This document shows, piece by piece, positions 1-63,107 of a stretch of 63,107 nucleotides of DNA (within the stretch, counting starts at the first letter, position 1; every line of letters starts with the position of its first letter). The position numbers were made by a program, and so were the translations under genes. Under the pieces are notes generated by a model, which was given only the letters and a program-made list of their open reading frames with translations, did no database searches and was not told the DNA's origin. The stretch comes from an uncultured Bifidobacteriaceae bacterium (GTDB lineage Bacteria > Verrucomicrobiota > Verrucomicrobiia > Limisphaerales > UBA11358): positions 8,583 to 71,689 of the forward strand of contig CAZUBG010000002.1 in NCBI GenBank assembly GCA_964618545.1, in the 5' to 3' direction.

Positions 1-845
1 GCCGGGGTCAGGGCCATGGGCGACAATTGGTGATCCAGCCACACCCAGTCCCCCAGCACCACCGGCGCGGCCGCCGGGTTTTTGACGGACAAAACGATTT
101 CGCCGTTGGCCTCCAACGTGGCGCGCAGGCCCGGCTGCCAGGGCTTGACTGAGACCGTCACCGCCTGGGACTTGCCCAGCGAGACGTTCGGATGACCGGC
201 CAGGGTGGGCAGCAGCGGCGCAAAATCCTTGGCGTCCAGTTGCAGCACCGCCGGGGTTTCCCCGTTCGTCAGCACCTCCAACTGTTCAATCAACTTCAGG
301 TCCGGCGCGGAAAACGCAAACGCCCGGCCCTTGGGCAGCGCATTCAAGGGACAGCGCCCGCCGCCCCATTTCGCCTCCAGCACCATCATGATCTTGCCGC
401 GCGCGGCCGCCTGCTCGAAATTCTGCGGCAGGATGATGAACAATTCCGCCTGCTCCCCGCCCGCCTCGCGGACCAGCGAAGACACTTTGCGAACCGGGGC
501 CGGTCCGGCGGCTTTGGCCAGCGGACGCCCCGGCTCAGCGGCGGCGGGAGCCGTGAGCGGCCGCCGGGACTTGATCCAGTGCAACCCCACCGCCACGCTG
601 TGCGCGCAAATCTTCCCCCAGCGCCGGGCATCGGGACAATTGCAGAGGTTATCAATATCAATCCCGGACCGGATCACCATCGAGGCGCGAAACGACCCGT
701 CGCCCGCCTGCACCACGCCGCGCAACAGCGGCGGCTCATAAAACGAACTCAGCACCTTGCCCTGTTCGAGATACGCCCGCGCCAGTTTCACCACATCCCA
801 CCCCGCCGCCTGGCTGAGGAGGGCTTCGGTCAATTCAATCGCCAT
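1..845 (-). CDS. SWIM zinc-finger protein, 5' part only (likely N-terminus of a SNF2-family helicase); runs off the window start
   Basis: Manual translation from ATG at 845: MAIELTEALLSQAAGWDVVKLARAY...IDNLCNCPDARRWGKICAHSVAVGLHW (CxC-xn-CxH SWIM motif). No stop before base 1, so it is absent from the ORF track. SNF2 identity is inferred from the usual SWIM-SNF2 architecture. Confidence 0.75.
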   Translation of the reverse strand, partial: MAIELTEALLSQAAGWDVVKLARAYLEQGKVLSSFYEPPLLRGVVQAGDGSFRASMVIRSGIDIDNLCNCPDARRWGKICAHSVAVGLHWIKSRRPLTAPAAAEPGRPLAKAAGPAPVRKVSSLVREAGGEQAELFIILPQNFEQAAARGKIMMVLEAKWGGGRCPLNALPKGRAFAFSAPDLKLIEQLEVLTNGETPAVLQLDAKDFAPLLPTLAGHPNVSLGKSQAVTVSVKPWQPGLRATLEANGEIVLSVKNPAAAPVVLGDWVWLDHQLSPMALTP

Positions 846-1012
846 TGGTGCGTCCAGTATGCGTGAGGGGGGGTGGAAACTAAAATCCAAAAGGGCCTCA
901 ATCAGTCTTATCCGGACATACTTGGACCAAGCTGGACTCAACCGACGCAGGGACAGGAGGCTGTGGGGACAAACTGTCCCCATCCCGGGGCAAGGGTTGG
1001 TTGAACTCCGGT

Positions 1013-1692
1013 TTATCTGGACATACTTGGACTGGGCCGGGGCGGGACTGGCGGGCATGGGGGGCAATGGTGGCAGGCCAAACATTTCACGTTTGCGGCG
1101 TTCGCGTTCCTCGGGGGGAACCCAGGTCTGAACGAGCCAGTCGTGGACTTCGACGTTTTTGGACCACTCCTCGAATTTGGCGACGACTTCCTCCTCGGTT
1201 TTCTCGCGTTCCTCCTCAAGCCAGCCTTCCTGGATGTTCAATTTGGCGGCGCTGTGTTCGCCGCGGCGCAAGCGGGTGATGTCCTGGCAGAGGCTGTGCA
1301 GGACCCGGACCTTGTGCTGGAATTCGTCGGAGACTTCGCCGTTCCAGTTTTGCAGGAGTGAGGCGTAGCGGGCGGCCAGGACGGTGGCCAGGGAATCGGC
1401 GAGGCGGTGGACGGAGGCGGCGAATTCGCCGGCCTCGGCGGCCAGTTCCCGGGCGTCGGCGAGCCAGTCGCGGCGGACCTGCCATTCGGCAAACCCGCCG
1501 GCGCGCCATTCGCTGAGGTTTTGCTTGGTGATGGGGGCCCCGTCAAACTGCTGTTGGAGGACGGCCTGGACGTCGGGACGGTCGTTGAGCCAGCGGAGGA
1601 TTTGGTCGCCCTCGACATTATCATCGAGGCGGCGGTTGAGTTCGTCACGGACGTCGCTGGGCAGGCGCTTGATTATTCCCCCAGCGGCTCAT
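1013..1692 (-). pseudogene. DUF3486 / Mu gp27-like protein with a frameshift at codon 5
   Basis: ATG at 1692 preceded by GAGGGG. Removing one G from TGGGGG gives MSRWGIIKRLPSDVRDELNRRLDD...PITKQNLSEWRAGGFAEW, which resembles the multicopy verrucomicrobial MTRNGKIARLP...NLSEWRxGG family. The 3' end is uncertain. Confidence 0.55.
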
Positions 1693-1910
1693 AACCCCTC
1701 CTGTTGAAGACGTTGATTAATTTCCCGTTCCCCGGGGATGCGACCGAGCAAGCGCAGGCGAACGGACCGGAGTTGTTCCTCCAGGGTCAGGCCGGAGGCC
1801 CGGGTGTTTTCCGCCACGGGCTGATCGAAACGGGCAAAGGCGTGGTCACCGGCCGGATCAGGGTGACGGGTTGGGGAGGTTGGGAGGCATTTGGGTTTGG
1901 TTAGTTTCAT
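1689..1910 (-). CDS. Small hypothetical protein (73 aa), translationally coupled to the DUF3486-like gene
   Basis: ORF track. Its TGA (1691-1689) overlaps the next ATG (ATGA overlap). Confidence 0.4.
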   Translation of the reverse strand: MKLTKPKCLPTSPTRHPDPAGDHAFARFDQPVAENTRASGLTLEEQLRSVRLRLLGRIPGEREINQRLQQEGL

Positions 1911-2268
1911 AATGAGTTCTTGAGTTTTGGGTCAGGAGTAAGCGGGCGGGCGGACGGGATGGGGGAGGAGGGGATGAGCCGTCCCCACCCCACATCGGGG
2001 TGGCGCACCGGGCGCTGCAAAGACAACAGCATCTTCACACCCCCGAGTTTAGCACTGGGGGTGGACATCATCGGGGTAACCATAAAAATATTTTCAGAGC
2101 GGCCAACCGGGGGCAAGTGGTTGTGGGGCAGGTAGTTGCGGAACAAATGGACGGAAGAAAACCAAAGCGGAAACGGAAACCCCAGGGGAATTTGAACACA
2201 AGCAAACGAAGCACGACGGGAAGTCCGGACCGCAACATATAAGCCCACCACGGATTTGGAGCCTTCAG

Positions 2269-2601
2269 GTGAGTCGGCGAATGATCAAAAATGTCCGTTT
2301 GACGAGCCGCATTCCCAGTGGAAATATTCCTCCAACGAACACAAGCGTGTTGACCACCAAGAACCGCATCAGTCTGCCCAATGAAGTCGTCGCGGCGGCG
2401 CGACGGCGTTTGAATGATGAAATTTTCTGGACGGTGGACCGGTCGGGGGAATTGCATGGCCGAAAGCTGGAAAAGGCCTTTTCGCGGCCGGGCCGGATGG
2501 TGAGCGACCGTCAAACCGGACTGGTGTTTTGGCGCGGAGATGTCACCGACGCCGAGGCGGAGGAAGCCGCCTTGCAGGCCAACCTTTCCCGCCACGATTG
2601 A
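2269..2601 (+). CDS. AbrB/MazE/SpoVT-type DNA-binding protein (antitoxin-like)
   Basis: TSVLTTKNRISLPNEVVAAARRRLNDEIFWTV matches the swapped-hairpin pattern (S.lT.KgqIslP.e.......l..gD.i.w.v). Alternative start at 2281. Confidence 0.6.
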   Translation: MSRRMIKNVRLTSRIPSGNIPPTNTSVLTTKNRISLPNEVVAAARRRLNDEIFWTVDRSGELHGRKLEKAFSRPGRMVSDRQTGLVFWRGDVTDAEAEEAALQANLSRHD

Positions 2602-2904
2602 TTATCTGGACACCCCCATGCTTGGGCGGCGGGGAACACGGCGGGCGGCAGCGATGCTGGATTCAGCGTTGCTGACACAACCGAAGTGATGATTCAGAAG
2701 GTGAGCCGCCAAGAATCCATGGATCAGCATATTTTACAACAAGCCGCTGGTTTTCTTTCGTACACCCAAGTAAAAATTCTCAGTTTAGCGCAAGCCAGAA
2801 AACTGGCCGGCAGAAAAAAGGGATGCGCCAAAGCACAAGCGATGTTCAGAGATCAGAACCGCGATTCAAAACCTTCAATCTCCGGCACCAAGGGGGATTC
2901 TTGA
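2598..2904 (+). pseudogene. Possible degenerate PIN/VapC toxin downstream of the AbrB gene
   Basis: TTGATTATCTGGACACC overlaps the AbrB stop; adding one T gives MIYLDT, a typical VapC start. The frame is then broken by stops. Weak similarity only. Confidence 0.2.
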
Positions 2905-3039
2905 CCTGGCAACACCGTCCGAGAACGGTTGGGAGCCAGCGCTGGCTCAGGGGACAGGGTCGTCCTCTTTCAACAACTCCCGGAAAATGGCTGCGGTTTT
3001 AGCGCCGACGGCTGGTGTGCCATTTGACATGGAACGGGG

Positions 3040-3195
3040 TTATTCCTTGAGCAGGTCGGTGATGAGACTCTGATAACCTTTGGCCTTGAGGGCGAGGACC
3101 AGTTTTTGATCGGCCGCCTCGCGCGTCAAACTGCTGTTGAGACGGGTATATGTGCTCCGGTTCAACTGATATTGCTTCATCAAATAAACGGGCAT
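3040..3195 (-). CDS. Short BrnA/CopG-like antitoxin or remnant
   Basis: Ends in ALKAKGYQSLITDLLKE, resembling the BrnA-type C-terminus (..K..G.GYQ..IN..L..). No cognate toxin seen. Confidence 0.3.
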   Translation of the reverse strand: MPVYLMKQYQLNRSTYTRLNSSLTREAADQKLVLALKAKGYQSLITDLLKE

Positions 3196-3310
3196 TGGAC
3201 CGGCAAAGGCAACTGAAAAATCATGGCGCTCGGCACTCCCTGCATCGCGAAGTTGCAGGGAGGACGGACAGATACGCGTTTCTGAACTCGACGAAGTGTC
3301 GTCTCGTCCC

Positions 3311-3340
3311 AAAGCGGCGACCTGTCACCGCACTCCAAAA
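3311..3340. repeat. REP-like imperfect palindrome (AAAGCGGCGAC-ctg-TCACCGCACTCCAAAA)
   Basis: Hairpin GCGGCGAC/GTCACCGC. Reads as LECGDRSPL on the minus strand, a repeat type I recognise from PVC genomes. Confidence 0.55.
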
Positions 3341-3390
3341 TGGCCTTCAGCCCGAAAACCGCCGACCAGTTCGGGACCAGCGCCCGGGGG

Positions 3391-4245
3391 TCAAAGACCC
3401 GGCTGCCGCAGGCCCTCAATGCTGCTGTTCTTGTTGGAAAAAGTGGTGATGGATTTAAGGCAAATCCAATCCGGATCGGGCCCGTTGTTGCCGCCCACAT
3501 TCCATTGGGCGGGCGGGGCCCGGAACGCCACGTCGGCACTGTGACCGTCCACAAAGGTCAGCGAGTAGGTGTTGCCATGACGCGTGGAAGGCAGGCTGGC
3601 CGCCTGATTCGCCTCCCCCATGTCCACGAGAAACATGGAATCCCCGATGGTGCTGGCATCCTCCTCAATCAACCGCCAGACCTGGTCGGGATGCAAAATC
3701 TGGCCCTCGCGCCGAAACAAGGTGTAACTGAGGGTGAGATCATCCGGTGGCGTGTTGAAGGTGGAGAACCCCGTGGGATCGTCATCGGAACAGCCATTCA
3801 TCCAGCAATTCATGGAAAAACTGCGGACCAGCGGCTGGCCGTTGAGATTCCGACCATCGGCGGGGCAGCGATACACATTGGGGGAACAGACATACGGCCA
3901 GATTTTTCCCTGTTGGAGGGCGAATTGATTGGTGCAATCGTAATCCGCCCCGAGGGCGCTGACCGCAGGCGGGGGCTGGGCGGACGCCCACCCCGGACAC
4001 CAGCAATACGGATTGACGGCGTCGCTGCCGGAACCGGCCGACCAACTGGAGACCAACTGGCCGTCATTGTCATCCGTGTACATTTTGCAACCCAGATTCA
4101 ATTGCTGCAAATTGGAAAGACATGCGGTGCGCTGCGCGACGATCTTGCCTTTTGACACCACAGGCATCAGGATGGCCGTCAAAATGGCGATGATGGCCAT
4201 CACGGCGAGCAATTCAATCAGAGTGAACGCTCTTTTCAAGGACAT
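3391..4245 (-). CDS. Prepilin-type N-terminal cleavage/methylation protein with H-X9-DG C-terminal motif (DUF1559-like), copy 1
   Basis: Start [28 protein letters not shown]...CLSNLQQ. C-terminal H-GNTYSLTFV-DG. Start moved from the ORF-track 4437 to the ATG just before the AFTLIEL cleavage site. Confidence 0.9.
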   Translation of the reverse strand: MSLKRAFTLIELLAVMAIIAILTAILMPVVSKGKIVAQRTACLSNLQQLNLGCKMYTDDNDGQLVSSWSAGSGSDAVNPYCWCPGWASAQPPPAVSALGADYDCTNQFALQQGKIWPYVCSPNVYRCPADGRNLNGQPLVRSFSMNCWMNGCSDDDPTGFSTFNTPPDDLTLSYTLFRREGQILHPDQVWRLIEEDASTIGDSMFLVDMGEANQAASLPSTRHGNTYSLTFVDGHSADVAFRAPPAQWNVGGNNGPDPDWICLKSITTFSNKNSSIEGLRQPGL

Positions 4246-4499
4246 GTAATTAGAAAACCAGATGTTTGCCCGCAACTCAAGCTTTTTTGATGATTTTCGG
4301 GCGACCCGGGTTCGACCGAAGGTGGGCGCAACCAATCCTGCCGGCCGGTGTTCATTCAACGCATGAAACCACCGGACTCCGCCCGTCAAACGCTGCGTTT
4401 TCTTTTCGCACGCATTACTGGAATTACTCAATTGCACACCGCCCCAACAGTGCTTATCCTATCCGGCAAAATGAATGGCGGCACAAACATTTACCAGGG

Positions 4500-5987
4500 A
4501 TGAAGCCGATTTCCCATTATTCATGGCTGGCCTGGTTGTTGATCGCCCTGGTGTTGGGCGGGGTCCGGGCGGAGGCGTCGGTTACGACATCGGGATTTGC
4601 GCTGACGGCGTACGATGCGACCAACCTGTTTTTCATCAACACCCCGGTGACGACGTTCATTGATGTGTCCAATGGGTCGGGCTTCACCTTGTTCAACTCT
4701 TATGTCACGAACACCTTTTCCGGTCCGGTGACCATTCTCTCCACCACCACCAATGGTTCAGCCACCGAAGTTGGGGCGACCACCAATCCCAGCGACAACA
4801 CGCTCATCTTTTATTTCGAGAATTTCACCAACGCCGAATCCCTGGAAGTCGCCTTCACCTGGCAACCGCTGACCACCAGTCGGCTCACGAATGTGGTGGA
4901 GGCAGCCAGTTCGGATGAGGACATGACCAACACCGCCAGCACCAACCTGGTGTACCAAGTAATCTATGGCGAGGCGGCGGATCTGGAGGTGACGCAGGCG
5001 GTGGTCTCCCCGGCCACGATCACCAATGACTGGGTGATCACCAACGACTGGGTGACCTACTTGGTGACGGTGACGAATCAGGGGCCCGGCACGGTGCCGG
5101 GAGTGTTGCTGACCAACACCCTGCCGGCAGGCGCGGTCTTGCGCGGAGTGTCGCCGGCCGGAGCCTCGTTCACCGCGATCTCGAACACCGTCATCATCAG
5201 TGTGGGTTCGCTGGGTGACGGCGGGGCGGCCAAATATCAATTGACGATCCAACCGACCGTGGCGGGGGCGGCGGCCCTGGTGGCCAGTGCGGGGGCGGCG
5301 GGATTGTATGACCCCGGCTTGCTCAGCCAAACCAACAATCAATTATTCGTCACCAATTACCTGACGGCCAACCTGTTGGTGGGAACCAACTCGGGGCAGG
5401 TCACCGATCCACAAAACGGTTTAAAGGAACAAACCATCCTGGTCTCCAACCCCGGGGCCAATCCAGTGCCCGCGATCCGGGTGGTGGTGACGGGGTTAAC
5501 CAATCGGTTGTACAACGCCAGCGGCACCAATTACGGATACAACCCCGGCAGCACCAATGCCGGCAATCCTTTTGTGGTTTACCCTGCGCCACTGGCGGCC
5601 AACCATCAGGTGAGCCTGCGCTTGCAGTACACCCCCCGGCTGCCGTTCCCCTTCACGAATGGGCAGCTTCAGGCTTACGCGGTGCCGGCGTCGGTGTTGA
5701 ATTACGCCCCCCTGGCCGCCAGCACTTATGGAACCAACCTCAATTTCAGCCGCATCATCCAACTGGCCAACGACGGCGACCTGCTGCTGGAGTTTCCCTC
5801 CGGCCTGACCAACACTTACACGGTCGTTTACAGTGACAATGTGCAGTTTGGCAATGCCATGATCGCGCTCCCGGTCATCGTGCCCGCCGCCAACCGCACC
5901 CAATGGCTGGATTATGGCCCGCCGGAAACGGTGAGCGCCCCGACCAACTCCAGCCAGAGGTTTTACCGAGTGTACTTGAACCCATGA
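4500..5987 (+). CDS. Secreted DUF11-domain surface protein with C-terminal RFYR domain
   Basis: Signal peptide MKPISHYSWLAWLLIALVLGGVRAEA. DUF11 motif ADLEVTQ...VTYLVTVTNQGP...LTNTLPAGA. Ends SSQRFYRVYLNP. Confidence 0.85.
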   Translation: MKPISHYSWLAWLLIALVLGGVRAEASVTTSGFALTAYDATNLFFINTPVTTFIDVSNGSGFTLFNSYVTNTFSGPVTILSTTTNGSATEVGATTNPSDNTLIFYFENFTNAESLEVAFTWQPLTTSRLTNVVEAASSDEDMTNTASTNLVYQVIYGEAADLEVTQAVVSPATITNDWVITNDWVTYLVTVTNQGPGTVPGVLLTNTLPAGAVLRGVSPAGASFTAISNTVIISVGSLGDGGAAKYQLTIQPTVAGAAALVASAGAAGLYDPGLLSQTNNQLFVTNYLTANLLVGTNSGQVTDPQNGLKEQTILVSNPGANPVPAIRVVVTGLTNRLYNASGTNYGYNPGSTNAGNPFVVYPAPLAANHQVSLRLQYTPRLPFPFTNGQLQAYAVPASVLNYAPLAASTYGTNLNFSRIIQLANDGDLLLEFPSGLTNTYTVVYSDNVQFGNAMIALPVIVPAANRTQWLDYGPPETVSAPTNSSQRFYRVYLNP

Positions 5988-6015
5988 CTTTTCACCGGCC
6001 GCCCGTCAACCCGTT

Positions 6016-7122
6016 ATGAGCCATCTGCGTTTAACCAAATGGTACGCCGGAGGACTCCTGGCCTGGACCGCCGGCTGGGCGCTCCCGGCGCAGGCGCAAT
6101 TTTACGATTCCGAGATCACGGATACTTTCGGCGGAAATCCCGGCACCAACGCCTTCATTCGCATCCCGAAGGATACCGATGACTGGACCCGCCATTTCCG
6201 CCTGGGAGCCATGGTCGGCATGAACATCAGCGCCAAATTTGGGATGACGGGCAGCTTCGGGGTTTCCGGCAACAATCCCGCCGCCGGGAAGTTTGACGAC
6301 GGGTACGTTTACCCGGACCAAAGCGGAGACCCGACCCACACCGGTTACTGGGGATACAATAATGCGTCGCAACTGTCCGGAAACACCCTGACCATGCATG
6401 CCATCACCTCCTTTTCGACCGGGGCTGCGGAATCGCAAAGCGACGGGGGGTTTCAGCCGGGACTGGATGTGGCTTATGGCGACAACCTGTGGTACTGGCG
6501 ACACGCCCGCGTGGGCTGGGAACTGGGCTTTGGCTGGCTGCCCATTAACATCACCAGCACCATTAACCACGAGCCGGTTTACGTCAGCCAATCCGTTTAC
6601 ACCTTCAACACCGGTGGCATTGTGGTTCCCGGCGCGCCGTATCAGGGCGGTCCGAGCGGGGTGGGGGAACCCATCATTGCTTATCCGGCCAACGGGTTTA
6701 CCCCGAGTTCCACCACGAACAGCGCCTCCGGCACCTTGTCCGGGACACATACGCTGGACGCCACGCTTTACACCCTTCGGCTGGGCCCCTCGTTTTATTG
6801 GGATTTGTCCCGGCGCTTCAGCTTGGATCTGGCGGCGGGCCCGGCGGTGGGACTGGTCACGGGCGCATACAAATACAACGAAGTCATCACCACCGCCAGC
6901 GGTGGCACCCCGAATTCCGGCGAGGTTTCCGGCTTGGATGTGGTGTATGGCGGCTATGTCAATGGCACCTTCCTGTACCACCTCAAAAACGACGCCGACG
7001 TCTACCTGGGAGCCCAATTCATGCCCATGACGGATGCCACTTTCAGCGGCTCCGGCCGCACGGGGCGCCTTGATCTGGGCGGGCAACTCTATTTCTCCCT
7101 GGGCTTCAACTGGGCGTTTTGA
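6016..7122 (+). CDS. Outer-membrane beta-barrel protein
   Basis: Signal peptide ending AQA, alternating amphipathic strands in the C-terminal half, terminal LYFSLGFNWAF with final Phe (BamA signal). 29 bp downstream of the DUF11 gene. Confidence 0.8.
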   Translation: MSHLRLTKWYAGGLLAWTAGWALPAQAQFYDSEITDTFGGNPGTNAFIRIPKDTDDWTRHFRLGAMVGMNISAKFGMTGSFGVSGNNPAAGKFDDGYVYPDQSGDPTHTGYWGYNNASQLSGNTLTMHAITSFSTGAAESQSDGGFQPGLDVAYGDNLWYWRHARVGWELGFGWLPINITSTINHEPVYVSQSVYTFNTGGIVVPGAPYQGGPSGVGEPIIAYPANGFTPSSTTNSASGTLSGTHTLDATLYTLRLGPSFYWDLSRRFSLDLAAGPAVGLVTGAYKYNEVITTASGGTPNSGEVSGLDVVYGGYVNGTFLYHLKNDADVYLGAQFMPMTDATFSGSGRTGRLDLGGQLYFSLGFNWAF

Positions 7123-7356
7123 CGGCTTCTCCTCGTCCCCCTGGCGGCGGCGGCCGAGGAGACGAGGATCAGGGCATTTCCATCAAATCTATCACGTTGC
7201 GTCCGAACCCCTGCGGGAAACAGTCTTTTCCATCAATTCGCTTAAGTTGAGCCCGGGGAACCCATCGTCTCTCATTCCGGCCGACCACTCCCGTCCCCGC
7301 TGAAAATGTTTTGACTTGGTCCTGGATTCGGGGATAGTCAGCACCAAGTTCCACCG

Positions 7357-8535
7357 ATGAAAAGCAAAATGCGACGCATTGCGGTCGTCGGCCTGCCGAT
7401 GCTGCAATCCGTGAATAATCTGGGCAGCGTGGCCATCGCCAATTACGCCGAACGCCGGGGCAACTGGCGGTTTGTGCTCGGGGCGGAGGCGACGGTGGCG
7501 GCGTTTCAATTTTTGCGCACGGTGGAGTGCGACGGGGCCATCGTCCGCATCCTCTCACCGGCCATGAAGCGCGAGGCGCTGAAGGTGCGCGTGCCCCTGA
7601 TCAACGTTTCCTCGTGGCTGGATCATCCCGGGGTGCCGACCGTGCGCCACGATTACCAAACCTGCGGCCGGCTGGCGGCGGAGCATCTGATCGGGAAGGG
7701 CTTCCGCCGGTTCGGCTGCGTGCTGGTGCCGGGGGGATGCATTCCCAAACGCTGCAAAATGTTTTTGGAAACCCTGCAGAAGCGGGATTTAAAAGCCAGT
7801 TTGTTCCATTTGCAAAATCCCAGGCCCTTCCTGCGGCAGCCGGTCTCCACCGGCGAACACCGGCGCTTTGTGGAATGGATCCGCACCCTGCCGCCACCGG
7901 CGGCGCTGGTGCTGATGGACGACTGGGACGCCCCGGTGCTGATGCGCGCCTGCCAGGAGGCCGGCCTGGCCATCCCCCGCGATCTGGTGGTGCTTTCCAT
8001 CGGCCTCCACAGCGAGACCCTCGCGCAGTGTCCGGTGCCGTTGAGCGCCGTCCAGGAGGATCATGAAACCCAAATGAAGACGGTGGTGGAAAGCCTGGAA
8101 CAGATGATGTCCGGCGCCCGGATGGCCGACCGGCTGGTCGAGGTGCCGCCAGTGGGGGTGGTTGAGCGCGCCTCCACCGCCACCCTGGCGATTGAAAACC
8201 GGGCGGTGGCGCGTGCGCTGGATTATATGCGCGCGCATCTCGGGCAGCCCATCAACATCGCCACCGTGGCGGATGAAACGGGAATTTCGCGCGCCACCCT
8301 CGACCGCCAGTTTCAAGAGGAGACCGGCCGGACGCCGCATGATTATCTGGTGGAAGAGCGGATTGGCCGGGCACAGGAAATGTTGCAGGCCCGCCCGCCC
8401 GCCAGCCTTGCGCAAATCGCCCGGACGTGCGGATTTGCCAATCGCCGCCGGTTGAACCTGGTGTTCAAGCAGGTCACCGGCAAATTGCCCGCCCAGTGGC
8501 GGCGAACCCCCGGATCGTTACGCCCTGTAAAATAG
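7357..8535 (+). CDS. XylR-family transcriptional regulator (periplasmic-binding-protein-like domain plus AraC HTH)
   Basis: N-terminal ligand domain (GRLAAEHLIGKGFRRF) and C-terminal AraC double HTH (VADETGISRATLDRQF...IARTCGFANRRRLNLVFKQVTGKLPAQWR). Confidence 0.9.
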   Translation: MKSKMRRIAVVGLPMLQSVNNLGSVAIANYAERRGNWRFVLGAEATVAAFQFLRTVECDGAIVRILSPAMKREALKVRVPLINVSSWLDHPGVPTVRHDYQTCGRLAAEHLIGKGFRRFGCVLVPGGCIPKRCKMFLETLQKRDLKASLFHLQNPRPFLRQPVSTGEHRRFVEWIRTLPPPAALVLMDDWDAPVLMRACQEAGLAIPRDLVVLSIGLHSETLAQCPVPLSAVQEDHETQMKTVVESLEQMMSGARMADRLVEVPPVGVVERASTATLAIENRAVARALDYMRAHLGQPINIATVADETGISRATLDRQFQEETGRTPHDYLVEERIGRAQEMLQARPPASLAQIARTCGFANRRRLNLVFKQVTGKLPAQWRRTPGSLRPVK

Positions 8536-8679
8536 CGCCGTGCGAACCCCGCAGCCCATAAACCGCATCCTCCTCAAACGAGTTTCGCAACCCGTTTTAA
8601 GATCTCAAAATTTGACACCCATTAAACAGGCGACCGGTCCTGGCGCAAAGGGCCTGTCCGCCGCCGACTCCAGTATTTC

Positions 8680-11007
8680 CTACGGCCCCGCCTTTAACCG
8701 GTAAAAGCGGCGGGGAATGCCGGCGGCATTGGGATCCACGATCAGCATCGGGCCGCCCGGACTCTGGAAGGACAGGAGGGAAAACCAAGTGATCAGATTC
8801 GAGGAGTATTCAATGGTATAGGTGGTGTCCGGCGCGGAGACGAAACCGAATTGAAACGAGCCGTCGGAATTTTGTCCGGGCGCGTACAACTGCGGTCCGG
8901 CCACCGTCCCGTTGGTGGTGGTGATCACCAGCACCAACGACTGGGTGGCCGACTGGTTGGAGCTGTCGAACAGGGTGACGTTCAGACTGTGAGTCCCCGC
9001 CGTGCCGCTCAGCGCGGTGCCAAAGAGCAGGCCGTTGGTGGACAGCCCAAGGCCGGAAGGCAGGGAGCCCGTTCCCAGCTCCACTCCCCAGGAATAGGGC
9101 GGCAAACCGCCGACAAACTGGAGTTGGTTCGAGTAGGCCACACCAATCACCGCGTTCGGGAGCGAAGTGGTCACGATTTGAAGCGAGGGAGCCACCGTCA
9201 GCGAAAATGACGCCGTGACATTGGTCGGGGTCTGGTCGGTGACCTGGATGGTGAAATCAAAAGCACCGCTGTTGGTGGGGGTTCCGGAAAGAAAGCCCCC
9301 GCTGGACAAAAACAATCCGGGCGGCAGGGAATTGGACACCACCGCGCAGGAATAAGGCGGCTCGCCGCCGGAGGGACTGAACGAGAAGTTGTAACCGGCA
9401 TTGACAACCCCGGACGGAAGGGTGCCACCGGCCAGCGACAGAGGCATGGGGGGAACGGCGGTGAAGTTGACGACGGCATTGGTGGGCGGGATGGTGACGA
9501 CCGGATAATTGGTGATGGTCAAATCATACAGGGTGGACAACCCGTCATTGCCGCAACAGTTGACGCCCACGCTCCAGGTTCCCGGCACCGCGCCCAGGGA
9601 ATAATTGCCGCTGCTGTCCGTGTCCACATAGGCTTGATAGCCCGCGCCATAGACCGTGCCGGTGACATTGATTCCGACCCCGGCCAGCGCCACGCCGAAC
9701 TCGTTCTGCAGATGGCCGGAAATCTCCGCACCCGCCGGGATGACGGTGAAGTTTTGCTGGATGGCCTGGCCGGTGGCCGGAAAGCCGGGGCTGCTACTGC
9801 TGATCAAATACGACGCGGGAGGGAGCGATGAACTGTCCGGGCCCCAGTTCCATTCATTAGACCCGCCCTGGATGGCAATGCAGTAGTTGCCGTTGGCATC
9901 ACTGATCCCGCTGGCGGTGTAGAGCCCCAATTCGTCCTGGGCGGAAACGCTGAGGTTGGTGAACGGCACGCCGTTGGTATCGGCGATCCGGCCGTAAAAC
10001 AGCGCGGTGGCTTTGTACACGGTGATGTTCTGGCCGGCCACGTTTCCGCCGCTGGTGTCCACGGACAGCGAATTCTGCGGCGCCACATAGGCGCGTTCCG
10101 CCAGGTGGCCGTCGTCCACTTTGATTTTCCACACGGCCGGGGCCACGGAGGCGGAGTAATTGCCGTTGGAATCGGTGAGCGCGATGGCCCTGAGGCTGCC
10201 GGATTTGAGTTCCAACAGCACGCCTCCCAGAATGTTGCCGGAGGTGTCACTGACGTTGCCCGAGATGGCCACCGTGCCGTTGGTCGCGGAAAGAGTGTTC
10301 GTGACGGCCAGCCCGTTGCCCAGGCTGACCTGGGGCGCGAACGAGGTGTCCGCGAAACAGCCGGGGGTCAGCGCCTGTATGGAATAGGACCCGGGATTGA
10401 GGTTGATCTGATAATTGCCGTTGGCGTCCGCCTCCGTCGCGCCGGCATAAATGCTTTCCGTCCCCTCCGGCATCAACGCCACCACGAGGCTGTGGGGCAG
10501 CGGCGTCAGGCCGTTGCTGTAAACAACGCCACTGACAGATTGACCGGTGCTGGAATTCGTGATGACCAAGGCCGCTGTCACCGGGGTGAAGGCCTTGGTG
10601 GGGCTGGAAAGTTTAAAGACGTAATTCCCGACCAGGTTGCCCAGCACGCGGGGCGGGGCGAGGTTCAGGGCGGTGGTGATGGCTCCGGTCGCGGAGTTGC
10701 TGTCGAAAGGCACATTGTTGTTGGTGATGCCGCCCTCCACAAAGGCGGCGTTATCGGTGATCTTAAAGGCATCCACCAGCGGGTCGTTGGTTTGAATCAC
10801 GCCGGAGCCGGTGAGATCAAGGTAACGCTGGATTTGGACCTGGCCTCCGCTGGGAATGCCGCCAATTTGCAGGGTGACGGCGCCTGAAGAGTAGTTGCCG
10901 ATGACGGGGGGATTAATGCTGAAGGTGACCTGGGCCTGACAGGAGAAAATTGCCGACACTACAAAAACCGGCAGCAAAACAAAAAAACAGTTCAACATTT
11001 TCTTCAT
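8680..11007 (-). CDS. Secreted protein with carboxypeptidase-regulatory-like repeats, putative Ig (He_PIG) domains and C-terminal RFYR domain
   Basis: Signal peptide MKKMLNCFFVLLPVFVVSAIFSCQA. Repeated TD.NGNY motifs, GGEPPY/GGLPPY...LPPGL Ig repeats. Ends IPRRFYRLKAGP. Start moved from 11130. Confidence 0.85.
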   Translation of the reverse strand: MKKMLNCFFVLLPVFVVSAIFSCQAQVTFSINPPVIGNYSSGAVTLQIGGIPSGGQVQIQRYLDLTGSGVIQTNDPLVDAFKITDNAAFVEGGITNNNVPFDSNSATGAITTALNLAPPRVLGNLVGNYVFKLSSPTKAFTPVTAALVITNSSTGQSVSGVVYSNGLTPLPHSLVVALMPEGTESIYAGATEADANGNYQINLNPGSYSIQALTPGCFADTSFAPQVSLGNGLAVTNTLSATNGTVAISGNVSDTSGNILGGVLLELKSGSLRAIALTDSNGNYSASVAPAVWKIKVDDGHLAERAYVAPQNSLSVDTSGGNVAGQNITVYKATALFYGRIADTNGVPFTNLSVSAQDELGLYTASGISDANGNYCIAIQGGSNEWNWGPDSSSLPPASYLISSSSPGFPATGQAIQQNFTVIPAGAEISGHLQNEFGVALAGVGINVTGTVYGAGYQAYVDTDSSGNYSLGAVPGTWSVGVNCCGNDGLSTLYDLTITNYPVVTIPPTNAVVNFTAVPPMPLSLAGGTLPSGVVNAGYNFSFSPSGGEPPYSCAVVSNSLPPGLFLSSGGFLSGTPTNSGAFDFTIQVTDQTPTNVTASFSLTVAPSLQIVTTSLPNAVIGVAYSNQLQFVGGLPPYSWGVELGTGSLPSGLGLSTNGLLFGTALSGTAGTHSLNVTLFDSSNQSATQSLVLVITTTNGTVAGPQLYAPGQNSDGSFQFGFVSAPDTTYTIEYSSNLITWFSLLSFQSPGGPMLIVDPNAAGIPRRFYRLKAGP

Positions 11008-11365
11008 GATTGGCAATTTTGTGATTGAGATTAGCAGAGGGACGGGCTGCCGACAAGATTTGAGCACGGGGCGATTTTTTACGCGATCCGCTTCGGTAAG
11101 GACAAACGGGGCTGGGGGGCGGACGGCCACAGGAAATTTTTAACCGGTCCTTTGTGTGTTTAATCGTGTTTTATCGTTTTTCCCGATTGGGCTGGGGGAA
11201 TTTGACCGGTCCAGAGGTTGCCGCTGCAATGTGCCTGAATTGCATATGCAATCCGAATCCGCCGCCGATTGCCTTCGACTTTCGGCCGCATGGGCAGTCC
11301 CATGTCTCGGACACAAAGATGGCACAGCGGGGCGGACATAGCAAGTCTAACATTAACATTTTTTG

Positions 11366-11396
11366 AAAAAAAGCGCCCCGGCTTGCACCGGGGCGC
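11366..11396 (-). terminator. Intrinsic terminator after the 1063-aa gene
   Basis: Minus strand: GCGCCCCGG-tgcaag-CCGGGGCGC followed by T7. Confidence 0.8.
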
Positions 11397-11415
11397 GTGA
11401 TGGGTTCAATGAATG

Positions 11416-14400
11416 TTATTGGGCGGTGATAAAGTAGAACTGACAGGTCGCCGGGAGGTTGGTGACGCTGAACACGCCGGCGGTGCCGCCAAAGACCTCG
11501 CCGTTGACCACCTGGAAGGGGCCGGTGAGGGTGCTGGCCTGCCAGAGGGTGCTGGCCCTGGCCGGGTTGGCGGTGAATTTCAGCACGGCTTGCTTGTTGG
11601 TGACGCTGATGCCGACCCCGGTGATTGCGGCGGGCGCCTCGGTGGGCAGGCTCCAGGAGCCGCCATTATATTGCAGACCGGGCGTGGCCGCATAGGCGCT
11701 GACATAGTTCTGCGGCACGAACGCGCTGTTGAGGGTGGGGAAGCGGGACAGGGCGCTGTTGGTGGGCAGACTGGCGGCATTGTAAACCACGCGGTCCACC
11801 AAATAGCCGCTGCCATTGCGCAGATCAATCACCCCCTGTCCGGTGGTGGGCAACGAGAGACTGCCGGCGGACGCGGGAACTGAACCGACCCCGGACGGCA
11901 GCGTGGGGGAACCGGAGCCGCCGCCGCCATAAACCACAATCGCGTTGGACGAATTCAAATAAACGTCACTGCTGGCATCAAAGCTCTCCAGCGGGCTGTT
12001 GGGGTTGCCGCTGTCAATATCCCAGCCATTCGCGCCGCCCTGCATGTCATAGCTATTCGTGGCCTGGCTGGCGATTTCGACGTATTGGTCATTGGCCAAA
12101 ATGCCCTGGGTGTCAGACGGGCGGCCCAGCGGATTGAACAAGGGCGAGCTGGTGTTGGTGGTGGGATTGGCCAGGAATTCCGTGATGGCCATGTGCTGCT
12201 CATCCGGCGTGGGCACATAGACGGTCCAGGACTGGGTGTACACCGTGCCGCTGGTGCTGGCCACGACGAGACTGACCACATAGTTGGTGCCGACATCGTT
12301 GGTGGAGGGGGTGAAGTGGAAGATGGCCGTGCCGGTCAGACCATTGGTGACATTGGACCAATAAGCGTCGGCGGGCAGGCCGTCGGTCAGGGGGGTGAGG
12401 GTGACGATGCCACCGGCGGCATCGCCGATGCTGGCAAAGGTGGTGAGGGTTTCCCCCGGGGGCAAAACGCTTTCCGAGAACGTGTTGGTTTGCAAATCGC
12501 CATGGCGAACAAGGTTGGACAAATAATTGGTGATGTGGAGGTAGGAAATGACGTCCGCGTAGCGGCTGGGGGTGAATTCGTAACCGGCAACCCCGGTGTC
12601 ATCGCCATAATAACCCAGCACCCCATACATGGTGACGGGGCCGGAGGGCTTGGGCTTGCCGGGGATGTCGGTGTAATAGTTCAGATAGATGTCGAAGGTT
12701 TCGCCGGCGGCATTGGTGAAGGAGAAACCGGGCAAGGGGTCGGTCAGCACCAGATTGTTGTTGTTGGTGATGAATTCATTGTCGCCGGAACCGAAGACGG
12801 TGCCCGCCGTGAGGTTGATGTTGGAGGCCACGCAATAGACCCCCTGCAACAGGAACAACTGCGCCTCAGTGACATTGGGGTCAAACGGCAGGGCCTGGGC
12901 CGCCGGCAGGGGATTGTTGGTGCTGATCACGGTGACCTTGGTCTGGGGATTGGAATAAACCGGCTCCAATTCAAACAAGCCCGCGTACGAGGAGATGGGG
13001 GCCTGCACGGTCACCAGGGCGCCGGCGGGGGGACGGTTGGTGCTGTTGGCGCCGTCCCAGAAAATGTCAATGCCGGAGGAGGCGTCCTGCATGTAGAACT
13101 CGGTGTTGGCGGTGCCGGTCATGTTGGTCCAGGTCGTCACGATGCCGGTGATGGTGTAAATGGAGGTGGTGTTGGTGGGGTCAAAATTGTCATCCACCAT
13201 GGATTTGAGGGTGGCGATGGAGACCGATTGGATGGGATTGACGGTCAGCGTGGCCAGGGAACTGATGTTGGTGCCGGCGCGGTTGGTCACGGCGACGTAA
13301 TAAGCATTGCCCGAGAGGTTGTTGGAAATGCTGTTGAGCAGGCAGGTGGCGGCGGTGGCCCCGGCGATGCCGTTGGTCTTGAGCGTGCCGGCGCTGTTGG
13401 TGACATAGTACCACTGATACCCCGGCGGCGGCACGCCGGTGGCCGTCACGGAGAAGGTGGCGGTGTCGCCCACATTCAAGTTCTGGCTTTGCGGTTCGGC
13501 GGAAATCGCGGGCGCGACCGCCGAGGCGTATACGGTGAGTTGCGCGCTGCGGCTGGCCAGGGAGCCCGCCGCATTGCCAGCCACGCAGAAATAGGCGCCG
13601 GAAGAGGTGGTGAGGACTCCGGGCAGGGTGAGGGTGGCGTTGGTTTGATTCGGCAGCGGGTTGCTGAGACTCTGATAATACCATTGATTCGTGAAGGGAT
13701 CGCCGCCGAACAGGGAGGTGAACGAGACGGTGTCCCCGACGATGGCGCTCGGATCGTTCTGGGGTTGGGTGACGACGAACGGCGGATTGGAGCCGACGGT
13801 GGCGGGAACCACCTCACCGAACGTGGTGCCAACGAGCAGGTTGGCAATCGAGACGGGACCGATCCCTGACACATTGCGCAGCCCGAAACCGGCGGTGGAG
13901 GCGTTGGTGCCGCCCCCCAGACCCACCGCTCCGGTTGAGACGGCCACCTCGGAGGCGGCGGAATCAGATTCACTGGCCGGGGCGGTCGGACTCACCCACA
14001 GGGTGGAGATGCCCGTGGAGAGCACATAACGGACCACCACGGCGTAGGCCTGCCCCACGGCAAGATCCTGCAGAACAACATTCGTCGTGGAACTGGCGGA
14101 GCTGGAGACCCCAAGACGATAATATCCCGAAGCGGCCCCGGTGGTGGTCACGAGCACTTTGGCGCGAAAATCGTAATTGGTGTCCACCAAATAGCTGAAA
14201 TAGGCGCTGCTCGTGGTGGAGGGCGCCGCCCCCTCCGTCAGCGTATAACTGTAATACAGGGCGGCCACCGGCGCGTTGCTGGGAAAGAAGTACACCGGCT
14301 GGGGGGCACTGATGACATACCCCACGACATTGGTGGCGATGCCGTTGGTGAAATAGGTGCGCGGATAATCGGACGTGACGGAAGCGCCGCCGGACAGGAA

Positions 14401-14607
14401 CGCCGCATTGTTGGCCACCGTAACCGCCGTGCCCACTGAATCGCCCGGCCCCTCGGACCAGATTTCATCAGACACATTGGTCAGATTGCCGTTGGCGTAG
14501 TTAAAGTTATCTTGGATCAGCACATAGGCCCGCGCGCTGAAGGTCAGCAGCATGAGCAGCAGCAGACTGCCGGTTTTCGTCAGGAATGTTTTCATGGTTG
14601 GTTTCAT
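11416..14607 (-). CDS. Large secreted protein: two Ig-like domains, OB-fold-like domain, lamin-tail domain, C-terminal QFYF domain
   Basis: Signal peptide (start could be 14595). Ig motifs QP..QWYY...G.YFC. IATLKSMVD...ITGIVT...FYMQDASSGI is OB-fold-like; ITEFLANP...NDQYVEI is lamin-tail-like. Ends CQFYFITAQ. Confidence 0.85.
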   Translation of the reverse strand: MKPTMKTFLTKTGSLLLLMLLTFSARAYVLIQDNFNYANGNLTNVSDEIWSEGPGDSVGTAVTVANNAAFLSGGASVTSDYPRTYFTNGIATNVVGYVISAPQPVYFFPSNAPVAALYYSYTLTEGAAPSTTSSAYFSYLVDTNYDFRAKVLVTTTGAASGYYRLGVSSSASSTTNVVLQDLAVGQAYAVVVRYVLSTGISTLWVSPTAPASESDSAASEVAVSTGAVGLGGGTNASTAGFGLRNVSGIGPVSIANLLVGTTFGEVVPATVGSNPPFVVTQPQNDPSAIVGDTVSFTSLFGGDPFTNQWYYQSLSNPLPNQTNATLTLPGVLTTSSGAYFCVAGNAAGSLASRSAQLTVYASAVAPAISAEPQSQNLNVGDTATFSVTATGVPPPGYQWYYVTNSAGTLKTNGIAGATAATCLLNSISNNLSGNAYYVAVTNRAGTNISSLATLTVNPIQSVSIATLKSMVDDNFDPTNTTSIYTITGIVTTWTNMTGTANTEFYMQDASSGIDIFWDGANSTNRPPAGALVTVQAPISSYAGLFELEPVYSNPQTKVTVISTNNPLPAAQALPFDPNVTEAQLFLLQGVYCVASNINLTAGTVFGSGDNEFITNNNNLVLTDPLPGFSFTNAAGETFDIYLNYYTDIPGKPKPSGPVTMYGVLGYYGDDTGVAGYEFTPSRYADVISYLHITNYLSNLVRHGDLQTNTFSESVLPPGETLTTFASIGDAAGGIVTLTPLTDGLPADAYWSNVTNGLTGTAIFHFTPSTNDVGTNYVVSLVVASTSGTVYTQSWTVYVPTPDEQHMAITEFLANPTTNTSSPLFNPLGRPSDTQGILANDQYVEIASQATNSYDMQGGANGWDIDSGNPNSPLESFDASSDVYLNSSNAIVVYGGGGSGSPTLPSGVGSVPASAGSLSLPTTGQGVIDLRNGSGYLVDRVVYNAASLPTNSALSRFPTLNSAFVPQNYVSAYAATPGLQYNGGSWSLPTEAPAAITGVGISVTNKQAVLKFTANPARASTLWQASTLTGPFQVVNGEVFGGTAGVFSVTNLPATCQFYFITAQ

Positions 14608-14693
14608 GGTTTTGATTGGTTCAGGTCATTTTTTATTGAGTTATACCATTCTACACAGACTGTTCCTCCTGTCCCGTTACATTCAGGTGAACA

Positions 14694-15548
14694 TCACTGT
14701 CGGTACAGGTCCCAAATGATGTCCGGGTTGTCTATTTCATCACGCGGATCGGGAGAGGGGCTGGGGTTGATCACATACTTCCACTTGTAATAACTGGCGT
14801 GACCATCGGCGAAAGTAATGTTGCCGCCCAAATTGTGCCGTTGGGGAAAATACATCCAGCGGCAGGCCGGGAAACAGCCATTCTCAGTATTTTCCCCGCC
14901 CACCGTGGTGACATAGCCTTCCAAGGTTGGGCTGAAGGCGGCTTCGGTCATGAACACGGTGGCGGTGGGATTGTGCAGGGCGCTGAATTTCGGCTCTTTG
15001 GGATACGCCAGACTGGTGTAACCGTCGTGAATGTAGGAGGTGGCCTTGAGATCCAGGTTCATCTTGTAACAAAAGAACCCGAATTTCCCCCCCTGCAAAA
15101 AGTCGGCCTCGTTAATCGCCACGGCGGTGCTGGGGCACATCCAAATCTTGCCCAGGTTATTGCCGGGAAAGGGGTATCTGGACTGGTAACCACCGCTGTT
15201 GGCGGCATAATAGGACAACGGATGGTCCCCCTCCAGGGGCGGCAGCAAATTGAACCAGGCACAGGGGTCGTAGGGGGTGCCGGGCACGTCGGGAGTTATG
15301 ACCGCGGGATCTTCATAACACGCATAGTTTTCGCTTTCATCGGTTCCGTCACGCGGAATGTAATCACCCCCATCCGTGGCATAAACCATCAACCCCAACC
15401 CCCACTGATGCAGATTGCTCAGGCAGGCGGTGGTCTGCGCCCTGGCCCTGGCCTTGGCCAGCGCCGGCAGCAGCACGGCCGCCAGGATGGCGATGATCGC
15501 AATGACCACCAACAATTCAATCAGCGTAAAAGCCCGCAGTTTTCTCAT
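14694..15548 (-). CDS. Prepilin-type H-X9-DG protein, copy 2
   Basis: [37 protein letters not shown]; [12 protein letters not shown]. Confidence 0.92.
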
Positions 15549-15715
15549 CTTATCGTTGTAAGACAAATGCGCTGAATGGATCCTTATTATTGCATCGCAG
15601 ACCGGCATTGATAACACCCTTTCAAATCATCACCGCCAGCCCCCCGCCGCAACCACCATTGGCTGGCTAGGATTAAACATTTACACCTCCGGGATGCCGC
15701 TTCAATGGCAGTCTG

Positions 15716-15732
15716 GTTACATTTCCGTGACA
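15716..15732 (-). promoter_or_regulatory. Pho-box-like direct repeat upstream of prepilin copy 2
   Basis: Sense strand TGTCAC-ggaaa-TGTAAC, 11-bp period. Confidence 0.55.
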
Positions 15733-15857
15733 AGTTTATTGGGTGGTGATAGGGAAGCTTTCATGCACTTCGTTCCCCATCAAGGATGAAAACACCCAGC
15801 CGTTTCTGGCAGGCCGACGCCGGGTCCGGGGACCCGGCCTACAGGTTGGCGCCCCTC

Positions 15858-15903
15858 GCCCGGCGTGAAAAGCCGGGCGATTGTCAGGCCGTCGCTCCGC
15901 GAC
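15858..15903 (-). repeat. REP-like element, family shared with 47375-47446
   Basis: Minus strand GTCGCGGAGCGACggccTGACaATcGCCCGGCtTTTCA-CGCCGGGC versus plus strand at 47375 GTCGCGGAGCGACcgaaTGACcATaGCCCGGCgTTTCAaCGCCGGGC. Confidence 0.75.
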
Positions 15904-15967
15904 TGCGGCGAGCTCGCGGAGTGACGCTTGAACCCGGCCACGAACATTGCATGCCGGCCGGCCGGAA

Positions 15968-16759
15968 TCACCCGCCACCAACTTGCATGAATTGGGCAAT
16001 GCAGGCGGACAGTTCCTCCGGACATTCCAAGGGGAGGAAGTGCCCGCCCTCCAGCGTGACGGCTTGGGCGGCCCCCAGGAAGGGCAGCATTTTTTCCGTT
16101 TGATAGGCTGTGTGGTAGATCGGATCATGCCGGCCGGTCACCAACAGCGTCGGCAGCTCCAGCAGGCCAATGGTGGATTCCAGCGAGGTCCACACGGACA
16201 TTTCCCCGGTGGCCACCAGCACGTCGTGCGGAGTTTCCGCAATGAACTGGCAGTAATCCTTCACGATCTCATCCGGGGCGGCGGGGCCAAACCACGGCCG
16301 GAAGACGCGCTGATTGTTCCGCCAATCGCCGGCTTGACGGCAAATCAGCAGGCCGGCGTCACGGTCAAACGCCACCCCCGCCGGGGCGACGGGGGCCACA
16401 AGGATTTGCGCCGGAATTCTATCCGGATGTTTCGCGGCCAGACAGCACGCCAGCTTGCCGCCGAAACTGAAACCCACCGGCACAAACCTGGCTGCGCCCG
16501 CCTCATCGGCCACCGCCAGCACGTCCGCCGCAAAAGTGTCCCAATCGTAACCGTCCGCCGGATGGTCCGACCGGCCATGACCGCGCAGGTCAGGAATCAG
16601 CACCCGAAAACGCTTTCCATCCAGGTGTGGCAGCACCGCGTTCCAAGTCGCCCCCGTGCCGCCCCAGCCATGGAGCAACAGCAAGGTCACCGGGCCGGAC
16701 CCATGCGTTTCGTAATAAATCTCCACCCCGCTTCGGGTCTTCGCCCTTCCTCCTTTCAT
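15968..16759 (-). CDS. Alpha/beta fold hydrolase
   Basis: LLLLHGWGG oxyanion motif, DLRGHGRS, nucleophile elbow GFSFGG, catalytic His in GGHFLP. Start moved to ATG 16759. Confidence 0.9.
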   Translation of the reverse strand: MKGGRAKTRSGVEIYYETHGSGPVTLLLLHGWGGTGATWNAVLPHLDGKRFRVLIPDLRGHGRSDHPADGYDWDTFAADVLAVADEAGAARFVPVGFSFGGKLACCLAAKHPDRIPAQILVAPVAPAGVAFDRDAGLLICRQAGDWRNNQRVFRPWFGPAAPDEIVKDYCQFIAETPHDVLVATGEMSVWTSLESTIGLLELPTLLVTGRHDPIYHTAYQTEKMLPFLGAAQAVTLEGGHFLPLECPEELSACIAQFMQVGGG

Positions 16760-16784
16760 AACGCATAATTCATGATTCCCCCAC

Positions 16785-17855
16785 TCACGCCCTTCGCAAT
16801 TCCCAAGCCAGGCGCTGGGCCTCCACCCGGCTTTGCACCCGCAGCTTGACGAAAAGATGTTCGATGTGCTTTTCCGTGGTGCGGCGGCCAATGCCCAGCA
16901 GCGTGGTGATTTCCAAGTTGGTTTTGGCCTCGGAGATCCAGTGCAGGATTTCCGCCTCGCGGCCGGTCAACTCATAACGCGCCGCCATCGGGGCGTTGAG
17001 CTTGGTCCGCTCGCGCACGAGGGTGAGCGTGAAGGAACCATCCCCGGCCCGCCCCCAATGCACCACGAAACGATACCCGGACGGGGAGGACACACAGAAT
17101 TCCGAAGCCGAAAAGCCACGGGGCAGGACCGCCTGGGCGGCATGGTCCAGGGCCGTTTTCAGGGCCGGGGGCAGGTGGGCGGCCGGCTCCGTCCGGCCCG
17201 GATGAAACTCAGCGAGCCATTCGCACGCCAAGGCGCTCTGCCAGCGGATGCGGCCGTCCGGCTCCGCCGCCAGCACCGCCCGGCGCATCGCCTGGAAGCC
17301 CTCGCCGATGGCCGCCAGACTGCGGGCGGCCGCCGCCGCCTTGCGGGCGCACTCCTGTGCGGACGCCAGGTGGGGCGCGATGAAGGCGAGCACGGCGCGG
17401 TCCCGCTCCGAGAAATCCCGATCCGAGCGGTTGAAAGACAATCCCGTCCGCCGCGCCGCGCGTTGATTCGGGAAGGATACCAACTGATGCCGCATTTGCA
17501 GATGCCGGTAGTATTCCTGGTAAAAGGCCGTCTCCCTCAATTGCCGCACCGTGACGACGTCCGAGATTTTGACCGGGACCGTCTGGTCGCCCTCCCACAT
17601 TTTGAACAAGGGATGCGAGCAGAACACGGCCTTGAACCGGTGGTAAATGGAGCGGACGTCAGGCCGGTCCGGGTGCGTGTGGATGACAAAGCGGCCCTGA
17701 TGGAGGTCAATCTCGTTGTAGGCAACATAATCGGCGGGCACCAAGCGTGCCAGCACCGACAGCAAACCTTGGGAAAGCGGCCCCGCCGCCGCGCCGTGAT
17801 AAACCTCCTGCACCGCGCGCGAACACGCCGCCCAATCATGATGCGAGAGCCGCAT
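16785..17855 (-). CDS. LuxR/CsgD-type C-terminal HTH transcriptional regulator
   Basis: C-terminal LTGREAEILHWISEAKTNLEITTLLGIGRRTTEKHIEHLFVKL; N-terminal GAF-like sensory region. Confidence 0.9.
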   Translation of the reverse strand: MRLSHHDWAACSRAVQEVYHGAAAGPLSQGLLSVLARLVPADYVAYNEIDLHQGRFVIHTHPDRPDVRSIYHRFKAVFCSHPLFKMWEGDQTVPVKISDVVTVRQLRETAFYQEYYRHLQMRHQLVSFPNQRAARRTGLSFNRSDRDFSERDRAVLAFIAPHLASAQECARKAAAAARSLAAIGEGFQAMRRAVLAAEPDGRIRWQSALACEWLAEFHPGRTEPAAHLPPALKTALDHAAQAVLPRGFSASEFCVSSPSGYRFVVHWGRAGDGSFTLTLVRERTKLNAPMAARYELTGREAEILHWISEAKTNLEITTLLGIGRRTTEKHIEHLFVKLRVQSRVEAQRLAWELRRA

Positions 17856-17947
17856 GTTGATTCCGGGCCGCCTTCTGCCGGCCGCCCAGGCCGCAGCATT
17901 AGCGTCGTCTATAGGCTACATAACTGCTTATGGATTGCAAGGAAAAA

Positions 17948-17965
17948 ATGCGTATGGATACGCAT
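17948..17965. promoter_or_regulatory. Perfect 18-bp palindrome in the divergent luxR/lipoprotein promoter region
   Basis: ATGCGTAT-gg-ATACGCAT. Confidence 0.5.
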
Positions 17966-18070
17966 GGGCGGGGCGGGCGCTCCTTGGTAGGGTTTGATGT
18001 TGCGTCAGGAATATCATGGATCAGGGTCGAAAAATAGCGCCGTTTTGACGATCTGCGGGATCATTTTATT

Positions 18071-20410
18071 ATGAATGTGCCGAACAATGTCGAGAGGATC
18101 GCCCTAATTACTTTTTCCACTTGGGCTGTCTTGCTTTTCCTGACCGGGTGCCACACGACTCCCCCCCAGCGAAAACAGGAATCGGGGCAAAATTCGCCAC
18201 AGGCAACGCCAACCAATAATGCATTCGTCACAAATTATGTATCGGTAACGAAAGCGCCACCGCCAACCCCAACCAATCCGCCAACAGGCCGACCCCGAGT
18301 TCATAGCATTGGCGATTCCAGTCCTTGTGTTGTGTTTAATGCAGGCAATGAATTGATAATCCCCATTCGGGGGCAGGATTTGATGGACGATGCCAGCGAT
18401 GTCTCGATTGATGTTCAAACCTCTGTCCCACTGATTCCTGGGGTGGATTATTATCTGGACACGACTAACAGTGAGGTCACTCCATCCCTGATCTTTCTGC
18501 GGTTCACCAGCCACGCCACCTCGAATTTTTCTTCCAAGGACCGCCTCTCCGTCAATATTAATATCAGCGAGAAGCCCATCAACGATGGAAGCCTTCAAAG
18601 CGTGTACGAAATGGCTGAATTTCAAAGGCTGGTCCTTGCCCGCAAATTCACCTTGGAAGAGATGACCAACCTTATGGCGGGCAACGTGGATGCAAAAACG
18701 GCCCGGATGTTGGGATACAAGGCGGTGTTGGCCAATTGGAGTGATGCCCAGATTGCCGCATTGACCAACTGGTTTAACATGAACAATCCCATCGTGCCGC
18801 AGGTCGCGCAAGCGTTCATTGAAGCCGCCGCATTGACCAACTGGTTTAACATGAACAATCCCGCATCGCAATCCGGTGTTGGACACGGCCCCAACGCTGT
18901 CGCGGCCGGGCCGCAACCATCATCCAGCGTGACACAAAATTTAATGGATGCCATAACAGAGGCAAGAGTATTCAAGAATACCGGCGTGATTGAGGTTCAG
19001 CGTGCGCCTAGAGCCGCATTGCTGGCTTCCATATCACGGACCTTTATTCTGTACAACTCACAGGATTACCGAACCAAAGTGCTGGCCGGGCAGATTGAAC
19101 TGCAAAATATCAGCGCGTATCCGTTGAATTTCAATGAATCCAAAAAACTGTTTGGCGATTTGGTGGCGATAAATTTCTTTGCCGTTCGACTGACCCTGCA
19201 CAATCCCACCGACCAGGACCAGTTTGTCAGTTTGGGAACGGTTACGGCCTATGGCCGGGCCTTGGTGAAGACAGACACGACCAATTCCGGACCAGTTTTT
19301 ACCGTTCCCATCAACATGACGCCACAAAGCGAGCAGCAGATTTACACCATGGTTCAAAGTGCAAAAGGTCAGATCTGGCCGTGGAATAGTGAGCACGATG
19401 GGGATTCCGTTCGGGATTGGTTTTTCGGGGGGTTGGATTTTGCCGGGGCCCTAGCCGCCGCCTACGGGACAAGTTTTGGAGCCTCGGAAGATTATGTCAA
19501 GGCTGTGGCTTTAGCCACGGGTGCGGCCTTTCCCGCTTTGGGAAAATTATGGGAAGACCAGCGTCCCTTCCATTTGTTGAACATTAACAATTTTTCAATG
19601 CCGGATGTCGTTAAAATCCCCAAGGGAGGGGGGAGCATGGATGGAAAGTACATTTTCTTTTCCAAAGGGCCCCTGCAGGGCCTTTTACAGGATCCTAATA
19701 TGCAAGATGTTTTTACTGATAGTGATTGGGATAAGTTCAAGAAAAAGCCGGGGGAGTTGGCGAAAAGGTTTTCTGCTCCGCCGGTTTCCCTGGCGTTTGA
19801 CAGCCTGCAAATACCTTATGAAAATTCTTACATTCAGTCACAGAATATCACCTCCAATATCCCGCCCACTGCTCCCACGATTCTCGTTGATCTCACCAAC
19901 CAAACGGCGGACATTTCCAAATCCGTCGCCTTTGCCGTCAAGGTCGCCGGAACCGCTCCGTTTTCATATCAATGGCATTTCCAGCAGACAAACCTCATTA
20001 ACGGAGTCAACGACTCCAGCCTCACGCTGACCAACTTAAACGAAACCAACTTTGGAACTTATTCGGTTACCATCACCAACAATTACGGCCAAATTAACAC
20101 CTTCGCAACCCTGACCAAAATCATCCCCCCCTTCATTACTCTGCCACTGCAGGGCGATAAGGGCGATTCTGTGAAAGAATCCCAAACTACCAACTACACC
20201 TTTAAAGTGATGGCCGGTGGCGACACCCCGCTCAGTTATCACTGGTTTGTTTGCAGCGGCTCCACCACCAACCTTATTCCAGACGCGACTGGCACCAATT
20301 ACACTCTCAAACCCGTTACCAACGGCGATACAGGCACATATTTTGTTGTTGTCAGTAATAAATCCATCTTTGCAACAAAATCCCAGACAAATTTGACGGT
20401 GAACCCATAA
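18071..20410 (+). CDS. Hypothetical lipoprotein with two C-terminal Ig-like domains (paralog A)
   Basis: Lipobox FLTGC at residues 23-27. Ig motifs GTAPFSYQW and GDTPLSYHW. Visibly more AT-rich than flanks. Confidence 0.8.
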   Translation: MNVPNNVERIALITFSTWAVLLFLTGCHTTPPQRKQESGQNSPQATPTNNAFVTNYVSVTKAPPPTPTNPPTGRPRVHSIGDSSPCVVFNAGNELIIPIRGQDLMDDASDVSIDVQTSVPLIPGVDYYLDTTNSEVTPSLIFLRFTSHATSNFSSKDRLSVNINISEKPINDGSLQSVYEMAEFQRLVLARKFTLEEMTNLMAGNVDAKTARMLGYKAVLANWSDAQIAALTNWFNMNNPIVPQVAQAFIEAAALTNWFNMNNPASQSGVGHGPNAVAAGPQPSSSVTQNLMDAITEARVFKNTGVIEVQRAPRAALLASISRTFILYNSQDYRTKVLAGQIELQNISAYPLNFNESKKLFGDLVAINFFAVRLTLHNPTDQDQFVSLGTVTAYGRALVKTDTTNSGPVFTVPINMTPQSEQQIYTMVQSAKGQIWPWNSEHDGDSVRDWFFGGLDFAGALAAAYGTSFGASEDYVKAVALATGAAFPALGKLWEDQRPFHLLNINNFSMPDVVKIPKGGGSMDGKYIFFSKGPLQGLLQDPNMQDVFTDSDWDKFKKKPGELAKRFSAPPVSLAFDSLQIPYENSYIQSQNITSNIPPTAPTILVDLTNQTADISKSVAFAVKVAGTAPFSYQWHFQQTNLINGVNDSSLTLTNLNETNFGTYSVTITNNYGQINTFATLTKIIPPFITLPLQGDKGDSVKESQTTNYTFKVMAGGDTPLSYHWFVCSGSTTNLIPDATGTNYTLKPVTNGDTGTYFVVVSNKSIFATKSQTNLTVNP
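18755..18862 (+). repeat. Two identical 36-bp repeats separated by 36 bp inside paralog A
   Basis: GCCGCATTGACCAACTGGTTTAACATGAACAATCCC at 18755-18790 and 18827-18862; in frame (AALTNWFNMNNP twice). Confidence 0.9.
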
Positions 20411-20680
20411 ATGCGTAAAGGAAATAACGGACCCGGTTTGGTGGTCGCACGGGGAAACGCTGTAAATGGCACGCTGCCGGGCGTTTAGCGAGGGTTTCAG
20501 GCGTGTCAGCGGATGCATGGCGTTTGGACGTAAGCGGTGAGCCGAAAGCCTTCTTTACAGGGCAACTCCAGACGGTGCAGAGAGGCGGCAAAGATTGGCT
20601 CTGAGCGGTGCGGCGGTTGTTTAAGAAATAGCATGAATCGCTGCCGCAAAAAACAACGCCCATAGCGGAATCCTTTTATT

Positions 20681-22264
20681 ATGCATTTACAAAATAATGG
20701 GCAGAGGAATGCCATAATTATTCTTGCCAGTTGGGCTGTCCTATTTTTCTTGACCGGGTGCCACACGACTTTCAACGATCAAAAGCAAAGTCCGCCACTT
20801 GCAATGAACCCGCCAACAGACCGGCCCCGAATCCAGAGTATTGGGGATTCCAATCCTTGCATTGTTTTTACTGCCGGGAAGGAATTGCTAATCTCCATTC
20901 GAGGGCAACACTTACCAAATCGTGCCAGTGATTATTCGGTTTATGCGCAAACGTCAGTCCCATTAATCCCTGGGCTGGATTATTATCTGGTCACGAATAA
21001 CCTTGGTGCTACTACATCACTCCTCCTTCTTCGGTTCACCAGTCACGCCACCACGAATTTTTCCTCCAAGGATCGTCTCTCAATCAATATCAATATCAGC
21101 GCAAAGCTGATCAACGATGGCAGCCTGCAAAATGCGCACGATATGGCTGATTTTAAAAGGCTGGTTTTTGACCCCAAATTTACCTTTGAACAAATGACCA
21201 GCAATCTGGTTGGAAATATTGATACAAATACGGCCTGGATTTTGGGATACAGGGCGGTGCTGGCCAATTTGAGTGCTGCGCAGATTGCGGCATTGACCAA
21301 CCGGTTTAACATAAACAATCGTGCCCCGGGTGCTTCGCAAAAAGCAACGCAATCCGGGACTGAGAACGACCGTGTTGATTTCAAAACAAATTGGTATTTG
21401 ACGCAAGCTTTAATGGCTGGCGTGAGTGAAGCGGAAGCATTCAAAAATTCCGGCAATATCGCTTTTTGCCAGGCGCCTGAAGCCACCTTGCTGGCTTCCA
21501 TGTCACAGGATTTTGTTTTGTATACTCAACAGGATTATTTATCCCAAGTGCTGGCCGGTCAGGTTGAACCACAAAACATCACCGCCTACCCCCTGGATTT
21601 CATTCAAGCAGAAAAAATGTTTGGTGGTTTCGTGGCCCGGCACTTTTATCCCGTGCGCCTGACCATTCAGAATCCCACTGATCAGGATCAGTTTATCAGC
21701 CTTCAAAAAATCATCCTCTATGGCTGCGCCCTGGTTTCTGCCGACACCAACAATTCAGGCCCCACTATTACCATTCCAATCATTATGGCCCCCCAAAGCA
21801 ATCAACAAATTTACACCGTGGGAAGTGATGATGACTCCAGCAGGGATTGGGTTTTTAGTAGCCTGGATTTTGACGGCGCGCTCGCCACCGCGTATCAGAC
21901 CCGCTTCAGTGCCGACCGGGACTACACAAATGCGCGCTTCCTCGCCAAGGCCGCTTTGGGCAAATTGTGGGAGGACAAACGTTTTTTTTATTTAATAACA
22001 ATCAACAACTTCGCCATGCCCGACGTCGTGGAGGTGCCCAAGGGCGGAGGCTGCCTGGATGGGAAATACATTTTTTTCTCCAAGGACTGGTTACTGGGTG
22101 TTTTGCAGTATTCTCCTTCTATCCGAAAGGCCTTTGACATTGATCGCTTAGCCGGTGGTGACTCCCCCCGCAAGTTGGAAAAATACTTTTCCTCCATGCC
22201 CATTTCCCTGACGTTTGACAGTCTGCAAGTTGGTTACGCAAACTCGTTCATGCAATCACAATAA
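20681..22264 (+). CDS. Hypothetical lipoprotein (paralog B, lacks the Ig domains)
   Basis: Lipobox FLTGC. Colinear with paralog A (RFTSHAT.NFSSKDRLS.NINIS, QNI.AYPL.F, NPTDQDQF, NNF.MPDVV..PKGGG..DGKYIFFSK). Confidence 0.8.
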   Translation: MHLQNNGQRNAIIILASWAVLFFLTGCHTTFNDQKQSPPLAMNPPTDRPRIQSIGDSNPCIVFTAGKELLISIRGQHLPNRASDYSVYAQTSVPLIPGLDYYLVTNNLGATTSLLLLRFTSHATTNFSSKDRLSININISAKLINDGSLQNAHDMADFKRLVFDPKFTFEQMTSNLVGNIDTNTAWILGYRAVLANLSAAQIAALTNRFNINNRAPGASQKATQSGTENDRVDFKTNWYLTQALMAGVSEAEAFKNSGNIAFCQAPEATLLASMSQDFVLYTQQDYLSQVLAGQVEPQNITAYPLDFIQAEKMFGGFVARHFYPVRLTIQNPTDQDQFISLQKIILYGCALVSADTNNSGPTITIPIIMAPQSNQQIYTVGSDDDSSRDWVFSSLDFDGALATAYQTRFSADRDYTNARFLAKAALGKLWEDKRFFYLITINNFAMPDVVEVPKGGGCLDGKYIFFSKDWLLGVLQYSPSIRKAFDIDRLAGGDSPRKLEKYFSSMPISLTFDSLQVGYANSFMQSQ

Positions 22265-22540
22265 AAGGGAGCGACCCACAGTTTTGATCGCTGCTTCCTT
22301 GATTCTTGTAATGGAGGCCGCGTAACTCGGTATCCCGGGAGGACCCTCCGGCCATAAACCGGTGTTTCAACGTTGGGGACCTGCCCCGCGCGCGACAAGC
22401 CCACACGAACGGCTGAAATTTATTCTCACTCATACCGTTTGTCCGATTCAAGCCGGTGCTGGTTCCGCGAGGATTCAGTCGTCCCTGCGCGAAGCCTGCA
22501 CGTCCGCCCTCACCCACAGAAGCCAGTTTAATCCCACAGC

Positions 22541-22610
22541 CCCTCACCCGGCCTGCGGCCACCCTCTCGCGTTCCCACGCGCGAGGGAAGAGTCCCCTCT
22601 CCCAGGAGAG
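22541..22610. repeat. REP-like element (CCCTCACCCGGCCTGCGGCCACCCTCTC...GAGGG)
   Basis: Intergenic hairpin-forming sequence of a repeat type common in GC-rich bacteria. Confidence 0.45.
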
Positions 22611-22665
22611 AACGCCCTGACAATTTTTCGCGCATTGCGCCCTTGAACCGGGGTGTCTTCGCAAA

Positions 22666-22721
22666 GTGGGACAGGCTTCCAGCCTGTCACCGGGGACTGA
22701 CAGGCTGGAAGCCTGTCCCAC
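22666..22721. repeat. REP-like perfect inverted repeat, 24-bp arms
   Basis: GTGGGACAGGCTTCCAGCCTGTCA-ccggggac-TGACAGGCTGGAAGCCTGTCCCAC; second copy at 45571. Confidence 0.9.
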
Positions 22722-22728
22722 CAACAAC

Positions 22729-22757
22729 AAAAAAGGGCGGCCGTCGCCGGCCGCCCT
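22729..22757 (-). terminator. Intrinsic terminator after the 1534-aa gene
   Basis: Minus strand: AGGGCGGCC-ggcgac-GGCCGCCCT followed by a T run. Confidence 0.75.
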
Positions 22758-22781
22758 GGTGGTTAAAACTCGAACGCCGGC

Positions 22782-25700
22782 TTAATGCACCAGCCGGTAG
22801 AAACCGGCGGCGTTGGTGCCAATCAAGTTGGTGTAAGGACTCGTGGCCCCGGGAACCGCAATGTAAGGCCCGGCCACGTTCGTGGAGGTCTGCAGGTTAA
22901 ACGCGGCATTGGTCCAGGTGAGAACCAAATTCCCACCGGCCAGTTGCGCGCTCACCGGGATGGGGGTCACGTTCACCACATTCACCGTGAGGGTCGAGCT
23001 ATTCGTGCCGCCAATGCCATCCGTGACGGTGTAGCCGATGGTCGAGACGCCCGTGAAATTGTTCGCGGGGGTGAAGAGGACTTGTTGCCCGGCATTGACG
23101 ATGCTCGCCGTCCCATTGGCATCCGGGTTCAGGCTGACCAGGCTCAGGCTGCCGCCCGGGGTTTTCACCACGTCGTTGGTCAACGGATTCAGCACGCTGG
23201 CCGGACTGTTTTCGGAAACGGTGTAAACCACGGGGTTGACCACCGGCGGGATGTTGGTCACCAGCACCGTGAGGGTGGAGCTGTTGGTGTTCCCAAGGTC
23301 ATCCATGATCGTGTAGCCGATGGTGTCGGTGCCCGCGAAATTATTCGTCGGGAGGTAGGTGATGTTCGTCCCGCTGATCGTCACCGTGCCGTTGGTGTCC
23401 GGGCCGACGCTGATGAGACTCAGCTCCGAGCCGGCGTCCAGGAGCAGCGGACTCAGGAGGTTGGTCGTGTTTTCGGTGACGGCATAGGCGCCGGGGTTGG
23501 CCTGCGGCGGATAAAACACGCTGTCAAACGCCAGTCCGACGGTGAGCTGGCCCACGCTGACCGAGCCCGCGCTGGAGCCGGATTCGCGCAGTTCAAAATT
23601 GGCGATGTCATACAGGTTGGTGGGCGTGGGGGCCGGGGTGCTGTCGGTCACGCTGGGGGCCGACTGGTTGGTGGGATTGATCCAGAGGGTCGAGAACCCG
23701 TTGGCAACCACCAACCGAACGATCACGAGGTAATTGCTGCCCGGAGTGAGGTCCTGCGGGAACATCACGCTGTTGGTGCCATTGGCCCCGTTGAAGTTGT
23801 CAATGCCGATCCGATAGTTGCCCAGCGCCGCGCCGTTGGTGGCCGCGACCACCCGGCCCTCCACGTCGCCGGTGACGCCGGAGCCATCGTTGAAGATCGC
23901 AAAATAAGAGCCGTTGGCCGCGGGCATTTTGTTGGGGCTCATGTTGACCATGAAGCTGGCATACAACACCGCCGCGCTGTTGGTCTTGTAAGGGCTGCCC
24001 AGCAACTGGGCCTGCACATTCTCGGTGTTGTCCGCCGTGTCCACGAGGGCGTACCCGGAACCGACCTGCATTTGTCCATTGATCCCGGAAAGATGATTCC
24101 ACAAGCCGCCGGCCACGACGTCGAGGGAGCCGCTGCTGTCATAATCGAAGTAATCCACCAACACCACATTGGTATTGGGCCGGACCATGACTTCAATGTT
24201 CGCGGTGGTGCTGCGGGGCTCCAGTCCGCCATCCTCCTGATCCGGGTCGGTGACGGTGACGCTGATTTTGGCGTTGCCCACCTGGTCGGCGACCGGGGTG
24301 ATGGCGAGGGTGAGATTTCCCGTGCTGGGATTGCCGCCAAACACCAGGTTGCCGGTGGGAATCACCGTGTTATTGTCGGAAACCGCCGAATAAGTCAGGT
24401 TGTTTGCGGTATTCCGGGCGGAGCCGATGGCGAACGGAATCGTCAGGCCGGAATTGGCCAGCAGATTGGTGGTTTGCAGGGAGGTCAGCGTATTGGTCGG
24501 GGGCTGGTTGATGGACCCGACCGTGAGGACGAACCAGGAAGCCGAGGAATCCCCGCTGGCATCGGTGGCGGTGACCAGGATCGGCCCCGCGTCATTGGCG
24601 TCGGGAATGGGGTTGCCGGCGAAGGAAATGCTCAGCGTGCGGTTGGTGCCGGAACCGCCAAACACAAAGTTCGGGCTGATCGTGCTGGGAGTCGGCTCGG
24701 CGGCGACCTCGGCCAGCGTCACCGCATTGTAAGCAAGCTGATCCGGCGGGGTGGTGCCGGCCAGCACGGTGAAATTCAGGGTGAGGGTGTTGGTGTCCAC
24801 CGTGTTGGTGTTGGCCATGGCACTGAGGACCGGCGGCACGTTGTTGTTGGTGATGGCATCGGCGGTGATGGCCACCAGGTCGTAGGTTACGGTGCCGGGC
24901 GCGGAATTTCCGGAGGCTCCCGACGTGTAGGAATTGGCGGTGCCCACCCAGGTATTGGTCGTGCCAACACCATACGTGGCCGTGTTTTCATATTCCGTCA
25001 CGATGCGGACGCCGAAGTTGGGATTGTTCTCCACCCCGGGGAAGCCCACGAGACTGTAGGTGAAGGTGTAATAACCGGCATTGCCGCTGCCATAGAGGCC
25101 GCTGAAGGTCGAGCTGGCCGGGTAATCAATCCAATTCGTTCCGTTCGTGGTGAATTGCAGCCGGTCGTAGTCGCTGGCGGTGGCCGAGACGCGGGAGTCA
25201 TAGGAAACGTTGATGTTTTTGGCCCCGACGGTGCTGACATTGAACTGCACCCCGTTCGCCTTGTTGGTGCCCGTCACCGGATAGTTTTCCGTGCCCCAGG
25301 AGAAATTCGGGGAGGGCTGGACAAAGCCGAACGGGGAAAACACCCCGGCCACGTCGGCGGGATCCGTGGCGCCGGAAAACGGCGAGGTGCCCGGATCGTA
25401 GCAGGTGCCGACGGCGGCGGCGGTGCCATAGCCAATGAAAGCGGCCGGATTATTGAGGCAGTTGGGATTGATGGCGGTATTCGTGAATTGAACCCCGTCA
25501 AAATCCCACAGCGCCAGCATGCCCTGGGTGTTGGTGACCGAGAGGAGCGACGCCACGGAACTGGTGACGGAGCCGAACGCATTGGCGGCCACCACGACGA
25601 AGTTGTTCAGGGCGGTGGTGGTCTGCAAATTGGTGAGGGTCAGGAGGCTGGTGTTGGCGCCGAACACCACCGAGGCATCGCCCTGCACGCCATTGTTGAC

Positions 25701-27386
25701 GGGCGCGAGGAGGTCGCCGCTGAGGTCTGAAAAATACCACTGGTAGGTGAAGGGAGAGGTGCCCGCCACGGTGACGGCAAACTGCACCGTTCCGTCCACC
25801 AACCCCTGCGCGCTGCTGGGTTGGACCTGGAGGACGGGGTCAATGACGCTCAGGGTGACCACGGAGCTGGTGGCCGAACCGGACATATTGGTCAGGACGG
25901 CAAAATAGCCGCCCGAATTGGCCGCCAGCACGTTGGTCAGCGTGAGGGTTGCGGAAGTGGCCCACGGGAGGAAATTCGTGGTGGTGCCGGAGATTTCATA
26001 CCAGAGATTGGTGGCCGGGCTGCCGGTTTGACTGGCGGTGAACGAAACCGTCGTGCCGGCATTCGCCGTCAGACTGGCCGGGGAGACAACCAAATTGGTG
26101 GGGGCGACGACCCCGGTGAGAGAATTCAGGCCGCCGATGACCACGAAGCCGTTGGTGCCGATGGGGGGATTGTCATAAATATACCAGGTGCCGGAGGTGC
26201 CGGTGGCGCCCCAGTTTACAATGCGAAAGAAATTGGTGGTGGTGGAAGGCACATTTTGCAGCGCGTCAAAGGTGGAAAGATTGTTCGTCATCAGGGCGGT
26301 TGCGGAACTGCCCCCGCCGCCCCCGGCATAGTTCATCGCCAGAAGATCCGAGTAATTGATGCCGTCGGTGGAGTATTGCAACTCACCATGACTCGGGCCG
26401 GTGCCGGAAACGTGGTAATACAAAACATTTGTGAAAAAGGACACCGTATAGCCAGGCGCTGCCTGGAGGGAATAAGTGAGATAAAGTCCGTTGGCAATCG
26501 AGTTGGCCTCACTGTCAACCAGACCGGCGTTGGTCCAGGTATTCCCGCCATATTCAGAAGTTCCGGTGGGTTCGCCGATGCCGGAGCCCTTCATCATGGG
26601 GCCGACGATCAGGTTGGCGGCCGCCGTGTTGTTGGTAAAGGGATTCGGCGGCGGGAGGTTGGTTAGCGCATTGACCCACCAGGTGGCGAGGCTCTCCGCC
26701 GGAGGGACCGGCGCGACGGACCCCAAGACCACGAAGCCATTGGTGCCGGCGGCGGCGGGGGGATTGTCATAAATATACCAGGTGCCGCCGGTGCTGGTCG
26801 CGCCCCAGTTCACCAAGCGGAAGAAATTCGTCGTGGTCGAAGGGACATTTTGCAGCACGGCGATGGTGGAAAGATTGTTCGTCATGAGCGCGGTGACGGC
26901 ACTGCCCCCGTCGCCCCCGGCATAGGTGATCGGCAGAATATCAGTATAATTGACGCCATCGGTGGAATACTGCAACTCCGCCTGGCCCGGCCCGGTGGCG
27001 GAAACGTGATAATACAACATGTTCGTGGAAAAGGAAACCGTATAGCCGGGCGCTGCCTGGATGGCATAGGTGAGATACAGGCCGTTGGCAATCGAATTGG
27101 CCTCGCTGTCAGGCAAACCGACATTTGTCCAGGTGTTCCCGCCATACTCAGCGGTTCCCGTGGGTTCGCCGATCCCGGAACCCTTCGTCATGGGATAAAC
27201 AATCACGCCGGGGTTGGCCGTATTGTTCGTGAACGGATTCGGGGGCGGGAGGTTGGTTAGGGCATTGACCCACCAGGTGGCAATGGTTTGTTGGGCGGAA
27301 ACCGGGGTGCTGGTGGAACACATCACCGCCGACACGGCGGCGGCGAGGGCGAGCTGGGTTAATGATTTAAACGGGTGCATTTTCAT
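22782..27386 (-). CDS. Giant secreted protein (1534 aa): two 198-aa N-terminal repeats, Ig-like and cadherin-like (Big_9/tandem-95) domains, C-terminal GFYR domain
   Basis: Signal peptide ending VSA. Terminal repeats G.D.IGYT..D..G.TNSSTLTV.V. Ends AAGFYRLVH. Confidence 0.88.
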   Translation of the reverse strand: MKMHPFKSLTQLALAAAVSAVMCSTSTPVSAQQTIATWWVNALTNLPPPNPFTNNTANPGVIVYPMTKGSGIGEPTGTAEYGGNTWTNVGLPDSEANSIANGLYLTYAIQAAPGYTVSFSTNMLYYHVSATGPGQAELQYSTDGVNYTDILPITYAGGDGGSAVTALMTNNLSTIAVLQNVPSTTTNFFRLVNWGATSTGGTWYIYDNPPAAAGTNGFVVLGSVAPVPPAESLATWWVNALTNLPPPNPFTNNTAAANLIVGPMMKGSGIGEPTGTSEYGGNTWTNAGLVDSEANSIANGLYLTYSLQAAPGYTVSFFTNVLYYHVSGTGPSHGELQYSTDGINYSDLLAMNYAGGGGGSSATALMTNNLSTFDALQNVPSTTTNFFRIVNWGATGTSGTWYIYDNPPIGTNGFVVIGGLNSLTGVVAPTNLVVSPASLTANAGTTVSFTASQTGSPATNLWYEISGTTTNFLPWATSATLTLTNVLAANSGGYFAVLTNMSGSATSSVVTLSVIDPVLQVQPSSAQGLVDGTVQFAVTVAGTSPFTYQWYFSDLSGDLLAPVNNGVQGDASVVFGANTSLLTLTNLQTTTALNNFVVVAANAFGSVTSSVASLLSVTNTQGMLALWDFDGVQFTNTAINPNCLNNPAAFIGYGTAAAVGTCYDPGTSPFSGATDPADVAGVFSPFGFVQPSPNFSWGTENYPVTGTNKANGVQFNVSTVGAKNINVSYDSRVSATASDYDRLQFTTNGTNWIDYPASSTFSGLYGSGNAGYYTFTYSLVGFPGVENNPNFGVRIVTEYENTATYGVGTTNTWVGTANSYTSGASGNSAPGTVTYDLVAITADAITNNNVPPVLSAMANTNTVDTNTLTLNFTVLAGTTPPDQLAYNAVTLAEVAAEPTPSTISPNFVFGGSGTNRTLSISFAGNPIPDANDAGPILVTATDASGDSSASWFVLTVGSINQPPTNTLTSLQTTNLLANSGLTIPFAIGSARNTANNLTYSAVSDNNTVIPTGNLVFGGNPSTGNLTLAITPVADQVGNAKISVTVTDPDQEDGGLEPRSTTANIEVMVRPNTNVVLVDYFDYDSSGSLDVVAGGLWNHLSGINGQMQVGSGYALVDTADNTENVQAQLLGSPYKTNSAAVLYASFMVNMSPNKMPAANGSYFAIFNDGSGVTGDVEGRVVAATNGAALGNYRIGIDNFNGANGTNSVMFPQDLTPGSNYLVIVRLVVANGFSTLWINPTNQSAPSVTDSTPAPTPTNLYDIANFELRESGSSAGSVSVGQLTVGLAFDSVFYPPQANPGAYAVTENTTNLLSPLLLDAGSELSLISVGPDTNGTVTISGTNITYLPTNNFAGTDTIGYTIMDDLGNTNSSTLTVLVTNIPPVVNPVVYTVSENSPASVLNPLTNDVVKTPGGSLSLVSLNPDANGTASIVNAGQQVLFTPANNFTGVSTIGYTVTDGIGGTNSSTLTVNVVNVTPIPVSAQLAGGNLVLTWTNAAFNLQTSTNVAGPYIAVPGATSPYTNLIGTNAAGFYRLVH
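26094..27281 (-). repeat. Tandem 594-bp internal duplication in the 1534-aa gene
   Basis: ATWWVNALTNLPPPNPFTNNTA...KGSGIGEPTGT.EYGGNTWTN.GL.DSEANSIANGLYLTY...NFFR.VNWGAT.T.GTWYIYDNPP occurs twice, 594 nt apart. Confidence 0.9.
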
Positions 27387-27443
27387 GGTTGGAGGTTCGT
27401 ATCAAGGTTGAAATTCCGGAGGATAACGGGTCGTTACAATTGT

Positions 27444-28310
27444 TCAGTTGGGCGTCGTGGGGGAGGGATACCAATAAATTGTGCGTGATTGCGCCCATTC
27501 GGCGGCTCCGTTGTCCGACGGCTCCCCGTCGGCGACGCCCTGGGATTCCCAAAAATCGTTGGTCCTCGCCGAGATGGCGCTGCCATCCACCATCGAGAAA
27601 TTCCCGAGCTTGTTGTGGCTGTGCCGCGCGGTGGCGTAAAAGCCGGTGACGCAGGACTCAGCCGCCGAGACCGGGATCGCATTGGGGTCATTTTCCGCCA
27701 CAAAAACCGTGGCCGACGGCTTGAGCACATTGGCCAGCTTGGTTTGTCCGCAGCCGGTGTTCACCCGGGTGCCGAAATTGACGCAGATGCGCGAATTTTC
27801 CGCGTACATGAAAAAAGCCTTCTCAATGTTCGGAGGATTGGCGTAGCCAGCGCTCGCCAGGGGATTGGGACAGGTGGGGCAGGAGAAAATGGTGTGACTG
27901 CCCGGCAGCGGGGGATTCTGCGCATGGTTGTAACCGCCATAAAAGTCAATCAAGGGCAGTTGCGACAGCATGGGGGGCACGGCGTTATACCAGGCCGTGT
28001 GCAGGTTGTCCGCCGTCCCGGACGATCCGGGGTCGTCAATGGCGTTGCCCGCATTGCCTTCTTCGGGGACCGCATCGTTGTTGAGATCCTGCGCATACAT
28101 GGTGAAGCCCAGCCCCCATTGCTTCAGATTGCTGAGACATTGGATGCTTTGCGCCTTTTGTTTGGCCGAAGCCAGCGCCGGCAGGAGCATGGCCGCCAGG
28201 ATGGCAATGATCGCGATCACCACCAACAGCTCGATGAGCGTGAAAGCCCGGAACCACTTCAATTTCAAAACGTTGACCGGCCGGAGACCACCGAAATTAG
28301 TTGTCTTCAT
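27444..28310 (-). CDS. Prepilin-type H-X9-DG protein, copy 3
   Basis: MKTTNFGG...[35 protein letters not shown]; [12 protein letters not shown]. Confidence 0.92.
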
Positions 28311-28402
28311 TAAAACACAGTGTTGAATCAAGGGCATCCCGTGACGCCAGCGCCAAAAACATTTCCCTTTTGGCTAGGGGTCATCAAGGTTAGAGGATGC
28401 GG

Positions 28403-28441
28403 GTGACAACCTTGCGGCGGTTGAGTTACGAATGCGTTACA
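28403..28441 (-). promoter_or_regulatory. Pho-box-like repeats upstream of prepilin copy 3
   Basis: Sense strand TGTAAC-gcatt-CGTAAC (28441-28425) plus TGTCAC exactly 22 bp further on (28408-28403). Confidence 0.55.
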
Positions 28442-28753
28442 CTCCCAAAAGTTCTCTTGTCCGAAAAGTGTCAGGTGGGGTTGAAAGCGGTTTCTCCCTG
28501 TTGATACTGTGAATGGCAGAAGCTGACCTTGCCCTGAAAAGACGAACCCGATCGGCTCCCTGTCCGCCGTCCTTGGTTGAAAATTCCGCGCCCTTCTTCG
28601 TTCCCTTCGTTTGCTGTTCAGCAATCACGACTTCCAAGGTCGCGTTTCTCAGTAACGAGATTTGGCCTTTTGGGTGGTGTCCGGCACTTTCGCCGCAAGT
28701 GACTTAACCCCAATGGGTTGCCACTGATGTCAAGCGGAATCTTCGCCGGATCG

Positions 28754-28768
28754 CGTTACTGGGTAACG
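28754..28768. promoter_or_regulatory. CGTTAC-N3-GTAACG palindrome, copy 1
   Basis: CGTTACtggGTAACG followed by AAAATGACC; two more copies at 48651 and 48763. Confidence 0.5.
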
Positions 28769-28895
28769 AAAATGACCTTTGATTTTTTTTCTTTCCGGCC
28801 AGGGCTGCCCCTCCCTTCCGGCCATCCCGCGCCCGGCTGTGCGGGCGGTGCGGCGCCATCCCGCCCCCCGAAGCGGTGGGTGGATTTCCTAAAAT

Positions 28896-28942
28896 TGTCA
28901 CCGGCATGTCACTTGCCTCCGCCGCCACTTTGCCGTCATGCT
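28896..28942 (+). promoter_or_regulatory. Pho-box-like repeat plus -35/-10 promoter of the EEP gene
   Basis: TGTCAC-cggca-TGTCAC-TTGCCT-N18-CATGCT; same architecture as 30415-30461. Confidence 0.7.
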
Positions 28943-29016
28943 CAGGGGATGACATCAAGTTCCCATCTGCTTTGCCGGAAGGACCGGACCATGGCCGAGG
29001 TTCCCAACCCAGGCAA

Positions 29017-30396
29017 ATGAACCCCTCGCGCGCCATCCTCCGGTTTCTAACCCTGGTTTTCCTGGGGCTCGTCATTCCCCCGGCCTCCGCCCAAACCCGA
29101 ACCCTGCGGATCGTGACCCAAAACATTGAAGCCGACATTAATAACGTCACCGCGCCGCTGCCCGGCCTGATTGCCCCGCCCGGCGGCAGCGTGACGCAGG
29201 GCGGCGTGCTGGAGGGCATTGGCGAGGAAACTGTGGGCGGCGATCCGGCCCAGCCGCTGGACGTCCTGGCCCTGCAGGAGACCACCAGCAATCCCGCCAC
29301 CGTGGCCCCGATTGTCAATGGTTTGAACGCCTTCTACCAATCGCCCGGCCGGTACACCAACAGTCTTTATCAGGCCGTTGAAAGCGGCGGCGACACCGCC
29401 GACGGCAACGGTCCCAATGCGGTCATTTACAACACCCAAACCCTGCAACTGCTCGCCTCCGTGCCGGTGGATCCCCCTGGCGGCCCGAACGCACTGGGCT
29501 CCGCTTATGGCGAATACCGCGAGGTCATGCGCTATGAATTTGCCCCGGCCGGGGTCGCGCCGGCCTCCTCCAACGAGTTCTACATTTATGTCAGCCATTA
29601 CAAATCCGGAACGTCCAGCGCCGACCTGACCGACCGCGCCGGGGAGGCGGTGATCATCCGCAATGACGAAACCAGTTTGCCCGCCAATGCGCGCGTGCTT
29701 TATGTCGGCGATTACAACATCTCCACGAGCAGTGAGGTCTCCTATGCCGGCCTGCTGGCCGCCAGCGCCCCCAATGGCATCCTGCAGGGTCAGGGCATTG
29801 ACCCCTTTAACACAAACGGCGGCACGAGCCTCAATTGGGCCGTCAGCACCACCAGCGCCCCGCTGCTGGCGGCGATGACGGAACACTCCTATGAACTCGA
29901 GTACCGCGACGATTTGCAAATCATGACCACCAATGTCTATGATCGCGCCCCCGGCGGTCTGCAACTGGTGCCCGGGACTTACCACACGTTTGGCAATAAC
30001 GGCTCCACGCCTTACCGTGGCACGGTTAATTCCGGCTCCGACACCGCGTTAAACACGAACTTGAGCGCCGGCGCCCCCTTGGGAGCCGCCCAATTGTATC
30101 TGGACCTGACCAATGCCAGCGACCACCTGCCGGTGGTGGCCGACTATACCGTTCCACTCCCCGCCCCCATCATCACCCGCTTCAACCTGACCGGCTCCAA
30201 TTGGGTGATCAACGCGGCCAATGGAGTCACCGGGGGCGTCTATATCGTCTGGATGGGCGCCAACCTGCTCCCATCCCTGGCGAATTGGACCGCCATTGCC
30301 ACCAACACCGCCAGTGGCGGAAACTTCACCCTGACGGCCACCAACACCTTTAACCCGGCCGAGCCGGCGCGGTTTTTCCGGTTGCTGACCCAATGA
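29017..30396 (+). CDS. Secreted endonuclease/exonuclease/phosphatase (EEP) family protein with C-terminal RFFR domain
   Basis: Signal peptide ending ASA. EEP motifs TQNI, LALQE, SHYKS, VGDYN, ASDHLPV. Ends PARFFRLLTQ. Confidence 0.85.
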   Translation: MNPSRAILRFLTLVFLGLVIPPASAQTRTLRIVTQNIEADINNVTAPLPGLIAPPGGSVTQGGVLEGIGEETVGGDPAQPLDVLALQETTSNPATVAPIVNGLNAFYQSPGRYTNSLYQAVESGGDTADGNGPNAVIYNTQTLQLLASVPVDPPGGPNALGSAYGEYREVMRYEFAPAGVAPASSNEFYIYVSHYKSGTSSADLTDRAGEAVIIRNDETSLPANARVLYVGDYNISTSSEVSYAGLLAASAPNGILQGQGIDPFNTNGGTSLNWAVSTTSAPLLAAMTEHSYELEYRDDLQIMTTNVYDRAPGGLQLVPGTYHTFGNNGSTPYRGTVNSGSDTALNTNLSAGAPLGAAQLYLDLTNASDHLPVVADYTVPLPAPIITRFNLTGSNWVINAANGVTGGVYIVWMGANLLPSLANWTAIATNTASGGNFTLTATNTFNPAEPARFFRLLTQ

Positions 30397-30414
30397 CAGG
30401 GAGAATCACTTATT

Positions 30415-30461
30415 TGTAACACTCATGTAACTTGCCTGTGACCACACTTTACCGCCATGCT
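30415..30461 (+). promoter_or_regulatory. Pho-box-like repeat plus -35/-10 promoter of the phosphoesterase gene
   Basis: TGTAAC-actca-TGTAAC-TTGCCT-N18-CATGCT. Confidence 0.7.
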
Positions 30462-30468
30462 GGTTACA

Positions 30469-33171
30469 ATGATGTTAAAACGCTTTTTCCGGGTAATTGC
30501 CTGCTGGTCACTCGTCGGATTTGCCGCCGCCGTCCCGGCCGCTCAGTCAGTGGAGAGCGATTTGACTTTTGCCGCCACCACCAATGAGGTGGGCCGGAAC
30601 GCCGCCGGCTTGGAAACCCCGGTCAACCAGCGTGTCACCCCTGCGGGCCTTCAGGTTGACCTGCCCGGGATGCGGCCGCAGGCGCTGGCGCTGAGCCCGG
30701 ACGGAAAACTGCTTGTCACCGCCGGATTGACGAGTGAACTCCTCAGTCTGGATCCTGCAACCGGAACCATTCTCCAGCACATTCCGCTGCCGGCCGACCA
30801 AACCCCGCCGCGCGCCCACGATGCCCCCGGAGTGCAGACGCCCAACACCAAATCCCAATTAAGTTTCACCGGGCTGGTGTTCTCGCCGGACGGCTCACGC
30901 ATTTACCTGGCCAACGTCAACGGCGACGTGAAAGTCTTTGGCGTCCAGCCCGATCACACCGTCAGCCCGCTGTTTGCCCTGCCGCTGCCCCCGGCCAATG
31001 CGCCCGGTCGCGTGGCGGACATTCCCGCCGGCCTGGCCGTTTCGCGGGACGGCAAAAAGCTCTGCGTCGCGCTCAATCTTTCCAACCGCCTGGCCGAGTT
31101 GGATGCTGCCACCGGCCGGGTGTTGCACCTGTGGAACACCGGGGTGGCGCCGTTTGACGTGGTGGCGGTCCGGGGAAAAATTTATGTGAGCAACTGGGGC
31201 GGTCGCCGGCCCGGCCCGGACAGCCTCACCGGCCCCGCCGGGCGCGGCACCCTCGTGCGCGTGGACCCCCGTTCCATTGCCAGCGAAGGCTCCGTGACGG
31301 TCATCCATCCCGAGACGGACACCAATTCCCAGACCTCGACCCCGGACCTTCTCACCGGCCTGCACACCTGCGCCCTCGCGTGTTCCCCGAACGGCCGCTG
31401 GCTGGTGGCCGCCAACGCCGGCAGCGACACCCTGAGCATCATTGACACCCGCACCGACAAAATCGTGGAAACCCTCTCCGCCCGGCAGAACCCCGCCGAC
31501 TTGTTTGGCGCGCAACCCAATGCCCTGGCCTTTGACAAATCCGGCAAAACGTTGTTCGTCGCCAACGGCACGCAAAACGCCGTGGGCGTGTTTCAGTTCC
31601 GACCGGGTCGATCGAAGTGGCTCGGCCTCATTCCCGTCGGCTGGTTTCCCGGCGCGCTGGTCTTTGACGCCCGGCGCAAACAGGTGGACGCGGCCAATAT
31701 CAAGAGCATCGGCAATCAAATGCAGCCGGCCCGGCCCGGCCGGGGCATGGGCTTCAACACCAAACAATATTGCGGCTCCCTGTCGCTCGTGCCCGTCCCG
31801 TCGAAAAAGGCACTGGCGGCCTTCAGCCAGACGGCCCTGGCCAACCTGCGGTATCCGCTGCTCGCCCAGTCCCAACTGCCGCCCCGCGCCGGTCAACCCG
31901 CGCAACCCGTGCCCGGGCGCGCCGGCGAACCGAGCGTGTTCCGGCATGTCATCTACCTCATCAAGGAAAACCGGTCCTACGACCAGGTGCTCGGCGACGT
32001 GACGTCCGGCAACGGCAACACCAACCTGTGCATCTTTGGCGAACGCGTCACTCCCAACGAACACAAACTGGTCCATGATTTTGTGCTGCTGGACAACACC
32101 TATTGTTGCAGCATTCTCAGCGCCGACGGACATCAATGGGCCGACACCGCCATCGCCACCGATTATGACGAACGCGAGTTTGCCGGCTGGCCGCGCAGTT
32201 ATCCGGCGGGCGGGGATGATGAGGGCCGGGACGCACTCGCCTATTCCCCCGCCGGATTCATCTGGAACAACGCGCTGGCCCACGGCCAAACCGTCGCCGA
32301 TTTTGGCGAATTCACCACCGGCCGGAAACAGTGGCAGAATCCCGCGCACACGAACAAAATCACCTTTCTGGATGTCTGGCGCGATTACACCAATGGCGCC
32401 AATGCCATTGTGTATTCCAGCGAACCGGACATTGAAGCCCTGCGGCCTTATATCATTTCCAACACCATCGGCTGGGATTTGGATGTGCCGGATGCCTGGC
32501 GCGCCACGCGCTTCATCCAGGAATTGCATCACTATGAACAGACCGGCACCCTGCCGAACCTGATCATCATCTGGCTGCCGAACGATCACACCAGCGGCAC
32601 AAAATACGGCTCCCCCACCCCGGCGGCCCAGGTGGCCGACAATGACCTCGCCGTGGGCCGGGTCGTCGAAGCGGTCAGCCACAGTTCCTTCTGGACGAAC
32701 ACCTGCATCTTTGGCATCGAGGACGACCCGCAAAATGGCTGGGACCACGTGAGTGGTTACCGCACCACCGCCTATGTCATCAGCGCCTACACCAAACGCA
32801 ACGCGGTGATCGGCACCCAATACAACCAGACCAGCCTGTTGCGGACCATGGAACTCATCCTCGGCCTGCCCCCCATGAACCAGATGGACGCCACCGCCAC
32901 CCCGATGTTTGACTGCTTCACCAACATCCCGGACGCCACCGCCTATGACGCCGTGCCCAACCGGATTCCGCTGGACCAGATGAACCTGTCGGAGCGGCGT
33001 TTTGCCGATGCGCAACTGAGGAAGGACGCCCAAGTGTCCGCGAAATTGCGACTCGACCAGGAAGACCAATGCCCCGAGGATCTCTTCAACCGCATCCTCT
33101 GGCGCGCCGCCAAAGGCACTGCGGAACCCTATCCCGTGTGGGCGGTAAGGTCGGAGAAGGATGGGGATTGA
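30469..33171 (+). CDS. Bifunctional YncE-type beta-propeller / phosphoesterase (alkaline-phosphatase superfamily) protein
   Basis: Signal peptide, YVTN-like repeats (VWNTGVAPFDV, VANAGSDTLSIID), then HVIYLIKENRSYDQVLGD...SADGHQW...LPNDHTSG...EDDPQNGWDHV. Start taken as 30469 because ATG 30457 lies inside the predicted -10. Confidence 0.9.
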   Translation: MMLKRFFRVIACWSLVGFAAAVPAAQSVESDLTFAATTNEVGRNAAGLETPVNQRVTPAGLQVDLPGMRPQALALSPDGKLLVTAGLTSELLSLDPATGTILQHIPLPADQTPPRAHDAPGVQTPNTKSQLSFTGLVFSPDGSRIYLANVNGDVKVFGVQPDHTVSPLFALPLPPANAPGRVADIPAGLAVSRDGKKLCVALNLSNRLAELDAATGRVLHLWNTGVAPFDVVAVRGKIYVSNWGGRRPGPDSLTGPAGRGTLVRVDPRSIASEGSVTVIHPETDTNSQTSTPDLLTGLHTCALACSPNGRWLVAANAGSDTLSIIDTRTDKIVETLSARQNPADLFGAQPNALAFDKSGKTLFVANGTQNAVGVFQFRPGRSKWLGLIPVGWFPGALVFDARRKQVDAANIKSIGNQMQPARPGRGMGFNTKQYCGSLSLVPVPSKKALAAFSQTALANLRYPLLAQSQLPPRAGQPAQPVPGRAGEPSVFRHVIYLIKENRSYDQVLGDVTSGNGNTNLCIFGERVTPNEHKLVHDFVLLDNTYCCSILSADGHQWADTAIATDYDEREFAGWPRSYPAGGDDEGRDALAYSPAGFIWNNALAHGQTVADFGEFTTGRKQWQNPAHTNKITFLDVWRDYTNGANAIVYSSEPDIEALRPYIISNTIGWDLDVPDAWRATRFIQELHHYEQTGTLPNLIIIWLPNDHTSGTKYGSPTPAAQVADNDLAVGRVVEAVSHSSFWTNTCIFGIEDDPQNGWDHVSGYRTTAYVISAYTKRNAVIGTQYNQTSLLRTMELILGLPPMNQMDATATPMFDCFTNIPDATAYDAVPNRIPLDQMNLSERRFADAQLRKDAQVSAKLRLDQEDQCPEDLFNRILWRAAKGTAEPYPVWAVRSEKDGD

Positions 33172-33266
33172 GTCTGGAAGGTTGATTTAAGCAACCAAGG
33201 GACGGGCTTTGGGAAAATCATCCGGCCAGTTTGGCCATCAGGCGGACGACACATGTGGAAACCTCT

Positions 33267-36200
33267 TCAAGGAATGCTTGCGGGTGTTTCCCCCTCTGAG
33301 AGACAGGGGAGTTCCAGGGTGAATACCGAGCCCTTGCCGGGCCCGTCGCTCTGGACCAGCAGGTTGCCCCCCGATTCTCTCGCCGCCAAAATACTGCTGT
33401 GCAGTCCGTAGCCGTGCCCATCCTTCCGGGTGGTGAAGCCTTGTCTGAAAATCCGCTGGAGGTTCTCCGGTGAAATCCCCACGCCGTTGTCCGCAACGGA
33501 TACACAAACCTTTTTGTCCCCGCTGAGGCTTATGCCAACTGTGATCACCTTCTCCTCCTCGGCGGATTCGCACACCGCCTGCTTGGCGTTGCTGATCAGA
33601 TTGACGAGAATTTGCAACACCTTGTGCTTGTCCACCATGATGTCCGGCGCCGGCTCGAACCGCCGCACCACGCGAGTGTCATGACGCTCCAGCGATGTGA
33701 TGTGCATGCGCAATGCGTCCTCGACCAGCGCGGGGATGGACTGCTTTTCCAGGACGCCGGAAACGTGGCCATAGTTTTGCTGCATCGCAACCACTTCCTT
33801 GATGTGATTGATATTCCGGGAGAGGCTGTAAACTTCGTCGAGCATGGTCGCCTGCTCGGCCTGCATTTGTTGGGCAATGGCCTTGAGATAAGCGGGAATT
33901 GTGTCCGTCCGCCCATCCTCGCTGAGAAATTTGATCAGCTCGTGTTGATGCTCGTCCAACAACGCGACAAGTTTGGTCATGCCGGCCGACACTTTCGAGG
34001 CCCGCACCCGTTCCATGATGACGCCGGCCGAAACAGTGATGCTGTTGAGCACATTCCCGACGTTATGCAGAACGCTGGAGGCCACCTCTGCCTGACCGGC
34101 CTTTCGCGAAGCGTCCACCAGTTGCCGGTGAACTTTCTCCAGTTTGGCCTCCGCCTCTTTGATGGAGGTGATATCCATGGAAATGCCAAATGTGCCGATA
34201 ATCTTCCCCTCAGCATTTCGCCAGGGCATTTTGTTGGTCGTCACCCAGGTGACACGGCCATCGGCATGCACCTCTTTTTCGAGTTTTCCAATGAGCGGCT
34301 TGCCGGTGCGGATGATTTCTTGTTCGTCCTCAAATGCGGAACGCGCATATTCGCCATGATAGATTTCGAAATTTGTCTTGCCCACGATTTGCTCGTGGGA
34401 GAGCGCTGATCGGACGCACAAGGACAGGCTGCAGCGGATGAAGCGCGAGCCGGCATCCTTGAAGTAGATATAATCAGACGCGTTATCCAGCAACGTTCGC
34501 AACAAGGCCTGCTCGCGGGTGAGTTCGGCGTTGGCCCGGGCCAGGTCCGCCGTCCGGCGCTGGACGCGAACTTCCAATTCTTCATTGGCCTTCTGAAGTT
34601 CCAATTGGGCGTGTTCGAGCAGGCGGTTCTGGCGCAAAATCATGGCGACCCATGTGACGGCAACGCCCAGGACCACCAGGAAGGTTCCTCCCACCCAGAG
34701 AAACCGCCGCCAGTTCCACCAGGACGGCGACTGGAGCACATGCACCCCGGCGACGGAGGACAGCAGGAGTTCAAAATCCGGGTTCGAACTCGAATAATTG
34801 CCCGCATGGTCTTTGACAATGCGGCAGACGCCGGTCACCCTCAGCACGCTTTCCGGTTCAAGGTCCGGCAACGCTCCCCGGTCCTTCGGCAATATGGCTT
34901 GGAAAACCCGCCCGCCGGTCTGCAATTGCAGCACCTCGTTGTCCAGCAGTTCGGAATGTCCCAGGAATACCGCGGTCATGGAAATGAGCCGGGACGCATT
35001 GACGGTTTGGGGCAGACTGCCGGACTGCAGTTGCGTGGGTCGTGGCATTTCGTCCGTTCCGGTCTTGCGCACCAGCGCATCGTTCAACGTGCCGGCAAAA
35101 CCGTCCGAACTTGCAAACCCGAGCACTTCGACCTGGTTCCCTTCCTGAAAGAGACCGTCATTCCTCACCTCGATGCCGCCGGTGGCATCCTCCACAAAAC
35201 AGGCCCCCCTGCGAACACAAGTGACCACGCCGCCGATTTTCACACGGTGGATCAACTCGTATTGGTCGCTGGGCTGAAGGATCTGACTGATGGGTTGGGG
35301 GGGCACGCCGAATGGATCTGCGGGCGAGGCCTCATCCACAATGATGTACTCCGCAGCCGGCACGATCAACCGGACTCCCGCCTGTTGTTCTTTGCCGTTG
35401 GCCGTCACCTGGCAAACCCCTCGTATGCGCACGGTGCAGTCCGCCAGCGCGCGGGCCTGCTCCGCTTTGATGGCAAATCCCAGATCCGCCAGCAGATCGC
35501 CGCCCGGCATTTGCAGTTTCAACGTGCGTCCGTCAAGCTTGTGAACCACGCCTTTGACCTCCACCCACTGCGCATCCTGCTGGCCCGTCATCAACTGGCT
35601 CCAGTTCCGTGGGAACGGCTTTGGCATGACTCCCATTCCCAGCACCGTCACCGAATCCGATTGCGGGCCGGGTTCGATCACCGGCGATGTGCCGGAGAAA
35701 GCGCAGCGTCCGGAAATGACGACCTGCTGGCCGGGGTGGCAGTCCGCAAACTGCTGCGCCGCAGAGGATGGAATGCGAATGCCGCCGGTGTCGTCCTGCA
35801 CATACAGATCACCCGCCTTCACCGTGACGACCCCGCGAATCCGCGCGGGGGGCATTTGCTTCAGCCGATCCACCCCAAGCTGCCGGATTCGCCGGACCGA
35901 GTTGATCTCCCTCTGGGGATGCGCCTCACTTGCTGAATTCGTTCCCGGCGTCTCGGCCTCCGCTGCCCTGCAAAACGCCTGGTTCAAAACCCAGCCATCG
36001 TTCGTGCGCTCCAGAACGCCCGTCACCTCGATCGCCTGGTCCGGTTCAAAGACGGTCGTCCCGGCGCCATAAACTTTAATGGGTGGAGCGCTTTGCCGGG
36101 TCAGCTTCAGCCACACCGGCGGTTTGCCGCCATGGGGAAAGCTCTCGATGGCATTGCTCTTTCCCCGGCGAACCCGGAAATCAAGGTCACCGCCGGGACC

Positions 36201-38786
36201 GACGGAAAGGAACGAAAACCGGGAATTGCGCTCCAGGGTTTCACGAACCATCAAGCCGGTGCCGATGCCTTCCAAGCCGTTCGTGGTGGCAACGAGTGAT
36301 TTCAGGTGCGCCACCATTTCTCCGTCTCCTTCCATACGGCTGTAGAAATAATGAAAATCATCAGCGTTGGTGGCGTCAACCCCAGCACGGCCGCCGATGT
36401 TTCCCCAACCGGTTACGGCCAGATTCATCGCGTCTCCCTGGCTGTTGCCGGGGGTCGGGGGATTGCCGATTTCCCCGTCCGTCCCGGGAAACAACCTCCC
36501 GCTCAGATGATCGAAATGACCCGTGGCCCGATAGGCGATGATTCCGGCATGGACCGTTTGATTCATCGGGATCTCCACCGGATCACCCACCTGGTTCCAG
36601 TCGGTCCCGTTTGTCGAGACAAACGCCGAGAAGCGGCTGATGGCATCACGGACAACGAGTGGCTGCCCCGGTTGTCCGGCCACAAACCGCGCGGTCAACC
36701 TGACCCGCTGGCCGGCATGCGATGAAACATTGACGGATTCCAAGTCACGCACTGAGATGGCTGGCATCTGCGCCCAATCATCATCGGCCGGCGGTCTTGG
36801 CACAATGTTTCCAATGGAAGGAACCCACAACACCGACGCATGGCGGTCACCGCCCATCGTCAGATATCCTTCACAAAATCCGTGGACGAGGACCCGGGTG
36901 TTCAACCAAGAGTGAAGGTTTGCCTGCTGTGGATTGGCCACACGGACCGTCATCTGGTGTCCATTGTCAACGATCTCCAGCATGGTCCAGTAAACACCGT
37001 CGGTGGTAATCTGGTCAATCACCCCTTCCGCTCTCGCCCACCGAAAGTCGTCCTTGTTTGTCCAGGATTGTTCCAATTGGATGGCCACGGGATCAGGCAA
37101 AGACCGGCCTGTTAGTGGGGTCAGCTTCGCCTGCGTGATGAGCGGCTTCCCGTAGCGGGGAGTGAACGTCTTGATGAATGCCTCCATGCTCACCCGGCTC
37201 GCGACGGTGTTCGTGTCGTTGTGCCATGCCGACATCTCGCTGTGGGTGGCAAATGGATATTTCAGCCAGAATTCGCGCAGAATCCTGCCCCGCTGGGTTG
37301 GTGAACCATCGGCATCGGACGCCACCGGCGAAAGAAATTCCCCGTCAATCACAGCCCTGGGCAATTCCGGCCCCGCCCAGGCAACGGAGAGTGAATCTTC
37401 CCCGACGGGATTCCAATGCGTTGCCTCAATATAATATTTTTTGCCGGCTTCCAGGAATATTCCCACGGACCGTTGTGAAGGCATTTGGTCCCACCCCCGG
37501 TAGGAGGAGTAGTTCATGATATTATTGACCGAGGCGATTTTTCGACCATGCACCGGATCATCATCCGTGGACAACCACAACTCCGACCCGTTGTCGCTCG
37601 CGATCCAAAATGTGTAGTTGCCGGTCCGCGGTGGATGGATAAATCCCCGGACCCGGGCGACATACAACTCACCCAGATTGATCGGCGCCTCGAACGACGT
37701 CAGGTACTGGCGGCCCGAGGGATGATCGGGATAGCTGATCACTTCGGCCGTGGTCTTGCCCTGCAACACCGCGTAGGTTCCAGGCAGAATCGGGTTGCTC
37801 CCCAGGTCAATCGGCACTCGCATCGCTCCGCTCGAATCCTTGAACAGCACTTCGTTCTTGACCGGATCCGCATAGACCACTACGCCCTCGATTTGGGCCT
37901 CCAATCCTTTGAAGGCCTCGGGGCCGTGCAATTCCAAAATCCTCCGCACCGACTGGATCGGCCCGGCGGGGGACAACCCCGTCGTCGTCCGTGCGTTTAT
38001 GCTTGAGGCACAGGTAAAATCCTGAATCAAATTCGAGTTCACGTAACATTCGATCCGCGGGCCGCTCAGGACGACCCGGATGTCATACCAAACGTTGGTA
38101 AGGATGGTCTGTGGAACGCGTGCGCCGGAGGTGGAGGCGCCGTTCACCATTTGTTCAATATAAGACTGGGTGTTCGCCCGGCCGCCAACGTCGAACCAGG
38201 TCCAATTTTGATCGTCGAGCAAGTTGAAGCCGATTAAAAACCCCTCCCTCCCCCCGGTTTTGCGCGCCCGGAGCGTGAGGGTGTAATTGGCCCAATTCGT
38301 GTCGCCGAACGCCGCGCGGCAGTTGGGTTCACGGGCCGATTCCCGAAGCACTCCCTGTGCGGTGTCCCAGATGCCGCCGGCCAGGCGCCAGCCGTTCGTG
38401 CCTTGATTCGCAAAATCGCTCTGGTACAGCACCACCCCATTGCTGGTGACCATGAGGTCTTTGTACTCAACCGCCGTGTTCCACGCGCCAACCCCGATCG
38501 CGCCATGATAGGAGGCCTCGTCCGAAGCAGTCTGCTCAACGGGACTTTCAGACTGGCTTGTGGCCGTGGCCGCCTGAACCCAAATTGCCAGACCAAAGAT
38601 CGAAATCAGGACGAGTCTTTGGAAAAATCGGATGCTCCATGCTTTGGCCGGGGCCAGACGGGTTGCCGACCCCTTGAGAAAGCCGGTTGACGGCTCCTTA
38701 AAGGCGGCCACCGTCTTTCGGAAGCCCAAATTCACTGAAAGACGGTCAAACCCGGCGCTCAGTTTTTCGGGACCGGCAAAATGCAC
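33267..38786 (-). CDS. Giant membrane sensor histidine kinase (DUF1080-like lectin, PA14, repeated OB-like domains, TM, PAS, HisKA-like, HATPase_c)
   Basis: TLTLRARKTGGREGF (DUF1080-like); YTFWIASDNGSELWLS...LEAGKKYYIE (PA14); TM WWNWRRFLWVGG...; PAS LDNASDYIYFKD; H-box VLHNVGNVL; QILVNLISNA, DNGVG, GHGYGL. Start codon uncertain. Confidence 0.9.
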   Translation of the reverse strand: MHFAGPEKLSAGFDRLSVNLGFRKTVAAFKEPSTGFLKGSATRLAPAKAWSIRFFQRLVLISIFGLAIWVQAATATSQSESPVEQTASDEASYHGAIGVGAWNTAVEYKDLMVTSNGVVLYQSDFANQGTNGWRLAGGIWDTAQGVLRESAREPNCRAAFGDTNWANYTLTLRARKTGGREGFLIGFNLLDDQNWTWFDVGGRANTQSYIEQMVNGASTSGARVPQTILTNVWYDIRVVLSGPRIECYVNSNLIQDFTCASSINARTTTGLSPAGPIQSVRRILELHGPEAFKGLEAQIEGVVVYADPVKNEVLFKDSSGAMRVPIDLGSNPILPGTYAVLQGKTTAEVISYPDHPSGRQYLTSFEAPINLGELYVARVRGFIHPPRTGNYTFWIASDNGSELWLSTDDDPVHGRKIASVNNIMNYSSYRGWDQMPSQRSVGIFLEAGKKYYIEATHWNPVGEDSLSVAWAGPELPRAVIDGEFLSPVASDADGSPTQRGRILREFWLKYPFATHSEMSAWHNDTNTVASRVSMEAFIKTFTPRYGKPLITQAKLTPLTGRSLPDPVAIQLEQSWTNKDDFRWARAEGVIDQITTDGVYWTMLEIVDNGHQMTVRVANPQQANLHSWLNTRVLVHGFCEGYLTMGGDRHASVLWVPSIGNIVPRPPADDDWAQMPAISVRDLESVNVSSHAGQRVRLTARFVAGQPGQPLVVRDAISRFSAFVSTNGTDWNQVGDPVEIPMNQTVHAGIIAYRATGHFDHLSGRLFPGTDGEIGNPPTPGNSQGDAMNLAVTGWGNIGGRAGVDATNADDFHYFYSRMEGDGEMVAHLKSLVATTNGLEGIGTGLMVRETLERNSRFSFLSVGPGGDLDFRVRRGKSNAIESFPHGGKPPVWLKLTRQSAPPIKVYGAGTTVFEPDQAIEVTGVLERTNDGWVLNQAFCRAAEAETPGTNSASEAHPQREINSVRRIRQLGVDRLKQMPPARIRGVVTVKAGDLYVQDDTGGIRIPSSAAQQFADCHPGQQVVISGRCAFSGTSPVIEPGPQSDSVTVLGMGVMPKPFPRNWSQLMTGQQDAQWVEVKGVVHKLDGRTLKLQMPGGDLLADLGFAIKAEQARALADCTVRIRGVCQVTANGKEQQAGVRLIVPAAEYIIVDEASPADPFGVPPQPISQILQPSDQYELIHRVKIGGVVTCVRRGACFVEDATGGIEVRNDGLFQEGNQVEVLGFASSDGFAGTLNDALVRKTGTDEMPRPTQLQSGSLPQTVNASRLISMTAVFLGHSELLDNEVLQLQTGGRVFQAILPKDRGALPDLEPESVLRVTGVCRIVKDHAGNYSSSNPDFELLLSSVAGVHVLQSPSWWNWRRFLWVGGTFLVVLGVAVTWVAMILRQNRLLEHAQLELQKANEELEVRVQRRTADLARANAELTREQALLRTLLDNASDYIYFKDAGSRFIRCSLSLCVRSALSHEQIVGKTNFEIYHGEYARSAFEDEQEIIRTGKPLIGKLEKEVHADGRVTWVTTNKMPWRNAEGKIIGTFGISMDITSIKEAEAKLEKVHRQLVDASRKAGQAEVASSVLHNVGNVLNSITVSAGVIMERVRASKVSAGMTKLVALLDEHQHELIKFLSEDGRTDTIPAYLKAIAQQMQAEQATMLDEVYSLSRNINHIKEVVAMQQNYGHVSGVLEKQSIPALVEDALRMHITSLERHDTRVVRRFEPAPDIMVDKHKVLQILVNLISNAKQAVCESAEEEKVITVGISLSGDKKVCVSVADNGVGISPENLQRIFRQGFTTRKDGHGYGLHSSILAARESGGNLLVQSDGPGKGSVFTLELPCLSEGETPASIP

Positions 38787-39054
38787 AAATGCTTATCGGC
38801 AATTCTGGCGGTTTCTTTAGAAGAATCTGAAACCGTGTTGCGGGGTTGAAAACCTGACGGCATTCGAGTCCAAACCGATGAACCAAAGGCGGTTTATCGT
38901 GATCCAGCAGGTGGTGTTCCTCATGCGCCGCGCGGAACCCGACATCCGCCAACCTGAGCGCAGTTCCGCCGCTGTTTCCAGTTCTTTTTCCGATTTCCCC
39001 CTGCGCTCGAATCTTGACGGCGGCCCGGAATAGGCTTTACTTCCCGGCAGTCAT

Positions 39055-40566
39055 ATGAAGATCAGCATTAAGGGATTGATGGTCTCCAGCAGGGTGGCCT
39101 TTGGCACCAGCGGCGCCCGCGGTCTCGCCACCGCCATGACCGACGCCGTCTGTTATGCCTACACCCTGGGATTCCTCCAATACCTCGAATCCATCGGCGA
39201 ACTCAAGCGCGCCGGCGAACGCGTCGCCGTGGGCGGTGATTTCCGCCCCAGCACCGACCGCGTCATGGCCGCCGTCATGCAGGCCGCCGCTGATCTGGGC
39301 TACACCCCCGTCAATTGCGGCAAAACGCCGTCCCCCGCCGTCGCCCTCTTTGGCCTCACGCATAAAATCCCCGCCATCATGGTCACCGGCAGTCATATTC
39401 CCGACGACCGCAACGGCATCAAATTCAACAAATGCGCCGGGGAAGTCCTGAAATCCGATGAATCCGGCATCGCCGACCAAACCGTGATCCTGCCCGAAGA
39501 CCGGTTTGACGCGAAGGGATTTTTCACCACCCCATCCGAACCCCGGGAGGTTTCCCCGGCGGCTGAGCAGGCCTATGTCAGCCGCTATTTGAACGCCTTC
39601 CCGCCCGGCGCCTTGAAAGGCTTCCGCTTGGGCGTTTATCAACATTCCGCCGTGGGCCGCGATGTCCTGGTCAAAATTCTGTCCGGCCTGGGCGCACAGG
39701 TCACCCCCCTCGGCCGTTCGGAAAAATTCATCCCCGTGGATACCGAGGCCATCCGCCCGGAGGACGTGGCGCTGGCCCGCCAATGGGCCGCTGAACAACC
39801 TCTGGACGCCATCCTTTCCGCCGACGGCGACAGCGACCGCCCGCTCGTCAGCGATGAACACGGCCAATGGTTGCGCGGCGATGTGGCCGGCATCCTGTGC
39901 GCCGAATTCCTTGGCGCTGATTCCGTGAGCACCCCCGTCAGTTGCAACACCGCCGTGGAAAAATGCGGCTGGTTCCGCGAAGTCCGCCGCACCCGCATCG
40001 GCTCCCCCTACGTCATCGTCTCCCTGCAGCAGGCGACCGCCGAGGGCGCGCAATGCGTGGTGGGTTATGAAGCCAATGGCGGCTTCCTTTTGAATTCCAA
40101 CCTCACCCTGGAAGGCAAACCCCTCGCCGCCCTGCCCACCCGCGACGCCGTCATTGTCATCCTCGGCATCCTGCTCCTCGCCCGGCGCGGTGGCAAGACC
40201 GTCTCCCAACTCGCCGCCGTCCTCCCCGCGCGCTTCACCGCCAGCGACCGGATCAGGGATTTCCCCACCGAAAACAGCAACGCCATTCTGGCCCGGTTCA
40301 ATACCGGCAATTCCGCCGCCGACCTCTTCGCCGTGGAAAGCGTCTTTGGCGGCATCGCCGGCGCCGTGGCCTCCCTGGACCGCACCGACGGCCTGCGCTG
40401 CACCTTCACCAACGACGAAGTGATTCATTTGCGCCCCTCCGGCAACGCGCCCGAACTGCGCTGTTACACGGAGGCGGCCTCCGATGAACGCGCCCGCCGC
40501 CTGAATGCCGCCGTGCTCGTCCTCCTTCGGAAAACAAGCTGGAGTGCTAGACCTTCAGCAGTTTGA
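39055..40566 (+). CDS. manB: Phosphomannomutase
   Basis: FGTSGARG, TGSHIP (catalytic Ser), DGDSDR metal loop, GYEANGG, RPSGNAPE. Confidence 0.88.
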   Translation: MKISIKGLMVSSRVAFGTSGARGLATAMTDAVCYAYTLGFLQYLESIGELKRAGERVAVGGDFRPSTDRVMAAVMQAAADLGYTPVNCGKTPSPAVALFGLTHKIPAIMVTGSHIPDDRNGIKFNKCAGEVLKSDESGIADQTVILPEDRFDAKGFFTTPSEPREVSPAAEQAYVSRYLNAFPPGALKGFRLGVYQHSAVGRDVLVKILSGLGAQVTPLGRSEKFIPVDTEAIRPEDVALARQWAAEQPLDAILSADGDSDRPLVSDEHGQWLRGDVAGILCAEFLGADSVSTPVSCNTAVEKCGWFREVRRTRIGSPYVIVSLQQATAEGAQCVVGYEANGGFLLNSNLTLEGKPLAALPTRDAVIVILGILLLARRGGKTVSQLAAVLPARFTASDRIRDFPTENSNAILARFNTGNSAADLFAVESVFGGIAGAVASLDRTDGLRCTFTNDEVIHLRPSGNAPELRCYTEAASDERARRLNAAVLVLLRKTSWSARPSAV

Positions 40567-42022
40567 ATTGCTCGTCTTCCCTGGCCGCGGCTTCGCCCAG
40601 GGTCTGGGTCTGGCGGCGCCGCCGTTCGATGATGCCCTTGTCGAGCTTCGAATCGTACGGTACGGGATATTTGCCGTCGTAACAGGCCAGACAAAACGCG
40701 GATTGCTGCTGGCCGGTGGCCCTGACCATGCCTTCGAGCGAGAGATAATGCAGCGAATCGGCGTTGAGATACTGCCGGATTTCATCCACCGTGTTGTTGG
40801 CGGCCATGAGCTTGCTGCGGTCGGGAAAATCAATGCCATAGACGCACGGATGCATGTGCGGCGGGCAGCTCACGGCCACATGCACCTCGGCCGCCCCGGC
40901 CTCCTTGAGCGTTTTCACCCGCGAACGGCAGGTGGTCCCCCGCACGATGGAGTCATCCACAATCACCACGCGTTTGTCCTTCACCAGCGACTCGATCAGG
41001 TTGAGCTTCACGCGCACGTTGAAATCCCGGATGAGCTGGGTGGGGGCCAAAAAGCTGCGGCCCACATAATGGTTGCGGATAAAGGCCATTTCATAGGGGA
41101 TGCGGGATTCCTCGGAATAACCCATGGCCGCGCAAACCCCGCTGTCGGGCACGGGAATGATCAGGTCGGCCTTCACGGCGTGTTCCCGGGCCAGTTGGCG
41201 GCCCATTTCCTTGCGGACCTCGTAAACCGTATGCCCGTTGAGAACGCTGTCCGGCCGGGCGAAGTAGACGTATTCAAAAATGCAAAAGGCGCGCTTGGTG
41301 TGCGCCGGAAACGCCTGGATGCTGGTCAATCCCTGCGCGTTGATGATGACGACCTCGCCCGGTTCAACGTCGCGGACAAATTCCGCGTGAATCAGGTCCA
41401 GGGCGGTGGTCTCGCTGGAGAGCACCCACGCCCCATTGTCAATGCGTCCGATGCACAGCGGACGGAAGCCATGGGGATCGCGCGCGCCGATCAATTCCTT
41501 TTCCGTCATGATGACCAGGGAAAAAGCGCCCTCGATGCGCCGCAGCGTTTGCACGATGGAATTGGCCACCTGCCCCAGGGTCGGCTGGGCCAGCATCATG
41601 ATGATGATTTCGCTGTCCACCGTGGTCTGGAAGACCAGCCCGCGGCTTTCGAGGTCATCCCGCAACTGCGCGGCGTTCGTCAGGTTGCCGTTGTGCGCCA
41701 CGGCGATCTGCCCGCGCATGCAATCCACGGTCAACGGCTGGGCGTTGCGCAGCGAGGACGAGCCGGTGGTCGAGTACCGCGTGTGGCCGATGGCCATCTG
41801 GCCGTGCAGTTCATGGAGCGCCTTGGGATCGAAAATCTGCGGCACCAGGCCCATCCCGTGATTCTTGAAAAACTTCCCCTCGTGACACGTGACGATGCCC
41901 GCGCTTTCCTGTCCCCGGTGTTGCAGGGCATACAGGCCATAGTAAGTCAGTTCGGCCGCGTTCGGATGACCGAAAATGCCGAAGACCCCGCAATAGTGCT
42001 TGGGATAATGTTTGGATTGCAT
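40547..42022 (-). CDS. purF: Amidophosphoribosyltransferase
   Basis: Propeptide then CGVFG, LQHRGQESAG, GHTRYST, HNGNL, PVPDSG, VDDSIVRGTT, 4Fe-4S cysteines. Confidence 0.97.
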   Translation of the reverse strand: MQSKHYPKHYCGVFGIFGHPNAAELTYYGLYALQHRGQESAGIVTCHEGKFFKNHGMGLVPQIFDPKALHELHGQMAIGHTRYSTTGSSSLRNAQPLTVDCMRGQIAVAHNGNLTNAAQLRDDLESRGLVFQTTVDSEIIIMMLAQPTLGQVANSIVQTLRRIEGAFSLVIMTEKELIGARDPHGFRPLCIGRIDNGAWVLSSETTALDLIHAEFVRDVEPGEVVIINAQGLTSIQAFPAHTKRAFCIFEYVYFARPDSVLNGHTVYEVRKEMGRQLAREHAVKADLIIPVPDSGVCAAMGYSEESRIPYEMAFIRNHYVGRSFLAPTQLIRDFNVRVKLNLIESLVKDKRVVIVDDSIVRGTTCRSRVKTLKEAGAAEVHVAVSCPPHMHPCVYGIDFPDRSKLMAANNTVDEIRQYLNADSLHYLSLEGMVRATGQQQSAFCLACYDGKYPVPYDSKLDKGIIERRRRQTQTLGEAAAREDEQFKLLKV

Positions 42023-42066
42023 GTTTGGCCGCTGGTTGCAGCAGTGAATTTGAACAAACGCCGGGG

Positions 42067-42507
42067 TCATGCGCAAGCCGGAACCGTCACTGTCTTGTCG
42101 GACGGCAGATATGTCGCCAGCAGGGCCTCCAGTTCCGGGGGCACCCGCCGGGGTTTTTCCCCCGCACTCGTGCAGGCATGGAACGTTTCCGCCTCCAAAA
42201 TCCGCCGGCCGTCCTGATTCACGATCCGATGCCCGAAATTCACCCGCGCCCCCCGGACCAGCAGGGGCCAGACCTCAATCGCCAGCAAATCGTCGTAGCG
42301 GGCGGGGGATTGGTAGCGCAGGCGCGCCTCGATGACCGGGAAAATGATGTCCTGCGCCTGCCAGAACTCCACCGGGGAGCCCAAGGCGCGAAGAAATTCA
42401 CCCCGCGCCGCCTCAAGAAAATCGAGGTAGCGCGCGTGATAAACATGGTTGCCCACGGTGCATTCCGCGTAGCTGACCCGGTGTGGATGTTGAAACGGAC
42501 CGGCCAT
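42067..42507 (-). CDS. Acyl-CoA thioesterase (4HBT/YbgC-FadM family)
   Basis: RVSYAECTVGNHVYHARYLDFLEAARGE...RYQSPARYDD. Start moved to ATG 42507. Confidence 0.9.
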   Translation of the reverse strand: MAGPFQHPHRVSYAECTVGNHVYHARYLDFLEAARGEFLRALGSPVEFWQAQDIIFPVIEARLRYQSPARYDDLLAIEVWPLLVRGARVNFGHRIVNQDGRRILEAETFHACTSAGEKPRRVPPELEALLATYLPSDKTVTVPACA

Positions 42508-42652
42508 GCCCCAGCCTAACCCCCCGCGCCGAAAGTTCAACGCGAAAAATTCCCGTTTGCAGAAACCGGTTTTGGGGTTATGTTTTCCCGGTAATAAACA
42601 TATCATAGCATATAAGCCTGCCGGTTGTCCGGCGCGAATATCAGGATCTATC

Positions 42653-43066
42653 ATGGCCGTAACCAAAATTAGTTCAACCGTTCATTTCGTTTCCCGTGGT
42701 TCCGGGGTCAGCAGTCACGACGGCGCCGCCAACGGGCGCTGGGTGCCCAACACCGATGTTTATGAAACCGCCAACGGCTTGGTCATCAAGGCCGAACTGG
42801 CCGGCATGAAAAGCGACAGCTTGGAAATCACGATTGACGACAACCGCCTGCGCATTGCGGGCAACCGGCCGGATTTTTGCCGCGAGCATCAGTGTAATTT
42901 TCTGGTGATGGAAATCACCTACGGTCCCTTCGAAGCCGTCCTGGAACTGCCTGCGGGCTATGACTTGAGCCAGGCCCGGGCCATTTACGTCAACGGTTTC
43001 CTCCGGATTGACGTCCCCATCACTCATCAGGTAAAATCCAAAACAACTAAAATTCCCATTCATTGA
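42653..43066 (+). CDS. Hsp20/alpha-crystallin small heat-shock protein
   Basis: PNTDVYET...KAELAGM...YGPFEAVLELP...YVNGFLRIDVP; upstream of lon. Confidence 0.9.
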   Translation: MAVTKISSTVHFVSRGSGVSSHDGAANGRWVPNTDVYETANGLVIKAELAGMKSDSLEITIDDNRLRIAGNRPDFCREHQCNFLVMEITYGPFEAVLELPAGYDLSQARAIYVNGFLRIDVPITHQVKSKTTKIPIH

Positions 43067-43121
43067 TCATTAAGGAGTCCGTGGGGCGTGAACTTTCTCC
43101 GCCCGCCAGCATCTAACGATT

Positions 43122-45527
43122 GTGGAAACGACGATACCAACGGCGGAGACGGAGTTTATCAGCATCCTGGGTGCGGACAAAGCCGAGATGCCGCCGCGCA
43201 TCTCGTCCCGCTCCCTGCCCGACAGCCTCCCGATTCTCGGCCTGTCCGACATCGTCATTTTCCCCGGGGCCGTCGTGCCGCTGCTGGTGGAAACCGGCCC
43301 CAGCCTCAAACTCATTGATGACGTCGTGGCCGGCGACCGCCTCCTGGGCGCCGTGCTGCAATCCAAACCCGAGGTGGCCGAGCCCGCCCCGGAGGATTTG
43401 CACGCCATCGGCTGCGTCTCCCGCCTGTCCAAAATGGTCAAATTCCCCGATGGCACCGTGCGCCTGCTCATCGAGGGGCTGTGGCGCATCCGGGTGAAAA
43501 TTTATTCGCCCCCCGCCCCCTACCTGCGCGCCTCGTATGAATTGCTGCGGGACGAGACCGAGGACTCCGTCGAATTGCAGGCGATGCTGCGGAACGCTCA
43601 CAAGCAGTTTGAGGACATCGCCAAACTCTCCACCGCCCTGTCCGAACAGGTGAAAATCGCCGCCCTCAACACCGAGCATCCCGGCCGCTTCGCGGACCTG
43701 ATCGCCGCCAACCTGAACCTGACGCTGGAGGACCGCCAGAAACTGCTCGAAACCATTTCCGTGCGGGAACGCCTGCAAAAACTGCTCCCCCTGCTCAACC
43801 GCGAACAGGAAGTCCTCACCCTCAGCACCAAAATCCAGAGCGACGTCAATTCCTCCTTTGCCAAAAGCCAGCGTGATTTCTTCCTGCGCGAACAAATGCG
43901 CGCCATCCAGCGCGAACTGGGCGACACCGATCCCAACGCCGGCGAAGTCAAGGCCTTCCGCGAAAAAATCGAGCAGACCCCCATGCCCGCCGAGGCCCGC
44001 CAGACGGCCCAGCAGGAACTCGACCGCCTCCAACAAACCCCGCCCGCCGCCGCTGAATACGGCGTCACCCGCAATTACCTCGATTGGATTGTCAGTCTGC
44101 CCTGGGAAAAATCCACCGAAGACAAACTGGATCTGGACGAGGCCGAAAAAATTTTAAACCGGCAGCATTTTGGCCTGACCAAAATCAAGGACCGCCTGCT
44201 GGAATTCCTGGCCGTCATCAAGCGCCGCAAGGAAATCAAAGGCCCCATTCTCTGCCTCGTCGGACCGCCCGGCGTGGGCAAAACCTCCCTGGGCAAAAGC
44301 GTGGCCGACGCCCTCGGGCGCAAGTTTGCCCGCATCTCCCTGGGCGGCATGCGCGACGAGGCGGAAATCCGCGGACACCGCCGCACTTATGTGGGGGCCA
44401 TGCCCGGCCGCTTTATTCAGACACTGCGCCGCGTGGAGAGCCGCAACCCCGTGATTTTGCTGGATGAAATTGACAAGGTCGGCGCCGATTTCCGGGGCGA
44501 TCCCGCCGCCGCCCTGCTCGAAGTGCTCGACCCCGCGCAGAACCACACCTTCACCGATCATTATCTCGATCTGCCCTTTGATTTGTCCCGCGTCCTCTTT
44601 ATCGCCACCGCCAACTGGCTGGAGCCCATCCACCCGGCGCTGCGGGACCGGTTGGAAGTCATCGAACTGCCCAGCTATACCGAATCGGAAAAGCTCCAGA
44701 TTGCCAGGCGTTTCCTCGTGCCGCGCCAGCTTGAAGAACACGGGCTGACCCGGCGGGAAGTCACCTTTTCGGATGCCGCCCTGCGCAAATTGATCCGGGA
44801 ATACACCCGCGAAGCCGGCGTGCGCCAGCTCGAACGCGAAATCGCCGCCCTGGCCCGCAAATCCGCCCGCAAGCTCACCGGCCAGAACGGTGCCGCCACC
44901 CCCCTGAAACTGGAAGCCGGCGAATTGCAGGGATATCTCGGCTACGCCCCGTTCATTGCCGAAGGGGCGGAAAAGATCACCGAAATCGGCATTGCCACCG
45001 GTCTGGCCTGGACCCCCGTCGGCGGTGACATCCTGTTCATCGAAGCCACGCGCATGCGCGGCCGCGGGCAATTGCTGTTGACCGGCTCGCTGGGCGAGGT
45101 CATGAAGGAAAGCGCCCAGACGGCCGTGAGTTATCTGCGCAGCCATTCCAAAAAACTCGAAATGGATTTGGATGACTACGCGAAATATGATTTCCACATT
45201 CATGTGCCGGCGGGCGCGACGCCCAAGGACGGCCCCAGCGCGGGCGTGGCCATTGTGGCCGCCCTGGCTTCGCTGCTTTCCAAGCGCCGCGTGCGGTCGG
45301 ATGTGGCCATGACCGGCGAGATCAGCCTGCGCGGGCGCGTGTTGCGCGTGGGCGGCATCAAGGAAAAAGTGCTGGCGGCCGCCCGCCACGGCCTCAAACA
45401 GGTGATTTTGCCCGAGCAAAACAAATCCGACTGGCTGGAGGTTCCGCAGGAAGTCCGGGACCGTCTCAAAGTTCATTTTGTCCGCCAAATCGCCGGGATT
45501 TTCCCCCTCGCCCTGGAGGATAATTGA
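43122..45527 (+). CDS. lon: ATP-dependent Lon protease (endopeptidase La)
   Basis: Walker A GPPGVGKT, LLDEIDK, catalytic PKDGPSAG and GGIKEK. Confidence 0.97.
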   Translation: METTIPTAETEFISILGADKAEMPPRISSRSLPDSLPILGLSDIVIFPGAVVPLLVETGPSLKLIDDVVAGDRLLGAVLQSKPEVAEPAPEDLHAIGCVSRLSKMVKFPDGTVRLLIEGLWRIRVKIYSPPAPYLRASYELLRDETEDSVELQAMLRNAHKQFEDIAKLSTALSEQVKIAALNTEHPGRFADLIAANLNLTLEDRQKLLETISVRERLQKLLPLLNREQEVLTLSTKIQSDVNSSFAKSQRDFFLREQMRAIQRELGDTDPNAGEVKAFREKIEQTPMPAEARQTAQQELDRLQQTPPAAAEYGVTRNYLDWIVSLPWEKSTEDKLDLDEAEKILNRQHFGLTKIKDRLLEFLAVIKRRKEIKGPILCLVGPPGVGKTSLGKSVADALGRKFARISLGGMRDEAEIRGHRRTYVGAMPGRFIQTLRRVESRNPVILLDEIDKVGADFRGDPAAALLEVLDPAQNHTFTDHYLDLPFDLSRVLFIATANWLEPIHPALRDRLEVIELPSYTESEKLQIARRFLVPRQLEEHGLTRREVTFSDAALRKLIREYTREAGVRQLEREIAALARKSARKLTGQNGAATPLKLEAGELQGYLGYAPFIAEGAEKITEIGIATGLAWTPVGGDILFIEATRMRGRGQLLLTGSLGEVMKESAQTAVSYLRSHSKKLEMDLDDYAKYDFHIHVPAGATPKDGPSAGVAIVAALASLLSKRRVRSDVAMTGEISLRGRVLRVGGIKEKVLAAARHGLKQVILPEQNKSDWLEVPQEVRDRLKVHFVRQIAGIFPLALEDN

Positions 45528-45570
45528 TGGATTGGGGATTGATTCATCGAACCGCGCGCAGCGTCTTTAA

Positions 45571-45626
45571 GTGGGACAGGCTTCCAGCCTGTCAGTCCTT
45601 GGTGACAGGCTGCAAGCCTGTCCCAC
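45571..45626. repeat. REP-like inverted repeat, copy 2
   Basis: GTGGGACAGGCTTCCAGCCTGTCA-gtccttgg-TGACAGGCTGCAAGCCTGTCCCAC (one mismatch); the loop resembles the reverse complement of the 22666 copy's loop. Confidence 0.9.
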
Positions 45627-45778
45627 TCCCGGCAACCCCGGCCGGACAGTTCAAGTCGCCCATGCCGCCACCTCTCCTTTCAAGGTTCATGGTGAGGGCG
45701 ACCAGCACACTCCACAGCCGTGATCGCCAACGAACGGCTTTGAGATTTGAATTTGGGAATTTCCTTGAGATTTGGTTT

Positions 45779-46525
45779 TTGAAATTTGGATTTTCCACCC
45801 TTCCGGCCATCTCGATATTGTCCCTCGCCGCCTTCGGCGCTCCGGCGGCGGAGGCTTCCACCGACGCGGATATTCAGGGACATCAGCTCGCCCAACGACT
45901 GTTGGAGCAGCGCCCCACCGAAGATTACACCAACACCGGCGTCCTGCATCTTCATCCCGCCCATGGCCCGCGCGCGGACATCCCCCTGCGCTGTGAAATC
46001 AAAGTCACCGCCACCAACTGGTCCATGATCTACGAAGCCGCCGTCGGCACCGGCGAAGGGGTGGTCATCACCCATGCCGACGCCCGGCCCAACCAGTACC
46101 AGTATCACGCGCAAAACGGGAAAACCGTCACGCTGGCCGGCGATCAACTCATGACGCCGCTGGCCGGCTCCGATTTTTGGATCGCGGACCTGGGCCAGGA
46201 GTTCCTCCACTGGCCGCAGCAGAAACTGCTCAAAAAAGAAGTGAAGCGCAGCCAGGGTTGCAGCGTACTGGAAAGCACCAACCCCCATCCCTCCACCAAC
46301 GGCTATGCGCGGGTGGTCTCGTGGATTGATACGGAGAACCAGGGCTTTGTCCAAGCCTTTGCCTACGATGCCGACGGTCAATTGCTCAAGGAGTTTTACC
46401 CGAAGGACGTCAAAAAAATCAACGGCCAGTGGCAGGTGGGGATGATGGAGATGGACAACGACCAGACCGGCTCCCGCACCCGGCTGGAATTCAACCTCGA
46501 CCCGGCTCCCGATACCGCCCGCTGA
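45779..46525 (+). CDS. Outer-membrane lipoprotein-sorting (LolA-like) protein
   Basis: TTG start gives signal peptide MKFGFSTLPAISILSLAAFGAPAAEA. FAGSDFWIADL, RVVSWID, YDADGQLLK, MEMDNDQTGSRTRL. The ORF-track 5' extension is REP sequence. Confidence 0.75.
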   Translation: MKFGFSTLPAISILSLAAFGAPAAEASTDADIQGHQLAQRLLEQRPTEDYTNTGVLHLHPAHGPRADIPLRCEIKVTATNWSMIYEAAVGTGEGVVITHADARPNQYQYHAQNGKTVTLAGDQLMTPLAGSDFWIADLGQEFLHWPQQKLLKKEVKRSQGCSVLESTNPHPSTNGYARVVSWIDTENQGFVQAFAYDADGQLLKEFYPKDVKKINGQWQVGMMEMDNDQTGSRTRLEFNLDPAPDTAR

Positions 46526-46546
46526 GAGATTGGGGAAATCCCCCCC

Positions 46547-46577
46547 GGTAGGGCGGTTGCTGCCGCGCCGCCCAAAT
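46547..46577. repeat. REP-like element (GGTAGGGCGGTTGCTGCCGCGCCGCCCAAAT)
   Basis: GGGCGG/CCGCCC hairpin of the GTAGGGC-type REP family. Confidence 0.6.
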
Positions 46578-46719
46578 ATGGCCTTTATTCCCCACCACCG
46601 CCTCGATTGATTGACGCCTTTTTTGTGCCAAACTCAAGGGCGTGATTGAAATTCGCCCAGGTTCATCCGGCGTTGCCACACTTGCCCCTCGGTTGGTTCA
46701 TTTGCTACGCTCATCCTCA

Positions 46720-46884
46720 TGCCGATAACCATAAACGAACTGCTGGCCAGCCGTTGCATGCATTCGAGATCCCCCGCTTCTCGAAGCCGCCAAACGTGTT
46801 GTGGAAGTCGCCATCAAGGATTCCGAAGCCGCCGCGCTTGCCCACCTCAGAAAACAAGGGACAACTAACACATATGGAAGATAG
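46720..46884 (+). pseudogene. Possible C-terminal remnant of a restriction-modification specificity-type protein
   Basis: Frame at 46762 reads IRDPPLLEAAKRVVEVAIKDSEAAALAHL, resembling the LLExAKRAVEIAIExxEAAALAYL ending of some HsdS-like proteins (recalled, not searched). No start codon. Confidence 0.35.
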
Positions 46885-47320
46885 AATCCCCATTCCGACG
46901 GATAACATTTTTAAGTTTTACGCCCTGTTTGGGTTGCTGCTTTTTGTCTTTTGTTCCGGCTCAATTATTTATGTATATCACTCAACCAATGAGCTTGTGT
47001 TTCAAGTTGCAATCGAATTGGAAACCATCCAGCAAAATCAAAATCCATCGCCGGTTGACAAGCTAAAGATGGATGTCTTGATGAAACGCCTCGATATTGC
47101 CATCAATGATAGGAAATACGAGTGCATTGTGATTGGATTTTTTCAAGGGGTGTCGGTGCTTCTTATGTTTTACGGATTTCGGAAATGGCATAAAGAAGTG
47201 CAGCCCGTTTAAGACGAAATGGCCAAGCTTCAGCTGGAAAAGCTTCGCCATGAAATCAAACAACTGAGGCATAAGCATTTACCTGCGGACAAACCAGCGC
47301 ATCCAGAAGATTCTAAATGA
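46874..47320 (+). pseudogene. Two-TM membrane protein gene interrupted by an in-frame TAA
   Basis: MEDRIPIPTDNIFKFYALFG...WHKEVQPV*DEMAKLQLEKLRHEIKQL...SK*; TAA at 47210-47212. AT-rich. Confidence 0.65.
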
Positions 47321-47374
47321 AAAGGGGTTCTTCGGCGTATGGAATGGGGAAAGTCTCCGAAAAACAGGCTGCTG

Positions 47375-47446
47375 GTCGCGGAGCGACCGAATGACCATAG
47401 CCCGGCGTTTCAACGCCGGGCTATGGTCGGACAGTCCCCTCCGGGA
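47375..47446 (+). repeat. REP-like element, family shared with 15858-15903
   Basis: GTCGCGGAGCGAC and ATAGCCCGGCGTT-tc-AACGCCGGGCTAT hairpins, then GTCCCCTCCGGGAC. Confidence 0.75.
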
Positions 47447-47628
47447 CAACAAGGTTTGATTGTCGCCCCGCGACCCTCATTACAAACGTCGATGAACCTG
47501 AAAAGGCGATTTTTTGGGATAATAAATTTTCCGTCTCCATTTGTGTCATTCGTAATCTGTGGTTAAACATTGAAAGACGGAAAGCAGAAACATGAGGCTG
47601 GGAAGGCCCATCATCCCCGGACAGTTGA

Positions 47629-47715
47629 TTGCGGCCCTTCAGGCCGCAGGATTGTGGGGGACGCAGCCCCAGCCCGTTGGGCTGGGCTGAGAGATCGCGG
47701 CCCGTTGGGCCGGAA
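47629..47715. repeat. REP-like composite (GCGGCC-cttca-GGCCGC ... CCCAGCCC-gtt-GGGCTGGG ... GGCCCGTTGGGCC)
   Basis: Three stacked short hairpins. Confidence 0.6.
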
Positions 47716-47898
47716 GGCGGCGTTGGCCGTCAAGCCTTTGGCGTGGGTGCGGTCAATCCAGGCCTGGGCGGAAAGGAAAAAGCTGTTCCGCCCCGCCTCA
47801 TTTCAAATTCCCTCGAATTCGAGGGAATTAAAATCCGCGTTGTGAAGGGGTTCCCAAACGCCGAGGAACCGGACGGTATTCGGGTTTGCGATCCGCAT
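47716..47898 (-). pseudogene. KilA-N domain fragment
   Basis: MRIANPNTVRFLGVWEPLHNADFNSLEFEGI*NEAGRNSFFLSAQAWIDRTHAKGLTAN matches the KilA-N core (WMRNxNTIEFLGIWE..NNP.FN..EF.GF..EAG.NSF.LS...WI..T.A.G) across an in-frame TGA at 47803-47805. Confidence 0.7.
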
Positions 47899-47957
47899 TC
47901 CCAGCCCGTTGGAGGATGATTCGTGCAATTCGTGTGATTCGTGGGCCACCCGGCCCC

Positions 47958-48437
47958 TCACCAGAGAAATGATTTTTGTTCGCTGAGCAACTGGTCGCCG
48001 GACCAGAGCGTGGCCCGCCACGCGACCGCCTCGCGAACTTTGATGTAATCGGCCCCGGCCAGTTTGAATGAGGTCCAGTGCCCAAAATAGCCGGGCCGGG
48101 GCTCGGTGGCTTCCACCGTCTTCAACACCGGAGTGCCATCGGGGGCGATGGCCCGCAATTCCACCCGGATTTTAACGCGGGCATCCTTGGGCCCGGCGGC
48201 CTTCCACAGCACATCATACCGGACGGCGGCGATTTCGTTGGTGTGCTCCCGGAGGTACGCCTGATAGGCGTCCCGGTCGAACAGGCTGGGGGACAGCGCC
48301 GCCTGGCCCTTGTGGTTGAGCAGAAACGGCAGCACCTTCACCACCCGGCCGGTGACCGCAGCCGGCTCGTCCGCCCAGGCTTCCCGGGTCAGACACAGGA
48401 AGCCGAGCAGAACCAGAATCGTGAATATCCGTCGCAT
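47958..48437 (-). CDS. Secreted hypothetical protein
   Basis: Signal peptide ending AWA; RVVKVLPFLLNHKG..ALSPSLFDRDAYQAYLR; typical codon usage. Confidence 0.8.
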   Translation of the reverse strand: MRRIFTILVLLGFLCLTREAWADEPAAVTGRVVKVLPFLLNHKGQAALSPSLFDRDAYQAYLREHTNEIAAVRYDVLWKAAGPKDARVKIRVELRAIAPDGTPVLKTVEATEPRPGYFGHWTSFKLAGADYIKVREAVAWRATLWSGDQLLSEQKSFLW

Positions 48438-48650
48438 GGAGGGGATGATAATTTTTGCCGGGGCGAATACAACCTGAAAAGCAAAGCCGGCCGGGAGGAC
48501 CTTCGATGATTTCAGTCACCGAACGCCAGGATGGCCAAAACAAGTGCGGCAAACGCCAGTTTGCCGCTACGACCGCAGACCGGCCGGAATGTCCGGGCTG
48601 ATGTTCCATCTCGCCCGACCCGGCGCCGGCCGGCCGGCCGGGCCACCGCT

Positions 48651-48786
48651 CGTTACCTAGTAACGAAAAACGCCCCTTGCTCACGATTCTCCTTGACAAG
48701 CCCTTAACCCATTGGATGCCAACGACTTGGCAATCTGGCCAACCTGAATCTGCGTCCCCGCCCGTTACTAGGTAACGAAACTGACC
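48651..48786. promoter_or_regulatory. Two CGTTAC-N3-GTAACG palindromes within an element similar to 28703-28777
   Basis: CGTTACctaGTAACGAAA (48651) and CGTTACtagGTAACGAAACTGACC (48763), with TTGACA at 48693 between them. Confidence 0.5.
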
Positions 48787-48801
48787 CGCAAAATATTTTT
48801 T

Positions 48802-49236
48802 TTATGCCGCAGGTTGCGGAAAGATCCGGTACAACAGCAGGTACACCACCACGCCGGTCACGGAGACGTACAGCCACAAGGGCAGCGTCCAGCGCGCAAT
48901 CGCTTTGTGCGCCTCGAACCGCCGCCGCCGCGCCCGGTAAAGGGTCGCCAAAATCAGCGGCACAATCACCACCGCCAGCACGGTGTGCGTCAGCAACAGG
49001 GTCAGATACCAGGGCCGGAACCACGCCGGCTGCACAAAATGCGTGAGGGTTTTGACCGTGACATGGTAGGTCAGATAGCAGCCCAAAAAGAGGACGGACG
49101 TGGTGAAGGCCGCCACCATGCAGTTGCGATGGGCCGTCTTGTTTCCCCGGCGGATGAAGACATACCCGCAGGAAAGAAAAATGGCGCTCAGCCCGTTGAG
49201 GCTGGCATTGACCGCCGGCAGATCGTGGAGGGTCAT
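48802..49236 (-). CDS. DUF420 membrane protein (oxidase-associated)
   Basis: LPAVNASLNGLS...HRNCM...FLGCYLTYH...HKAIARWTLPLWLYVSVTGV. Confidence 0.9.
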   Translation of the reverse strand: MTLHDLPAVNASLNGLSAIFLSCGYVFIRRGNKTAHRNCMVAAFTTSVLFLGCYLTYHVTVKTLTHFVQPAWFRPWYLTLLLTHTVLAVVIVPLILATLYRARRRRFEAHKAIARWTLPLWLYVSVTGVVVYLLLYRIFPQPAA

Positions 49237-49886
49237 GGTTCGATTTCGAGTTCGTGCAGGGAGGACCTGATGCGCGGGGCAACGGCGGCCCAGTCCACCC
49301 CATCGCCGCCGGTTTCAAAGACCCCGCGCAACCGCGCGTGTTTGTCCACCATCACAAACAGGGTGGTGTGAATGAACAAGTCAAATTCGCCGTGACGATC
49401 CGCGGGCTTCACGGGCACGGAGCCGAGTTTCAAACTGTCGCCGCCCAGGCCGGCCACCGCGGCCTTGGTGCCGGTCAGGAAAATCCAGCGGTTCGGGTCG
49501 GCCTGATAATGGGCGGCGTACTGGGCCAGCACGGGCGGCGTGTCAAATTCCGGGTCGGTGGTCAGGGTGACGAGTTTGGCCCGGCTCTCGGGCGGCAGGA
49601 GGTCCTGCAACGACTTCATCTGCTGCGTCATGCGGGGACAGGGGCCGGGACAGCGGGTGAAAATGATGTCGGCCACCCAGACATGATTCGTCAGGTCGGC
49701 CAGGGTGACGGGGTGTCCGGTCTGATTGGTCAGGGTGAAATCGGCGATTTGGCCCAGGACCGGCGGCGGCGGGTGGTTCTGCTTGCGGGCTTCCGCCACC
49801 GCCAGCAGATAACACAATCCCAGCAGGCCGAAGAGCAGTCCGCCCAGCCAGAGCGAACGGGGCAGTTGTCGTGAAGGATCAGTCAT
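49233..49886 (-). CDS. SCO family copper chaperone
   Basis: N-terminal TM, FTRCPGPCP (CxxxC), TTDPEFDTP, IHTTLF. Confidence 0.92.
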   Translation of the reverse strand: MTDPSRQLPRSLWLGGLLFGLLGLCYLLAVAEARKQNHPPPPVLGQIADFTLTNQTGHPVTLADLTNHVWVADIIFTRCPGPCPRMTQQMKSLQDLLPPESRAKLVTLTTDPEFDTPPVLAQYAAHYQADPNRWIFLTGTKAAVAGLGGDSLKLGSVPVKPADRHGEFDLFIHTTLFVMVDKHARLRGVFETGGDGVDWAAVAPRIRSSLHELEIEP

Positions 49887-49967
49887 GATCGTGGTGATAC
49901 GATAGACCGGATGCCCGGACAGATCAACCCCCGCCCTTCCCCGGGCGCCGCGCGGGTTGACGGGGGA

Positions 49968-50735
49968 TTATTCAAAACTCGTGGTCGAGCCGCTCTTGGA
50001 TGCCAGCCATTTGTCATAGTCGGCCTGGCTCTCCACCACCACAAAGCCGCCCGTCATGGCCGCGTGACCGCTGCCGCACAACTGGGCGCATTCGATCTGG
50101 TAGCGGCCGATTTTATTGGGGGTGAAGGAGCAGGGAATGCGCAGGCCGGGAATCGCGTCCTGGGTGATGCGCATGGCCACGAGCTTGAGCGAATGGATCA
50201 CGTCCTTGGAACTCAGGTAGATGATCACCGGCTTGTTCACGGGCACGTGAATCTCATTGAGAATCTGCACGTCGTCCTTGCCATTGGCATCGGCCGGGTC
50301 CACGCCAAAGACGTTGGTCGAGGCCACAAACTTCATGTCCTGCCGGCCGAAAATGCCGTCCGGCCCGGCGTAGCGGGCGTTCCAGGCAAATTGTTGCGCC
50401 ACAACCTGGATGACCGTGGAATCGGCCGCGGCGGGAAACTTCTGCACGTTTTTGGCCCACATCGGGAGGGCGATGACCAGCAACAGCACGGCTTCAATGG
50501 CGACCACGGCGTATTCGACATAATGCGGCACATGGCTTTTGTTCCCCTCGTAATCCGCCCTGGGATTGCGTTTGGCGCTGAAACGCCACACGACATAGCC
50601 AAAGTAGATGATCCAGCCGACGAACAGGGCGAGCATCAGCCAGTGGACATAAACCATGAGGTCATCCACGGCCTTGCCGTTGGTGGAGGCCAGTTCGGGC
50701 AGGCCCAGCATGTTTTTGGCAAACCAACCGGTCAT
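49968..50735 (-). CDS. ctaC: Heme-copper oxidase subunit II (CuA, no cytochrome c domain)
   Basis: Two TMs, AQQFAW, SKDVIHS and CAQLCGSGHAAM CuA ligands. Confidence 0.93.
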   Translation of the reverse strand: MTGWFAKNMLGLPELASTNGKAVDDLMVYVHWLMLALFVGWIIYFGYVVWRFSAKRNPRADYEGNKSHVPHYVEYAVVAIEAVLLLVIALPMWAKNVQKFPAAADSTVIQVVAQQFAWNARYAGPDGIFGRQDMKFVASTNVFGVDPADANGKDDVQILNEIHVPVNKPVIIYLSSKDVIHSLKLVAMRITQDAIPGLRIPCSFTPNKIGRYQIECAQLCGSGHAAMTGGFVVVESQADYDKWLASKSGSTTSFE

Positions 50736-50980
50736 AGTTCCTCCATTTTTTTAACGGCTTCCTGGTGCATCGCCTCGCCCTTGCGGACAATATGCACAAA
50801 CCCCACCAGGAAAACGCTCAGCACGGACAGCACCACGCCCAGCAGGGTGAGGATGCCCCAGTTCATGGCGCTGGCCAGCGGGGAATCCGTTTTGCCGTAA
50901 CAGGCGGCGCAGGCGAACAGCGGGGACGGGGCGGCGGCGGTCAGCAGAACCGTCAGCAGGATGTTTCGGGTCAGTTTCAT
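50732..50980 (-). CDS. Small membrane protein with CxxC motif
   Basis: Signal-like N-terminus, ACAACYG, one TM; overlaps its neighbours in the operon. Confidence 0.7.
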   Translation of the reverse strand: MKLTRNILLTVLLTAAAPSPLFACAACYGKTDSPLASAMNWGILTLLGVVLSVLSVFLVGFVHIVRKGEAMHQEAVKKMEEL

Positions 50981-51162
50981 AGGAAGCTCACTTTCTTTAG
51001 TTTCCGCAAAAAATAAACGCCATAGACAATCACCAAAACGCCGGCGGCCACGCCGACCGCGCCGAACCCCGGATGGCGGTCCACAAAAGCCCAGGCCGCG
51101 CAGCCGAACGACAGCGCCGTCAGCAGGGTCACAAACACGAGATGAAAGCCTTTGAGGGACAT
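50977..51162 (-). CDS. Small two-TM hypothetical protein
   Basis: MSLKGFHLVF...YGVYFLRKLKKVSFL; stop overlaps the next start. Confidence 0.7.
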   Translation of the reverse strand: MSLKGFHLVFVTLLTALSFGCAAWAFVDRHPGFGAVGVAAGVLVIVYGVYFLRKLKKVSFL

Positions 51163-51179
51163 GTTTGGTTGAGGGTTGA

Positions 51180-51494
51180 TCAGTGGGTGGTGCCGACGGG
51201 GAAATCCTGCATGGCCCAGAGGGTCAGGCCCAGCAGGCCGGCGAAAAAAATGACGGTGAAGAGCAGGACCGTGAAAATCATTTTTTTCTCGGTCAGCAAG
51301 TGCATCAAAAAACCGGCCACCAGAAAGGCGTTGACGACGGCCACGGCCAGAATGGCGGCCACCTTGACCGGCCAGCCGCCGATGTGGGAAAACGAGGCGC
51401 TGATCATCATGGCCGTGGTGCAGGCCACGGCGAGGAACACCAGTCCGCAGCGGCGGACGGAGCTTTTCAGATCGGTTGCGGAGGATTCACTCAT
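51180..51494 (-). CDS. Heme-copper oxidase subunit IV family protein
   Basis: Three TMs, NAFLVAGFLMHLLTEKK (xVxxxFMHL motif). Confidence 0.85.
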   Translation of the reverse strand: MSESSATDLKSSVRRCGLVFLAVACTTAMMISASFSHIGGWPVKVAAILAVAVVNAFLVAGFLMHLLTEKKMIFTVLLFTVIFFAGLLGLTLWAMQDFPVGTTH

Positions 51495-51501
51495 AGTTTG
51501 C

Positions 51502-52281
51502 TCAGGTTAAATACAGGACGGGAAAGAGAAAAATCCACACGAGGTCCACAAAATGCCAGAACAGGCCGGAAACCTCGATCCGGTTCGTGAAGCGCTGGCG
51601 ATCCGTTTTCCACATGCGGCTGCCCGGCCCCCACAGATAGCCGATGACCACGCAGCCACCCATAATATGAAGGGCGTGCAAGCCCGTCATGGTGAAATAA
51701 ATGGCGGTGAAGGTGTTGTGCCGCGGGCCGTAGTTTTCCATTTTGAGGATGTTGTCACGCTCCAGACGGACCTCGTTGTCCGGGATGTTTTTCTGGGCGC
51801 GCAGATCGTAGAGAAGCTGCTCCTGATTGCCGTCAATAATCCGCCCATCCAAAACCACTTCCTGGTCGTTCTGTTCCACCAGATGGCCGTCGGCGATGCG
51901 GCCGTCCTTCAAATGAATTTCGTAGTGAATCCATTTGTCGTGGTACTCGTAGGATTTGACGCAGAGGAAGGAGAGGGCGAGCAGCAGGGTGCAGGCATGG
52001 AAAAACTTGAACTTGCGGAACTCGCCCACCTTGCAGGCGACCCAGGCCAGCAGGGTGGTGATGGCGGAAAGCGCCAGGAGCAGGGTGTTGACGGTGCCGA
52101 GCGTGACGCTGAGCCAGCCGTGCGGCCAGAAACCCTCCGGCGCGCCCACCCGCAGCAGGACGTAGGCGGAAAAGAGTCCGCCAAAGAGCATCACTTCCGA
52201 CGCAAGAAACAGCCAGATGCCCAGCTTGGCGTTGTACAGGCCGGTGTCGGGCCGGGCTTCAATGGTGTAGGGTATGTCCAT
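51502..52281 (-). CDS. ctaE: Heme-copper oxidase subunit III (short form)
   Basis: KLGIWLFLASEVMLFGGLF, YFTMTGLHALH, GLFWHFVDLVWIFLFPVLY. Confidence 0.92.
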   Translation of the reverse strand: MDIPYTIEARPDTGLYNAKLGIWLFLASEVMLFGGLFSAYVLLRVGAPEGFWPHGWLSVTLGTVNTLLLALSAITTLLAWVACKVGEFRKFKFFHACTLLLALSFLCVKSYEYHDKWIHYEIHLKDGRIADGHLVEQNDQEVVLDGRIIDGNQEQLLYDLRAQKNIPDNEVRLERDNILKMENYGPRHNTFTAIYFTMTGLHALHIMGGCVVIGYLWGPGSRMWKTDRQRFTNRIEVSGLFWHFVDLVWIFLFPVLYLT

Positions 52282-52289
52282 GAATGGGT

Positions 52290-54176
52290 TCAGTGGGTGA
52301 CCGGCGCCTTTTTGACCACCGGTTCGTTTTGCGGGGAGAAATCCCGGGATTCACCGGGCACGCTGTATTCGTAAGGGCCGCGGGCCACCTGCGGTTCGAT
52401 CTTGAAATTGCCATGCGGCGGCGGGGTGGGGGTCTGCCATTCGAGGGTCGTGGAACCCCAGGGGTTGTCGGAGTTCACTTTTTCGCCGTGTTTGATGCTC
52501 CAGAAGAGATTGATGATGAAGGGGAGCTGGGCCAGGCCCAGGCCGATGGCCGCCCACAAAATGGTGTGGTTCAGTTGAATGATGGAGTCGGGCAGGGTGT
52601 CAATGGCCCCCGGCACGCGGGCGGCGGAGTAATTGGCGCCGCCATCGGACATGCGGCGCAGCATGCCCTTGATGCCCTGCAAAAACATGGGCATGAAGAC
52701 GATGTTCATGAAGGTGAACGAGCACCAGAAATGCACGCGGCCCCAGTATTCATTCATGCGCCGCCCGGTCATTTTGGGAAACCAAAAATAAATCCCCGCA
52801 AACAGCGCGAAAATGGTCCCCGGCGCCACGACGTAATGGAAGTGCGCGATGATGTAATAGGTGTCGTGCAGATACAAATCGCTGGCGGCCAGCCCCAGCG
52901 GCAGGCCGGTCAGCCCGCCAATGCCGAACATCGGCAGAAAGCCCAGCGCAAAGAGCATGGGGGTGTTGAAGCGGATGGAGCCGCCCCACAACGAGATGAA
53001 CAGGCACGTCAAAATGATGACGGAGGGAATGGAGATAATCATCGTCGTCGCCTGGAAGAAGGTGGCGATTCGCTGGCCCATGCCGGTCATGTACATGTGG
53101 TGCGCCCAGACAATGAAGGAGAGGAAGCCGACAAACAAAACGGAATAGACCAGGGATTTATAGCCCCAGATGGGCTTGCGGGTGTTGTTGGCGATGACCT
53201 CGCAGACAATGCCCATGGCCGGCAATATCAACACATAAACTTCCGGATGACCCAGGAACCAGAACAAATGCTGCCACAACAGGGGGCTGCCGCCCCCGCT
53301 GATGTCGGCCAGCCGCCCGCCCACGGCCAGGCCGGTGGGCAGAAAGAAACTGGTGTGCGCGACGTTGTCCATTAATTGCAGCAAACCGGCGGCTTCGAGC
53401 GGCGGAAACGCCAGCAGCAGAATGAAGGCCGTCACAAATTGCGCCCAGACAAAAAACGGCAGCCGCATCCAGGTCATGCCCGGGGCGCGCAACTGGATGA
53501 TGGTGGCGATGAAGTTCACCGCGCCCAGCAGCGAGGAGGTGATGAGCAGGACCATCCCGACCAGCCAGAAGGCCTGGCCGTTGGTGGGGATGGTGGTGGC
53601 CAGCGGGGAATAGGAGGTCCAGCCCGCCTGCGCCGCGCCGCCGGGAATAAAGAAACTGACCAGCATCACCACGCCGCCCAGGAAGAAGGCGTGAAAACTG
53701 GCCATGTTGACGCGGGGAAAGGTCATGTCCGGCGCGCCAATCATGAGCGGCACCACATAATTGCCAAACGCGGCGAAGGCGAGCGGCACCACGCCCAAAA
53801 ACACCATGATCGTCCCGTGCATCGCGCCAAAGGAATTGTAGAGCTCCGGAGAAATCACCCCGCCCGCCGCCGGCTGGCCGAGCACTTTTTCCAGCAGCAG
53901 ACCGATAAACGGCACCGCCTTGCCCGGATTGGCAATCTGCCAGCGCATCAGCAGCATCAGGGAAAACCCAAACAGCATGAACAACAGGGCCACCATGCCG
54001 TATTGAATGCCGATGACCTTGTGATCGGTGGAGAAAACATATTTGCTGAGGAAGGCCGGCTCGTGATGCCCGTGGTGTGCCTCGTGTTCCGCGTGTCCCG
54101 GGTGCCCGTGTTCCGCGTGAACCTCCGGGGCGGGCGGCTCGCGAAACGGCGGAAATTGTTGAACGTTTTCTTCCAT
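52290..54176 (-). CDS. ctaD: Heme-copper oxidase subunit I, A-family
   Basis: AMHGTIM, GAPDMTFPRVN, FWFLGHPEVY, WAHHM, HDTYYIIAHFHY, MLRR. Confidence 0.96.
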   Translation of the reverse strand: MEENVQQFPPFREPPAPEVHAEHGHPGHAEHEAHHGHHEPAFLSKYVFSTDHKVIGIQYGMVALLFMLFGFSLMLLMRWQIANPGKAVPFIGLLLEKVLGQPAAGGVISPELYNSFGAMHGTIMVFLGVVPLAFAAFGNYVVPLMIGAPDMTFPRVNMASFHAFFLGGVVMLVSFFIPGGAAQAGWTSYSPLATTIPTNGQAFWLVGMVLLITSSLLGAVNFIATIIQLRAPGMTWMRLPFFVWAQFVTAFILLLAFPPLEAAGLLQLMDNVAHTSFFLPTGLAVGGRLADISGGGSPLLWQHLFWFLGHPEVYVLILPAMGIVCEVIANNTRKPIWGYKSLVYSVLFVGFLSFIVWAHHMYMTGMGQRIATFFQATTMIISIPSVIILTCLFISLWGGSIRFNTPMLFALGFLPMFGIGGLTGLPLGLAASDLYLHDTYYIIAHFHYVVAPGTIFALFAGIYFWFPKMTGRRMNEYWGRVHFWCSFTFMNIVFMPMFLQGIKGMLRRMSDGGANYSAARVPGAIDTLPDSIIQLNHTILWAAIGLGLAQLPFIINLFWSIKHGEKVNSDNPWGSTTLEWQTPTPPPHGNFKIEPQVARGPYEYSVPGESRDFSPQNEPVVKKAPVTH

Positions 54177-54177
54177 A

Positions 54178-55080
54178 TTATTTCACCTTGTCCAAAACCA
54201 TCACCGCCAGCAACAGCGGCAGATAGAGAATTGAGGCCAAAAACAACTGGCGCGCCCGGGGCATGGTCAGGTCGCGCGCAAAGCGGATGGCGGACCAGAG
54301 ATAGGCGGCGCCCAACAGCAGCGCCCCCGTCAGATACACCGGCCCGGACAGGTGGTACAGAAACGGAAACACGCTCACCACCAGCAGCGCCGCCGAGTGG
54401 CTCACCGCCTGCTGGCCGGTGCGCTGGCCGTCGGCATCCACGAGGGGCAGCATTTTGAAACCGGCGCGCGCATAATCCTCCCGGTACATCCAGGCGATGG
54501 CAAAAAAATGGGGCAACTGCCAGAAGGCGAGAATGGCAAACAGGGCCCAGCCTTCGCCGCTCAATTCGCCCCGGGCCGCCGTCCAGCCCATGAGCGGCGG
54601 CAGCGCGCCGGGAATGGCCCCGACGGGCGTGTTCAACCAGGTCACCCGTTTCAACGGGGTGTAGATGAAGAGATAGCTGATGAGCGTCACCGCGCCGATG
54701 ACGCTGGTGAGCGGATTGACCAGCACGGCGAGCCAGACCAGCCCGGCCACGGAGCACGCGCCGCCAAAAATCATCACCGTGCCCGGTTGCAGGCGTCCGG
54801 ACGGCAGGGGGCGGTCCAGGGTCCGCCGCATGCGGGCGTCGTAATCCTTCTCCAACAACTGGTTCAGGGCCGCCGCGCCGGACGCCACCAGCGCCGTGCC
54901 CGCCAGCGCCTGAAACATCAGGAGAAAATTCAGCGGCCCGCGCCAGCCCAGATAAAAGCCCACCAGCGTGGTGAGCAGCACCAGGGTGGTCAGCCGCACC
55001 TTCACCAGATCGGCGAAGACCGCCGTCCGGCTTTTTTCCGCGGTGGAAACCGCGCTTAATGTGTCTGCCGTTGATTTCAT
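54178..55080 (-). CDS. ctaB: Heme o synthase (protoheme IX farnesyltransferase)
   Basis: LNQLLEKDYDARMRRTLDRPLPSGR, YTPLKR, GAIPGALPPLMGW, WQLPHF. Confidence 0.95.
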   Translation of the reverse strand: MKSTADTLSAVSTAEKSRTAVFADLVKVRLTTLVLLTTLVGFYLGWRGPLNFLLMFQALAGTALVASGAAALNQLLEKDYDARMRRTLDRPLPSGRLQPGTVMIFGGACSVAGLVWLAVLVNPLTSVIGAVTLISYLFIYTPLKRVTWLNTPVGAIPGALPPLMGWTAARGELSGEGWALFAILAFWQLPHFFAIAWMYREDYARAGFKMLPLVDADGQRTGQQAVSHSAALLVVSVFPFLYHLSGPVYLTGALLLGAAYLWSAIRFARDLTMPRARQLFLASILYLPLLLAVMVLDKVK

Positions 55081-55081
55081 T

Positions 55082-56293
55082 TCACTTGTTGACCGCCATG
55101 GCCCCGGACTCATTTAACACACCCGATATTGCTTTGTCAGGCACAAAATACGTTGCGCCCGCCGGACCGGTGCCTCCCGAAGTTGTGGGCGGATTGTTTG
55201 TACCGCAGACTTCCAAGTCTGCTGTATCGCGGGTTTCCCAACCCGCAGACCGTCCGCCAAGTTGACGCGCCCACCCAGCCTTGCCTGCAACTTCGGGATG
55301 CACGGCCGCCGGACGCCGGAACGCAATCACGCACCACAGGGCGCCGGCCACGAGCGACAGCGCGCCCACCAGCACATGGAGGGTGGCGATGTCGGCGGCC
55401 TTGTTGGTGAGGATGGTGGCAATGCCCAGGCCGATCTGCACCAGAATCAGCACCAGCCAGCCCGCTGCAAGCTTGGTCAGCAACGCCCGCCCGCCCAACT
55501 GCCGCCAGGCCCGCCCGGCGCCGGCGGCCACCGCCAGCAGAATGGCCAGCGCCCCCAGCCGGTGAACCATTTGCAAAATAATTTGCCCGGCCGTGATCGG
55601 GTTTTCGGAGACGATTTCCATGCGGTCGGCATTGTATTTTGCCACGGCCTCGCGGCTGGTGTCCGGCCAAAGCTGTCCATAGGCCAGCGGAAAGTCGCGG
55701 ATGGCCAGACCGGCATGCTGATGCCGCATGGTCGCCCCGAGGATGAGCTGGCCAAAAATCAAGACCGTGGCCCCCAGCACCAGCCAGCGCAGCCCGGCGG
55801 GCGCTTCGGGCCATTTTTCCCCCGTCGCCAACCACCAACGGCTGGTGCCCAACGCCAGGGCGCAAACCAGAATGAAAAACAGTTGGGCCGCCGTGCCGTG
55901 AAAAATCCCCAGATTGTCCATGTGCCACCGGACCCGCAGCCCGCCCAGCACCCCCTGCGCAATCACCAGCACCACGGCGGCCGCCCCGAGCCGGCGCATC
56001 CACCGGCGCGGGTCCCGGAGCCACAACCAAACCGCCAGCGCCACCGTCAGCAACCCCACCGCCGAAGCCAGCAGACGGTGGGTGTGCTCATAAAACACCC
56101 CGCCCACCCATTTGCCGATCGGAAACAAAAACAGGTTGTAGCCATAGGTGTTCGGCCAGTCCGGCACCGACATCCCCGCCTCATGACTGGTGACCAGACC
56201 GCCCAGCCCCAGCAGCAGAAACGTCACAATTGCCGTCAGGAGCGCAAAATAATGCATCCCCGGATTGTAATTTCCATGACTTTTCTTGTTCAT
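55082..56293 (-). CDS. ctaA: Heme A synthase (COX15/CtaA) with REP-containing C-terminal tail
   Basis: GGLVTSHEAGMSVPDWP, EHTHR, QGVLGG, FHG, MVHR, TLHV. Confidence 0.92.
   Translation of the reverse strand: MNKKSHGNYNPGMHYFALLTAIVTFLLLGLGGLVTSHEAGMSVPDWPNTYGYNLFLFPIGKWVGGVFYEHTHRLLASAVGLLTVALAVWLWLRDPRRWMRRLGAAAVVLVIAQGVLGGLRVRWHMDNLGIFHGTAAQLFFILVCALALGTSRWWLATGEKWPEAPAGLRWLVLGATVLIFGQLILGATMRHQHAGLAIRDFPLAYGQLWPDTSREAVAKYNADRMEIVSENPITAGQIILQMVHRLGALAILLAVAAGAGRAWRQLGGRALLTKLAAGWLVLILVQIGLGIATILTNKAADIATLHVLVGALSLVAGALWCVIAFRRPAAVHPEVAGKAGWARQLGGRSAGWETRDTADLEVCGTNNPPTTSGGTGPAGATYFVPDKAISGVLNESGAMAVNK
55200..55247. repeat. REP-like element inside the 3' end of ctaA
   Basis: GTACCGCAGACTTCCAAGTCTGCTGTATCGCGGGTTTCCCAACCCGC; GCAGACTT/AAGTCTGC and GCGGGTT/AACCCGC hairpins; translated as GWETRDTADLEVCGT. 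Confidence 0.75.
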
Positions 56294-56350
56294 ATAAACC
56301 ATAAAAAAACCGCCGCGCACTTTGACGCAACGGCGGGCCTTTCCGGCCGG

Positions 56351-57064
56351 TTACTTGGCCTCGAAGGTGAAATTCACCGTGGCATCCGTGTCCTTGACTT
56401 CGACTTCCTGGGTGACGGCCCCGGCTTTGCGGTGGGCCGCCTCAATCGTATATTTTCCGGGTGGAACATTTTTGATGACGAACTTGCCGTCCACCCCGCT
56501 CAGGCAATAGTACGGGCTGTCCTCGATGGTCACCCACGCAAACATCCAGGGGTGTACATCGCACTGGAACTTCATGAACTTCTCCGGTTTCACAAAGGTG
56601 TAGGTCAAATCCGCACCGTTGGGCATCTGGGCGGCGTTGATCAGGGCATCGTTGGCCTTCTCATTTTCCGGCGCCGTGGGGTTCAAATGCACGTTGTGCA
56701 GCACCGGATCGGAATTCTTCACGATCAGTTTTTGACCGGTTTGCACCACCAGAATCGTGGGGGTGTACAGGCAGCCCTTTTGATCCAGCAACGCCGCCGG
56801 GGCCGAGGCGCCGGTGGAACCGGTCACGCCCTTGAGCGAAACGATCACGTCGCCAAATTCACCGTTGGCTCCGACCCGGTAAAAATGAGTGGTGGGCGCC
56901 TTGCCGTCATACATCGCGGCACAGGTGGGATCGTTGAGAATGGGGGTGATTTCCTTTTCCGGCGGCGGGGTGCCCTTGTAGGTCACCGTGCCAATAATGT
57001 CCGCCGCGGAGGCCCACTGGCCGGCCCCGGCGCCCACCGCCAACAGCAAAAGAATTTTATTCAT
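56351..57064 (-). CDS. Periplasmic carboxypeptidase-regulatory-like / cupredoxin-like protein heading the oxidase operon
   Basis: Signal peptide, LDQKGCLYTP, NSDPVLHNVH, CDVHPWM, C-terminal DGKFVIKNVPPGKYTIEAAH. Confidence 0.85.
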   Translation of the reverse strand: MNKILLLLAVGAGAGQWASAADIIGTVTYKGTPPPEKEITPILNDPTCAAMYDGKAPTTHFYRVGANGEFGDVIVSLKGVTGSTGASAPAALLDQKGCLYTPTILVVQTGQKLIVKNSDPVLHNVHLNPTAPENEKANDALINAAQMPNGADLTYTFVKPEKFMKFQCDVHPWMFAWVTIEDSPYYCLSGVDGKFVIKNVPPGKYTIEAAHRKAGAVTQEVEVKDTDATVNFTFEAK

Positions 57065-57129
57065 GATTTAGTAAAATTTACCGATCCGCCTTGAAAACTT
57101 ATCACCCACCCCCGGACCCCGCAAGCCCT

Positions 57130-57147
57130 TTGTGAAACTTTTCACAA
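57130..57147. promoter_or_regulatory. Rex-box / CRP-type palindrome upstream of the oxidase operon
   Basis: TTGTGAA-actt-TTCACAA equals the Rex consensus TTGTGAA-N4-TTCACAA and contains TGTGA-N6-TCACA; 66 bp upstream of ATG 57064. Confidence 0.75.
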
Positions 57148-57150
57148 GGA

Positions 57151-57717
57151 TTAAAGACCCTTCAATCGGCGGTTGGTTTGATCCAAGTCAAACCGTTCCG
57201 CATCCCACTCCCCGCCCACCCAGTCCAGCATTTCAGCATGTTCGGGATGTTTGGGGTTCCCCAGAATTTCAAGCAAATGATCATAGCCCCCCATCCCGCC
57301 GCAATCGTCCGGCGGACAGGCCTTGGCTCCGGCCAGACAGACCGGGCGTTTGAAATCGGCGTCCGGCGGCAAAACTTTTTCCACCGTGACTTCATGCGCC
57401 CAACCGTCGCCAAAATCATATTCGTAAATGAATTTCCTTTTCGCGGCGGGGGCGAGATCGGCCAGGGTGTATTCATCCTCGTTTAACATTTCCATGCCCA
57501 TGTCGGCAAACTCCGGGGCCGGCGCCCCATAAAAGGCTTTCCCCGCGATGAATTGATGCATGTGCGAATTCGTCCAGGGCATCACGCGCTGGAGGAGATC
57601 GTGCAGGCTTGACAGCGGCAGATCCGCACGCACCACGACGCGCCGCCAGATGGCCGGTTTGGACCATTTCAAAGTTATCTTTAATTGATACAGCGCGCCG
57701 GGCGGTTTTTTGGCCAT
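57151..57717 (-). CDS. Plasmid pRiA4b ORF-3 family protein
   Basis: YQLKITL...IWRRVVV...LHDLLQRVMPWTNSHMHQF...YEYDFGDGWAHEV...CPPDDCGG. Confidence 0.92.
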   Translation of the reverse strand: MAKKPPGALYQLKITLKWSKPAIWRRVVVRADLPLSSLHDLLQRVMPWTNSHMHQFIAGKAFYGAPAPEFADMGMEMLNEDEYTLADLAPAAKRKFIYEYDFGDGWAHEVTVEKVLPPDADFKRPVCLAGAKACPPDDCGGMGGYDHLLEILGNPKHPEHAEMLDWVGGEWDAERFDLDQTNRRLKGL

Positions 57718-57757
57718 GCCGGTAAAATGGCAGGTCATTTGATTTTATCAAGGCTCG

Positions 57758-58462
57758 TCAACGCCAACCGCCGTTTTTGGCAAGTTGCCGGCGGAGGCAG
57801 GCTTCCAGCCCCTTCCGGACCCGGACATTTTTCAGGGCCAAGTCCAGATTAACCCGGCGGCCCAGCCAGGGGAGGCCGACAATGCGTGTTGCGTCAAAAT
57901 ATTCCGCCAGCAGGGCGGCGTTGGTGCGGGTGGCGGCATCCGGGGTTTCCGGCGACATCAACACCACCATGGCCCGCGCCCGGGCGGCCGGCGGCAGGGC
58001 GGCCAGGGTCAGCCGCAGGTGATTGACAACGCCAAGTTGGTTGGGCCCGACGAGGACGGGGATGGCGCGCAGGGCCGCGATCACGTCGCGCGAATCGGCG
58101 TCTTCCGCAAGCGGACTCAACAGGCCGCCCGCGCCTTCCACGACCACCAGATCAAAGTGCTGGCGCAACCGGCGGGCCTGGGCAAGGATTTGGGCCAGAC
58201 TGACGCGCCGGTGTTCCCGGCGGGCGGCCAGCAGCGGGGCAATCGGGGCGCGAAAGTGCCAGGGATTGATTTCGTCCAGGCGCTGGGTGCCACCCAGGGC
58301 GTCTGCCAGCAGGCGGGCGTCATCGCGGCTGCCGGAGCAAACGGGTTTAAACGCAGCAACGCGAAGGCCGCTCTGCCGCAGGAATCCGGCGACCAGCGCG
58401 GCCAGCACGGTTTTGCCCACGCCGGTGTCCGTGCCGGTGATGAACAGGGGAGCATGCTTCAT
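57758..58462 (-). CDS. bioD: Dethiobiotin synthase
   Basis: FITGTDTGVGKT, KPVCSG, APIAPLLAA, VEGAGGLLSPL. Confidence 0.95.
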   Translation of the reverse strand: MKHAPLFITGTDTGVGKTVLAALVAGFLRQSGLRVAAFKPVCSGSRDDARLLADALGGTQRLDEINPWHFRAPIAPLLAARREHRRVSLAQILAQARRLRQHFDLVVVEGAGGLLSPLAEDADSRDVIAALRAIPVLVGPNQLGVVNHLRLTLAALPPAARARAMVVLMSPETPDAATRTNAALLAEYFDATRIVGLPWLGRRVNLDLALKNVRVRKGLEACLRRQLAKNGGWR

Positions 58463-58815
58463 TTTGACATATCAAAGCGGAAGCCGGGCCGTTGCGCCAA
58501 TCCAAAGTGCGTCCGCAAAACGAGGCCATTCAAAATAACATGGGCCTTCCTTTGCTTCCTTCACAAAGGCGCAGGAAGGCGCGAGTTTAATGAGGTTGGG
58601 AGGCGCGAGTGGTATGGTTTGGTTTGGCCCGGACGGGTCCAAAGCCGGAAAACGGAAAAACACGATAAATCTCCATTAAACACGATTAAAAAATCCCGGA
58701 ATGGAACTTCCGGTCTTCCCGTGTTGCCCCGCAATGATCTCCGCTTCCCTCCTGATGCGATTTCCGGCCCACCGTGCGTCTTGTCAATTCCCCCGGCGTC
58801 GCCTAGCTTGGAGTC

Positions 58816-60162
58816 ATGTTTGAATCTTTAAGCGGCAAACTCCAGAACGCGTTTCGCAATTTGCGCGGGCTCGGCAAAATTTCCGAGTCCAACGTCAGCG
58901 ATTCCCTGCGCGAAGTGCGCCTGGCGCTGCTGGATGCCGACGTCAATTTCAAGGTGGCCCGCGACTTTATCGAACGGGTCAAGGCCAAGTCCCTGGGTGC
59001 GGAGGTGATTGCCAGCGTGCAACCCGGCCAGCAGATCATCAAGATCATCAACGACGAACTGGTGGCCCTCCTGGGATCGCAAAATGCCGGGATCAATCTC
59101 AGCGGCAATCCGAGCTGCGTCATGCTGGTGGGCCTGCATGGTTCGGGCAAAACCACCTCCAGCGGCAAACTCGCCCGGCTGCTCTTGAAACAGGGCCGCC
59201 AACCCCTGCTGGTGGCGGCGGACGTGTACCGGCCGGCCGCCATGGACCAACTGGAAACCCTGGGCCGCCAGTTGGAGATTCCCGTTTTCCTCAAGCGCGG
59301 CGAGACCGACGTGCTGGCGATTGCGCGCGCGGCGCTGGAGTTTGCCCGGGCGAACCACCGCAACACGCTCATCTTTGACACGGCGGGCCGGTTGCAGATT
59401 GATCAGCCGCTCGTGCAGGAACTTGTGCGGTTGCGCGATTTGGTCAAGCCGCAGGAAATTCTGCTGGTGCTCGATGCCGCCACCGGCCAGGAGGCGGTGA
59501 ACGTGGCCACGCATTTCGATCAGGCGCTGAACATCACCGGATCCATTCTCACGAAACTGGACGGCGACGCCCGGGGCGGCGCGGCCCTGAGCCTGAGATC
59601 AGTCACGGGCAAGCCGATCAAGTTCATGGGCACGGGCGAAAAGCTGGATGAATTTGAACCGTTTCATCCCGAGCGGATGGCCTCGCGCATCCTCGGCATG
59701 GGCGACGTGGTGAGCCTGGTCGAGCGCGCGGCGGAGGCCGTGACCGAGGATGAGGCCAGGCGCCTGGAGGAAAAGATGCGCAAGGGCCAGTTCACCCTGG
59801 AGGATTTTCTGGAACAGTTGCGGCAGATGAAAAAGCTGGGCTCGCTGGAGAGCATTGTGGGGATGATGCCGGGCGGCGCGGAACTGTTGAAACAGCAGGG
59901 GAATCTTTCCAAACAGGAAAAGGAATTCCGGCGCATGGAGGCCATCATTTGCGGCATGACCCTGCCGGAACGGCGCAGCCCGCAGATGCTCAACGCCAAA
60001 CGCCGCCTCCGCATCGCCAAGGGCAGCGGCGTGAGCGTGACGGAAGTGAACACCATGCTCAACAAATTCAACGAGATGCAGCAGATGATGAAAAAGATGG
60101 GCAAGCTTTCCAAAATGATGGGCCGCATGGGCGGCGGCCTGCCGGGGATGTTGCGCCGGTAA
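58816..60162 (+). CDS. ffh: Signal recognition particle protein
   Basis: ALLDADVN, GLHGSGKTT, DVYRPAA, DTAGR, TKLDGDARGGAAL, Met-rich M domain. Confidence 0.98.
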   Translation: MFESLSGKLQNAFRNLRGLGKISESNVSDSLREVRLALLDADVNFKVARDFIERVKAKSLGAEVIASVQPGQQIIKIINDELVALLGSQNAGINLSGNPSCVMLVGLHGSGKTTSSGKLARLLLKQGRQPLLVAADVYRPAAMDQLETLGRQLEIPVFLKRGETDVLAIARAALEFARANHRNTLIFDTAGRLQIDQPLVQELVRLRDLVKPQEILLVLDAATGQEAVNVATHFDQALNITGSILTKLDGDARGGAALSLRSVTGKPIKFMGTGEKLDEFEPFHPERMASRILGMGDVVSLVERAAEAVTEDEARRLEEKMRKGQFTLEDFLEQLRQMKKLGSLESIVGMMPGGAELLKQQGNLSKQEKEFRRMEAIICGMTLPERRSPQMLNAKRRLRIAKGSGVSVTEVNTMLNKFNEMQQMMKKMGKLSKMMGRMGGGLPGMLRR

Positions 60163-60170
60163 GCCGGACT

Positions 60171-61742
60171 TCAATGCCCCGCCGGCACCTTCGCCCCCGG
60201 GCGTTTCACCTTTTGCAACAGCAGCAGCATGGGCAGGCCGGCCAGGGCCAGCAGCCCAAACAGCGTGAAATTATCCACAAACGACCACAGGTGCGACTGC
60301 CGGTCCAGCACCCCATACAGGGCGCTGTATGCCTGGGTGGTCGCCGTGGCCGCATCGGCGTGCAACAGCAGCGCCCCCCGGGCGGCGGCGAGTTGATGCA
60401 CAAAGGCCGGATCCAACGGCGTCAGATGACTCACCATCAATGACTGATGCACCTGCGCTCCGCGCGCCAGCATGGTGGTCACAAACGCAATGCCAATGCT
60501 GCCGCCCAGATTCCGCGTCAGATTGTACAAACCGCTCGCGTTGCCGATTTGCTGCTGTCCCAACTGACTCATCGTGATCGTCGTCAGCGGCACAAAAATA
60601 AAACTGATGGCAATGCCGTTGATGATGCTCGGCCAGATGACGTTGATCCGCGCCACTTGCAAATTAATGTCGCTCAACATGAACGATGACGCCGCCAGCA
60701 GCGAGAAGCCCAGCACCAGCATGAGGCGGAACGGCACTTTGCCCACCAGCCGCCCCACCAGCATGGTGGTGAAAAAGGCGGCGATCCCGCGCGGGCTCAT
60801 GGCGTAACCGCTTTGCAGGGCGGGATAACCCATGAGCGTCTGCAAAAACAGCGGCAGCTCCGCCGTCGTGCCGTACAAAATGGCGGCCAGCGACATCATC
60901 AGGATCACGCCCACGGCAAAATTGCGGTTCTTGAACACGCGCAAATCCACCAGCGGATGCTCCACGGAAAACTCCCAGGCGATGAACCCAATGAAGGCGG
61001 CCACGGAAATGGTCACGAACCAGCAGACCCAGTCCGCCCCGAACCAGTCGGCCTCCTGCCCCTTGTCCAAAACAATCTGGAGCGTCGCCAGCCACACCGC
61101 CAGCAGGCCAAACCCCGCAAAGTCAATCGTGGCGTGCAGGTTGCGCTTGATGTACGGCGGGTCTTCCACCACCCATTTCGCCATCATCACCGCCCCGATG
61201 CCCACCGGCAGGTTGATGTAAAAGATCCAGCGCCAACTGTAATTATCCGTGATCCACCCGCCCAGCGTCGGCCCCAAAATCGGCGCCACCACCACCCCCT
61301 GGGCGAAGATCGCCATGGCCGCGCCGCGTCTGGCCACCGGAAAACTTTCCAGCATGATCGCCTGCGCGATCGGCACCATGGCCCCGCCGCCCATCCCCTG
61401 TAATATCCGCGCCATGACCAGCGTCGGCAGATCCCACGCCAGCCCGCACAGCGCCGAGGCGAACGTGAACATGATGATGCACGAAATCAGCAGCCGTTTC
61501 CGGCCGAAGTAATTCGCCAGCCACCCCGTCATGGGCAGAATGATGGCGTTGGAAACCAGATAACTGGTGAGCACCCAGGTCGCTTCATCCGTCGTCGCCG
61601 ACAGACTCCCCGCGATGTGCGGCAGCGCGATGTTGGCAATGGACGTGTCCAGCACCTCCATGAAAGTCGCCATCATCACCCCCATGGCGATCAGCCAGGG
61701 ACTGTGGCGCGGTTTCCATTGAATTTGAGCCCCATCCGGCAT
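60171..61742 (-). CDS. emrB: DHA2-family MFS efflux permease (EmrB-like)
   Basis: FMEVLDTSIANIALPHIAGSL, WVLTSYL, FGRKR, GPTLGGWITDNYSWRWIFYINLP. Confidence 0.92.
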   Translation of the reverse strand: MPDGAQIQWKPRHSPWLIAMGVMMATFMEVLDTSIANIALPHIAGSLSATTDEATWVLTSYLVSNAIILPMTGWLANYFGRKRLLISCIIMFTFASALCGLAWDLPTLVMARILQGMGGGAMVPIAQAIMLESFPVARRGAAMAIFAQGVVVAPILGPTLGGWITDNYSWRWIFYINLPVGIGAVMMAKWVVEDPPYIKRNLHATIDFAGFGLLAVWLATLQIVLDKGQEADWFGADWVCWFVTISVAAFIGFIAWEFSVEHPLVDLRVFKNRNFAVGVILMMSLAAILYGTTAELPLFLQTLMGYPALQSGYAMSPRGIAAFFTTMLVGRLVGKVPFRLMLVLGFSLLAASSFMLSDINLQVARINVIWPSIINGIAISFIFVPLTTITMSQLGQQQIGNASGLYNLTRNLGGSIGIAFVTTMLARGAQVHQSLMVSHLTPLDPAFVHQLAAARGALLLHADAATATTQAYSALYGVLDRQSHLWSFVDNFTLFGLLALAGLPMLLLLQKVKRPGAKVPAGH

Positions 61743-61748
61743 GCAAAC

Positions 61749-62969
61749 TTATTTCTCGGCGTTTCGACGGCGGGAAACCATGCCAAAAATCAACCCGGCC
61801 ACCAGGCCCGTCAGCACGGCGGCGACGCCCGGCAGCCACTGGGGCGCGACCCAGCCCCCCACGGCCACCTCCGGGGTGACCGACAGCCCCGGCCCGATCG
61901 TGTGGTTGGCCGGCAACGGTTCATCAAACACAATTTTAACCGGCACCCGCTGGACCACCTTGACGAAGTTGCCCGTCGCATTTTCCGGCGGCAACAAACT
62001 GAATTGCGCGCCGCTGCCGGCCTGGATGCTGTCCACATGCGCGGCAAAGCTCCGGCCCCCCAGCGCGTCTATTTCCACCCGCACCGGCTGGCCGGGCTGC
62101 ATCTTTTTCAGTTGCGATTCCTTAAAGTTGGCCACCACCCACACCTCCGTGGGAACAATCGCCAGCAGCGCCTGGCCCGTCTCGACATAATCGCCCGGCT
62201 CCACTGATTTGCGCGTCACCCGGCCGTCCGCCGGGGCGAATATTTTGGCGTACGAAAGATTCAGCCGCGCGGAATCCAGATCCGTTTGCGCCTGGCGCAT
62301 TTTGGCCAGCGCCATGGCCACCCCGGATTTGGTGGCGACATACTCGGCGTTCGCCTCCTGAATCCGGGAGTCGTCCGCATCGGCCTTTTGCCGGGCGGAA
62401 TTCAGGTTGGCCTCCGCCTGTTTGGCGGCGGCCTCGGCGGCGTCGAATTCCTGGGCGGAAATCGTCTTCTGCCCGATCAATTCCCCCGCGCGGGAAAAGT
62501 CCGCCCGGGCGCGGTCCGTGGTGGCCGCCATCGCATCCGCATCAGCATGCGATTCCCGGGCCGTGGCCGCGGCGGTGGCCAGCTTGGTGTTCATTAATTC
62601 CAACCCCGCCAAAACGGCCTGATAATTCGCCGACTCCGCATCGGCCGCGGCGCTTTTCTGCGCGGTCGTCATGGCCAGGTCCGCCGGGTCAATTTCCACC
62701 AGCAGATCATTCGAGTGGACCATTTGATTGTCCTCCACCAGGACGGCGGCAATCTGCCCCCCCACGCGCGGAGCCACCGAGACGACGTGCCCGGCAATAA
62801 AGGCGTCATCCGTGGATTCATGGGTGAGGGCGTCATCGAGAAACCTCAGCCCGAAAAAACACACGATCGCCACCAGCAACGCCCCCGGCCACACCAGCCG
62901 GCCGGAAGGCGCGGGGGGCACAACGGGGGCGACGGTGGGCGCCGGAACTTGAGTTTGAGTATCAGCCAC
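61749..62969 (-). CDS. emrA: HlyD-family membrane fusion protein (EmrA-like)
   Basis: STDDAFI, VAPRVGG, IFAPADG, VVANFKESQL, FSLLPPENATGNFVKVVQRVPV. Confidence 0.92.
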   Translation of the reverse strand: MADTQTQVPAPTVAPVVPPAPSGRLVWPGALLVAIVCFFGLRFLDDALTHESTDDAFIAGHVVSVAPRVGGQIAAVLVEDNQMVHSNDLLVEIDPADLAMTTAQKSAAADAESANYQAVLAGLELMNTKLATAAATARESHADADAMAATTDRARADFSRAGELIGQKTISAQEFDAAEAAAKQAEANLNSARQKADADDSRIQEANAEYVATKSGVAMALAKMRQAQTDLDSARLNLSYAKIFAPADGRVTRKSVEPGDYVETGQALLAIVPTEVWVVANFKESQLKKMQPGQPVRVEIDALGGRSFAAHVDSIQAGSGAQFSLLPPENATGNFVKVVQRVPVKIVFDEPLPANHTIGPGLSVTPEVAVGGWVAPQWLPGVAAVLTGLVAGLIFGMVSRRRNAEK

Positions 62970-62989
62970 AGTTTAATCCCTTTCAAAAA

Positions 62990-63027
62990 ACCTACCGAAC
63001 GGTAGGTAATGACCGCTCGCAAGTCAA
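62990..63027 (-). promoter_or_regulatory. Sigma70 promoter overlapped by an 18-bp TetR-type operator
   Basis: Minus strand TTGACT (63027-63022)-N17-TACCGT (63004-62999); perfect palindrome ACCTACCG-aa-CGGTAGGT at 62990-63007. Confidence 0.7.
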
Positions 63028-63107
63028 TCCTTTAATCTTGGGGCGTCCTAATTCGGGTGTGAGACAAAATTCTTTTTAGGCACAGAGTGAAAGAGGGTCG
63101 TTGCGTT

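What the first reader, a model, noticed from the sequence alone, without database searches (positions are those of the whole stretch)
3391..33171. Repeated pilin + giant secreted protein modules: candidate PVC surface-display system
Three H-X9-DG prepilin genes each neighbour large secreted proteins. 28310 precedes the 1534-aa protein; 15548 precedes the 1063-aa protein and then the 775-aa Ig protein; 4245 is divergent from the DUF11 protein plus an outer-membrane barrel. The prepilin cleavage motif (TIGR02532) and H-X9-DG motif (TIGR04294) are established, but their substrates are not known to me. The one-pilin-per-cargo pairing suggests cargo-specific (pseudo)pilins that select or display a partner through a type II secretion/type IV pilus machine encoded elsewhere.
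Basis: partly seen in the sequence, partly recalled or inferred. Interest (0 to 1): 0.8.

Follow-up and report, generated by a model that had tools for sequence, protein, structure and literature searches.

The report
Pilin-like genes paired with giant exoproteins
A Verrucomicrobiota genome segment carries three pilin-like genes, two of which form conserved two-gene operons with giant secreted Ig-rich proteins, suggesting (not proving) that each pilin is a dedicated partner for exporting or displaying its neighbour.

Summary
Three prepilin-type genes with an H-X9-DG motif lie at 3391-4245, 14694-15548 and 27444-28310, all on the minus strand. Each has a large Sec-exported neighbour with a C-terminal "FYR" beta-sandwich.

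Two pairs are bicistronic operons that end in strong terminators: pilin2 with the 1063-aa protein, and pilin3 with the 1534-aa protein. Both pairs are inherited as units. Homologues in the pilin2 clade (51-78% identity) sit beside a 1063-related protein in 6 of 6 other contexts. Pilin3 orthologues sit beside the giant's orthologue in all 11 loci where it could be checked. Flanking genes differ between these loci.

The third pairing is divergent (pilin1 against DUF11 plus a barrel) and is kept in only 1 of 3 orthologous contexts.

Across 80 pilin-centred loci from the PVC superphylum, about 24% of pilins have a protein of at least 600 aa immediately downstream. The figure for control genes is 8% (OR about 3.5, p about 4e-4). 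In other phyla the partners are mostly CAZymes without the FYR tail, so the tail does not define the pairing.

The FYR domain is an uncurated, very widespread module (28,397 clusters). It also occurs far from any pilin.

The cargo-specific-pseudopilin mechanism remains plausible but is untested here. The literature has already noted the family's expansion and its signal-peptide-bearing neighbours.

The parts
27444..28310 (-). Pilin3: prepilin-type H-X9-DG protein (288 aa from ATG 28310; probable start TTG 28268 gives leader MKLKWFRA|FTLIELL)
   Evidence: N_methyl 27.4 bits and TIGR02532 26.6 bits. Motif and H-X9-DG read directly. Start codons. Twelve orthologues at 51-72% identity.
22782..27386 (-). 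1534-aa Sec-exported giant with Ig_3/I-set, Big_9 and cadherin-like domains and a C-terminal FYR beta-sandwich; the partner of pilin3, 57 nt downstream
   Evidence: Pfam. CTD HMM E = 2e-9 at residues 1478-1534. Orthologues at 50-69% identity lie downstream of every pilin3 orthologue that could be checked.
22734..22757 (-). Intrinsic terminator (10-bp stem, 9 GC pairs, T-run) closing the pilin3-giant operon
14694..15548 (-). Pilin2: prepilin-type H-X9-DG protein (284 aa; MRKLRA|FTLIELL)
   Evidence: AF2 model has pLDDT 92.8: a 51-residue N-terminal helix followed by a loop-rich head with four short strands.
11416..14607 (-). 1063-aa Sec-exported protein (Ig_3, I-set, DUF5689; LTD in orthologues) with a divergent FYR tail (QFYFITAQ); the partner of pilin2, 86 nt downstream
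   Evidence: Pfam. Tail hhalign E = 2.7e-5. Related proteins lie beside pilin2-clade genes in L001, L081, L084, L110, L111 and L112.
11373..11396 (-). Intrinsic terminator (10-bp stem, 9 GC pairs, T7) closing the pilin2-1063 operon; it separates the operon from the 775-aa gene
8680..11007 (-). 775-aa secreted protein (CarboxypepD_reg x3, He_PIG x2) with a canonical FYR C-terminal domain; a separate transcription unit
   Evidence: Pfam. CTD HMM E = 1e-18. Terminator upstream.
3391..4245 (-). Pilin1: prepilin-type H-X9-DG protein (284 aa; MSLKRA|FTLIELL). No convincing gene lies downstream of it.
   Evidence: Orthologue contexts.
4500..5987 (+). DUF11/CLIPPER protein with signal peptide and FYR C-terminal domain, divergent from pilin1 (254-bp spacer)
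   Evidence: PF01345 39.5 bits. CTD HMM E = 6e-13. Orthologue at 60% identity in L101 in the same arrangement.
6016..7122 (+). 368-aa signal-peptide protein ending ...GFNWAF, a putative outer-membrane beta-barrel; forms a conserved pair with the DUF11 protein
   Evidence: No Pfam hit. C-terminal aromatic residue read directly. Orthologue at 62% identity in L101.
29017..30396 (+). 459-aa endonuclease/exonuclease/phosphatase-family exoprotein with FYR C-terminal domain, divergent from pilin3
   Evidence: PF03372 23 bits. CTD HMM E = 7e-16. A 74% orthologue sits upstream of the pilin2 orthologue in L081-L083.
7357..8535 (+). Regulator of the Peripla_BP_3 + AraC-HTH type, lying inside the island (context only)

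Best explanation
**Shown.**
- The three genes encode type IV pilin-class proteins. Each has a class III signal peptide with Ala at -1, Phe at +1 and Glu at +5, followed by a long hydrophobic N-terminal helix.
- They belong to the hugely expanded H-X9-DG/DUF1559 family of the PVC superphylum.
- Two of them are the first gene of a two-gene operon. The second gene encodes a giant Sec-exported protein, rich in Ig-like domains, that ends in a small beta-sandwich (the FYR domain). Each operon ends in a strong terminator.
- These pilin-giant pairs are inherited together across Verrucomicrobiota lineages while the flanking genes change.
- The two cargo families share an unannotated domain of about 220 aa, and the two pilins are each other's closest paralogues in the window. 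This fits duplication of a whole module.

**Inferred.**
- After cleavage by a prepilin peptidase, each pilin enters the short pseudopilus or fibre of a T2SS/T4P-type machine encoded elsewhere.
- Its family-specific head domain docks the co-encoded, periplasmically folded giant.
- The giant is then either pushed through the secretin or held on the fibre at the cell surface. The pilin would thus be a dedicated partner for one exoprotein.
- The same logic would apply to the pilin-CAZyme pairs seen in Lentisphaerota and Planctomycetota.
- Pilin1 is a looser case: a solitary pilin near secreted proteins.
For: - **Pilin class:**. Homology to solved pilins covers only the N-terminal helix. The AF2 model (pLDDT 92.8) shows a 51-residue helix plus a head with four strands.
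- **Operon anatomy:** spacers of 57 and 86 nt with no terminator between the genes, and 10-bp GC-rich terminators directly after each giant.
- **Conserved pairing, pilin2 clade:** 6 of 6 other contexts (L001, L081, L084, L110, L111, L112) at 51-78% pilin identity. The partner is 27-67% identical.
- **Conserved pairing, pilin3 clade:** all 11 loci with downstream sequence (10 from the metagenome scan plus the second L084 module).
- **Tandem modules in L084:** these keep the pilin-clade to cargo-clade correspondence.
- **Shared 220-aa cargo domain:**
- **PVC-wide enrichment:** a downstream same-strand gene of at least 600 aa in 17/75 pilins against 32/418 controls, OR 3.5, p = 5e-4. Among same-strand neighbours the figure is 46% against 15%.
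- **Nature of the partners:** exported hydrolases and lyases or Ig proteins.
- **Signal peptides:** all window partners have Sec signal peptides, read directly.
- **Literature:**
  - A pulG-like pseudopilin with 67 paralogues lies in an alginate-utilisation cluster, most of whose genes are over-expressed on alginate, and T2SS export of the lyases was proposed (PMC13274419).
Against: - No physical or genetic evidence for a pilin-cargo contact was obtained. AlphaFold-multimer was not available.
- No T2SS/T4P machine or prepilin peptidase is encoded in the window.
- About three quarters of family members have no large downstream partner.
- Pilin1 orthologues lose the DUF11 neighbour in 2 of 3 contexts.
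- In L111 the gene order is inverted.
- Operon conservation shows co-function or co-regulation, not binding.
- Partners are heterogeneous, with no common recognisable docking element across phyla.
- FYR-domain proteins occur without pilins.
Confidence: 0.4

Rival explanations
1. Substrate-capture (PUL-like) model. The pilin-like proteins form, or sit on, fibres or the inner membrane. Their variable heads bind the external polymer or surface that the co-encoded enzyme or adhesin acts on. The genes are co-transcribed because they serve one substrate, not because the proteins touch each other.
For: - In other PVC phyla the partners are overwhelmingly CAZymes: heparinase II/III-like, GH51, GH127, GH123, sulfatase, DUF4838.
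- An AraC/XylR-type regulator and a PA14/DUF1080 sensor kinase lie in the island.
- A pseudopilin gene lies in the alginate-utilisation cluster of V. alginivorum, and a pseudopilin is among the genes over-expressed on alginate (PMC13274419).
- Pfam files DUF1559 as SBP_bac_10, a solute-binding name.
- From memory, not checked here: pilus-like fibres of planctomycetal crateriform structures have been proposed to capture polysaccharides.
Against: - The AF2 head has four short strands and long loops, not a two-lobed periplasmic-binding fold. It has no significant structural match in the PDB.
- The window partners are Ig-rich giants with no recognisable catalytic domain.
- No ligand-binding evidence exists.
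Confidence: 0.25
2. Co-location without a specific partnership. This is a very abundant, rapidly duplicating gene family that accumulates in accessory, secretome-rich regions. Some copies have become fixed in operons with large exoproteins and share only regulation or a common general pathway, for example as interchangeable pseudopilus subunits.
For:
- Most copies lack a large neighbour.
- Pilin1 contexts vary.
- FYR genes are not enriched at immediate adjacency.
- The EEP-FYR gene sits beside different pilins in different genomes.
Against: - Pairing is preserved in 17 of 17 checkable orthologous contexts for two clades, despite changed flanks.
- There is a 3.5-fold enrichment over control genes in the same loci.
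- The tandem modules keep the clade correspondence.
Confidence: 0.2
3. Membrane-anchored periplasmic assembly factor. The pilin-like protein stays in the inner membrane through its N-terminal helix, polymerised or not, and acts as a chaperone or holdase for folding of the very long beta-rich partner before export by another route.
For: - N_methyl+SBP_bac_10 proteins were recovered in detergent-soluble membrane fractions of T. immobilis (PMC8567305).
- The partners are giant multi-domain beta proteins.
- A conserved Cys pair and the invariant H/D/E/R positions suggest a structured, possibly metal-binding head.
Against: - The invariant Glu+5 and the canonical class III leader are hallmarks of subunits that polymerise.
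- Partners of ordinary size (CAZymes of 480-800 aa) are also paired.
- No precedent was found in the papers read.
Confidence: 0.1

Closest known systems
Type II secretion pseudopilins (GspG major; GspH/I/J/K tip complex)
   Same: - Class III signal peptide, Phe+1, Glu+5 and a long hydrophobic N-terminal helix.
- Sources annotate the homologues as PulG-like or T2SS proteins.
- The partners are Sec-exported folded exoproteins, the class of substrate that T2SS handles (established knowledge).
   Different: - Scores against TIGR01710 GspG are 22-34 bits against a cut-off of 88.85, and cover the helix only.
- The head is twice the size of GspG and has no PDB relative.
- There are dozens of paralogues scattered through the genome rather than one gspG-K operon.
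- Each copy is paired with one exoprotein gene. To my knowledge no cargo-dedicated pseudopilin is known in classical T2SS.
Type IV pilus minor-pilin/tip-protein modules (minor pilins with PilY1; CofB-CofJ and TcpB-TcpF in type IVb pili)
   Same: A pilin-class gene is encoded next to a large non-pilin protein, which it presents at the fibre tip or helps to secrete. Some bacteria carry several alternative modules. This is recalled from established literature and was not re-read here.
   Different: - No PilY1 domain was found in any window partner.
- There is a single pilin per module rather than a set of four minor pilins.
- Partners end in the FYR beta-sandwich and are Ig-rich or enzymatic.
DUF1559 / N_methyl+SBP_bac_10 expansion of Planctomycetota
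   Same: - The same family in the broad sense: homologues carry PF07963 plus PF07596.
- Tens to about 100 paralogues per genome, of unknown function.
[quoted passage not shown]
   Different: - The window proteins fall below the PF07596 gathering score.
- The papers read did not describe conserved bicistronic pairing with specific giant partners, nor quantify it.
PulG-like pseudopilin in the alginate-utilisation cluster of Verruconatronum alginivorum
   Same: A Verrucomicrobiota pseudopilin with 67 paralogues is encoded inside a cluster of exported enzymes, 14 of whose genes are over-expressed on alginate. A pseudopilin also appears among the three over-expressed genes the authors list as outside the clusters. 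The authors suggest T2SS export of the co-encoded lyases (PMC13274419).
   Different: - The partners there are alginate lyases in a multi-gene cluster.
- Here they are Ig-rich giants in two-gene operons.
- No specificity was claimed or tested there.
Type IX secretion C-terminal domain (Por_Secre_tail)
   Same: A small C-terminal beta-sandwich that ends many large exported proteins of one phylum. The last FYR copy ends the protein in 135 of 144 top representatives.
   Different: - No sequence hit to any curated C-terminal sorting model, and no significant structural match to any PDB entry.
- The domain is often tandemly repeated and internal.
- No sorting role has been shown.

Membership tests
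Type IV pilin / pseudopilin class (class III signal peptide proteins) | Short basic leader; Gly or Ala at -1; Phe+1; Glu+5; about 20 hydrophobic residues; N_methyl/TIGR02532 above cut-off | tested here: met
   All three score 27-31 bits on PF07963 (gathering score 21.2) and 26.6-28.9 bits on TIGR02532 (cut-off 16.3). The motif RA|FTLIELL is invariant.
Type IV pilin / pseudopilin class (class III signal peptide proteins) | Lollipop architecture: an N-terminal helix of about 50 residues packed on an antiparallel beta-sheet head | tested here: met
   AF2 model of pilin2, pLDDT 92.8: helix at residues 9-59, then a head with strands at 161-164, 197-202, 241-246 and 251-255. This is a prediction, not a solved structure.
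Type IV pilin / pseudopilin class (class III signal peptide proteins) | Cleavage and N-methylation by a prepilin peptidase, and polymerisation into a fibre | not testable with these tools
   No peptidase or machine genes are in the window. This needs experiment.
TIGR04294 H-X9-DG-CTERM domain proteins | H-X9-DG motif near the C terminus, scoring above the model cut-off | tested here: inconclusive
   The motif is present in all three by direct reading, and His, Asp and Gly are invariant in 73 homologues. The HMM scores 15.7 bits against a cut-off of 19 for pilin2 and does not list pilin1 or pilin3 at E <= 0.01.
Pfam PF07596 DUF1559 / SBP_bac_10 | Whole-protein score above the gathering score of 23.3 bits | tested here: not met
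   Pilin3 scores 19.5 bits; pilin1 and pilin2 have no hit. Some homologues at 52-61% identity do carry precomputed PF07596 hits, so the window proteins are peripheral relatives.
T2SS major pseudopilin GspG (TIGR01710) | Equivalog score of at least 88.85 bits over the whole 134-position model | tested here: not met
   22-34 bits, matching model positions 1-75 at most.
Verru_Chthon cassette proteins C/D (TIGR02599, TIGR02596) | Subfamily score above cut-off (256.5 and 70 bits) and a four-gene cassette | tested here: not met
   15-22 bits, N-terminal helix only. No cassette is present around the genes.
T4P minor pilin + PilY1 tip module | A PilY1-type partner and a set of minor pilins | tested here: not met
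   No PilY1 domain in any partner. There is a single pilin per module.
T9SS-type C-terminal sorting domain | Match to the Por_Secre_tail/TIGR04183 models | tested here: not met
   No such hit even at E <= 10 in Pfam or NCBIfam. The best Foldseek matches are generic Fn3, Ig or CBM32-like folds with E >= 0.086.
PEP-CTERM sorting signal | PEP motif followed by a transmembrane helix and a basic tail at the C terminus | tested here: not met
   The tails end 2-6 residues after FYR/FFR, or 4 residues after the divergent QFYF tail of the 1063-aa protein, with no hydrophobic helix.

The most novel reading that the evidence does not exclude
PVC bacteria run a modular addressing system. A repertoire of dozens of pseudopilin paralogues, each co-inherited with one exoprotein (a giant adhesin-like protein or a CAZyme), serves as a set of cargo-specific adaptors. 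These adaptors plug individual substrates into one shared T2SS/T4P-type machine for secretion or fibre-tip display. This would explain the unexplained expansion of the DUF1559/H-X9-DG family.
Probability: 0.25. Interest if true: 0.8.

Novelty: new variant of a known kind. Interest (0 to 1): 0.6.

Why it matters
- The H-X9-DG/DUF1559 proteins are among the largest paralogous families in Planctomycetota, Verrucomicrobiota and Lentisphaerota. They have no assigned function (PMC10632474, PMC8567305).
- How type II secretion systems recognise their substrates is a long-standing open question.
- Conserved one-pilin-one-exoprotein operons give concrete pairs that can be tested genetically, such as pilin2/1063 and pilin3/1534.
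- If the pairs prove cognate-specific, this would reveal a new way of addressing cargo to a pilus-type machine. It would also explain how these polymer-degrading bacteria deploy hundreds of exoenzymes without SusC/D systems.
- The uncurated FYR C-terminal domain (28,397 clusters) deserves a family model of its own.

Tried and rejected
1. **Reverse sampling from the FYR domain.**
   - The word-indexed profile search gave only 16 short proteins.
   - Three of these could be placed on contigs. They showed no pilin within 10 kb, but n is too small to settle the question.
2. **Immediate adjacency of FYR genes to pilins.** A within-locus permutation was not significant at 300 bp or 1 kb (p = 0.41 and 0.19). 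It was significant only at 2 kb (p = 0.02). Fisher tests gave the same pattern.
3. **The idea, prompted by the Pfam name SBP_bac_10, that the head is a periplasmic solute-binding fold.** This is not supported by the AF2 secondary structure. Foldseek found no PDB match at E <= 0.001.
4. **The FYR tail as a T9SS-like or PEP-CTERM sorting signal.** No model hit was found. The weak sequence match to the Paenibacillus CBM32 modules (E = 1e-6 over 51 columns) was not borne out as a specific structural match.
5. **Verru_Chthon cassette or GspG membership.** Scores were far below the cut-offs.
6. **Annotation of the shared 220-aa cargo domain and of the giant's first 430 residues.** Nothing turned up in Pfam or the PDB.
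7. **A second pilin plus a PQQ-propeller downstream of the pilin1 orthologue in L101.** These genes are absent from the window.
8. **First versions of my ORF caller.** These mis-called pilin1 and were replaced.

Full report
**1. What is in the sequence**

The window has about 60% G+C. Its left half (about 3.4-39 kb) is an accessory, secretome-rich region. Its right half is housekeeping: Lon, a LolA-like protein, cytochrome oxidase subunit I, CtaA/CtaB, Ffh and an MFS transporter.

Three minus-strand genes encode pilin-class proteins:
- 3391-4245 (pilin1)
- 14694-15548 (pilin2)
- 27444-28310 (pilin3)

All three pass Pfam N_methyl (27-31 bits against 21.2) and TIGR02532. They share an invariant RA|FTLIELLxVxAIIAIL segment with Glu at +5. 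Each contains H-X9-DG near the C terminus. Pilin3 most likely starts at TTG 28268, which gives a typical 8-residue leader.

The curated H-X9-DG model (TIGR04294) and DUF1559 (PF07596) are only approached, not reached: 15.7 against 19 bits, and 19.5 against 23.3 bits. The proteins are therefore peripheral members of that super-family. Many of their homologues at 52-61% identity do carry PF07596.

The family is enormous. The word-indexed search saturated at 7978 hits. Sources annotate the hits as Verrucomicrobiota prepilin-type or PulG-like proteins.

**2. The pilin fold**

An AlphaFold2 model of pilin2 built on 73 homologues is confident (pLDDT 92.8). It shows a 51-residue N-terminal helix followed by a loop-rich head with four short strands. 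The H-X9-DG residues lie on the last hairpin.

A profile search of PDB sequences finds pilins and GspG only through the N-terminal helix. Foldseek finds no structural relative for the whole model. The head is family-specific and is not a two-lobed solute-binding fold, despite the Pfam name SBP_bac_10.

**3. The neighbours**

All neighbours have Sec-type signal peptides, read directly.

| Neighbour | Coordinates | Features |
|---|---|---|
| Giant, 57 nt downstream of pilin3 | 22782-27386(-) | 1534 aa; Ig_3/I-set, Big_9, cadherin-like |
| Protein 86 nt downstream of pilin2 | 11416-14607(-) | 1063 aa; Ig_3, I-set, DUF5689; LTD in orthologues |
| Further protein | 8680-11007(-) | 775 aa; CarboxypepD_reg/He_PIG |
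| Divergent from pilin1 | 4500-5987(+) and 6016-7122(+) | DUF11/CLIPPER protein, then a 368-aa protein ending in Phe (barrel-like) |
| Divergent from pilin3 | 29017-30396(+) | EEP-family exoprotein |

Four of these proteins end in a homologous domain of about 65 aa, with the pattern L.L.W....Y.LQ.S..L..W..L...RFYRL.... The tail of the 1063-aa protein (QFYFITAQ) is a divergent copy (hhalign E = 2.7e-5). No FYR-tailed ORF occurs in 33-63 kb.

Under random gene order, all three pilins touching an FYR gene has p about 0.005-0.011.

**4. Operon anatomy**

Strong intrinsic terminators sit immediately after both giants. Each has a 10-bp stem with 9 G-C pairs and a T-run. They lie at 11373-11396(-) and 22734-22757(-). 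No terminator lies between either pilin and its giant.

The units are therefore bicistronic: pilin, then giant, then terminator.

**5. Is the pairing conserved?**

*Pilin2 clade.* Homologues at 78% (L081-83), 60% (L084), 58% (L110), 55% (L111, L112) and 51% (L001) identity all lie next to a protein related to the 1063-aa one (27-67% identity). Each partner has an FY-type tail: QFFFITTQ, QFYYISTQ, HFYFITTQ, QFYKVSSP or QFFRLYQAP. The flanks differ between loci and include Kdp genes, peptidase S10, GH92 and isocitrate dehydrogenase. In L111 the order is inverted.

*Pilin3 clade.* A metagenome scan returned 12 orthologues at 51-72% identity. In all 10 with enough downstream sequence, the next gene on the same strand is the orthologue of the giant (33-69% identity; 33% for the truncated L095). 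Where the C terminus is present, the tails read FYRLVH, FFRLVH, FYRLKLGE, FFRFKP or, in L092, FIDVKVVP, which lacks the aromatic-aromatic-Arg motif. In L086 the gene appears split.

*Both modules together.* L084 carries both modules in tandem. There, the pilin upstream of the giant-like protein groups with the pilin3 clade, and the other pilin groups with the pilin2 clade.

*Shared cargo domain.* The two cargo families share an unannotated domain of about 220 aa. It spans residues 21-254 of the 1063-aa protein and residues 1070-1278 of the giant. It was found in no other protein family of the loci. This fits duplication of a whole pilin+cargo module.

*Pilin1.* This case is different. The 68% orthologue in L101-103 keeps the divergent DUF11-FYR plus barrel pair (60-62% identity). 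The 65-68% orthologues in L104-106 instead face a GDSL lipase and have no large partner.

**6. Is it general?**

I analysed 80 pilin-centred loci from GTDB species genomes (Verrucomicrobiota, Lentisphaerota, Planctomycetota and a few others). I used a simple longest-ORF caller of my own.

| Measure | Pilins | Controls | Statistic |
|---|---|---|---|
| Downstream same-strand gene >= 600 aa | 17/75 | 32/418 genes of 150-450 aa in the same loci | OR 3.5, p = 5e-4 |
| >= 600 aa among same-strand downstream neighbours | 46% | 15% | p = 3e-5 |

Spacers are mostly under 100 bp.

The large partners include:
- heparinase II/III-like lyases
- GH51, GH127 and GH123-like enzymes
- a sulfatase
- DUF4838 proteins
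- a beta-helix protein
- two membrane TPR proteins
- Ig-rich giants in Verrucomicrobiota

Four others gave no Pfam hit.

The general rule is therefore 'pilin followed by a large exported protein'. It applies to about a quarter of family members and is not tied to the FYR tail.

**7. The FYR domain**

- It has no Pfam or NCBIfam model.
- A profile of it matches 28,397 clusters at 50% identity in 1.84 billion representatives.
- It is often tandemly repeated, yet the last copy ends the protein in 135 of 144 top hits.
- AF2 predicts a six-strand beta-sandwich (pLDDT 85). It has only generic Fn3, Ig or CBM32-like structural neighbours (E >= 0.086).
- Within pilin-centred loci, FYR genes are enriched within 2 kb of a pilin: 11/12 against 81/178 for genes of at least 500 aa (p = 0.002), and a permutation p of 0.02.
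- They are not enriched at immediate adjacency.
- Three FYR-centred loci chosen without regard to pilins contain five FYR-bearing ORFs (three of them short FYR-only ORFs) and no pilin.

The broader pairing claim holds.

**8. Mechanism**

*Shown:* pilin class, operon structure, conserved co-inheritance, and enrichment.

*Inferred:* after processing by a prepilin peptidase, each pilin joins the pseudopilus or fibre of a T2SS/T4P-type machine encoded elsewhere; none is in the window. It then uses its specific head to load or display the co-encoded exoprotein.

I give this about 0.4. The rivals are:
- a substrate-capture, PUL-like role for the pilin head (0.25)
- non-specific co-location or co-regulation of an abundant family (0.2)
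- a membrane-anchored assembly factor (0.1)

No experiment or multimer prediction could be run here to separate them.

**9. Relation to what is known**

- The expansion of N_methyl+DUF1559 proteins is documented in Planctomycetota, at 41-100 copies per genome.
- Two of these genes are essential in P. limnophila.
- In Verruconatronum alginivorum, a pulG-like pseudopilin with 67 paralogues lies in one of the two alginate-utilisation clusters that hold 14 of the 17 genes over-expressed on alginate. A pseudopilin is also named among the remaining three over-expressed genes (PMC13274419).
- None of the papers read describes conserved one-pilin-one-giant operons, quantifies the adjacency, or proposes cargo-specific adaptors.

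I therefore rate this as a new variant of a known kind, interest 0.6. The finding is sound as an observation. It is partly right as an interpretation, and it yields well-defined gene pairs for a decisive test.

Noticed in passing
window 18071-22264: A low-GC island (0.48-0.50 against about 0.60). It holds two paralogous genes (779 and 527 aa) whose N termini share a lipobox-like LTGCHTT motif. The first carries Ig_3/I-set domains; the second has no Pfam hit. Possibly horizontally acquired lipoproteins.
   Followed up: partly
C termini of window 4500-5987(+), 8680-11007(-), 22782-27386(-), 29017-30396(+); also L002-L066: An uncurated beta-sandwich of about 65 aa that ends in RFYR[VL]xxxP. It matches 28,397 clusters at 50% identity, is often tandemly repeated, and its last copy almost always ends the protein. 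It has no Pfam or NCBIfam model and deserves one. Its role (sorting, anchoring or merely structural) is unknown.
   Followed up: yes
window 13846-14547(-) and about 23553-24179(-): A domain of about 220 aa shared only by the two pilin-linked cargo families: residues 21-254 of the 1063-aa protein and residues 1070-1278 of the giant, plus their orthologues. It has no Pfam or PDB match. It is a candidate pilin-docking element.
   Followed up: partly
window 4500-7122; L101 5202-7780: The DUF11/CLIPPER-FYR protein plus the 368-aa putative outer-membrane barrel form a conserved adjacent pair (60-62% identity; 4-bp overlap in L101). This looks like a two-gene surface module in its own right.
   Followed up: partly
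window 29017-30396; L081 123-1505: The EEP-family (nuclease/phosphatase-like) FYR exoprotein lies beside pilin3 in the window, but upstream of the pilin2 orthologue in L081-L083 (74% identity). A phosphoesterase/beta-propeller protein (30457-33171) and the LTD/DUF5689 domains of the 1063 family are also nearby. Together these hint at extracellular nucleic-acid or phosphate scavenging.
   Followed up: no
window 33267-38786(-): A 1839-aa sensor histidine kinase whose ectodomain carries PA14 and 3-keto-disaccharide hydrolase (DUF1080) domains. With the AraC/Peripla_BP_3 regulator at 7357-8535 and the LuxR-type regulator at 16785-17855, it suggests substrate-responsive control of the island.
   Followed up: no
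window 1271-3391: There is no convincing gene downstream of pilin1, only short ORFs without family hits. In L101 the orthologous position holds a second pilin-like gene (217 aa) and a PQQ_2 beta-propeller protein (716 aa), both absent from the window.
   Followed up: partly
L084 4005-7094: Upstream of the tandem pilin-giant modules lies a small cluster: a 159-aa N_methyl protein followed by 218-aa and 646-aa proteins of unknown function. It may be a minor-pilin set.
   Followed up: no
alignment A3 (pilin2 homologues): Invariant or near-invariant positions (pilin2 numbering) are Cys42/Cys138, Trp98, Pro139, Glu202, Arg230, His238 and Asp248-Gly249. These suggest a disulphide and a possible metal-binding site at the H-X9-DG hairpin, reminiscent of the calcium site of GspG. 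That comparison is recalled from memory and was not tested.
   Followed up: no

Follow-up and report, generated by a model that had tools for sequence, protein, structure and literature searches.

Tandem TGT(C/A)AC hexamers stand before pilin-like genes and before a phosphoesterase gene in this stretch of DNA. Do they place these genes under a common regulator, and what would such a gene set be for? We analyzed the whole stretch of 63 kb (hereafter, the window), which derives from a soil/peat bacterium of the Verrucomicrobia.

Tandem hexamers in the promoters of the window

A first-pass annotation had listed four sites with an 11-bp period on the sense strand of the downstream gene, and the window sequence carries tandem TGT(C/A)AC hexamers with this period and orientation at all four places. 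All sites are intergenic and lie just upstream of the next gene. Site 1 (15716-15732, minus strand; TGTCACGGAAATGTAAC, that is TGTCAC-GGAAA-TGTAAC) is located approximately 170 nt upstream of pilin 2. Site 2 (28403-28441, minus strand; TGTAAC-N5-CGTAAC-N16-TGTCAC) precedes pilin 3. When written out as TGTAAC-N5-CGTAAC-N5-(CGCCGC)-N5-TGTCAC, its whole array is in 11-bp phase, and 10 nt separate the proximal hexamer from the -10-like TAACCT. Before the EEP gene, site 3 (28896-28912, plus strand; TGTCACCGGCATGTCAC, TGTCAC-N5-TGTCAC) is followed by TTGCCT, 18 nt and CATGCT in a promoter spanning 28896-28942, with a leader of approximately 66 nt. Site 4 (30415-30442, plus strand) is composed of three half-sites, TGTAAC-N5-TGTAAC-N5-TGTGAC, before the YncE/phosphoesterase gene. 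The corresponding promoter (30415-30461) reads TGTAAC-N5-TGTAAC-TTGCC-TGTGAC ... CATGCT, with 7 nt between CATGCT and the ATG at 30469, and the transcript would be leaderless or nearly so.

In addition to these, we identified a fifth site (14676-14694, minus strand; ATGTTCACCTGAATGTAAC, GTTCAC-CTGAA-TGTAAC), 69 nt upstream of the gene for a 1063-aa Ig/DUF5689 protein. It abuts the -35-like GGGACA, and a 16-nt spacer separates this hexamer from TAGAAT; the two hexamers are promoter-like. Sites 3 and 4 belong to two copies of one whole promoter, approximately 67% identical. Since the site 3 promoter shares 74% identity with the phosphoesterase promoter of the related locus L098 and 67% with that of the window itself, it is a copy of that promoter. 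Of the three pilin-like genes in the window, pilin 1 (about 3391-4247, minus strand) has no site upstream.

The motif is not common elsewhere in the window. TGTMAC-N5-TGTMAC with at most one mismatch has 6 matches in the whole window against 0.46 expected, and 6 matches were seen in none of 100 dinucleotide-preserving shuffles; the looser GTNAC-N6-GTNAC is restricted, over all 63 kb, to the four originally listed places. Site 5, which was outside the training set, reaches a matrix score of 19.5. A scan of the upstream regions of 925 other ORFs, covering the window and approximately 1.4 Mb of related DNA, gave scores of 15 or more for no genes but EEP, pilin 2 and DUF5689 of the window and one gene of L033. 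The matrix can be fooled, as a conserved coding stretch within the DUF5689 gene (CGTTTGACCCNAATGTCAC) also scores well.

Genes behind the sites and their relatives

Pilin 2 (14694-15548, minus strand, ATG at about 15548) has a prepilin-type N-terminal methylation motif (Pfam N_methyl, E = 1.5e-07) and matches the N-termini of NCBIfam pilins and pseudopilins. Directly downstream of it, in every locus with upstream sequence represented, lies the DUF5689 gene. In the window (11416-14607, minus strand) this gene encodes the secreted 1063-aa protein with Pfam Ig_3 and DUF5689 domains, and its orthologs have LTD as well. The DUF5689 protein model (pLDDT 86) matches OB/HIN-dsDNA-like folds in the DUF5689 region, with low global TM-scores (0.12-0.15 of the query) in what is a multidomain model, and suggests a surface protein that may bind nucleic acid. 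The operon ends with a gene (8680-11130, minus strand) for an 816-aa CarboxypepD_reg and He_PIG protein. Its membership of the system is uncertain; it has no ortholog in L098-L109, where several contigs end at or just past the DUF5689 gene. Pilin 3 (27444-28310, minus strand, ATG at 28310) also has the N_methyl motif and is followed by the gene for a 1534-aa Big_9/cadherin-like/Ig protein (22782-27386, minus strand). Genes for the assembly of pili or of a type II secretion system are absent from the window. The methylation motif of the pilin-like proteins, FTLIELLVV, and a weak similarity of pilin 3 to DUF1559 (SBP_bac_10) recall the DUF1559 expansions of Planctomycetota-Verrucomicrobiota, but in the present set particular members are constantly paired with defined surface proteins and have a defined regulatory site. 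We know of no established function for the prepilin-type/DUF1559 family.

The EEP-fold protein (459 aa; 29017-30396, plus strand) is secreted, with a signal peptide, and starts at the ATG at 29017 rather than at the GTG at 28876. It matches Pfam Exo_endo_phos with an E-value of 6e-05, under the curated cut-off, and the best folds for its model (pLDDT 67, moderate confidence) are TDP2, DNase I, nocturnin and CNOT6L, which suggests that it is probably a nuclease or phosphodiesterase. Among its more than 1,000 homologs, the few with an organism name belong to Limisphaerales or Verrucomicrobiae, apart from two assemblies with other labels; the fold family also includes phosphatases that are not nucleases. 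The next gene (30469-33171, plus strand) encodes a secreted 900-aa protein composed of a YncE-type beta-propeller and a PF04185 phosphoesterase domain of the AcpA/phospholipase C family. It has 80 orthologs (58-72% identity), mostly from assemblies labelled Verrucomicrobiota.

In metagenome assemblies of Limisphaerales (Verrucomicrobiota) the orthologous promoters retain the sites; the flanks diverge there, but phase and hexamers stay. Approximately 20 of the 80 phosphoesterase orthologs, at 65-75% identity, share the promoter architecture [T/G]T[T/C/A]AC-N5-[T/C]GT[A/G/C]AC-TTGCC-N17-CATNNT-7 nt-ATG; the distant ones (58-63%) mostly have no recognizable site. In the pilin-2 promoters of eight relatives (L005, L087, L098, L100, L102, L103, L111 and L112), a strong proximal TGT(A/C)AC is kept and the distal half-site is weaker and weakly conserved; L112 has an exact TGTCAC-N5-TGTCAC at 35% identity. 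The site between pilin and DUF5689 gene is detectable in eight loci, including L087, L098, L100, L102, L105, L110 and L113, and persists down to approximately 44% protein identity. L019 and L024 conserve both the pair formed by pilin 3 and the 1534-aa protein and the promoter register CGTAAC ... TGTAAC/TGTCTT-N10-TAGAAT/TACCTT. EEP orthologs outside the window mostly have no site upstream.

In related genomes the phosphoesterase gene also lies together with genes for pilin modules, DUF5689/LTD proteins and nucleases from three families. In L098 and L100 it is transcribed divergently from pilin 2-DUF5689, and in L019 and L024 from pilin 3 and the giant gene; a single strand of L087 carries EEP, pilin and DUF5689/LTD. 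The slot upstream of the phosphoesterase is occupied by EEP in the window, by Endonuclease_NS (E = 3e-40) in L005 and by an S1-P1-like gene in L024. In L112 the module adjoins genes for an S1-P1-like nuclease, UPRTase, cytidine deaminase and pyrimidine nucleoside phosphorylase, and recurrent neighbors in related loci are nucleoside-salvage rather than phosphate-uptake genes. Since motif and adjacency are kept in many related genomes, the proposal that the repeats tie pilin modules to nuclease-like and phosphoesterase genes is borne out.

Candidate regulators

The repeats are well supported as a real and conserved regulatory element, arranged like the sites of OmpR/PhoB-family response regulators. 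The canonical PhoB of the lineage might bind them as Pho boxes of a phosphate-starvation regulon, a reading that we consider less likely than not. The 10 nt between the proximal hexamer of pilin 3 and its -10-like hexamer are the classical geometry of Pho promoters. As in E. coli-type Pho regulons, head-to-tail TGTCA-like hexamers recur each 11 bp, near the -35 or in its place, and TGTCAC-N5-TGTCAC shares both its hexamer core and its period with the E. coli box CTGTCAT (PMC4415409). Secreted nucleases and phosphoesterases are targets in both cases. In V. cholerae, PhoB induces secreted nucleases, Xds among them (PMC6746945), that mine eDNA for phosphate (PMC4714964), so that the first-pass remark that no description of such a link was known was too strong. 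Xds unites LTD, OB-fold and EEP domains in one protein (PMC6746945), whereas these types are spread over two neighboring proteins in the window.

Hexamer and spacing fit the WalR site TGTWAH-N5-TGTWAH (PMC4168254) and other OmpR-family regulators equally well, such as M. tuberculosis PhoP with 7-bp repeats and a 4-bp spacer (PMC4832192). Equating an 11-bp TGTCA-type repeat with a PhoB box and a phosphate regulon, as had been done, is therefore not warranted. WalR/VicR itself fits only in part: TGTAAC-N5-TGTAAC matches its consensus exactly (PMC4168254, PMC4832192), but TGTCAC and TTTCAC half-sites break the W position, and WalRK is a Firmicutes cell-wall system with unrelated regulon content. 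PHO boxes vary from species to species (PMC4415409). The lineage consensus TTTCACC-N4-TGTAAC (TTTCACC/TGTMAC) differs from CTGTCAT, and a matrix built from the present sites leaves the E. coli pstS and phoB boxes at background. The sole PstS-family gene found (L111; TIGR02136, E = 8e-52) divergently adjoins a pilin-DUF5689/LTD operon, yet has no site (maximum score 0.7, the background median), and pst, phoU and phoBR genes are absent from approximately 1.75 Mb of related loci, in which the neighbors are recurrently of nucleoside salvage. Pilin-like partners and giant Ig/cadherin-like proteins further distinguish the window set from known Pho regulons.

Somewhat less likely again, in our judgment, is that the sites are bound by the OmpR-family regulator of a conserved Limisphaerales kinase/regulator/ankyrin-TPR system, which would be autoregulated and respond to an extracytoplasmic cue (for example nucleic acid, nucleotides or envelope state) instead of PhoR-type phosphate sensing. 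Its operon is conserved, and over more than 120 sequence clusters the regulator keeps an identity of at least 83%, matching a deeply conserved DNA motif. In L092 and L093 the operon continues into three pilin-like genes, approximately 9 kb upstream of the phosphoesterase; in L094-L097 it lies away from regulon genes. The kinase has two transmembrane segments flanking a periplasmic domain of approximately 420 aa without Pfam match and, unlike E. coli PhoR, has no PAS domain. Upstream of the kinase and Ank genes of three genera, a conserved ATTTT[A/G]C-AAAAN-C[A/G]TGAC is almost the same as AATTTTAC-N5-CGTGAC, the phosphoesterase site in L010, L012, L031 and L037. However, two of the three genera have TTTTGC as the first half-site, without the AC that is invariant elsewhere. 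Matrix scores are modest at 11.7-17.1 and fall short of the threshold in L094 and L095, and the palindrome TTTTGCAAAA within the element suggests that the element may belong to another protein. NCBIfam scores of the regulator are about equal for RpaB, MtrA, PhoB and YycF, all under cut-off, and it could itself be the PhoB equivalent of the lineage.

The gene encoding the regulator of the sites is not within the window. An AraC/XylR-like protein (7357-8535), a LuxR/GerE protein (16785-17855) or the partner of a 1839-aa kinase (33267-38786), all encoded beside regulated operons, are very improbable candidates: none travels with the pilin-DUF5689 operon in L098-L109, none of the 80 phosphoesterase loci, scored for the kinase only, has a counterpart of it, and the site type does not fit GerE or AraC proteins, for which, to our knowledge, 11-bp head-to-tail hexamers are not typical. 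We give even less credit to a by-product of promoter duplication, a sigma-factor element or chance: despite the common origin of sites 3 and 4 and the coding stretch that fools the matrix, sites 1, 2 and 5 have only the repeats in common with these two, phase and hexamers outlast the flanks in orthologs, conservation does not extend to the GG of a sigma-54 -24 element, and the -10-like hexamer lies too far away for an ECF-type -35.

A putative regulon for extracellular nucleic acid

Taken together, the sites probably define a regulon under an OmpR/PhoB-family response regulator that serves to scavenge extracellular nucleic acid. The winged-helix regulator would bind as a dimer or in longer tandem arrays to T(G/T)T(C/A/T)AC half-sites, head-to-tail each 11 bp and hence on one helix face. 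In the phosphoesterase, EEP and DUF5689 promoters the site abuts a weak -35-like hexamer (TTGCCN or GGGACA), and in the pilin 3 promoter approximately 10 nt separate it from the -10 element. Both placements allow such regulators to recruit RNA polymerase, from which we infer activation rather than repression.

The pilin-like proteins may serve as anchors or pseudopilus parts, paired with large surface proteins. The Ig-DUF5689 protein (with LTD in orthologs) would hold nucleic acid through its OB/HIN-like folds, the secreted EEP-fold nuclease/phosphodiesterase, or in relatives the Endonuclease_NS or S1/P1-like nuclease of the same slot, would then act on it, and the secreted AcpA-like phosphoesterase would free phosphate from the breakdown products. 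Of the organic-phosphorus scavenging apparatus proposed in the first pass, the scavenging part stands, sharpened to extracellular nucleic acid because of the DUF5689 OB/HIN-like fold, the LTD domains, the three nuclease families in one slot and the nucleoside-salvage neighbors; phosphate starvation is a candidate trigger at most. Phosphate limitation acting through a PhoB-type regulator is the most likely single signal, if a doubtful one.

DUF5689 is known as a domain of DNA-uptake and DNA-utilization proteins in Bacteroidota (bioRxiv 10.1101/2025.03.18.642099; PMC8459023). The ddbABCDEF loci in Bacteroidales of the gut and the transformation genes RA0C_RS04915/04920 of Riemerella anatipestifer resemble the window in the DUF5689 surface protein with an OB/HIN-like DNA-binding fold, in the secreted nucleases encoded beside it and in the adjoining CarboxypepD_reg-domain protein (bioRxiv 10.1101/2025.03.18.642099; PMC8459023). 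Unlike them, the window has no TonB-dependent transporter, the 816-aa neighbor being CarboxypepD_reg and He_PIG only; its DUF5689 protein is far larger (Ig, DUF5689 and LTD) and always preceded by a prepilin-type protein; and a phosphoesterase gene and a response-regulator motif unite the set, in another phylum. The shared sites would thus mark pilin-like, DNA-binding surface, nuclease-like and phosphoesterase genes as one kit for feeding on extracellular nucleic acids.

Tandem sites and the genes that they precede

The four repeats that the first-pass annotation had placed at 15716-15732, 28403-28441, 28896-28912 and 30415-30431 are present in the sequence at these coordinates. All are intergenic and, as claimed, in sense orientation to the gene that follows. 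Upstream of pilin 2, site 1 (15732-15716, minus strand) reads TGTCAC-GGAAA-TGTAAC on the sense strand of the gene, and site 2, upstream of pilin 3 (28441-28403, minus strand), reads TGTAAC-GCATT-CGTAAC-TCAAC-CGCCGC-AAGGT-TGTCAC. Site 3 precedes the EEP gene (28896-28912, plus strand; TGTCAC-CGGCA-TGTCAC) and site 4 the phosphoesterase gene (30415-30442, plus strand; TGTAAC-ACTCA-TGTAAC-TTGCC-TGTGAC). They are indeed TGTCA-type direct repeats with an 11-bp period, and three window sites contain exact TGTMAC-N5-TGTMAC. By using a 19-nt matrix built from tandem promoter sites, we found a fifth site upstream of the DUF5689 gene (14676-14694, minus strand; GTTCAC-CTGAA-TGTAAC). Its first base is also the last one of the pilin-2 stop codon, and GGGACA, 16 nt and TAGAAT come next.

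With at most one mismatch, TGTMAC-N5-TGTMAC has six matches in the window against 0.46 expected, a number reached in none of 100 dinucleotide-preserving shuffles. Even the less strict GTNAC-N6-GTNAC occurs in the whole 63 kb only at the four original sites. When the upstream regions of 925 other ORFs were scored, covering approximately 1.4 Mb of related DNA plus the window, a matrix score of at least 15 was reached only by the window EEP, pilin 2 and DUF5689 genes and by one gene of L033 (L numbers denote related loci, mostly from Limisphaerales metagenome assemblies). The third pilin-like gene, pilin 1 (about 3391-4247, minus strand), has no site, so the motif marks particular pilin modules rather than pilin genes generally. 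Since 14-18 specified bases would give hundreds to tens of thousands of chance matches per ~10^12 positions, motif-only searches of large collections were ruled out beforehand and protein-anchored loci were used instead. We rejected as a false positive the matrix match CGTTTGACCCNAATGTCAC inside DUF5689 genes of relatives, which is conserved coding sequence. It lies at L087 14494-14512, L098 4394-4412, L099 3403-3421 and L104 3239-3257, where it encodes the conserved peptide PFDPNVT.

The prepilin N-terminal cleavage/methylation motif (Pfam, NCBIfam) expected of type IV pilins and type II secretion pseudopilins is present in both pilin 2 and pilin 3. Pilin 2 (start ~15548) is followed by a 1063-aa Ig and DUF5689 protein (Pfam match to DUF5689 with E=9e-09) and then by an 816-aa CarboxypepD_reg/He_PIG protein. 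Pilin 3 (start 28310) has weak DUF1559/SBP_bac_10 similarity and precedes a 1534-aa Big_9/cadherin-like protein. By Pfam, none of the window genes encodes a pilus or T2SS assembly component (ATPase, platform, secretin, prepilin peptidase), and this machinery may lie elsewhere in the genome. The EEP gene encodes a secreted protein with a weak EEP-family match (E=6e-05); its start was corrected from an upstream GTG to the ATG at 29017, where the signal peptide MNPSRAILRF... begins. The phosphoesterase gene (ATG 30469) encodes a secreted 900-aa protein in which a YncE-type beta-propeller is joined to a PF04185 phosphoesterase domain of the AcpA/phospholipase C family. A terminator-like GC hairpin with a T run (30355-30367, plus strand) occupies the last EEP codons just ahead of site 4, which fits separate transcription of the two genes.

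The pilin 3-EEP spacer is unusually long (~700 nt) and hosts an imperfect direct repeat of ~26 nt, CGCGTTTCTCAGTAACGAGATTTGGCC at 28641-28666 and CGCGTTACTGGGTAACGAAAATGACC at 28751-28776. The second copy contains the palindrome GTTAC-TGG-GTAAC (28755-28767), and a T-rich run follows the repeats at ~28781-28795. These repeats share GTNAC words with the sites in a different arrangement. Elsewhere in the window, a gene for a pRiA4b ORF-3-like protein (57151-57738, minus strand; PF07929, E=9e-67) and a cytochrome c oxidase/haem A cluster (48802-56320; DUF420, SCO1, COX3, COX1, CtaB, CtaA) are ordinary and not connected with the finding.

Promoter design and gene order among relatives

A protein-anchored search with one genome per species returned 80 phosphoesterase orthologs at 58-72% identity. 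The related sequences used are almost all metagenome-assembled, and the ortholog records are mostly titled Limisphaerales, Verrucomicrobiia, Verrucomicrobia subdivision 3 or Pedosphaera, many of them from bog, palsa, soil and lake samples. Approximately one fifth are titled Bifidobacteriaceae/Bifidobacterium, Acidobacteria, Planctomycetota/Phycisphaerales or only 'bacterium'. Several close relatives are filed as 'uncultured Bifidobacteriaceae' or 'Acidobacteria' assemblies, yet their genes match Limisphaerales, and such labels are probably due to mislabelled or contaminated bins. The window corresponds to a contig of a JGI metagenome, Ga0455670_0004288; its other copies (L002-L004) are 100% identical and hence uninformative for footprinting.

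A single promoter design lies upstream of approximately 20 closer phosphoesterase orthologs. It is composed of (A)ATTT[C/T]ACC-N4-[T/C]GT[A/G/C]AC, directly followed by TTGCC[A/G], 16-18 nt, a -10-like (T)CATNNT, 7-9 nt and the ATG. Judging from these alignments, the TGTMAC pair is the window's version of a more general half-site, T[G/T]T[C/A/T]AC. That so few nucleotides separate the -10-like hexamer from the ATG suggests a leaderless or near-leaderless phosphoesterase mRNA. The window EEP promoter is a copy of this promoter (74% identical to the L098 version, 67% to the one in the window itself) and differs by a leader of ~66 nt.

The other sites are conserved as well. Counterparts of site 5 lie between the pilin and DUF5689 genes in seven loci (L087, L098, L100, L102, L105, L110 and L113). 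In L005, L087, L098, L100, L102, L103 and L111, pilin-2 promoters combine a strong proximal TGT(A/C)AC with a weaker distal half-site, and that of L112 has an exact TGTCAC-GGATT-TGTCAC though the protein is only 35% identical. The pilin-3 promoters of the window, L019 and L024 share one register, CGTAAC-N5-xxxxxx-N5-TGTMAC/TGTCTT-N10-TANNNT. Here the proximal box reads TGTCAC-N10-TAACCT up to the predicted -10, a placement kept in L019 and L024. In the phosphoesterase, EEP and DUF5689 promoters the box lies one turn farther upstream, abutting a predicted -35-like hexamer.

Two other promoter types were considered and rejected. CGGCATGTCACTTGCC in site 3 resembles the sigma-54 consensus TGGCACG-N4-TTGCW, but the -24 GG is not conserved among the orthologs. 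For an ECF-type -35/-10 pair, the ~21-22 nt from GTNAC to any CGTC-like element are too long. In L110, three TGTGAA/TTCACA hexamers with a 9-10-bp period (~8835-8870), a phase unlike that of the 11-bp motif, lie between the pilin gene and a gene for Peptidase_S10, a kind of gene that adjoins the modules in L089-L091 too.

Gene order also associates the modules. In L098 and L100 the phosphoesterase gene and pilin 2-DUF5689 are oriented divergently, as are, in L019 and L024, the phosphoesterase gene and pilin 3 with the giant gene. In L087, the EEP, pilin and Ig/DUF5689/LTD genes follow in that order on the same strand, while in L089-L091 the EEP gene adjoins another Ig-protein/pilin operon with an upstream site. 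The slot directly upstream of the phosphoesterase gene differs in content: the window has EEP there, L005 a 1033-aa Endonuclease_NS protein (E=3e-40) and L024 an S1/P1-like protein. In other loci the phosphoesterase gene is flanked by hldD and macAB-like genes. Motif conservation and synteny thus support the proposal, made in the first-pass annotation, that the pilin modules and the nuclease-like and phosphoesterase genes form one regulon.

Candidate regulator and possible signal

Head-to-tail hexamers every 11 bp beside the -35 typify the OmpR/PhoB family as a whole. The sites show just this pattern: their hexamer or heptamer repeats lie near the predicted -35, all on the same face of the helix, and persist in orthologous promoters. 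A lead to the protein that may bind them comes from a three-gene operon, which in L033, L092 and L093 precedes the phosphoesterase gene by ~9 kb and in the latter two is followed by three pilin-like genes. It encodes a histidine kinase of 750-808 aa (two membrane segments around a ~420-aa periplasmic domain without Pfam match, then HisKA and HATPase), an OmpR-family regulator and an ankyrin/TPR protein. Across more than 120 clusters the regulator keeps at least 83% identity, and other genera also have the kinase-regulator-ankyrin trio, there apart from the phosphoesterase gene. A conserved 23-nt element, ATTTT[A/G]C-AAAAN-C[A/G]TGAC-AAYTG, occurs twice per operon, upstream of the very conserved kinase gene and of the ankyrin/TPR gene (L093 7528-7546 and 10688-10706; L094 ~7523-7546 and ~10781-10804; equivalents in L095 and L097). 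It nearly equals the phosphoesterase sites AATTTTAC-N5-CGTGAC; its core is partly palindromic (TTTTGCAAAA) and its first half-site is TTTTGC in two genera. We consider this operon as a lead to the source of the binding regulator rather than as a finding. The candidate regulator might even be the PhoB equivalent of the lineage.

The first-pass annotation had gone further and assigned the sites to PhoB and phosphate starvation. As a prior, phosphate limitation is reasonable in view of Vibrio cholerae, where PhoB induces Xds (LTD, OB and EEP) and eDNA supplies phosphate (PMC6746945, PMC4714964). The only PstS-family gene that we saw (L111 7625-8533, minus strand; TIGR02136, E=8e-52) is adjacent to and divergent from a pilin-DUF5689/LTD operon, which speaks for a phosphate link. 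This gene stands alone, with no pstCAB beside it and a BamB-like gene downstream. The tandem motif is absent upstream of it (maximum matrix score 0.7, equal to background), and this leans against Pho membership, as far as one gene of a distant relative can tell. The E. coli pstS and phoB promoters also returned background scores. Across ~1.75 Mb of related loci we found no pstSCAB, phoU or canonical phoBR. E. coli PstSCAB, PhoU, PhoB and PhoR queries retrieved from these loci only generic ABC ATPases and two-component proteins (E. coli PstS would miss the TIGR02136 type), and the L111 PstS-like protein retrieved no further copy. Moreover, PHO boxes are species-dependent, with CTGTCAT in E. coli and GTTCACC in Streptomyces (PMC4415409), and related regulators bind similar arrays: WalR recognizes TGTWAH-N5-TGTWAH (PMC4168254) and M. 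tuberculosis PhoP 7-bp repeats with a 4-bp spacer (PMC4832192). Since the family shares such geometry and PHO boxes vary, the motif by itself cannot name PhoB. The specific PhoB label is not supported; we regard it as somewhat less likely than not.

Reading the L033 kinase and regulator as a canonical PhoR/PhoB pair was rejected, given the ambiguous NCBIfam result (the regulator is equally near RpaB, MtrA, PhoB and YycF, all below cut-offs), the large periplasmic domain and the lack of pst neighbours; the pair is kept as a rival candidate. A regulator encoded in the window, namely an AraC/XylR-like protein, a LuxR-type protein or a 1839-aa histidine kinase, is an improbable source of the binding activity: none of the three accompanies the pilin-DUF5689 operon in L098-L109 and the kinase has no counterpart among the 80 phosphoesterase loci. 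The kinase gene (33267-38786, minus strand; 3keto-disac_hyd (DUF1080), PA14, PAS_4, HATPase) is convergent with the phosphoesterase gene and has no adjacent response regulator. A WalR-type site does not fit: TGTAAC agrees with the WalR half-site, whereas TGTCAC of sites 1, 2 and 3 and the lineage forms TTTCAC and CGTGAC do not.

Proposed capture and breakdown of extracellular nucleic acid

Residues 440-1063 of the DUF5689 protein were modelled (pLDDT 86). The model matches the HIN-dsDNA complexes of p204 and MNDA and the OB domains of RPA32 and lysyl-tRNA synthetase, with global TM-scores that are low because of the many domains in the model. Most DUF5689 orthologs also contain a lamin-tail domain. 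For the EEP model (pLDDT 67, pTM 0.74) the nearest structures are those of TDP2, DNase I, nocturnin, CNOT6L and an EEP protein from B. thetaiotaomicron; by sequence, neither the EEP protein nor the phosphoesterase domain had a useful match in the PDB. In L112, the pilin-DUF5689/LTD pair adjoins genes for an S1/P1-like nuclease, uracil phosphoribosyltransferase, cytidine deaminase and pyrimidine nucleoside phosphorylase. These four form an operon-like row (12697-16588, minus strand) convergent with the pair, with a PIN-PhoH gene and an AP endonuclease gene upstream. Cytidine-deaminase and NUDIX genes recur in L089 and L110.

DUF5689 proteins are known from two Bacteroidota systems. DdbD, from the DNA-utilisation locus of B. 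thetaiotaomicron, is partnered by a TonB-dependent transporter and resembles a HIN DNA-binding domain in structural alignment, and Riemerella RA0C_RS04920, needed for natural transformation, adjoins a CarboxypepD_reg-domain outer-membrane protein (bioRxiv 10.1101/2025.03.18.642099; PMC8459023). The window resembles them in its DUF5689 surface protein with a modelled OB/HIN-like fold and in the predicted secreted nucleases of this and related loci (EEP in the window, Endonuclease_NS in L005, S1-P1-like in L024 and L112). Unlike them, it has no TonB-dependent transporter (DdbC/RA0C_RS04915), and the 816-aa neighbour has neither plug nor barrel domain. In Xds/ExeM-type nucleases, LTD, OB and EEP form one polypeptide, whereas here Ig-DUF5689(-LTD) and EEP are separate proteins.

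Together, the DUF5689 folds, the nucleases and the neighbours suggest a system that captures extracellular nucleic acid and breaks it down. The AcpA-like enzyme would release the phosphate, in an order of steps that we infer. The scavenging role proposed for this regulon is thus supported by the DUF5689 fold, the nucleases in the slot and the salvage neighbours.

The original observation of shared sites is confirmed and extended. Our reading of the whole, offered tentatively, is that Limisphaerales may have an apparatus of their own to capture and digest extracellular nucleic acid. Its parts would be DUF1559-like prepilins and the large surface protein that goes with each of them, in one case the OB/HIN-type DNA binder Ig-DUF5689-LTD, along with secreted nucleases that can stand in for one another and a phosphoesterase of the AcpA type. 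A single deeply conserved OmpR-family regulator would switch on the whole set together, and it may come from a two-component system that is not of the PhoR type and senses through a large periplasmic domain. Both eDNA scavenging under a response regulator and DNA-utilisation loci based on DUF5689 are known kinds of system; for this phylum and these partner proteins we found no description.

The loci were assembled from bog, peat, palsa, soil and lake metagenomes, where Limisphaerales/Pedosphaera-type Verrucomicrobia recur. In soils of this kind much organic phosphorus and nitrogen comes from extracellular DNA and RNA, and these bacteria, if we are right, would mine that pool with a dedicated and co-regulated system. 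The motif offers a practical handle, as a small regulon can be traced in metatranscriptomes and a promoter and regulator pair can be tested. The DUF5689 DNA-binding module, hitherto tied to TonB-dependent transporters of Bacteroidota, is here combined with surface machinery of another kind and in another phylum. The 'hypothetical' pilin-like DUF1559-type, giant Ig/cadherin-like and DUF5689/LTD proteins that fill these genomes would gain testable roles and, if true, this would be the first concrete function and regulator for members of the hugely expanded pilin-like family of Planctomycetota and Verrucomicrobiota.

Follow-up and report, generated by a model that had tools for sequence, protein, structure and literature searches.

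The lysine of the K-channel is among the best-studied "essential" residues in bioenergetics, and when it is replaced in a model enzyme, the active site is no longer reduced. Lysine-less A-family COX1 proteins have been catalogued, and to our knowledge none of those listed has been characterised for proton routing. The scheme that defines the A family of heme-copper oxidases and its subtype A1 is reportedly that of Pereira 2001. The A-family K-channel set comprises Lys354, Thr351 and Ser291 (numbering of P. denitrificans, Pd) together with Tyr280, and the A1 D-channel comprises Pd D124, N199, N113, N131, Y35, S134 and S193, with Glu278 in the XGHPEV motif separating A1 from A2 (Sousa 2011, PMC3084760). 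Lysine-less A-family COX1 was tabulated by Degli Esposti et al. 2021 (Supplementary table for Fig. S7, PMC8239418) and also appears in a 2020 preprint by Degli Esposti et al., while cytochrome c oxidase activity has been measured for the lysine-less oxidase of A. ferrooxidans (PMC4059628). As for whether the enzyme described below was known already, which an initial annotation had left to be checked, the kind is thus catalogued and has an active representative; what is new here is a glutamate in the second transmembrane helix (TM2) of CoxII.

We analysed a contiguous stretch of 63,107 nucleotides (the window) from a wetland Verrucomicrobium, in which a cox gene cluster is encoded on the minus strand. 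Its subunit I gene has the following features.

52290..54176, minus strand: coxI, A1-type heme-copper oxidase subunit I without the K-channel Lys, 628 aa (PF00115, E=3.5e-132; PDB alignments; residue table)
53007..53045, minus strand: helix VIII segment TMIISIPSVIILT, residues 378-390 (direct DNA reading; gap-free alignment to R. sphaeroides, Rs, and M. smegmatis; kept in 120/120 homologs)
53202..53204, minus strand: codon of Cys325, at the Rs S299 position (residue table; position variable across the clade)

The best PDB matches of CoxI were A-family in every case. All six His ligands of an A1 enzyme are present: H120 and H447 (heme a), H445 (heme a3), and H310, H359 and H360 (CuB) pair with Rs H102, H421, H419, H284, H333 and H334, respectively. 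The HPEVY tyrosine (Tyr-I, Y314) and E312 both lie within GHPEVY, and the His-Tyr cross-link is predicted from the sequence. The D-channel is complete, with Y59, N139, D150, N157, S160, S214/S215 and N221 present along with E312, S215 being the residue of its pair counted in the A1 set. The Mg-site residues H437/D438 and the Arg pair R507/R508 are also found. Among the K-channel residues (Pd Lys354, Thr351, Ser291 and Tyr280), only the tyrosine is kept, as Tyr314; the others are Ile388, Ser385 (a conservative change) and Cys325. The best-matching NCBIfam models are CtaD_CoxA (TIGR02891) for CoxI and CoxB (TIGR02866) for CoxII, although both scores fall below the trusted equivalog level (580.4 bits versus a cut-off of 670.75, and 122 versus 147.7). 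Judged from these alignments, CoxI is an A-family enzyme by homology and by all other features and is atypical by its K-channel fingerprint, and its redox centres, His-Tyr site and D-channel read as canonical.

B-family membership (ba3 type) was ruled out. That family is marked by the lack of a D-channel and by Thr, Ser and Tyr in place of K354, T351 and S291 (Sousa 2011, PMC3084760); here the D-channel is complete, the Pd 354 position is Ile rather than Thr, and the PDB matches are A-family. NO reductases have lost Tyr-I, have altered CuB/FeB ligands and carry the Glu-rich motifs H-X-Arom-X-E and HH-X-Arom-Arom-X17-E (Sousa 2011, PMC3084760); this assignment was likewise ruled out, Tyr-I and the three CuB His being found in canonical HPEVY and WAHHMY.

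The phmmer alignments of CoxI to R. sphaeroides 1M56_A and M. smegmatis 6ADQ_F are gap-free from WAHHMY via helix VIII to WGGSI. The query stretch aligned with Rs opens with ffqat, runs through TMIISIPSVIILT and closes with clfislwggsi. Rs K362 falls on Ile388 (codon ATT at 53013-53015, read directly from the DNA), T359 on Ser385, S299 on Cys325, S365 on Cys391 and F364 on T390. In subunit I, the lower K-channel residues Rs S299, K362 and S365 are all three swapped together for apolar or small residues, with Ser385 (T359) kept and Ser382 and Ser345 present. The S299 position varies freely among clade members (I, A, V, C or G), so Cys325 has no special meaning here. When a replacement Lys, Arg or His was sought in or beside helix VIII and throughout TM6-TM9, none was found inside; the one Lys close by, K340, stands where TM7 begins on the cytoplasmic side, a position at which lysine-containing relatives also have K or R. 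These assignments agree with the initial annotation, which had listed the six metal-ligand His, the HPEVY Tyr and the D-channel as present and had placed Ile, Ser and Cys at the K362, T359 and S299 positions. The alignment holds no Lys at or beside position 362, and the annotation was also right to infer that protons cannot take the canonical lysine route in the way they do in model enzymes.

The cluster contains the following further genes.

51502..52281, minus strand: coxIII, 259 aa (PF00510)
51180..51494, minus strand: coxIV-like small subunit, 104 aa (weak PF03626 and TIGR02229 matches; syntenic in the clade)
50732..50980, minus strand: orf82, small membrane protein (no family match; conserved in 16 loci)
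54178..55113, minus strand: ctaB, heme O synthase, UbiA family (PF01040, E=5e-61)
55082..56320, minus strand: ctaA, heme A synthase (PF02628, E=1e-38)
56351..57064, minus strand: secreted cupredoxin-like domain (H..C-x2-H-x2-M) fused to CarboxypepD_reg (PF13620, E=3.5e-6; weak PF00127, E=1.2e-3)
49233..49886, minus strand: SCO1/SenC copper chaperone (PF02630, E=3e-23)
48802..49236, minus strand: DUF420 membrane protein, common in cox clusters (PF04238, E=9e-44)

The operon thus includes ctaA, ctaB, SCO1, coxIII and coxIV, and the subunit III and CuA subunit II of an A1 enzyme are both encoded (CoxIII, PF00510; CoxII, PF00116). By alignment, an insertion of ~70 aa in coxIII occurs in the Verrucomicrobial members only. 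Orf82 carries, ahead of a TM helix, the conserved motif A-C-x-x-C-[FY]-G, and its gene always lies between coxIV and coxII. The cupredoxin-like gene adjoins coxI in many loci, and its product is a possible electron donor or partner of the oxidase. The tail of the ctaA ORF probably extends into a non-coding palindromic element. Two 151-nt contigs of one wetland metatranscriptome match 50898-51174 exactly, a match for which DNA carry-over is possible. Among the genes scanned in the window, no canonical oxidase was found.

The missing lysine is shared widely. The motif ..PSV[IV]ILT is present in 120/120 homologs at 81-90% identity, and the Lys position is I, L or V in 26/26 genome loci of at least 54% identity (L001-L026). 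Relatives at 48% identity or below are nearly all canonical (S..K..N). Because the 120 homologs and L001-L026 share it, the loss of Lys is, on this evidence, a fixed clade trait and neither chance nor sequencing error. The clade is monophyletic in a neighbour-joining tree and draws its members from Verrucomicrobiota, Vicinamibacteria, Marinimicrobia, Elusimicrobia and Hydrogenedentota, an Elusimicrobia MAG locus (L021, 61% identity) being nested within it. It is widespread and abundant in the environment (soil and wetland Verrucomicrobia, Vicinamibacteria, marine Marinimicrobia, Elusimicrobia), and its members are frequently mis-named "cbb3-type" in databases. The cox genes are under purifying selection, with dN/dS values of 0.12-0.21 for coxI, 0.18-0.34 for coxIII and, for coxII, 0.22-0.31 in three comparisons and 0.63 against L003. 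A pseudogene was ruled out by these ratios and by the intact residue set.

The initial annotation considered subunit I alone; the clade-specific change sits in subunit II, with the features below.

49968..50735, minus strand: coxII, CuA subunit II, 255 aa, without a cytochrome c domain (PF00116; TIGR02866, 122 bits against a cut-off of 147.7; alignments)
50493..50495, minus strand: codon of CoxII Glu81, a buried carboxylate in mid-TM2 and the proposed Lys replacement (invariant in the query and 23 clade loci; absent from lysine-containing loci)
50514..50516, minus strand: codon of CoxII Glu74, the probable equivalent of the K-channel entry Glu (bovine E62, Rs E101, Pd E78; 42-residue spacing; MAFFT pairing with the LE motif)

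CoxII has the CuA ligands H181, C216, C220, H224 and M227, and the usual Mg-ligand Glu is replaced by Gln218. Several lineages bear a Glu of their own in CoxII TM1. A conserved stripe in TM2 (positions 74/77/81/84-85/88/91) holds both E74 and E81. E81 is invariant in the 24 of 24 clade sequences with readable TM2 (the query and 23 loci; entropy 0) and lies seven residues, or about two helical turns, deeper in TM2 than E74. E74 is kept in 19 of the 23 clade members (17 Glu, 2 Asp), and this conservation suggests that the entrance may still be in use. A scan for TM2 acids, anchored on the aromatic motif after TM2, found an acidic residue in the TM2 core of 30/34 lysine-less loci; among the 51 lysine-containing loci there were only two apparent cases, both misplaced scan windows. 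In the lower channel of CoxI, no clade-specific basic or acidic residue able to pair with E81 or to stand in for Lys was found. The polar residues gained specifically by the clade in CoxI are S382 and T/S390, together with N114, Q246, E261, Q267, T332 and Q375; the latter six sit on the periplasmic side or remote from the channel.

Subunit II contributes its helix II to the lining of the K-channel and of the channel entrance (PMC6115622; preprint 10.1101/2022.04.13.488242). In Rs, E101(II) is ~21-23 Å from Y288 and K362 is ~8-13 Å from it (PMC9687966), which sets the two residues roughly 10 Å, or seven helical residues, apart; from helix arithmetic of this kind we infer the location of E81 relative to the channel. 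The register of TM2 against the solved structures is ambiguous. MAFFT pairs E74 with the entry Glu (LE motif), in the phmmer alignment, which needs four indels, Rs E101 falls on Y72 and E81 would then be at +9 on the opposite helix face, and hmmalign gives a third, shifted register. The distance from the entry aromatic (electron-entry) residue to E74 is 42 residues without gaps, equal in bovine, Rs and query, and this spacing favours E74 as probably the entry Glu. An AlphaFold2 model of CoxI, computed with 44 close homologs, was too poor for use (mean pLDDT 45, pTM 0.42).

We tentatively propose, with somewhat less than even confidence, that the locus encodes a functional aa3-type A1 heme-copper oxygen reductase, one of a clade spread over several phyla, whose K-channel has been remodelled to do without lysine, with E81 taking over the lysine's role. 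Protons for the reductive half would enter at E74(II) and pass to E81(II), which would act, at about the usual lysine depth, as the mid-channel protonatable group; from there they would move via water and Ser345, Ser385 and Ser382 to Tyr314. Pumped and oxidative-phase protons would use the intact D-channel as before, and the K-channel would work on carboxylates and hydroxyls. By analogy, such a route would resemble the K-analogue channels that B- and C-family oxidases have, which contain no lysine and begin at a Glu of an accessory subunit. Ile388 is bulky and hydrophobic and could block the route at that level, a point against the relay. The initial annotation had concluded that the enzyme needs another proton route or has different chemistry. 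The first part is favoured by the clade-specific change in CoxII, whereas different chemistry is disfavoured by the canonical CuB/heme a3/Tyr site, D-channel, CuA site and heme A and copper assembly genes, and by purifying selection.

An acid in TM2 also occurs beyond this clade. The lysine-less loci L053, L046/L062/L081 and L083 have Asp or Glu 11 residues before the TM2-end Trp, the same depth as in this clade (12), and the distant lysine-less L086 has a TM2 Asp as well. L084 and L089 are lysine-less with neither a TM2 acid nor a TM8 Glu, so the acid is not obligatory. In the neighbour-joining tree, the lysine-less groups with a TM2 acid are close neighbours, and the shared acid may reflect one ancestral event rather than convergence. 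A broader and more doubtful generalisation is that loss of the A-family Lys shifts the mid-channel protonatable group to another helix, mostly as a buried Glu or Asp in CoxII TM2 (E81 here) and elsewhere as a Glu in CoxI TM8 at Pd 347. The K-channel would then be a site at which a cationic group from one subunit, or an anionic one from the other, can act, an arrangement that would have arisen more than once.

The proton path might instead be a "KC-like" channel of hydroxyls and water in subunit I alone (Degli Esposti et al.), a reading that we regard as unlikely. It would run through Ser345 and Ser353 (TM7), Ser385 and Ser382 (TM8), Glu326 and Tyr314, with water freed by the small residues 325 and 391, and E81(II) would be structural or irrelevant. 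The query pattern Y-C-I-S-C-E-G-L-S-S matches an Elusimicrobia A1 entry classed as "KC-channel" (PMC8239418), Rs A319 (Ser345 here) borders the channel at the level of K362 (PMC9687966), and B- and C-family enzymes run on such channels (Sousa 2011, PMC3084760). Within the clade Ser353 is invariant, Ser385 is nearly so and Ser382 is a clade-specific gain; however, Ser345, Ser353 and Glu326 are also frequent in lysine-containing relatives and so are not specific compensations. Positions 325, 388 and 391 carry no conserved polar group, and the reading would leave unexplained why subunit II holds an unpaired Glu that is invariant and buried in the membrane.

Less probable still, in our view, is that no K-route works and that all substrate and pumped protons pass through the D-channel via Glu312, possibly with slower active-site reduction or an altered H+/e- ratio. 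The completeness of the D-channel would allow this, the 2020 preprint argues that acidophile lysine-less enzymes retain only the D-channel, and the lysine-less A. ferrooxidans oxidase turns over though its entry Glu is also lost. In model enzymes, however, the D-channel is disconnected from the active site in the reductive phase (PMC6115622), and retention of E74 and Ser385 with gain of E81 and Ser382 would be unexpected in an abandoned region. Another role (NO reduction, sensing or non-pumping O2 scavenging) or decay, with which the sub-cut-off CtaD_CoxA (580 versus 670.75 bits) and CoxB (122 versus 147.7) scores would agree, is very improbable given the three CuB His and Tyr-I, the absence of NOR-type Glu motifs, the strong purifying selection, the widespread and abundant clade, and the co-located heme A and copper assembly genes.

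This large clade dispenses with the lysine but retains the rest of the enzyme, and so provides a natural experiment on what the lysine contributes, be it proton relay, charge compensation or gating. The subunit II Glu offers a concrete hypothesis open to site-directed mutants, and a design for rescue in R. sphaeroides. Recognising the mis-named members matters for metagenome-based estimates of respiratory capacity and of the likely energy yield of uncultured lineages.

Among described systems, the "KC-channel" A1 class of Degli Esposti et al. includes Elusimicrobia, Ca. Calescamantes and Methylacidiphilaceae. The query has its marks, a non-protonatable Ile388 at Pd K354 and Ser345 and Ser353 at Pd A311 and G319. 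The Elusimicrobia GWA2_38_7 pattern, Y-A-I-S-C-E-G-I-S-S, is the same as that of the query or conservatively changed at the ten K/KC positions (PMC8239418). A possible grouping with the Elusimicrobia A1 sequences (published accession OGR57075) is suggested by locus L021, which lies inside the clade. PMC8239418 gives a residue table only, which includes Elusimicrobia but leaves out Verrucomicrobia subdivision 3, Vicinamibacteria, Marinimicrobia and Hydrogenedentota; for COX2 it covers the entry-Glu position alone and mentions neither a mid-TM2 Glu nor the coxI-III-IV-orf82-II order. The rus-operon aa3 oxidase of A. ferrooxidans (CoxA/CoxB) is, like the query, an A-family enzyme that has HPEVY and a conserved D-channel and in which a hydrophobic residue replaces K354, and its cox cluster likewise includes a cupredoxin gene. 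It and its acidophile kin differ in forming a distant clade with extra N-terminal TM helices and acidophile hosts, and in having lost the COX2 entry Glu (V, I or W), whereas the query keeps the entry Glu and adds E81.

The canonical A1 enzymes (R. sphaeroides and P. denitrificans aa3, bovine complex IV) share ~40-45% identity with the query over the whole core, with identical metal ligands, Tyr-I, Glu286 equivalent, D-channel, Mg-site His/Asp and Arg pair. They differ from the query and its clade at K362 (Ile), S299 (Cys or variable), S365 (Cys/Ala/Ser) and F364 (Thr/Ser); their CoxII TM2 stripe W-T-x-x-P is V-V-x-x-E in the query, whose coxII, unlike theirs, lies downstream of coxI. T. thermophilus ba3 (B family) and cbb3 (C family) oxidases use lysine-free channels of Ser, Thr, Tyr and water that start at an accessory-subunit Glu, a likeness of mechanism and not of membership (Sousa 2011, PMC3084760; Murali 2024, PMC11214002). 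Those enzymes have no D-channel and a single channel for all protons, whereas the query has a full D-channel and is A-family by phylogeny. A precedent for a conserved Glu relocated within the K-channel region is provided by sNOR (Murali et al. 2024, PMC11214002); the active site of that B-related NO reductase is altered, whereas the query has the site of an O2 reductase.

The cox genes of the window form a single-strand cluster with the following members:

52290-54176, minus strand: coxI, encoding a 628-aa COX1 (PF00115, E=3.5e-132)
Beside coxI: ctaA and ctaB
After coxI: coxIII (51502-52281, minus strand), a coxIV-like gene, a gene for an 82-aa protein (orf82; 50732-50980, minus strand) and coxII (49968-50735, minus strand)
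Past coxII: SCO1 and DUF420
56351-57064, minus strand: a cupredoxin-like protein fused to CarboxypepD_reg

CoxII carries the CuA ligands H181, C216, C220, H224 and M227, and genes for heme A synthesis and copper insertion adjoin this subunit, which points to an aa3-type oxidase. The best solved relatives of CoxI are A-family subunits I, from M. smegmatis, R. sphaeroides (Rs) and P. denitrificans (Pd), all at ~E=1e-114. The genes scanned in the window included neither another terminal oxidase nor an alternative complex III.

The A-type K-channel comprises Lys354, Thr351, Ser291 and Tyr280 (Sousa et al. 2011, PMC3084760), Pd Lys354 being Rs Lys362. A phmmer alignment of CoxI with Rs subunit I (1M56_A), gap-free from the CuB His pair (WAHHMY) through helix VIII to WGGSI, places Ile388 at Rs K362, Ser385 at T359, Cys391 at S365 and Cys325 at S299. 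The helix VIII DNA reads acg atg att atc tcc att ccc tcc gtc atc ATT ttg acg, where ATT is the Ile388 codon. No Lys occurs at or next to position 362, and a search of TM6-TM9 for Lys, Arg or His found none inside; K340 lies at the cytoplasmic start of TM7, where lysine-containing relatives also have Lys or Arg. All six metal-binding His are present (H120, H310, H359, H360, H445 and H447), as are Tyr314 and Glu312 of GHPEVY, the full D-channel (Y59, N139, D150, N157, S160, S214/215 and N221), and the Mg-site His/Asp and Arg pair. The initial annotation had described a subunit I with intact metal ligands, cross-linked Tyr and D-channel, but with Lys, Thr and Ser of the K-channel replaced by Ile, Ser and Cys; the alignment, the residue inventory and the lack of basic residues within TM6-TM9 bear it out in every residue.

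The substitution is not an accident of one sequence. The motif ..PSV[IV]ILT occurs in all 120 homologs listed (81-90% identity), some named Verrucomicrobia subdivision 3, Verrucomicrobiae or Limisphaerales by source; among them the S299 position varies between I, A, V, C and G. Scanning a single genome for each species yielded 80 loci, and in all 26 with at least 54% CoxI identity the Lys position is I, L or V. Glu326 and Ser353 are kept in each of these, Ser385 in all but one, and the S299 and S365 positions are A/G/C/T/S and A/S/C/T, respectively. Their hosts are Verrucomicrobiota, Vicinamibacteria and other Acidobacteriota, Marinimicrobia, Elusimicrobia and Hydrogenedentota. Beyond this clade, which is monophyletic in a neighbour-joining tree, identity drops sharply to 48% or less, and 51 of 54 loci have the canonical S...K...N set. 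In most clade loci the genes run coxI-coxIII-coxIV-orf82-coxII, which puts coxII downstream; the usual coxII-coxI arrangement is found in lysine-containing relatives. NCBI names members of the clade 'cbb3-type cytochrome c oxidase subunit I', a generic and misleading pipeline label that arises because they score under the CtaD_CoxA equivalog cut-off.

Comparison of the query with four clade members gave dN/dS of 0.12-0.21 for coxI and 0.18-0.34 for coxIII, and for coxII 0.22-0.31 in three comparisons and 0.63 against clade locus L003, with dS near saturation. The query sequence was found in several wetland and peat metagenomes, and two 151-nt contigs of one wetland metatranscriptome match 50898-51174 exactly, which is weak evidence for transcription.

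The CoxII proteins encoded beside each CoxI were aligned. The position of E74, at the cytoplasmic start of TM2, is acidic (Glu or Asp) in 19 of the 23 clade members. A second Glu seven residues deeper, E81, stands in for the Pro of the canonical L-E-x-x-W-T-x-x-P stripe and is present in the query and 23 loci, that is, in every readable TM2, with zero entropy. It shares the conserved face of the helix, which presumably points towards protein, with E74, V77, L84/L85 and P91. In a scan whose window was set by the aromatic motif that follows TM2, a TM2-core acidic residue was found in 30/34 lysine-less loci, 12 residues before the TM2-end Trp in the clade, and in 2/51 lysine-containing loci, both misplaced windows. 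Separately, several lineages with or without Lys conserve a Glu towards the cytoplasmic end of TM1 in CoxII (e.g. LIVEVGVLWF; loci L029-L038, L062, L070, L081 and L083), and this residue confounded a first TM2 scan.

Contigs of nine further lysine-less representatives were also examined, eight of which carried coxII. The acidic residue lies 11 residues before the TM2-end Trp as Glu in L053 and as Asp in L046/L062/L081 and L083; these may share one origin with the main clade, as they branch close by in the neighbour-joining tree. The distant L086 has an Asp in TM2. L085 has a Glu late in TM2 and a CoxI TM8 Glu at Pd position 347; L088 has the latter and no TM2 acid. L087, in which Lys is replaced by Gln, has no TM2 acid, and L084 and L089 have neither this nor another feature. 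Counting lineages as independent, a TM2 acid occurs in ~6/10 lysine-less versus 0/~8 lysine-containing lineages.

The Glu at Pd 347, which lies two turns above the Lys position in helix VIII, recurs in lysine-less CoxI proteins, many fused to CoxIII (50%-identity cluster representatives P0200, P0215, P0221, P0245, P0256 and P0260, besides L085 and L088); apart from the late L085 Glu, their CoxII lacks a mid-TM2 acid, and this looks like an alternative carboxylate relocation. A ~840-aa CoxI lineage has Gln at the Lys position (P0170, P0178, P0211, P0222, P0232, P0237, P0241, P0244, P0248 and L087) or His (P0172); one member, in a 5.1-Mb genome assembly, adjoins Caa3_CtaG and a CoxII that carries a cytochrome c domain. 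L081 (contig of P0131) has two tandem cox operons, the first COX1-COX3-COX4 with SCO1 and CtaG, the second lysine-less and containing two COX3 genes and a fusion of COX4 to cytochrome c.

In Rs, E101(II) is ~21-23 Å and K362 ~8-13 Å from Y288 (PMC9687966), so ~10 Å of channel separates the two, which equals seven residues of helical rise. Provided that E74 is the true entry-Glu equivalent, a carboxylate seven residues on from it and facing the same way (E74+7) would thus come to lie at roughly the position of the Lys amine. This equivalence is supported by an ungapped spacing of 42 residues to the electron-entry aromatic residue in bovine, Rs and query CoxII; an alternative phmmer register pairs Rs E101 with Y72 at the cost of four indels. 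An AlphaFold2 model from a shallow alignment was unusable (pLDDT 45). The channel entrance is formed by subunit II helix II and subunit I helix VII, the former moving on channel hydration (PMC6115622; 10.1101/2022.04.13.488242), and Rs A319, which faces the channel at Lys height (PMC9687966), corresponds to Ser345 of the query.

We tentatively favour, as the likeliest reading, a normal O2-reducing aa3 oxidase that would pump protons through the D-channel and take up reductive-phase protons by a carboxylate/hydroxyl route from E74(II) to E81(II), and on through water and Ser345, Ser385 and Ser382 to Tyr314. A hydroxyl/water path within subunit I alone, as implied by the published 'KC-channel' label, is rather unlikely; its serines also occur in lysine-containing enzymes and are not specific to lysine-less ones. 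Supply of all protons by the D-channel, as a 2020 preprint by Degli Esposti suggests for lysine-less enzymes of acidophiles, is doubtful here, given that E74 and Ser385 are retained and E81 and Ser382 gained. The initial annotation had called for another proton route or different chemistry or stoichiometry, an interpretation that is partly supported: E81 speaks for another route. A different or lost function is highly improbable, being contradicted by the canonical active site and purifying selection.

Other features of the cluster were noted. CoxII has Gln218 for the canonical Mg/Mn-ligand Glu (CuA loop C-A-Q-L-C) and Phe116 for the electron-entry Trp (QQFAW); since some lysine-containing relatives share both, neither is tied to the lysine loss. 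CoxIII has a ~70-aa insertion between TM helices (residues ~115-185), found only in Verrucomicrobial members (the query, L001-L005, L008, L017, L022 and L024) and missing from those of Acidobacteriota, Marinimicrobia and Elusimicrobia. Orf82, always between coxIV and coxII and with homologs in L001-L025, combines a signal- or lipobox-like end, in which A-C-x-x-C-[FY]-G is conserved, with one TM helix after it; it matched no Pfam or NCBIfam family, and may serve as an additional subunit of the oxidase or as a factor for copper/thiol assembly. At 55200-55239, between or overlapping the ctaA 3' end and the ctaB start, lies a 40-nt element with the palindrome GCAGACTT-GG-AAGTCTGC, present once in the window. 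Short pieces of it occur in otherwise unrelated metagenome and metatranscriptome contigs, and contig depth there is 4415 versus ~5 in the flanks (metagenome run X1). The element resembles a REP-like hairpin of high copy number, and the ctaA ORF may end in a non-coding C-terminal tail. In one X1 contig 50485 is followed directly by 55204, so that 4718 bases (coxII 5' part through ctaB) are missing, and the shorter side of the joint has only 21 bases; this contig is probably an assembly chimera, as the 55204 end lies inside this element. Genes outside the cluster (8680-27386, 33267-38786 and 57151-57738) include very large secreted proteins with Ig-like, He_PIG, Big_9 and DUF11 domains, a 1839-aa PA14/PAS histidine kinase and a Lon protease; a PRiA4_ORF3-like protein lies directly upstream of the cluster.

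Lysine-less A-family CoxI is already known as a kind from sequence tables in the Degli Esposti surveys. The lysine-less A. ferrooxidans enzyme shows measurable cytochrome c oxidase activity (PMC4059628). The 2020 preprint describes acidophilic iron oxidisers with hydrophobic residues at K354 and a lost COX2 entry Glu; a 2021 supplementary table lists many lysine-less A-family COX1 proteins, Methylacidiphilum and Ca. Calescamantes included, in classes 'KC-channel', 'hybrid' and 'modified' (PMC8239418). Its Elusimicrobia A1 residues, Y A I S C E G I S S, are the same as or conservative with Y C I S C E G L S S of the query. Of the nearest 50%-identity cluster representatives, 135 have a residue in this alignment column, and 53 of these lack the Lys. 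Our literature search found no report on proton routing in any lysine-less A-family oxidase, and to the catalogued kind the invariant E81 of CoxII adds a testable structural correlate of the lysine loss.

CoxII has no cytochrome c domain, so a soluble donor would feed the oxidase. The secreted protein at 56351-57064 has a cupredoxin-like copper site (HNVH ... C-D-V-H-P-W-M; weak PF00127 match) and homologs adjoining coxI in many lysine-less and lysine-containing loci. It is a candidate donor, and in that role would parallel AcoP and rusticyanin of A. ferrooxidans. The proposed proton route would resemble the channels of B- and C-family oxidases, which are of the carboxylate/hydroxyl type and also start at a Glu of an accessory subunit.
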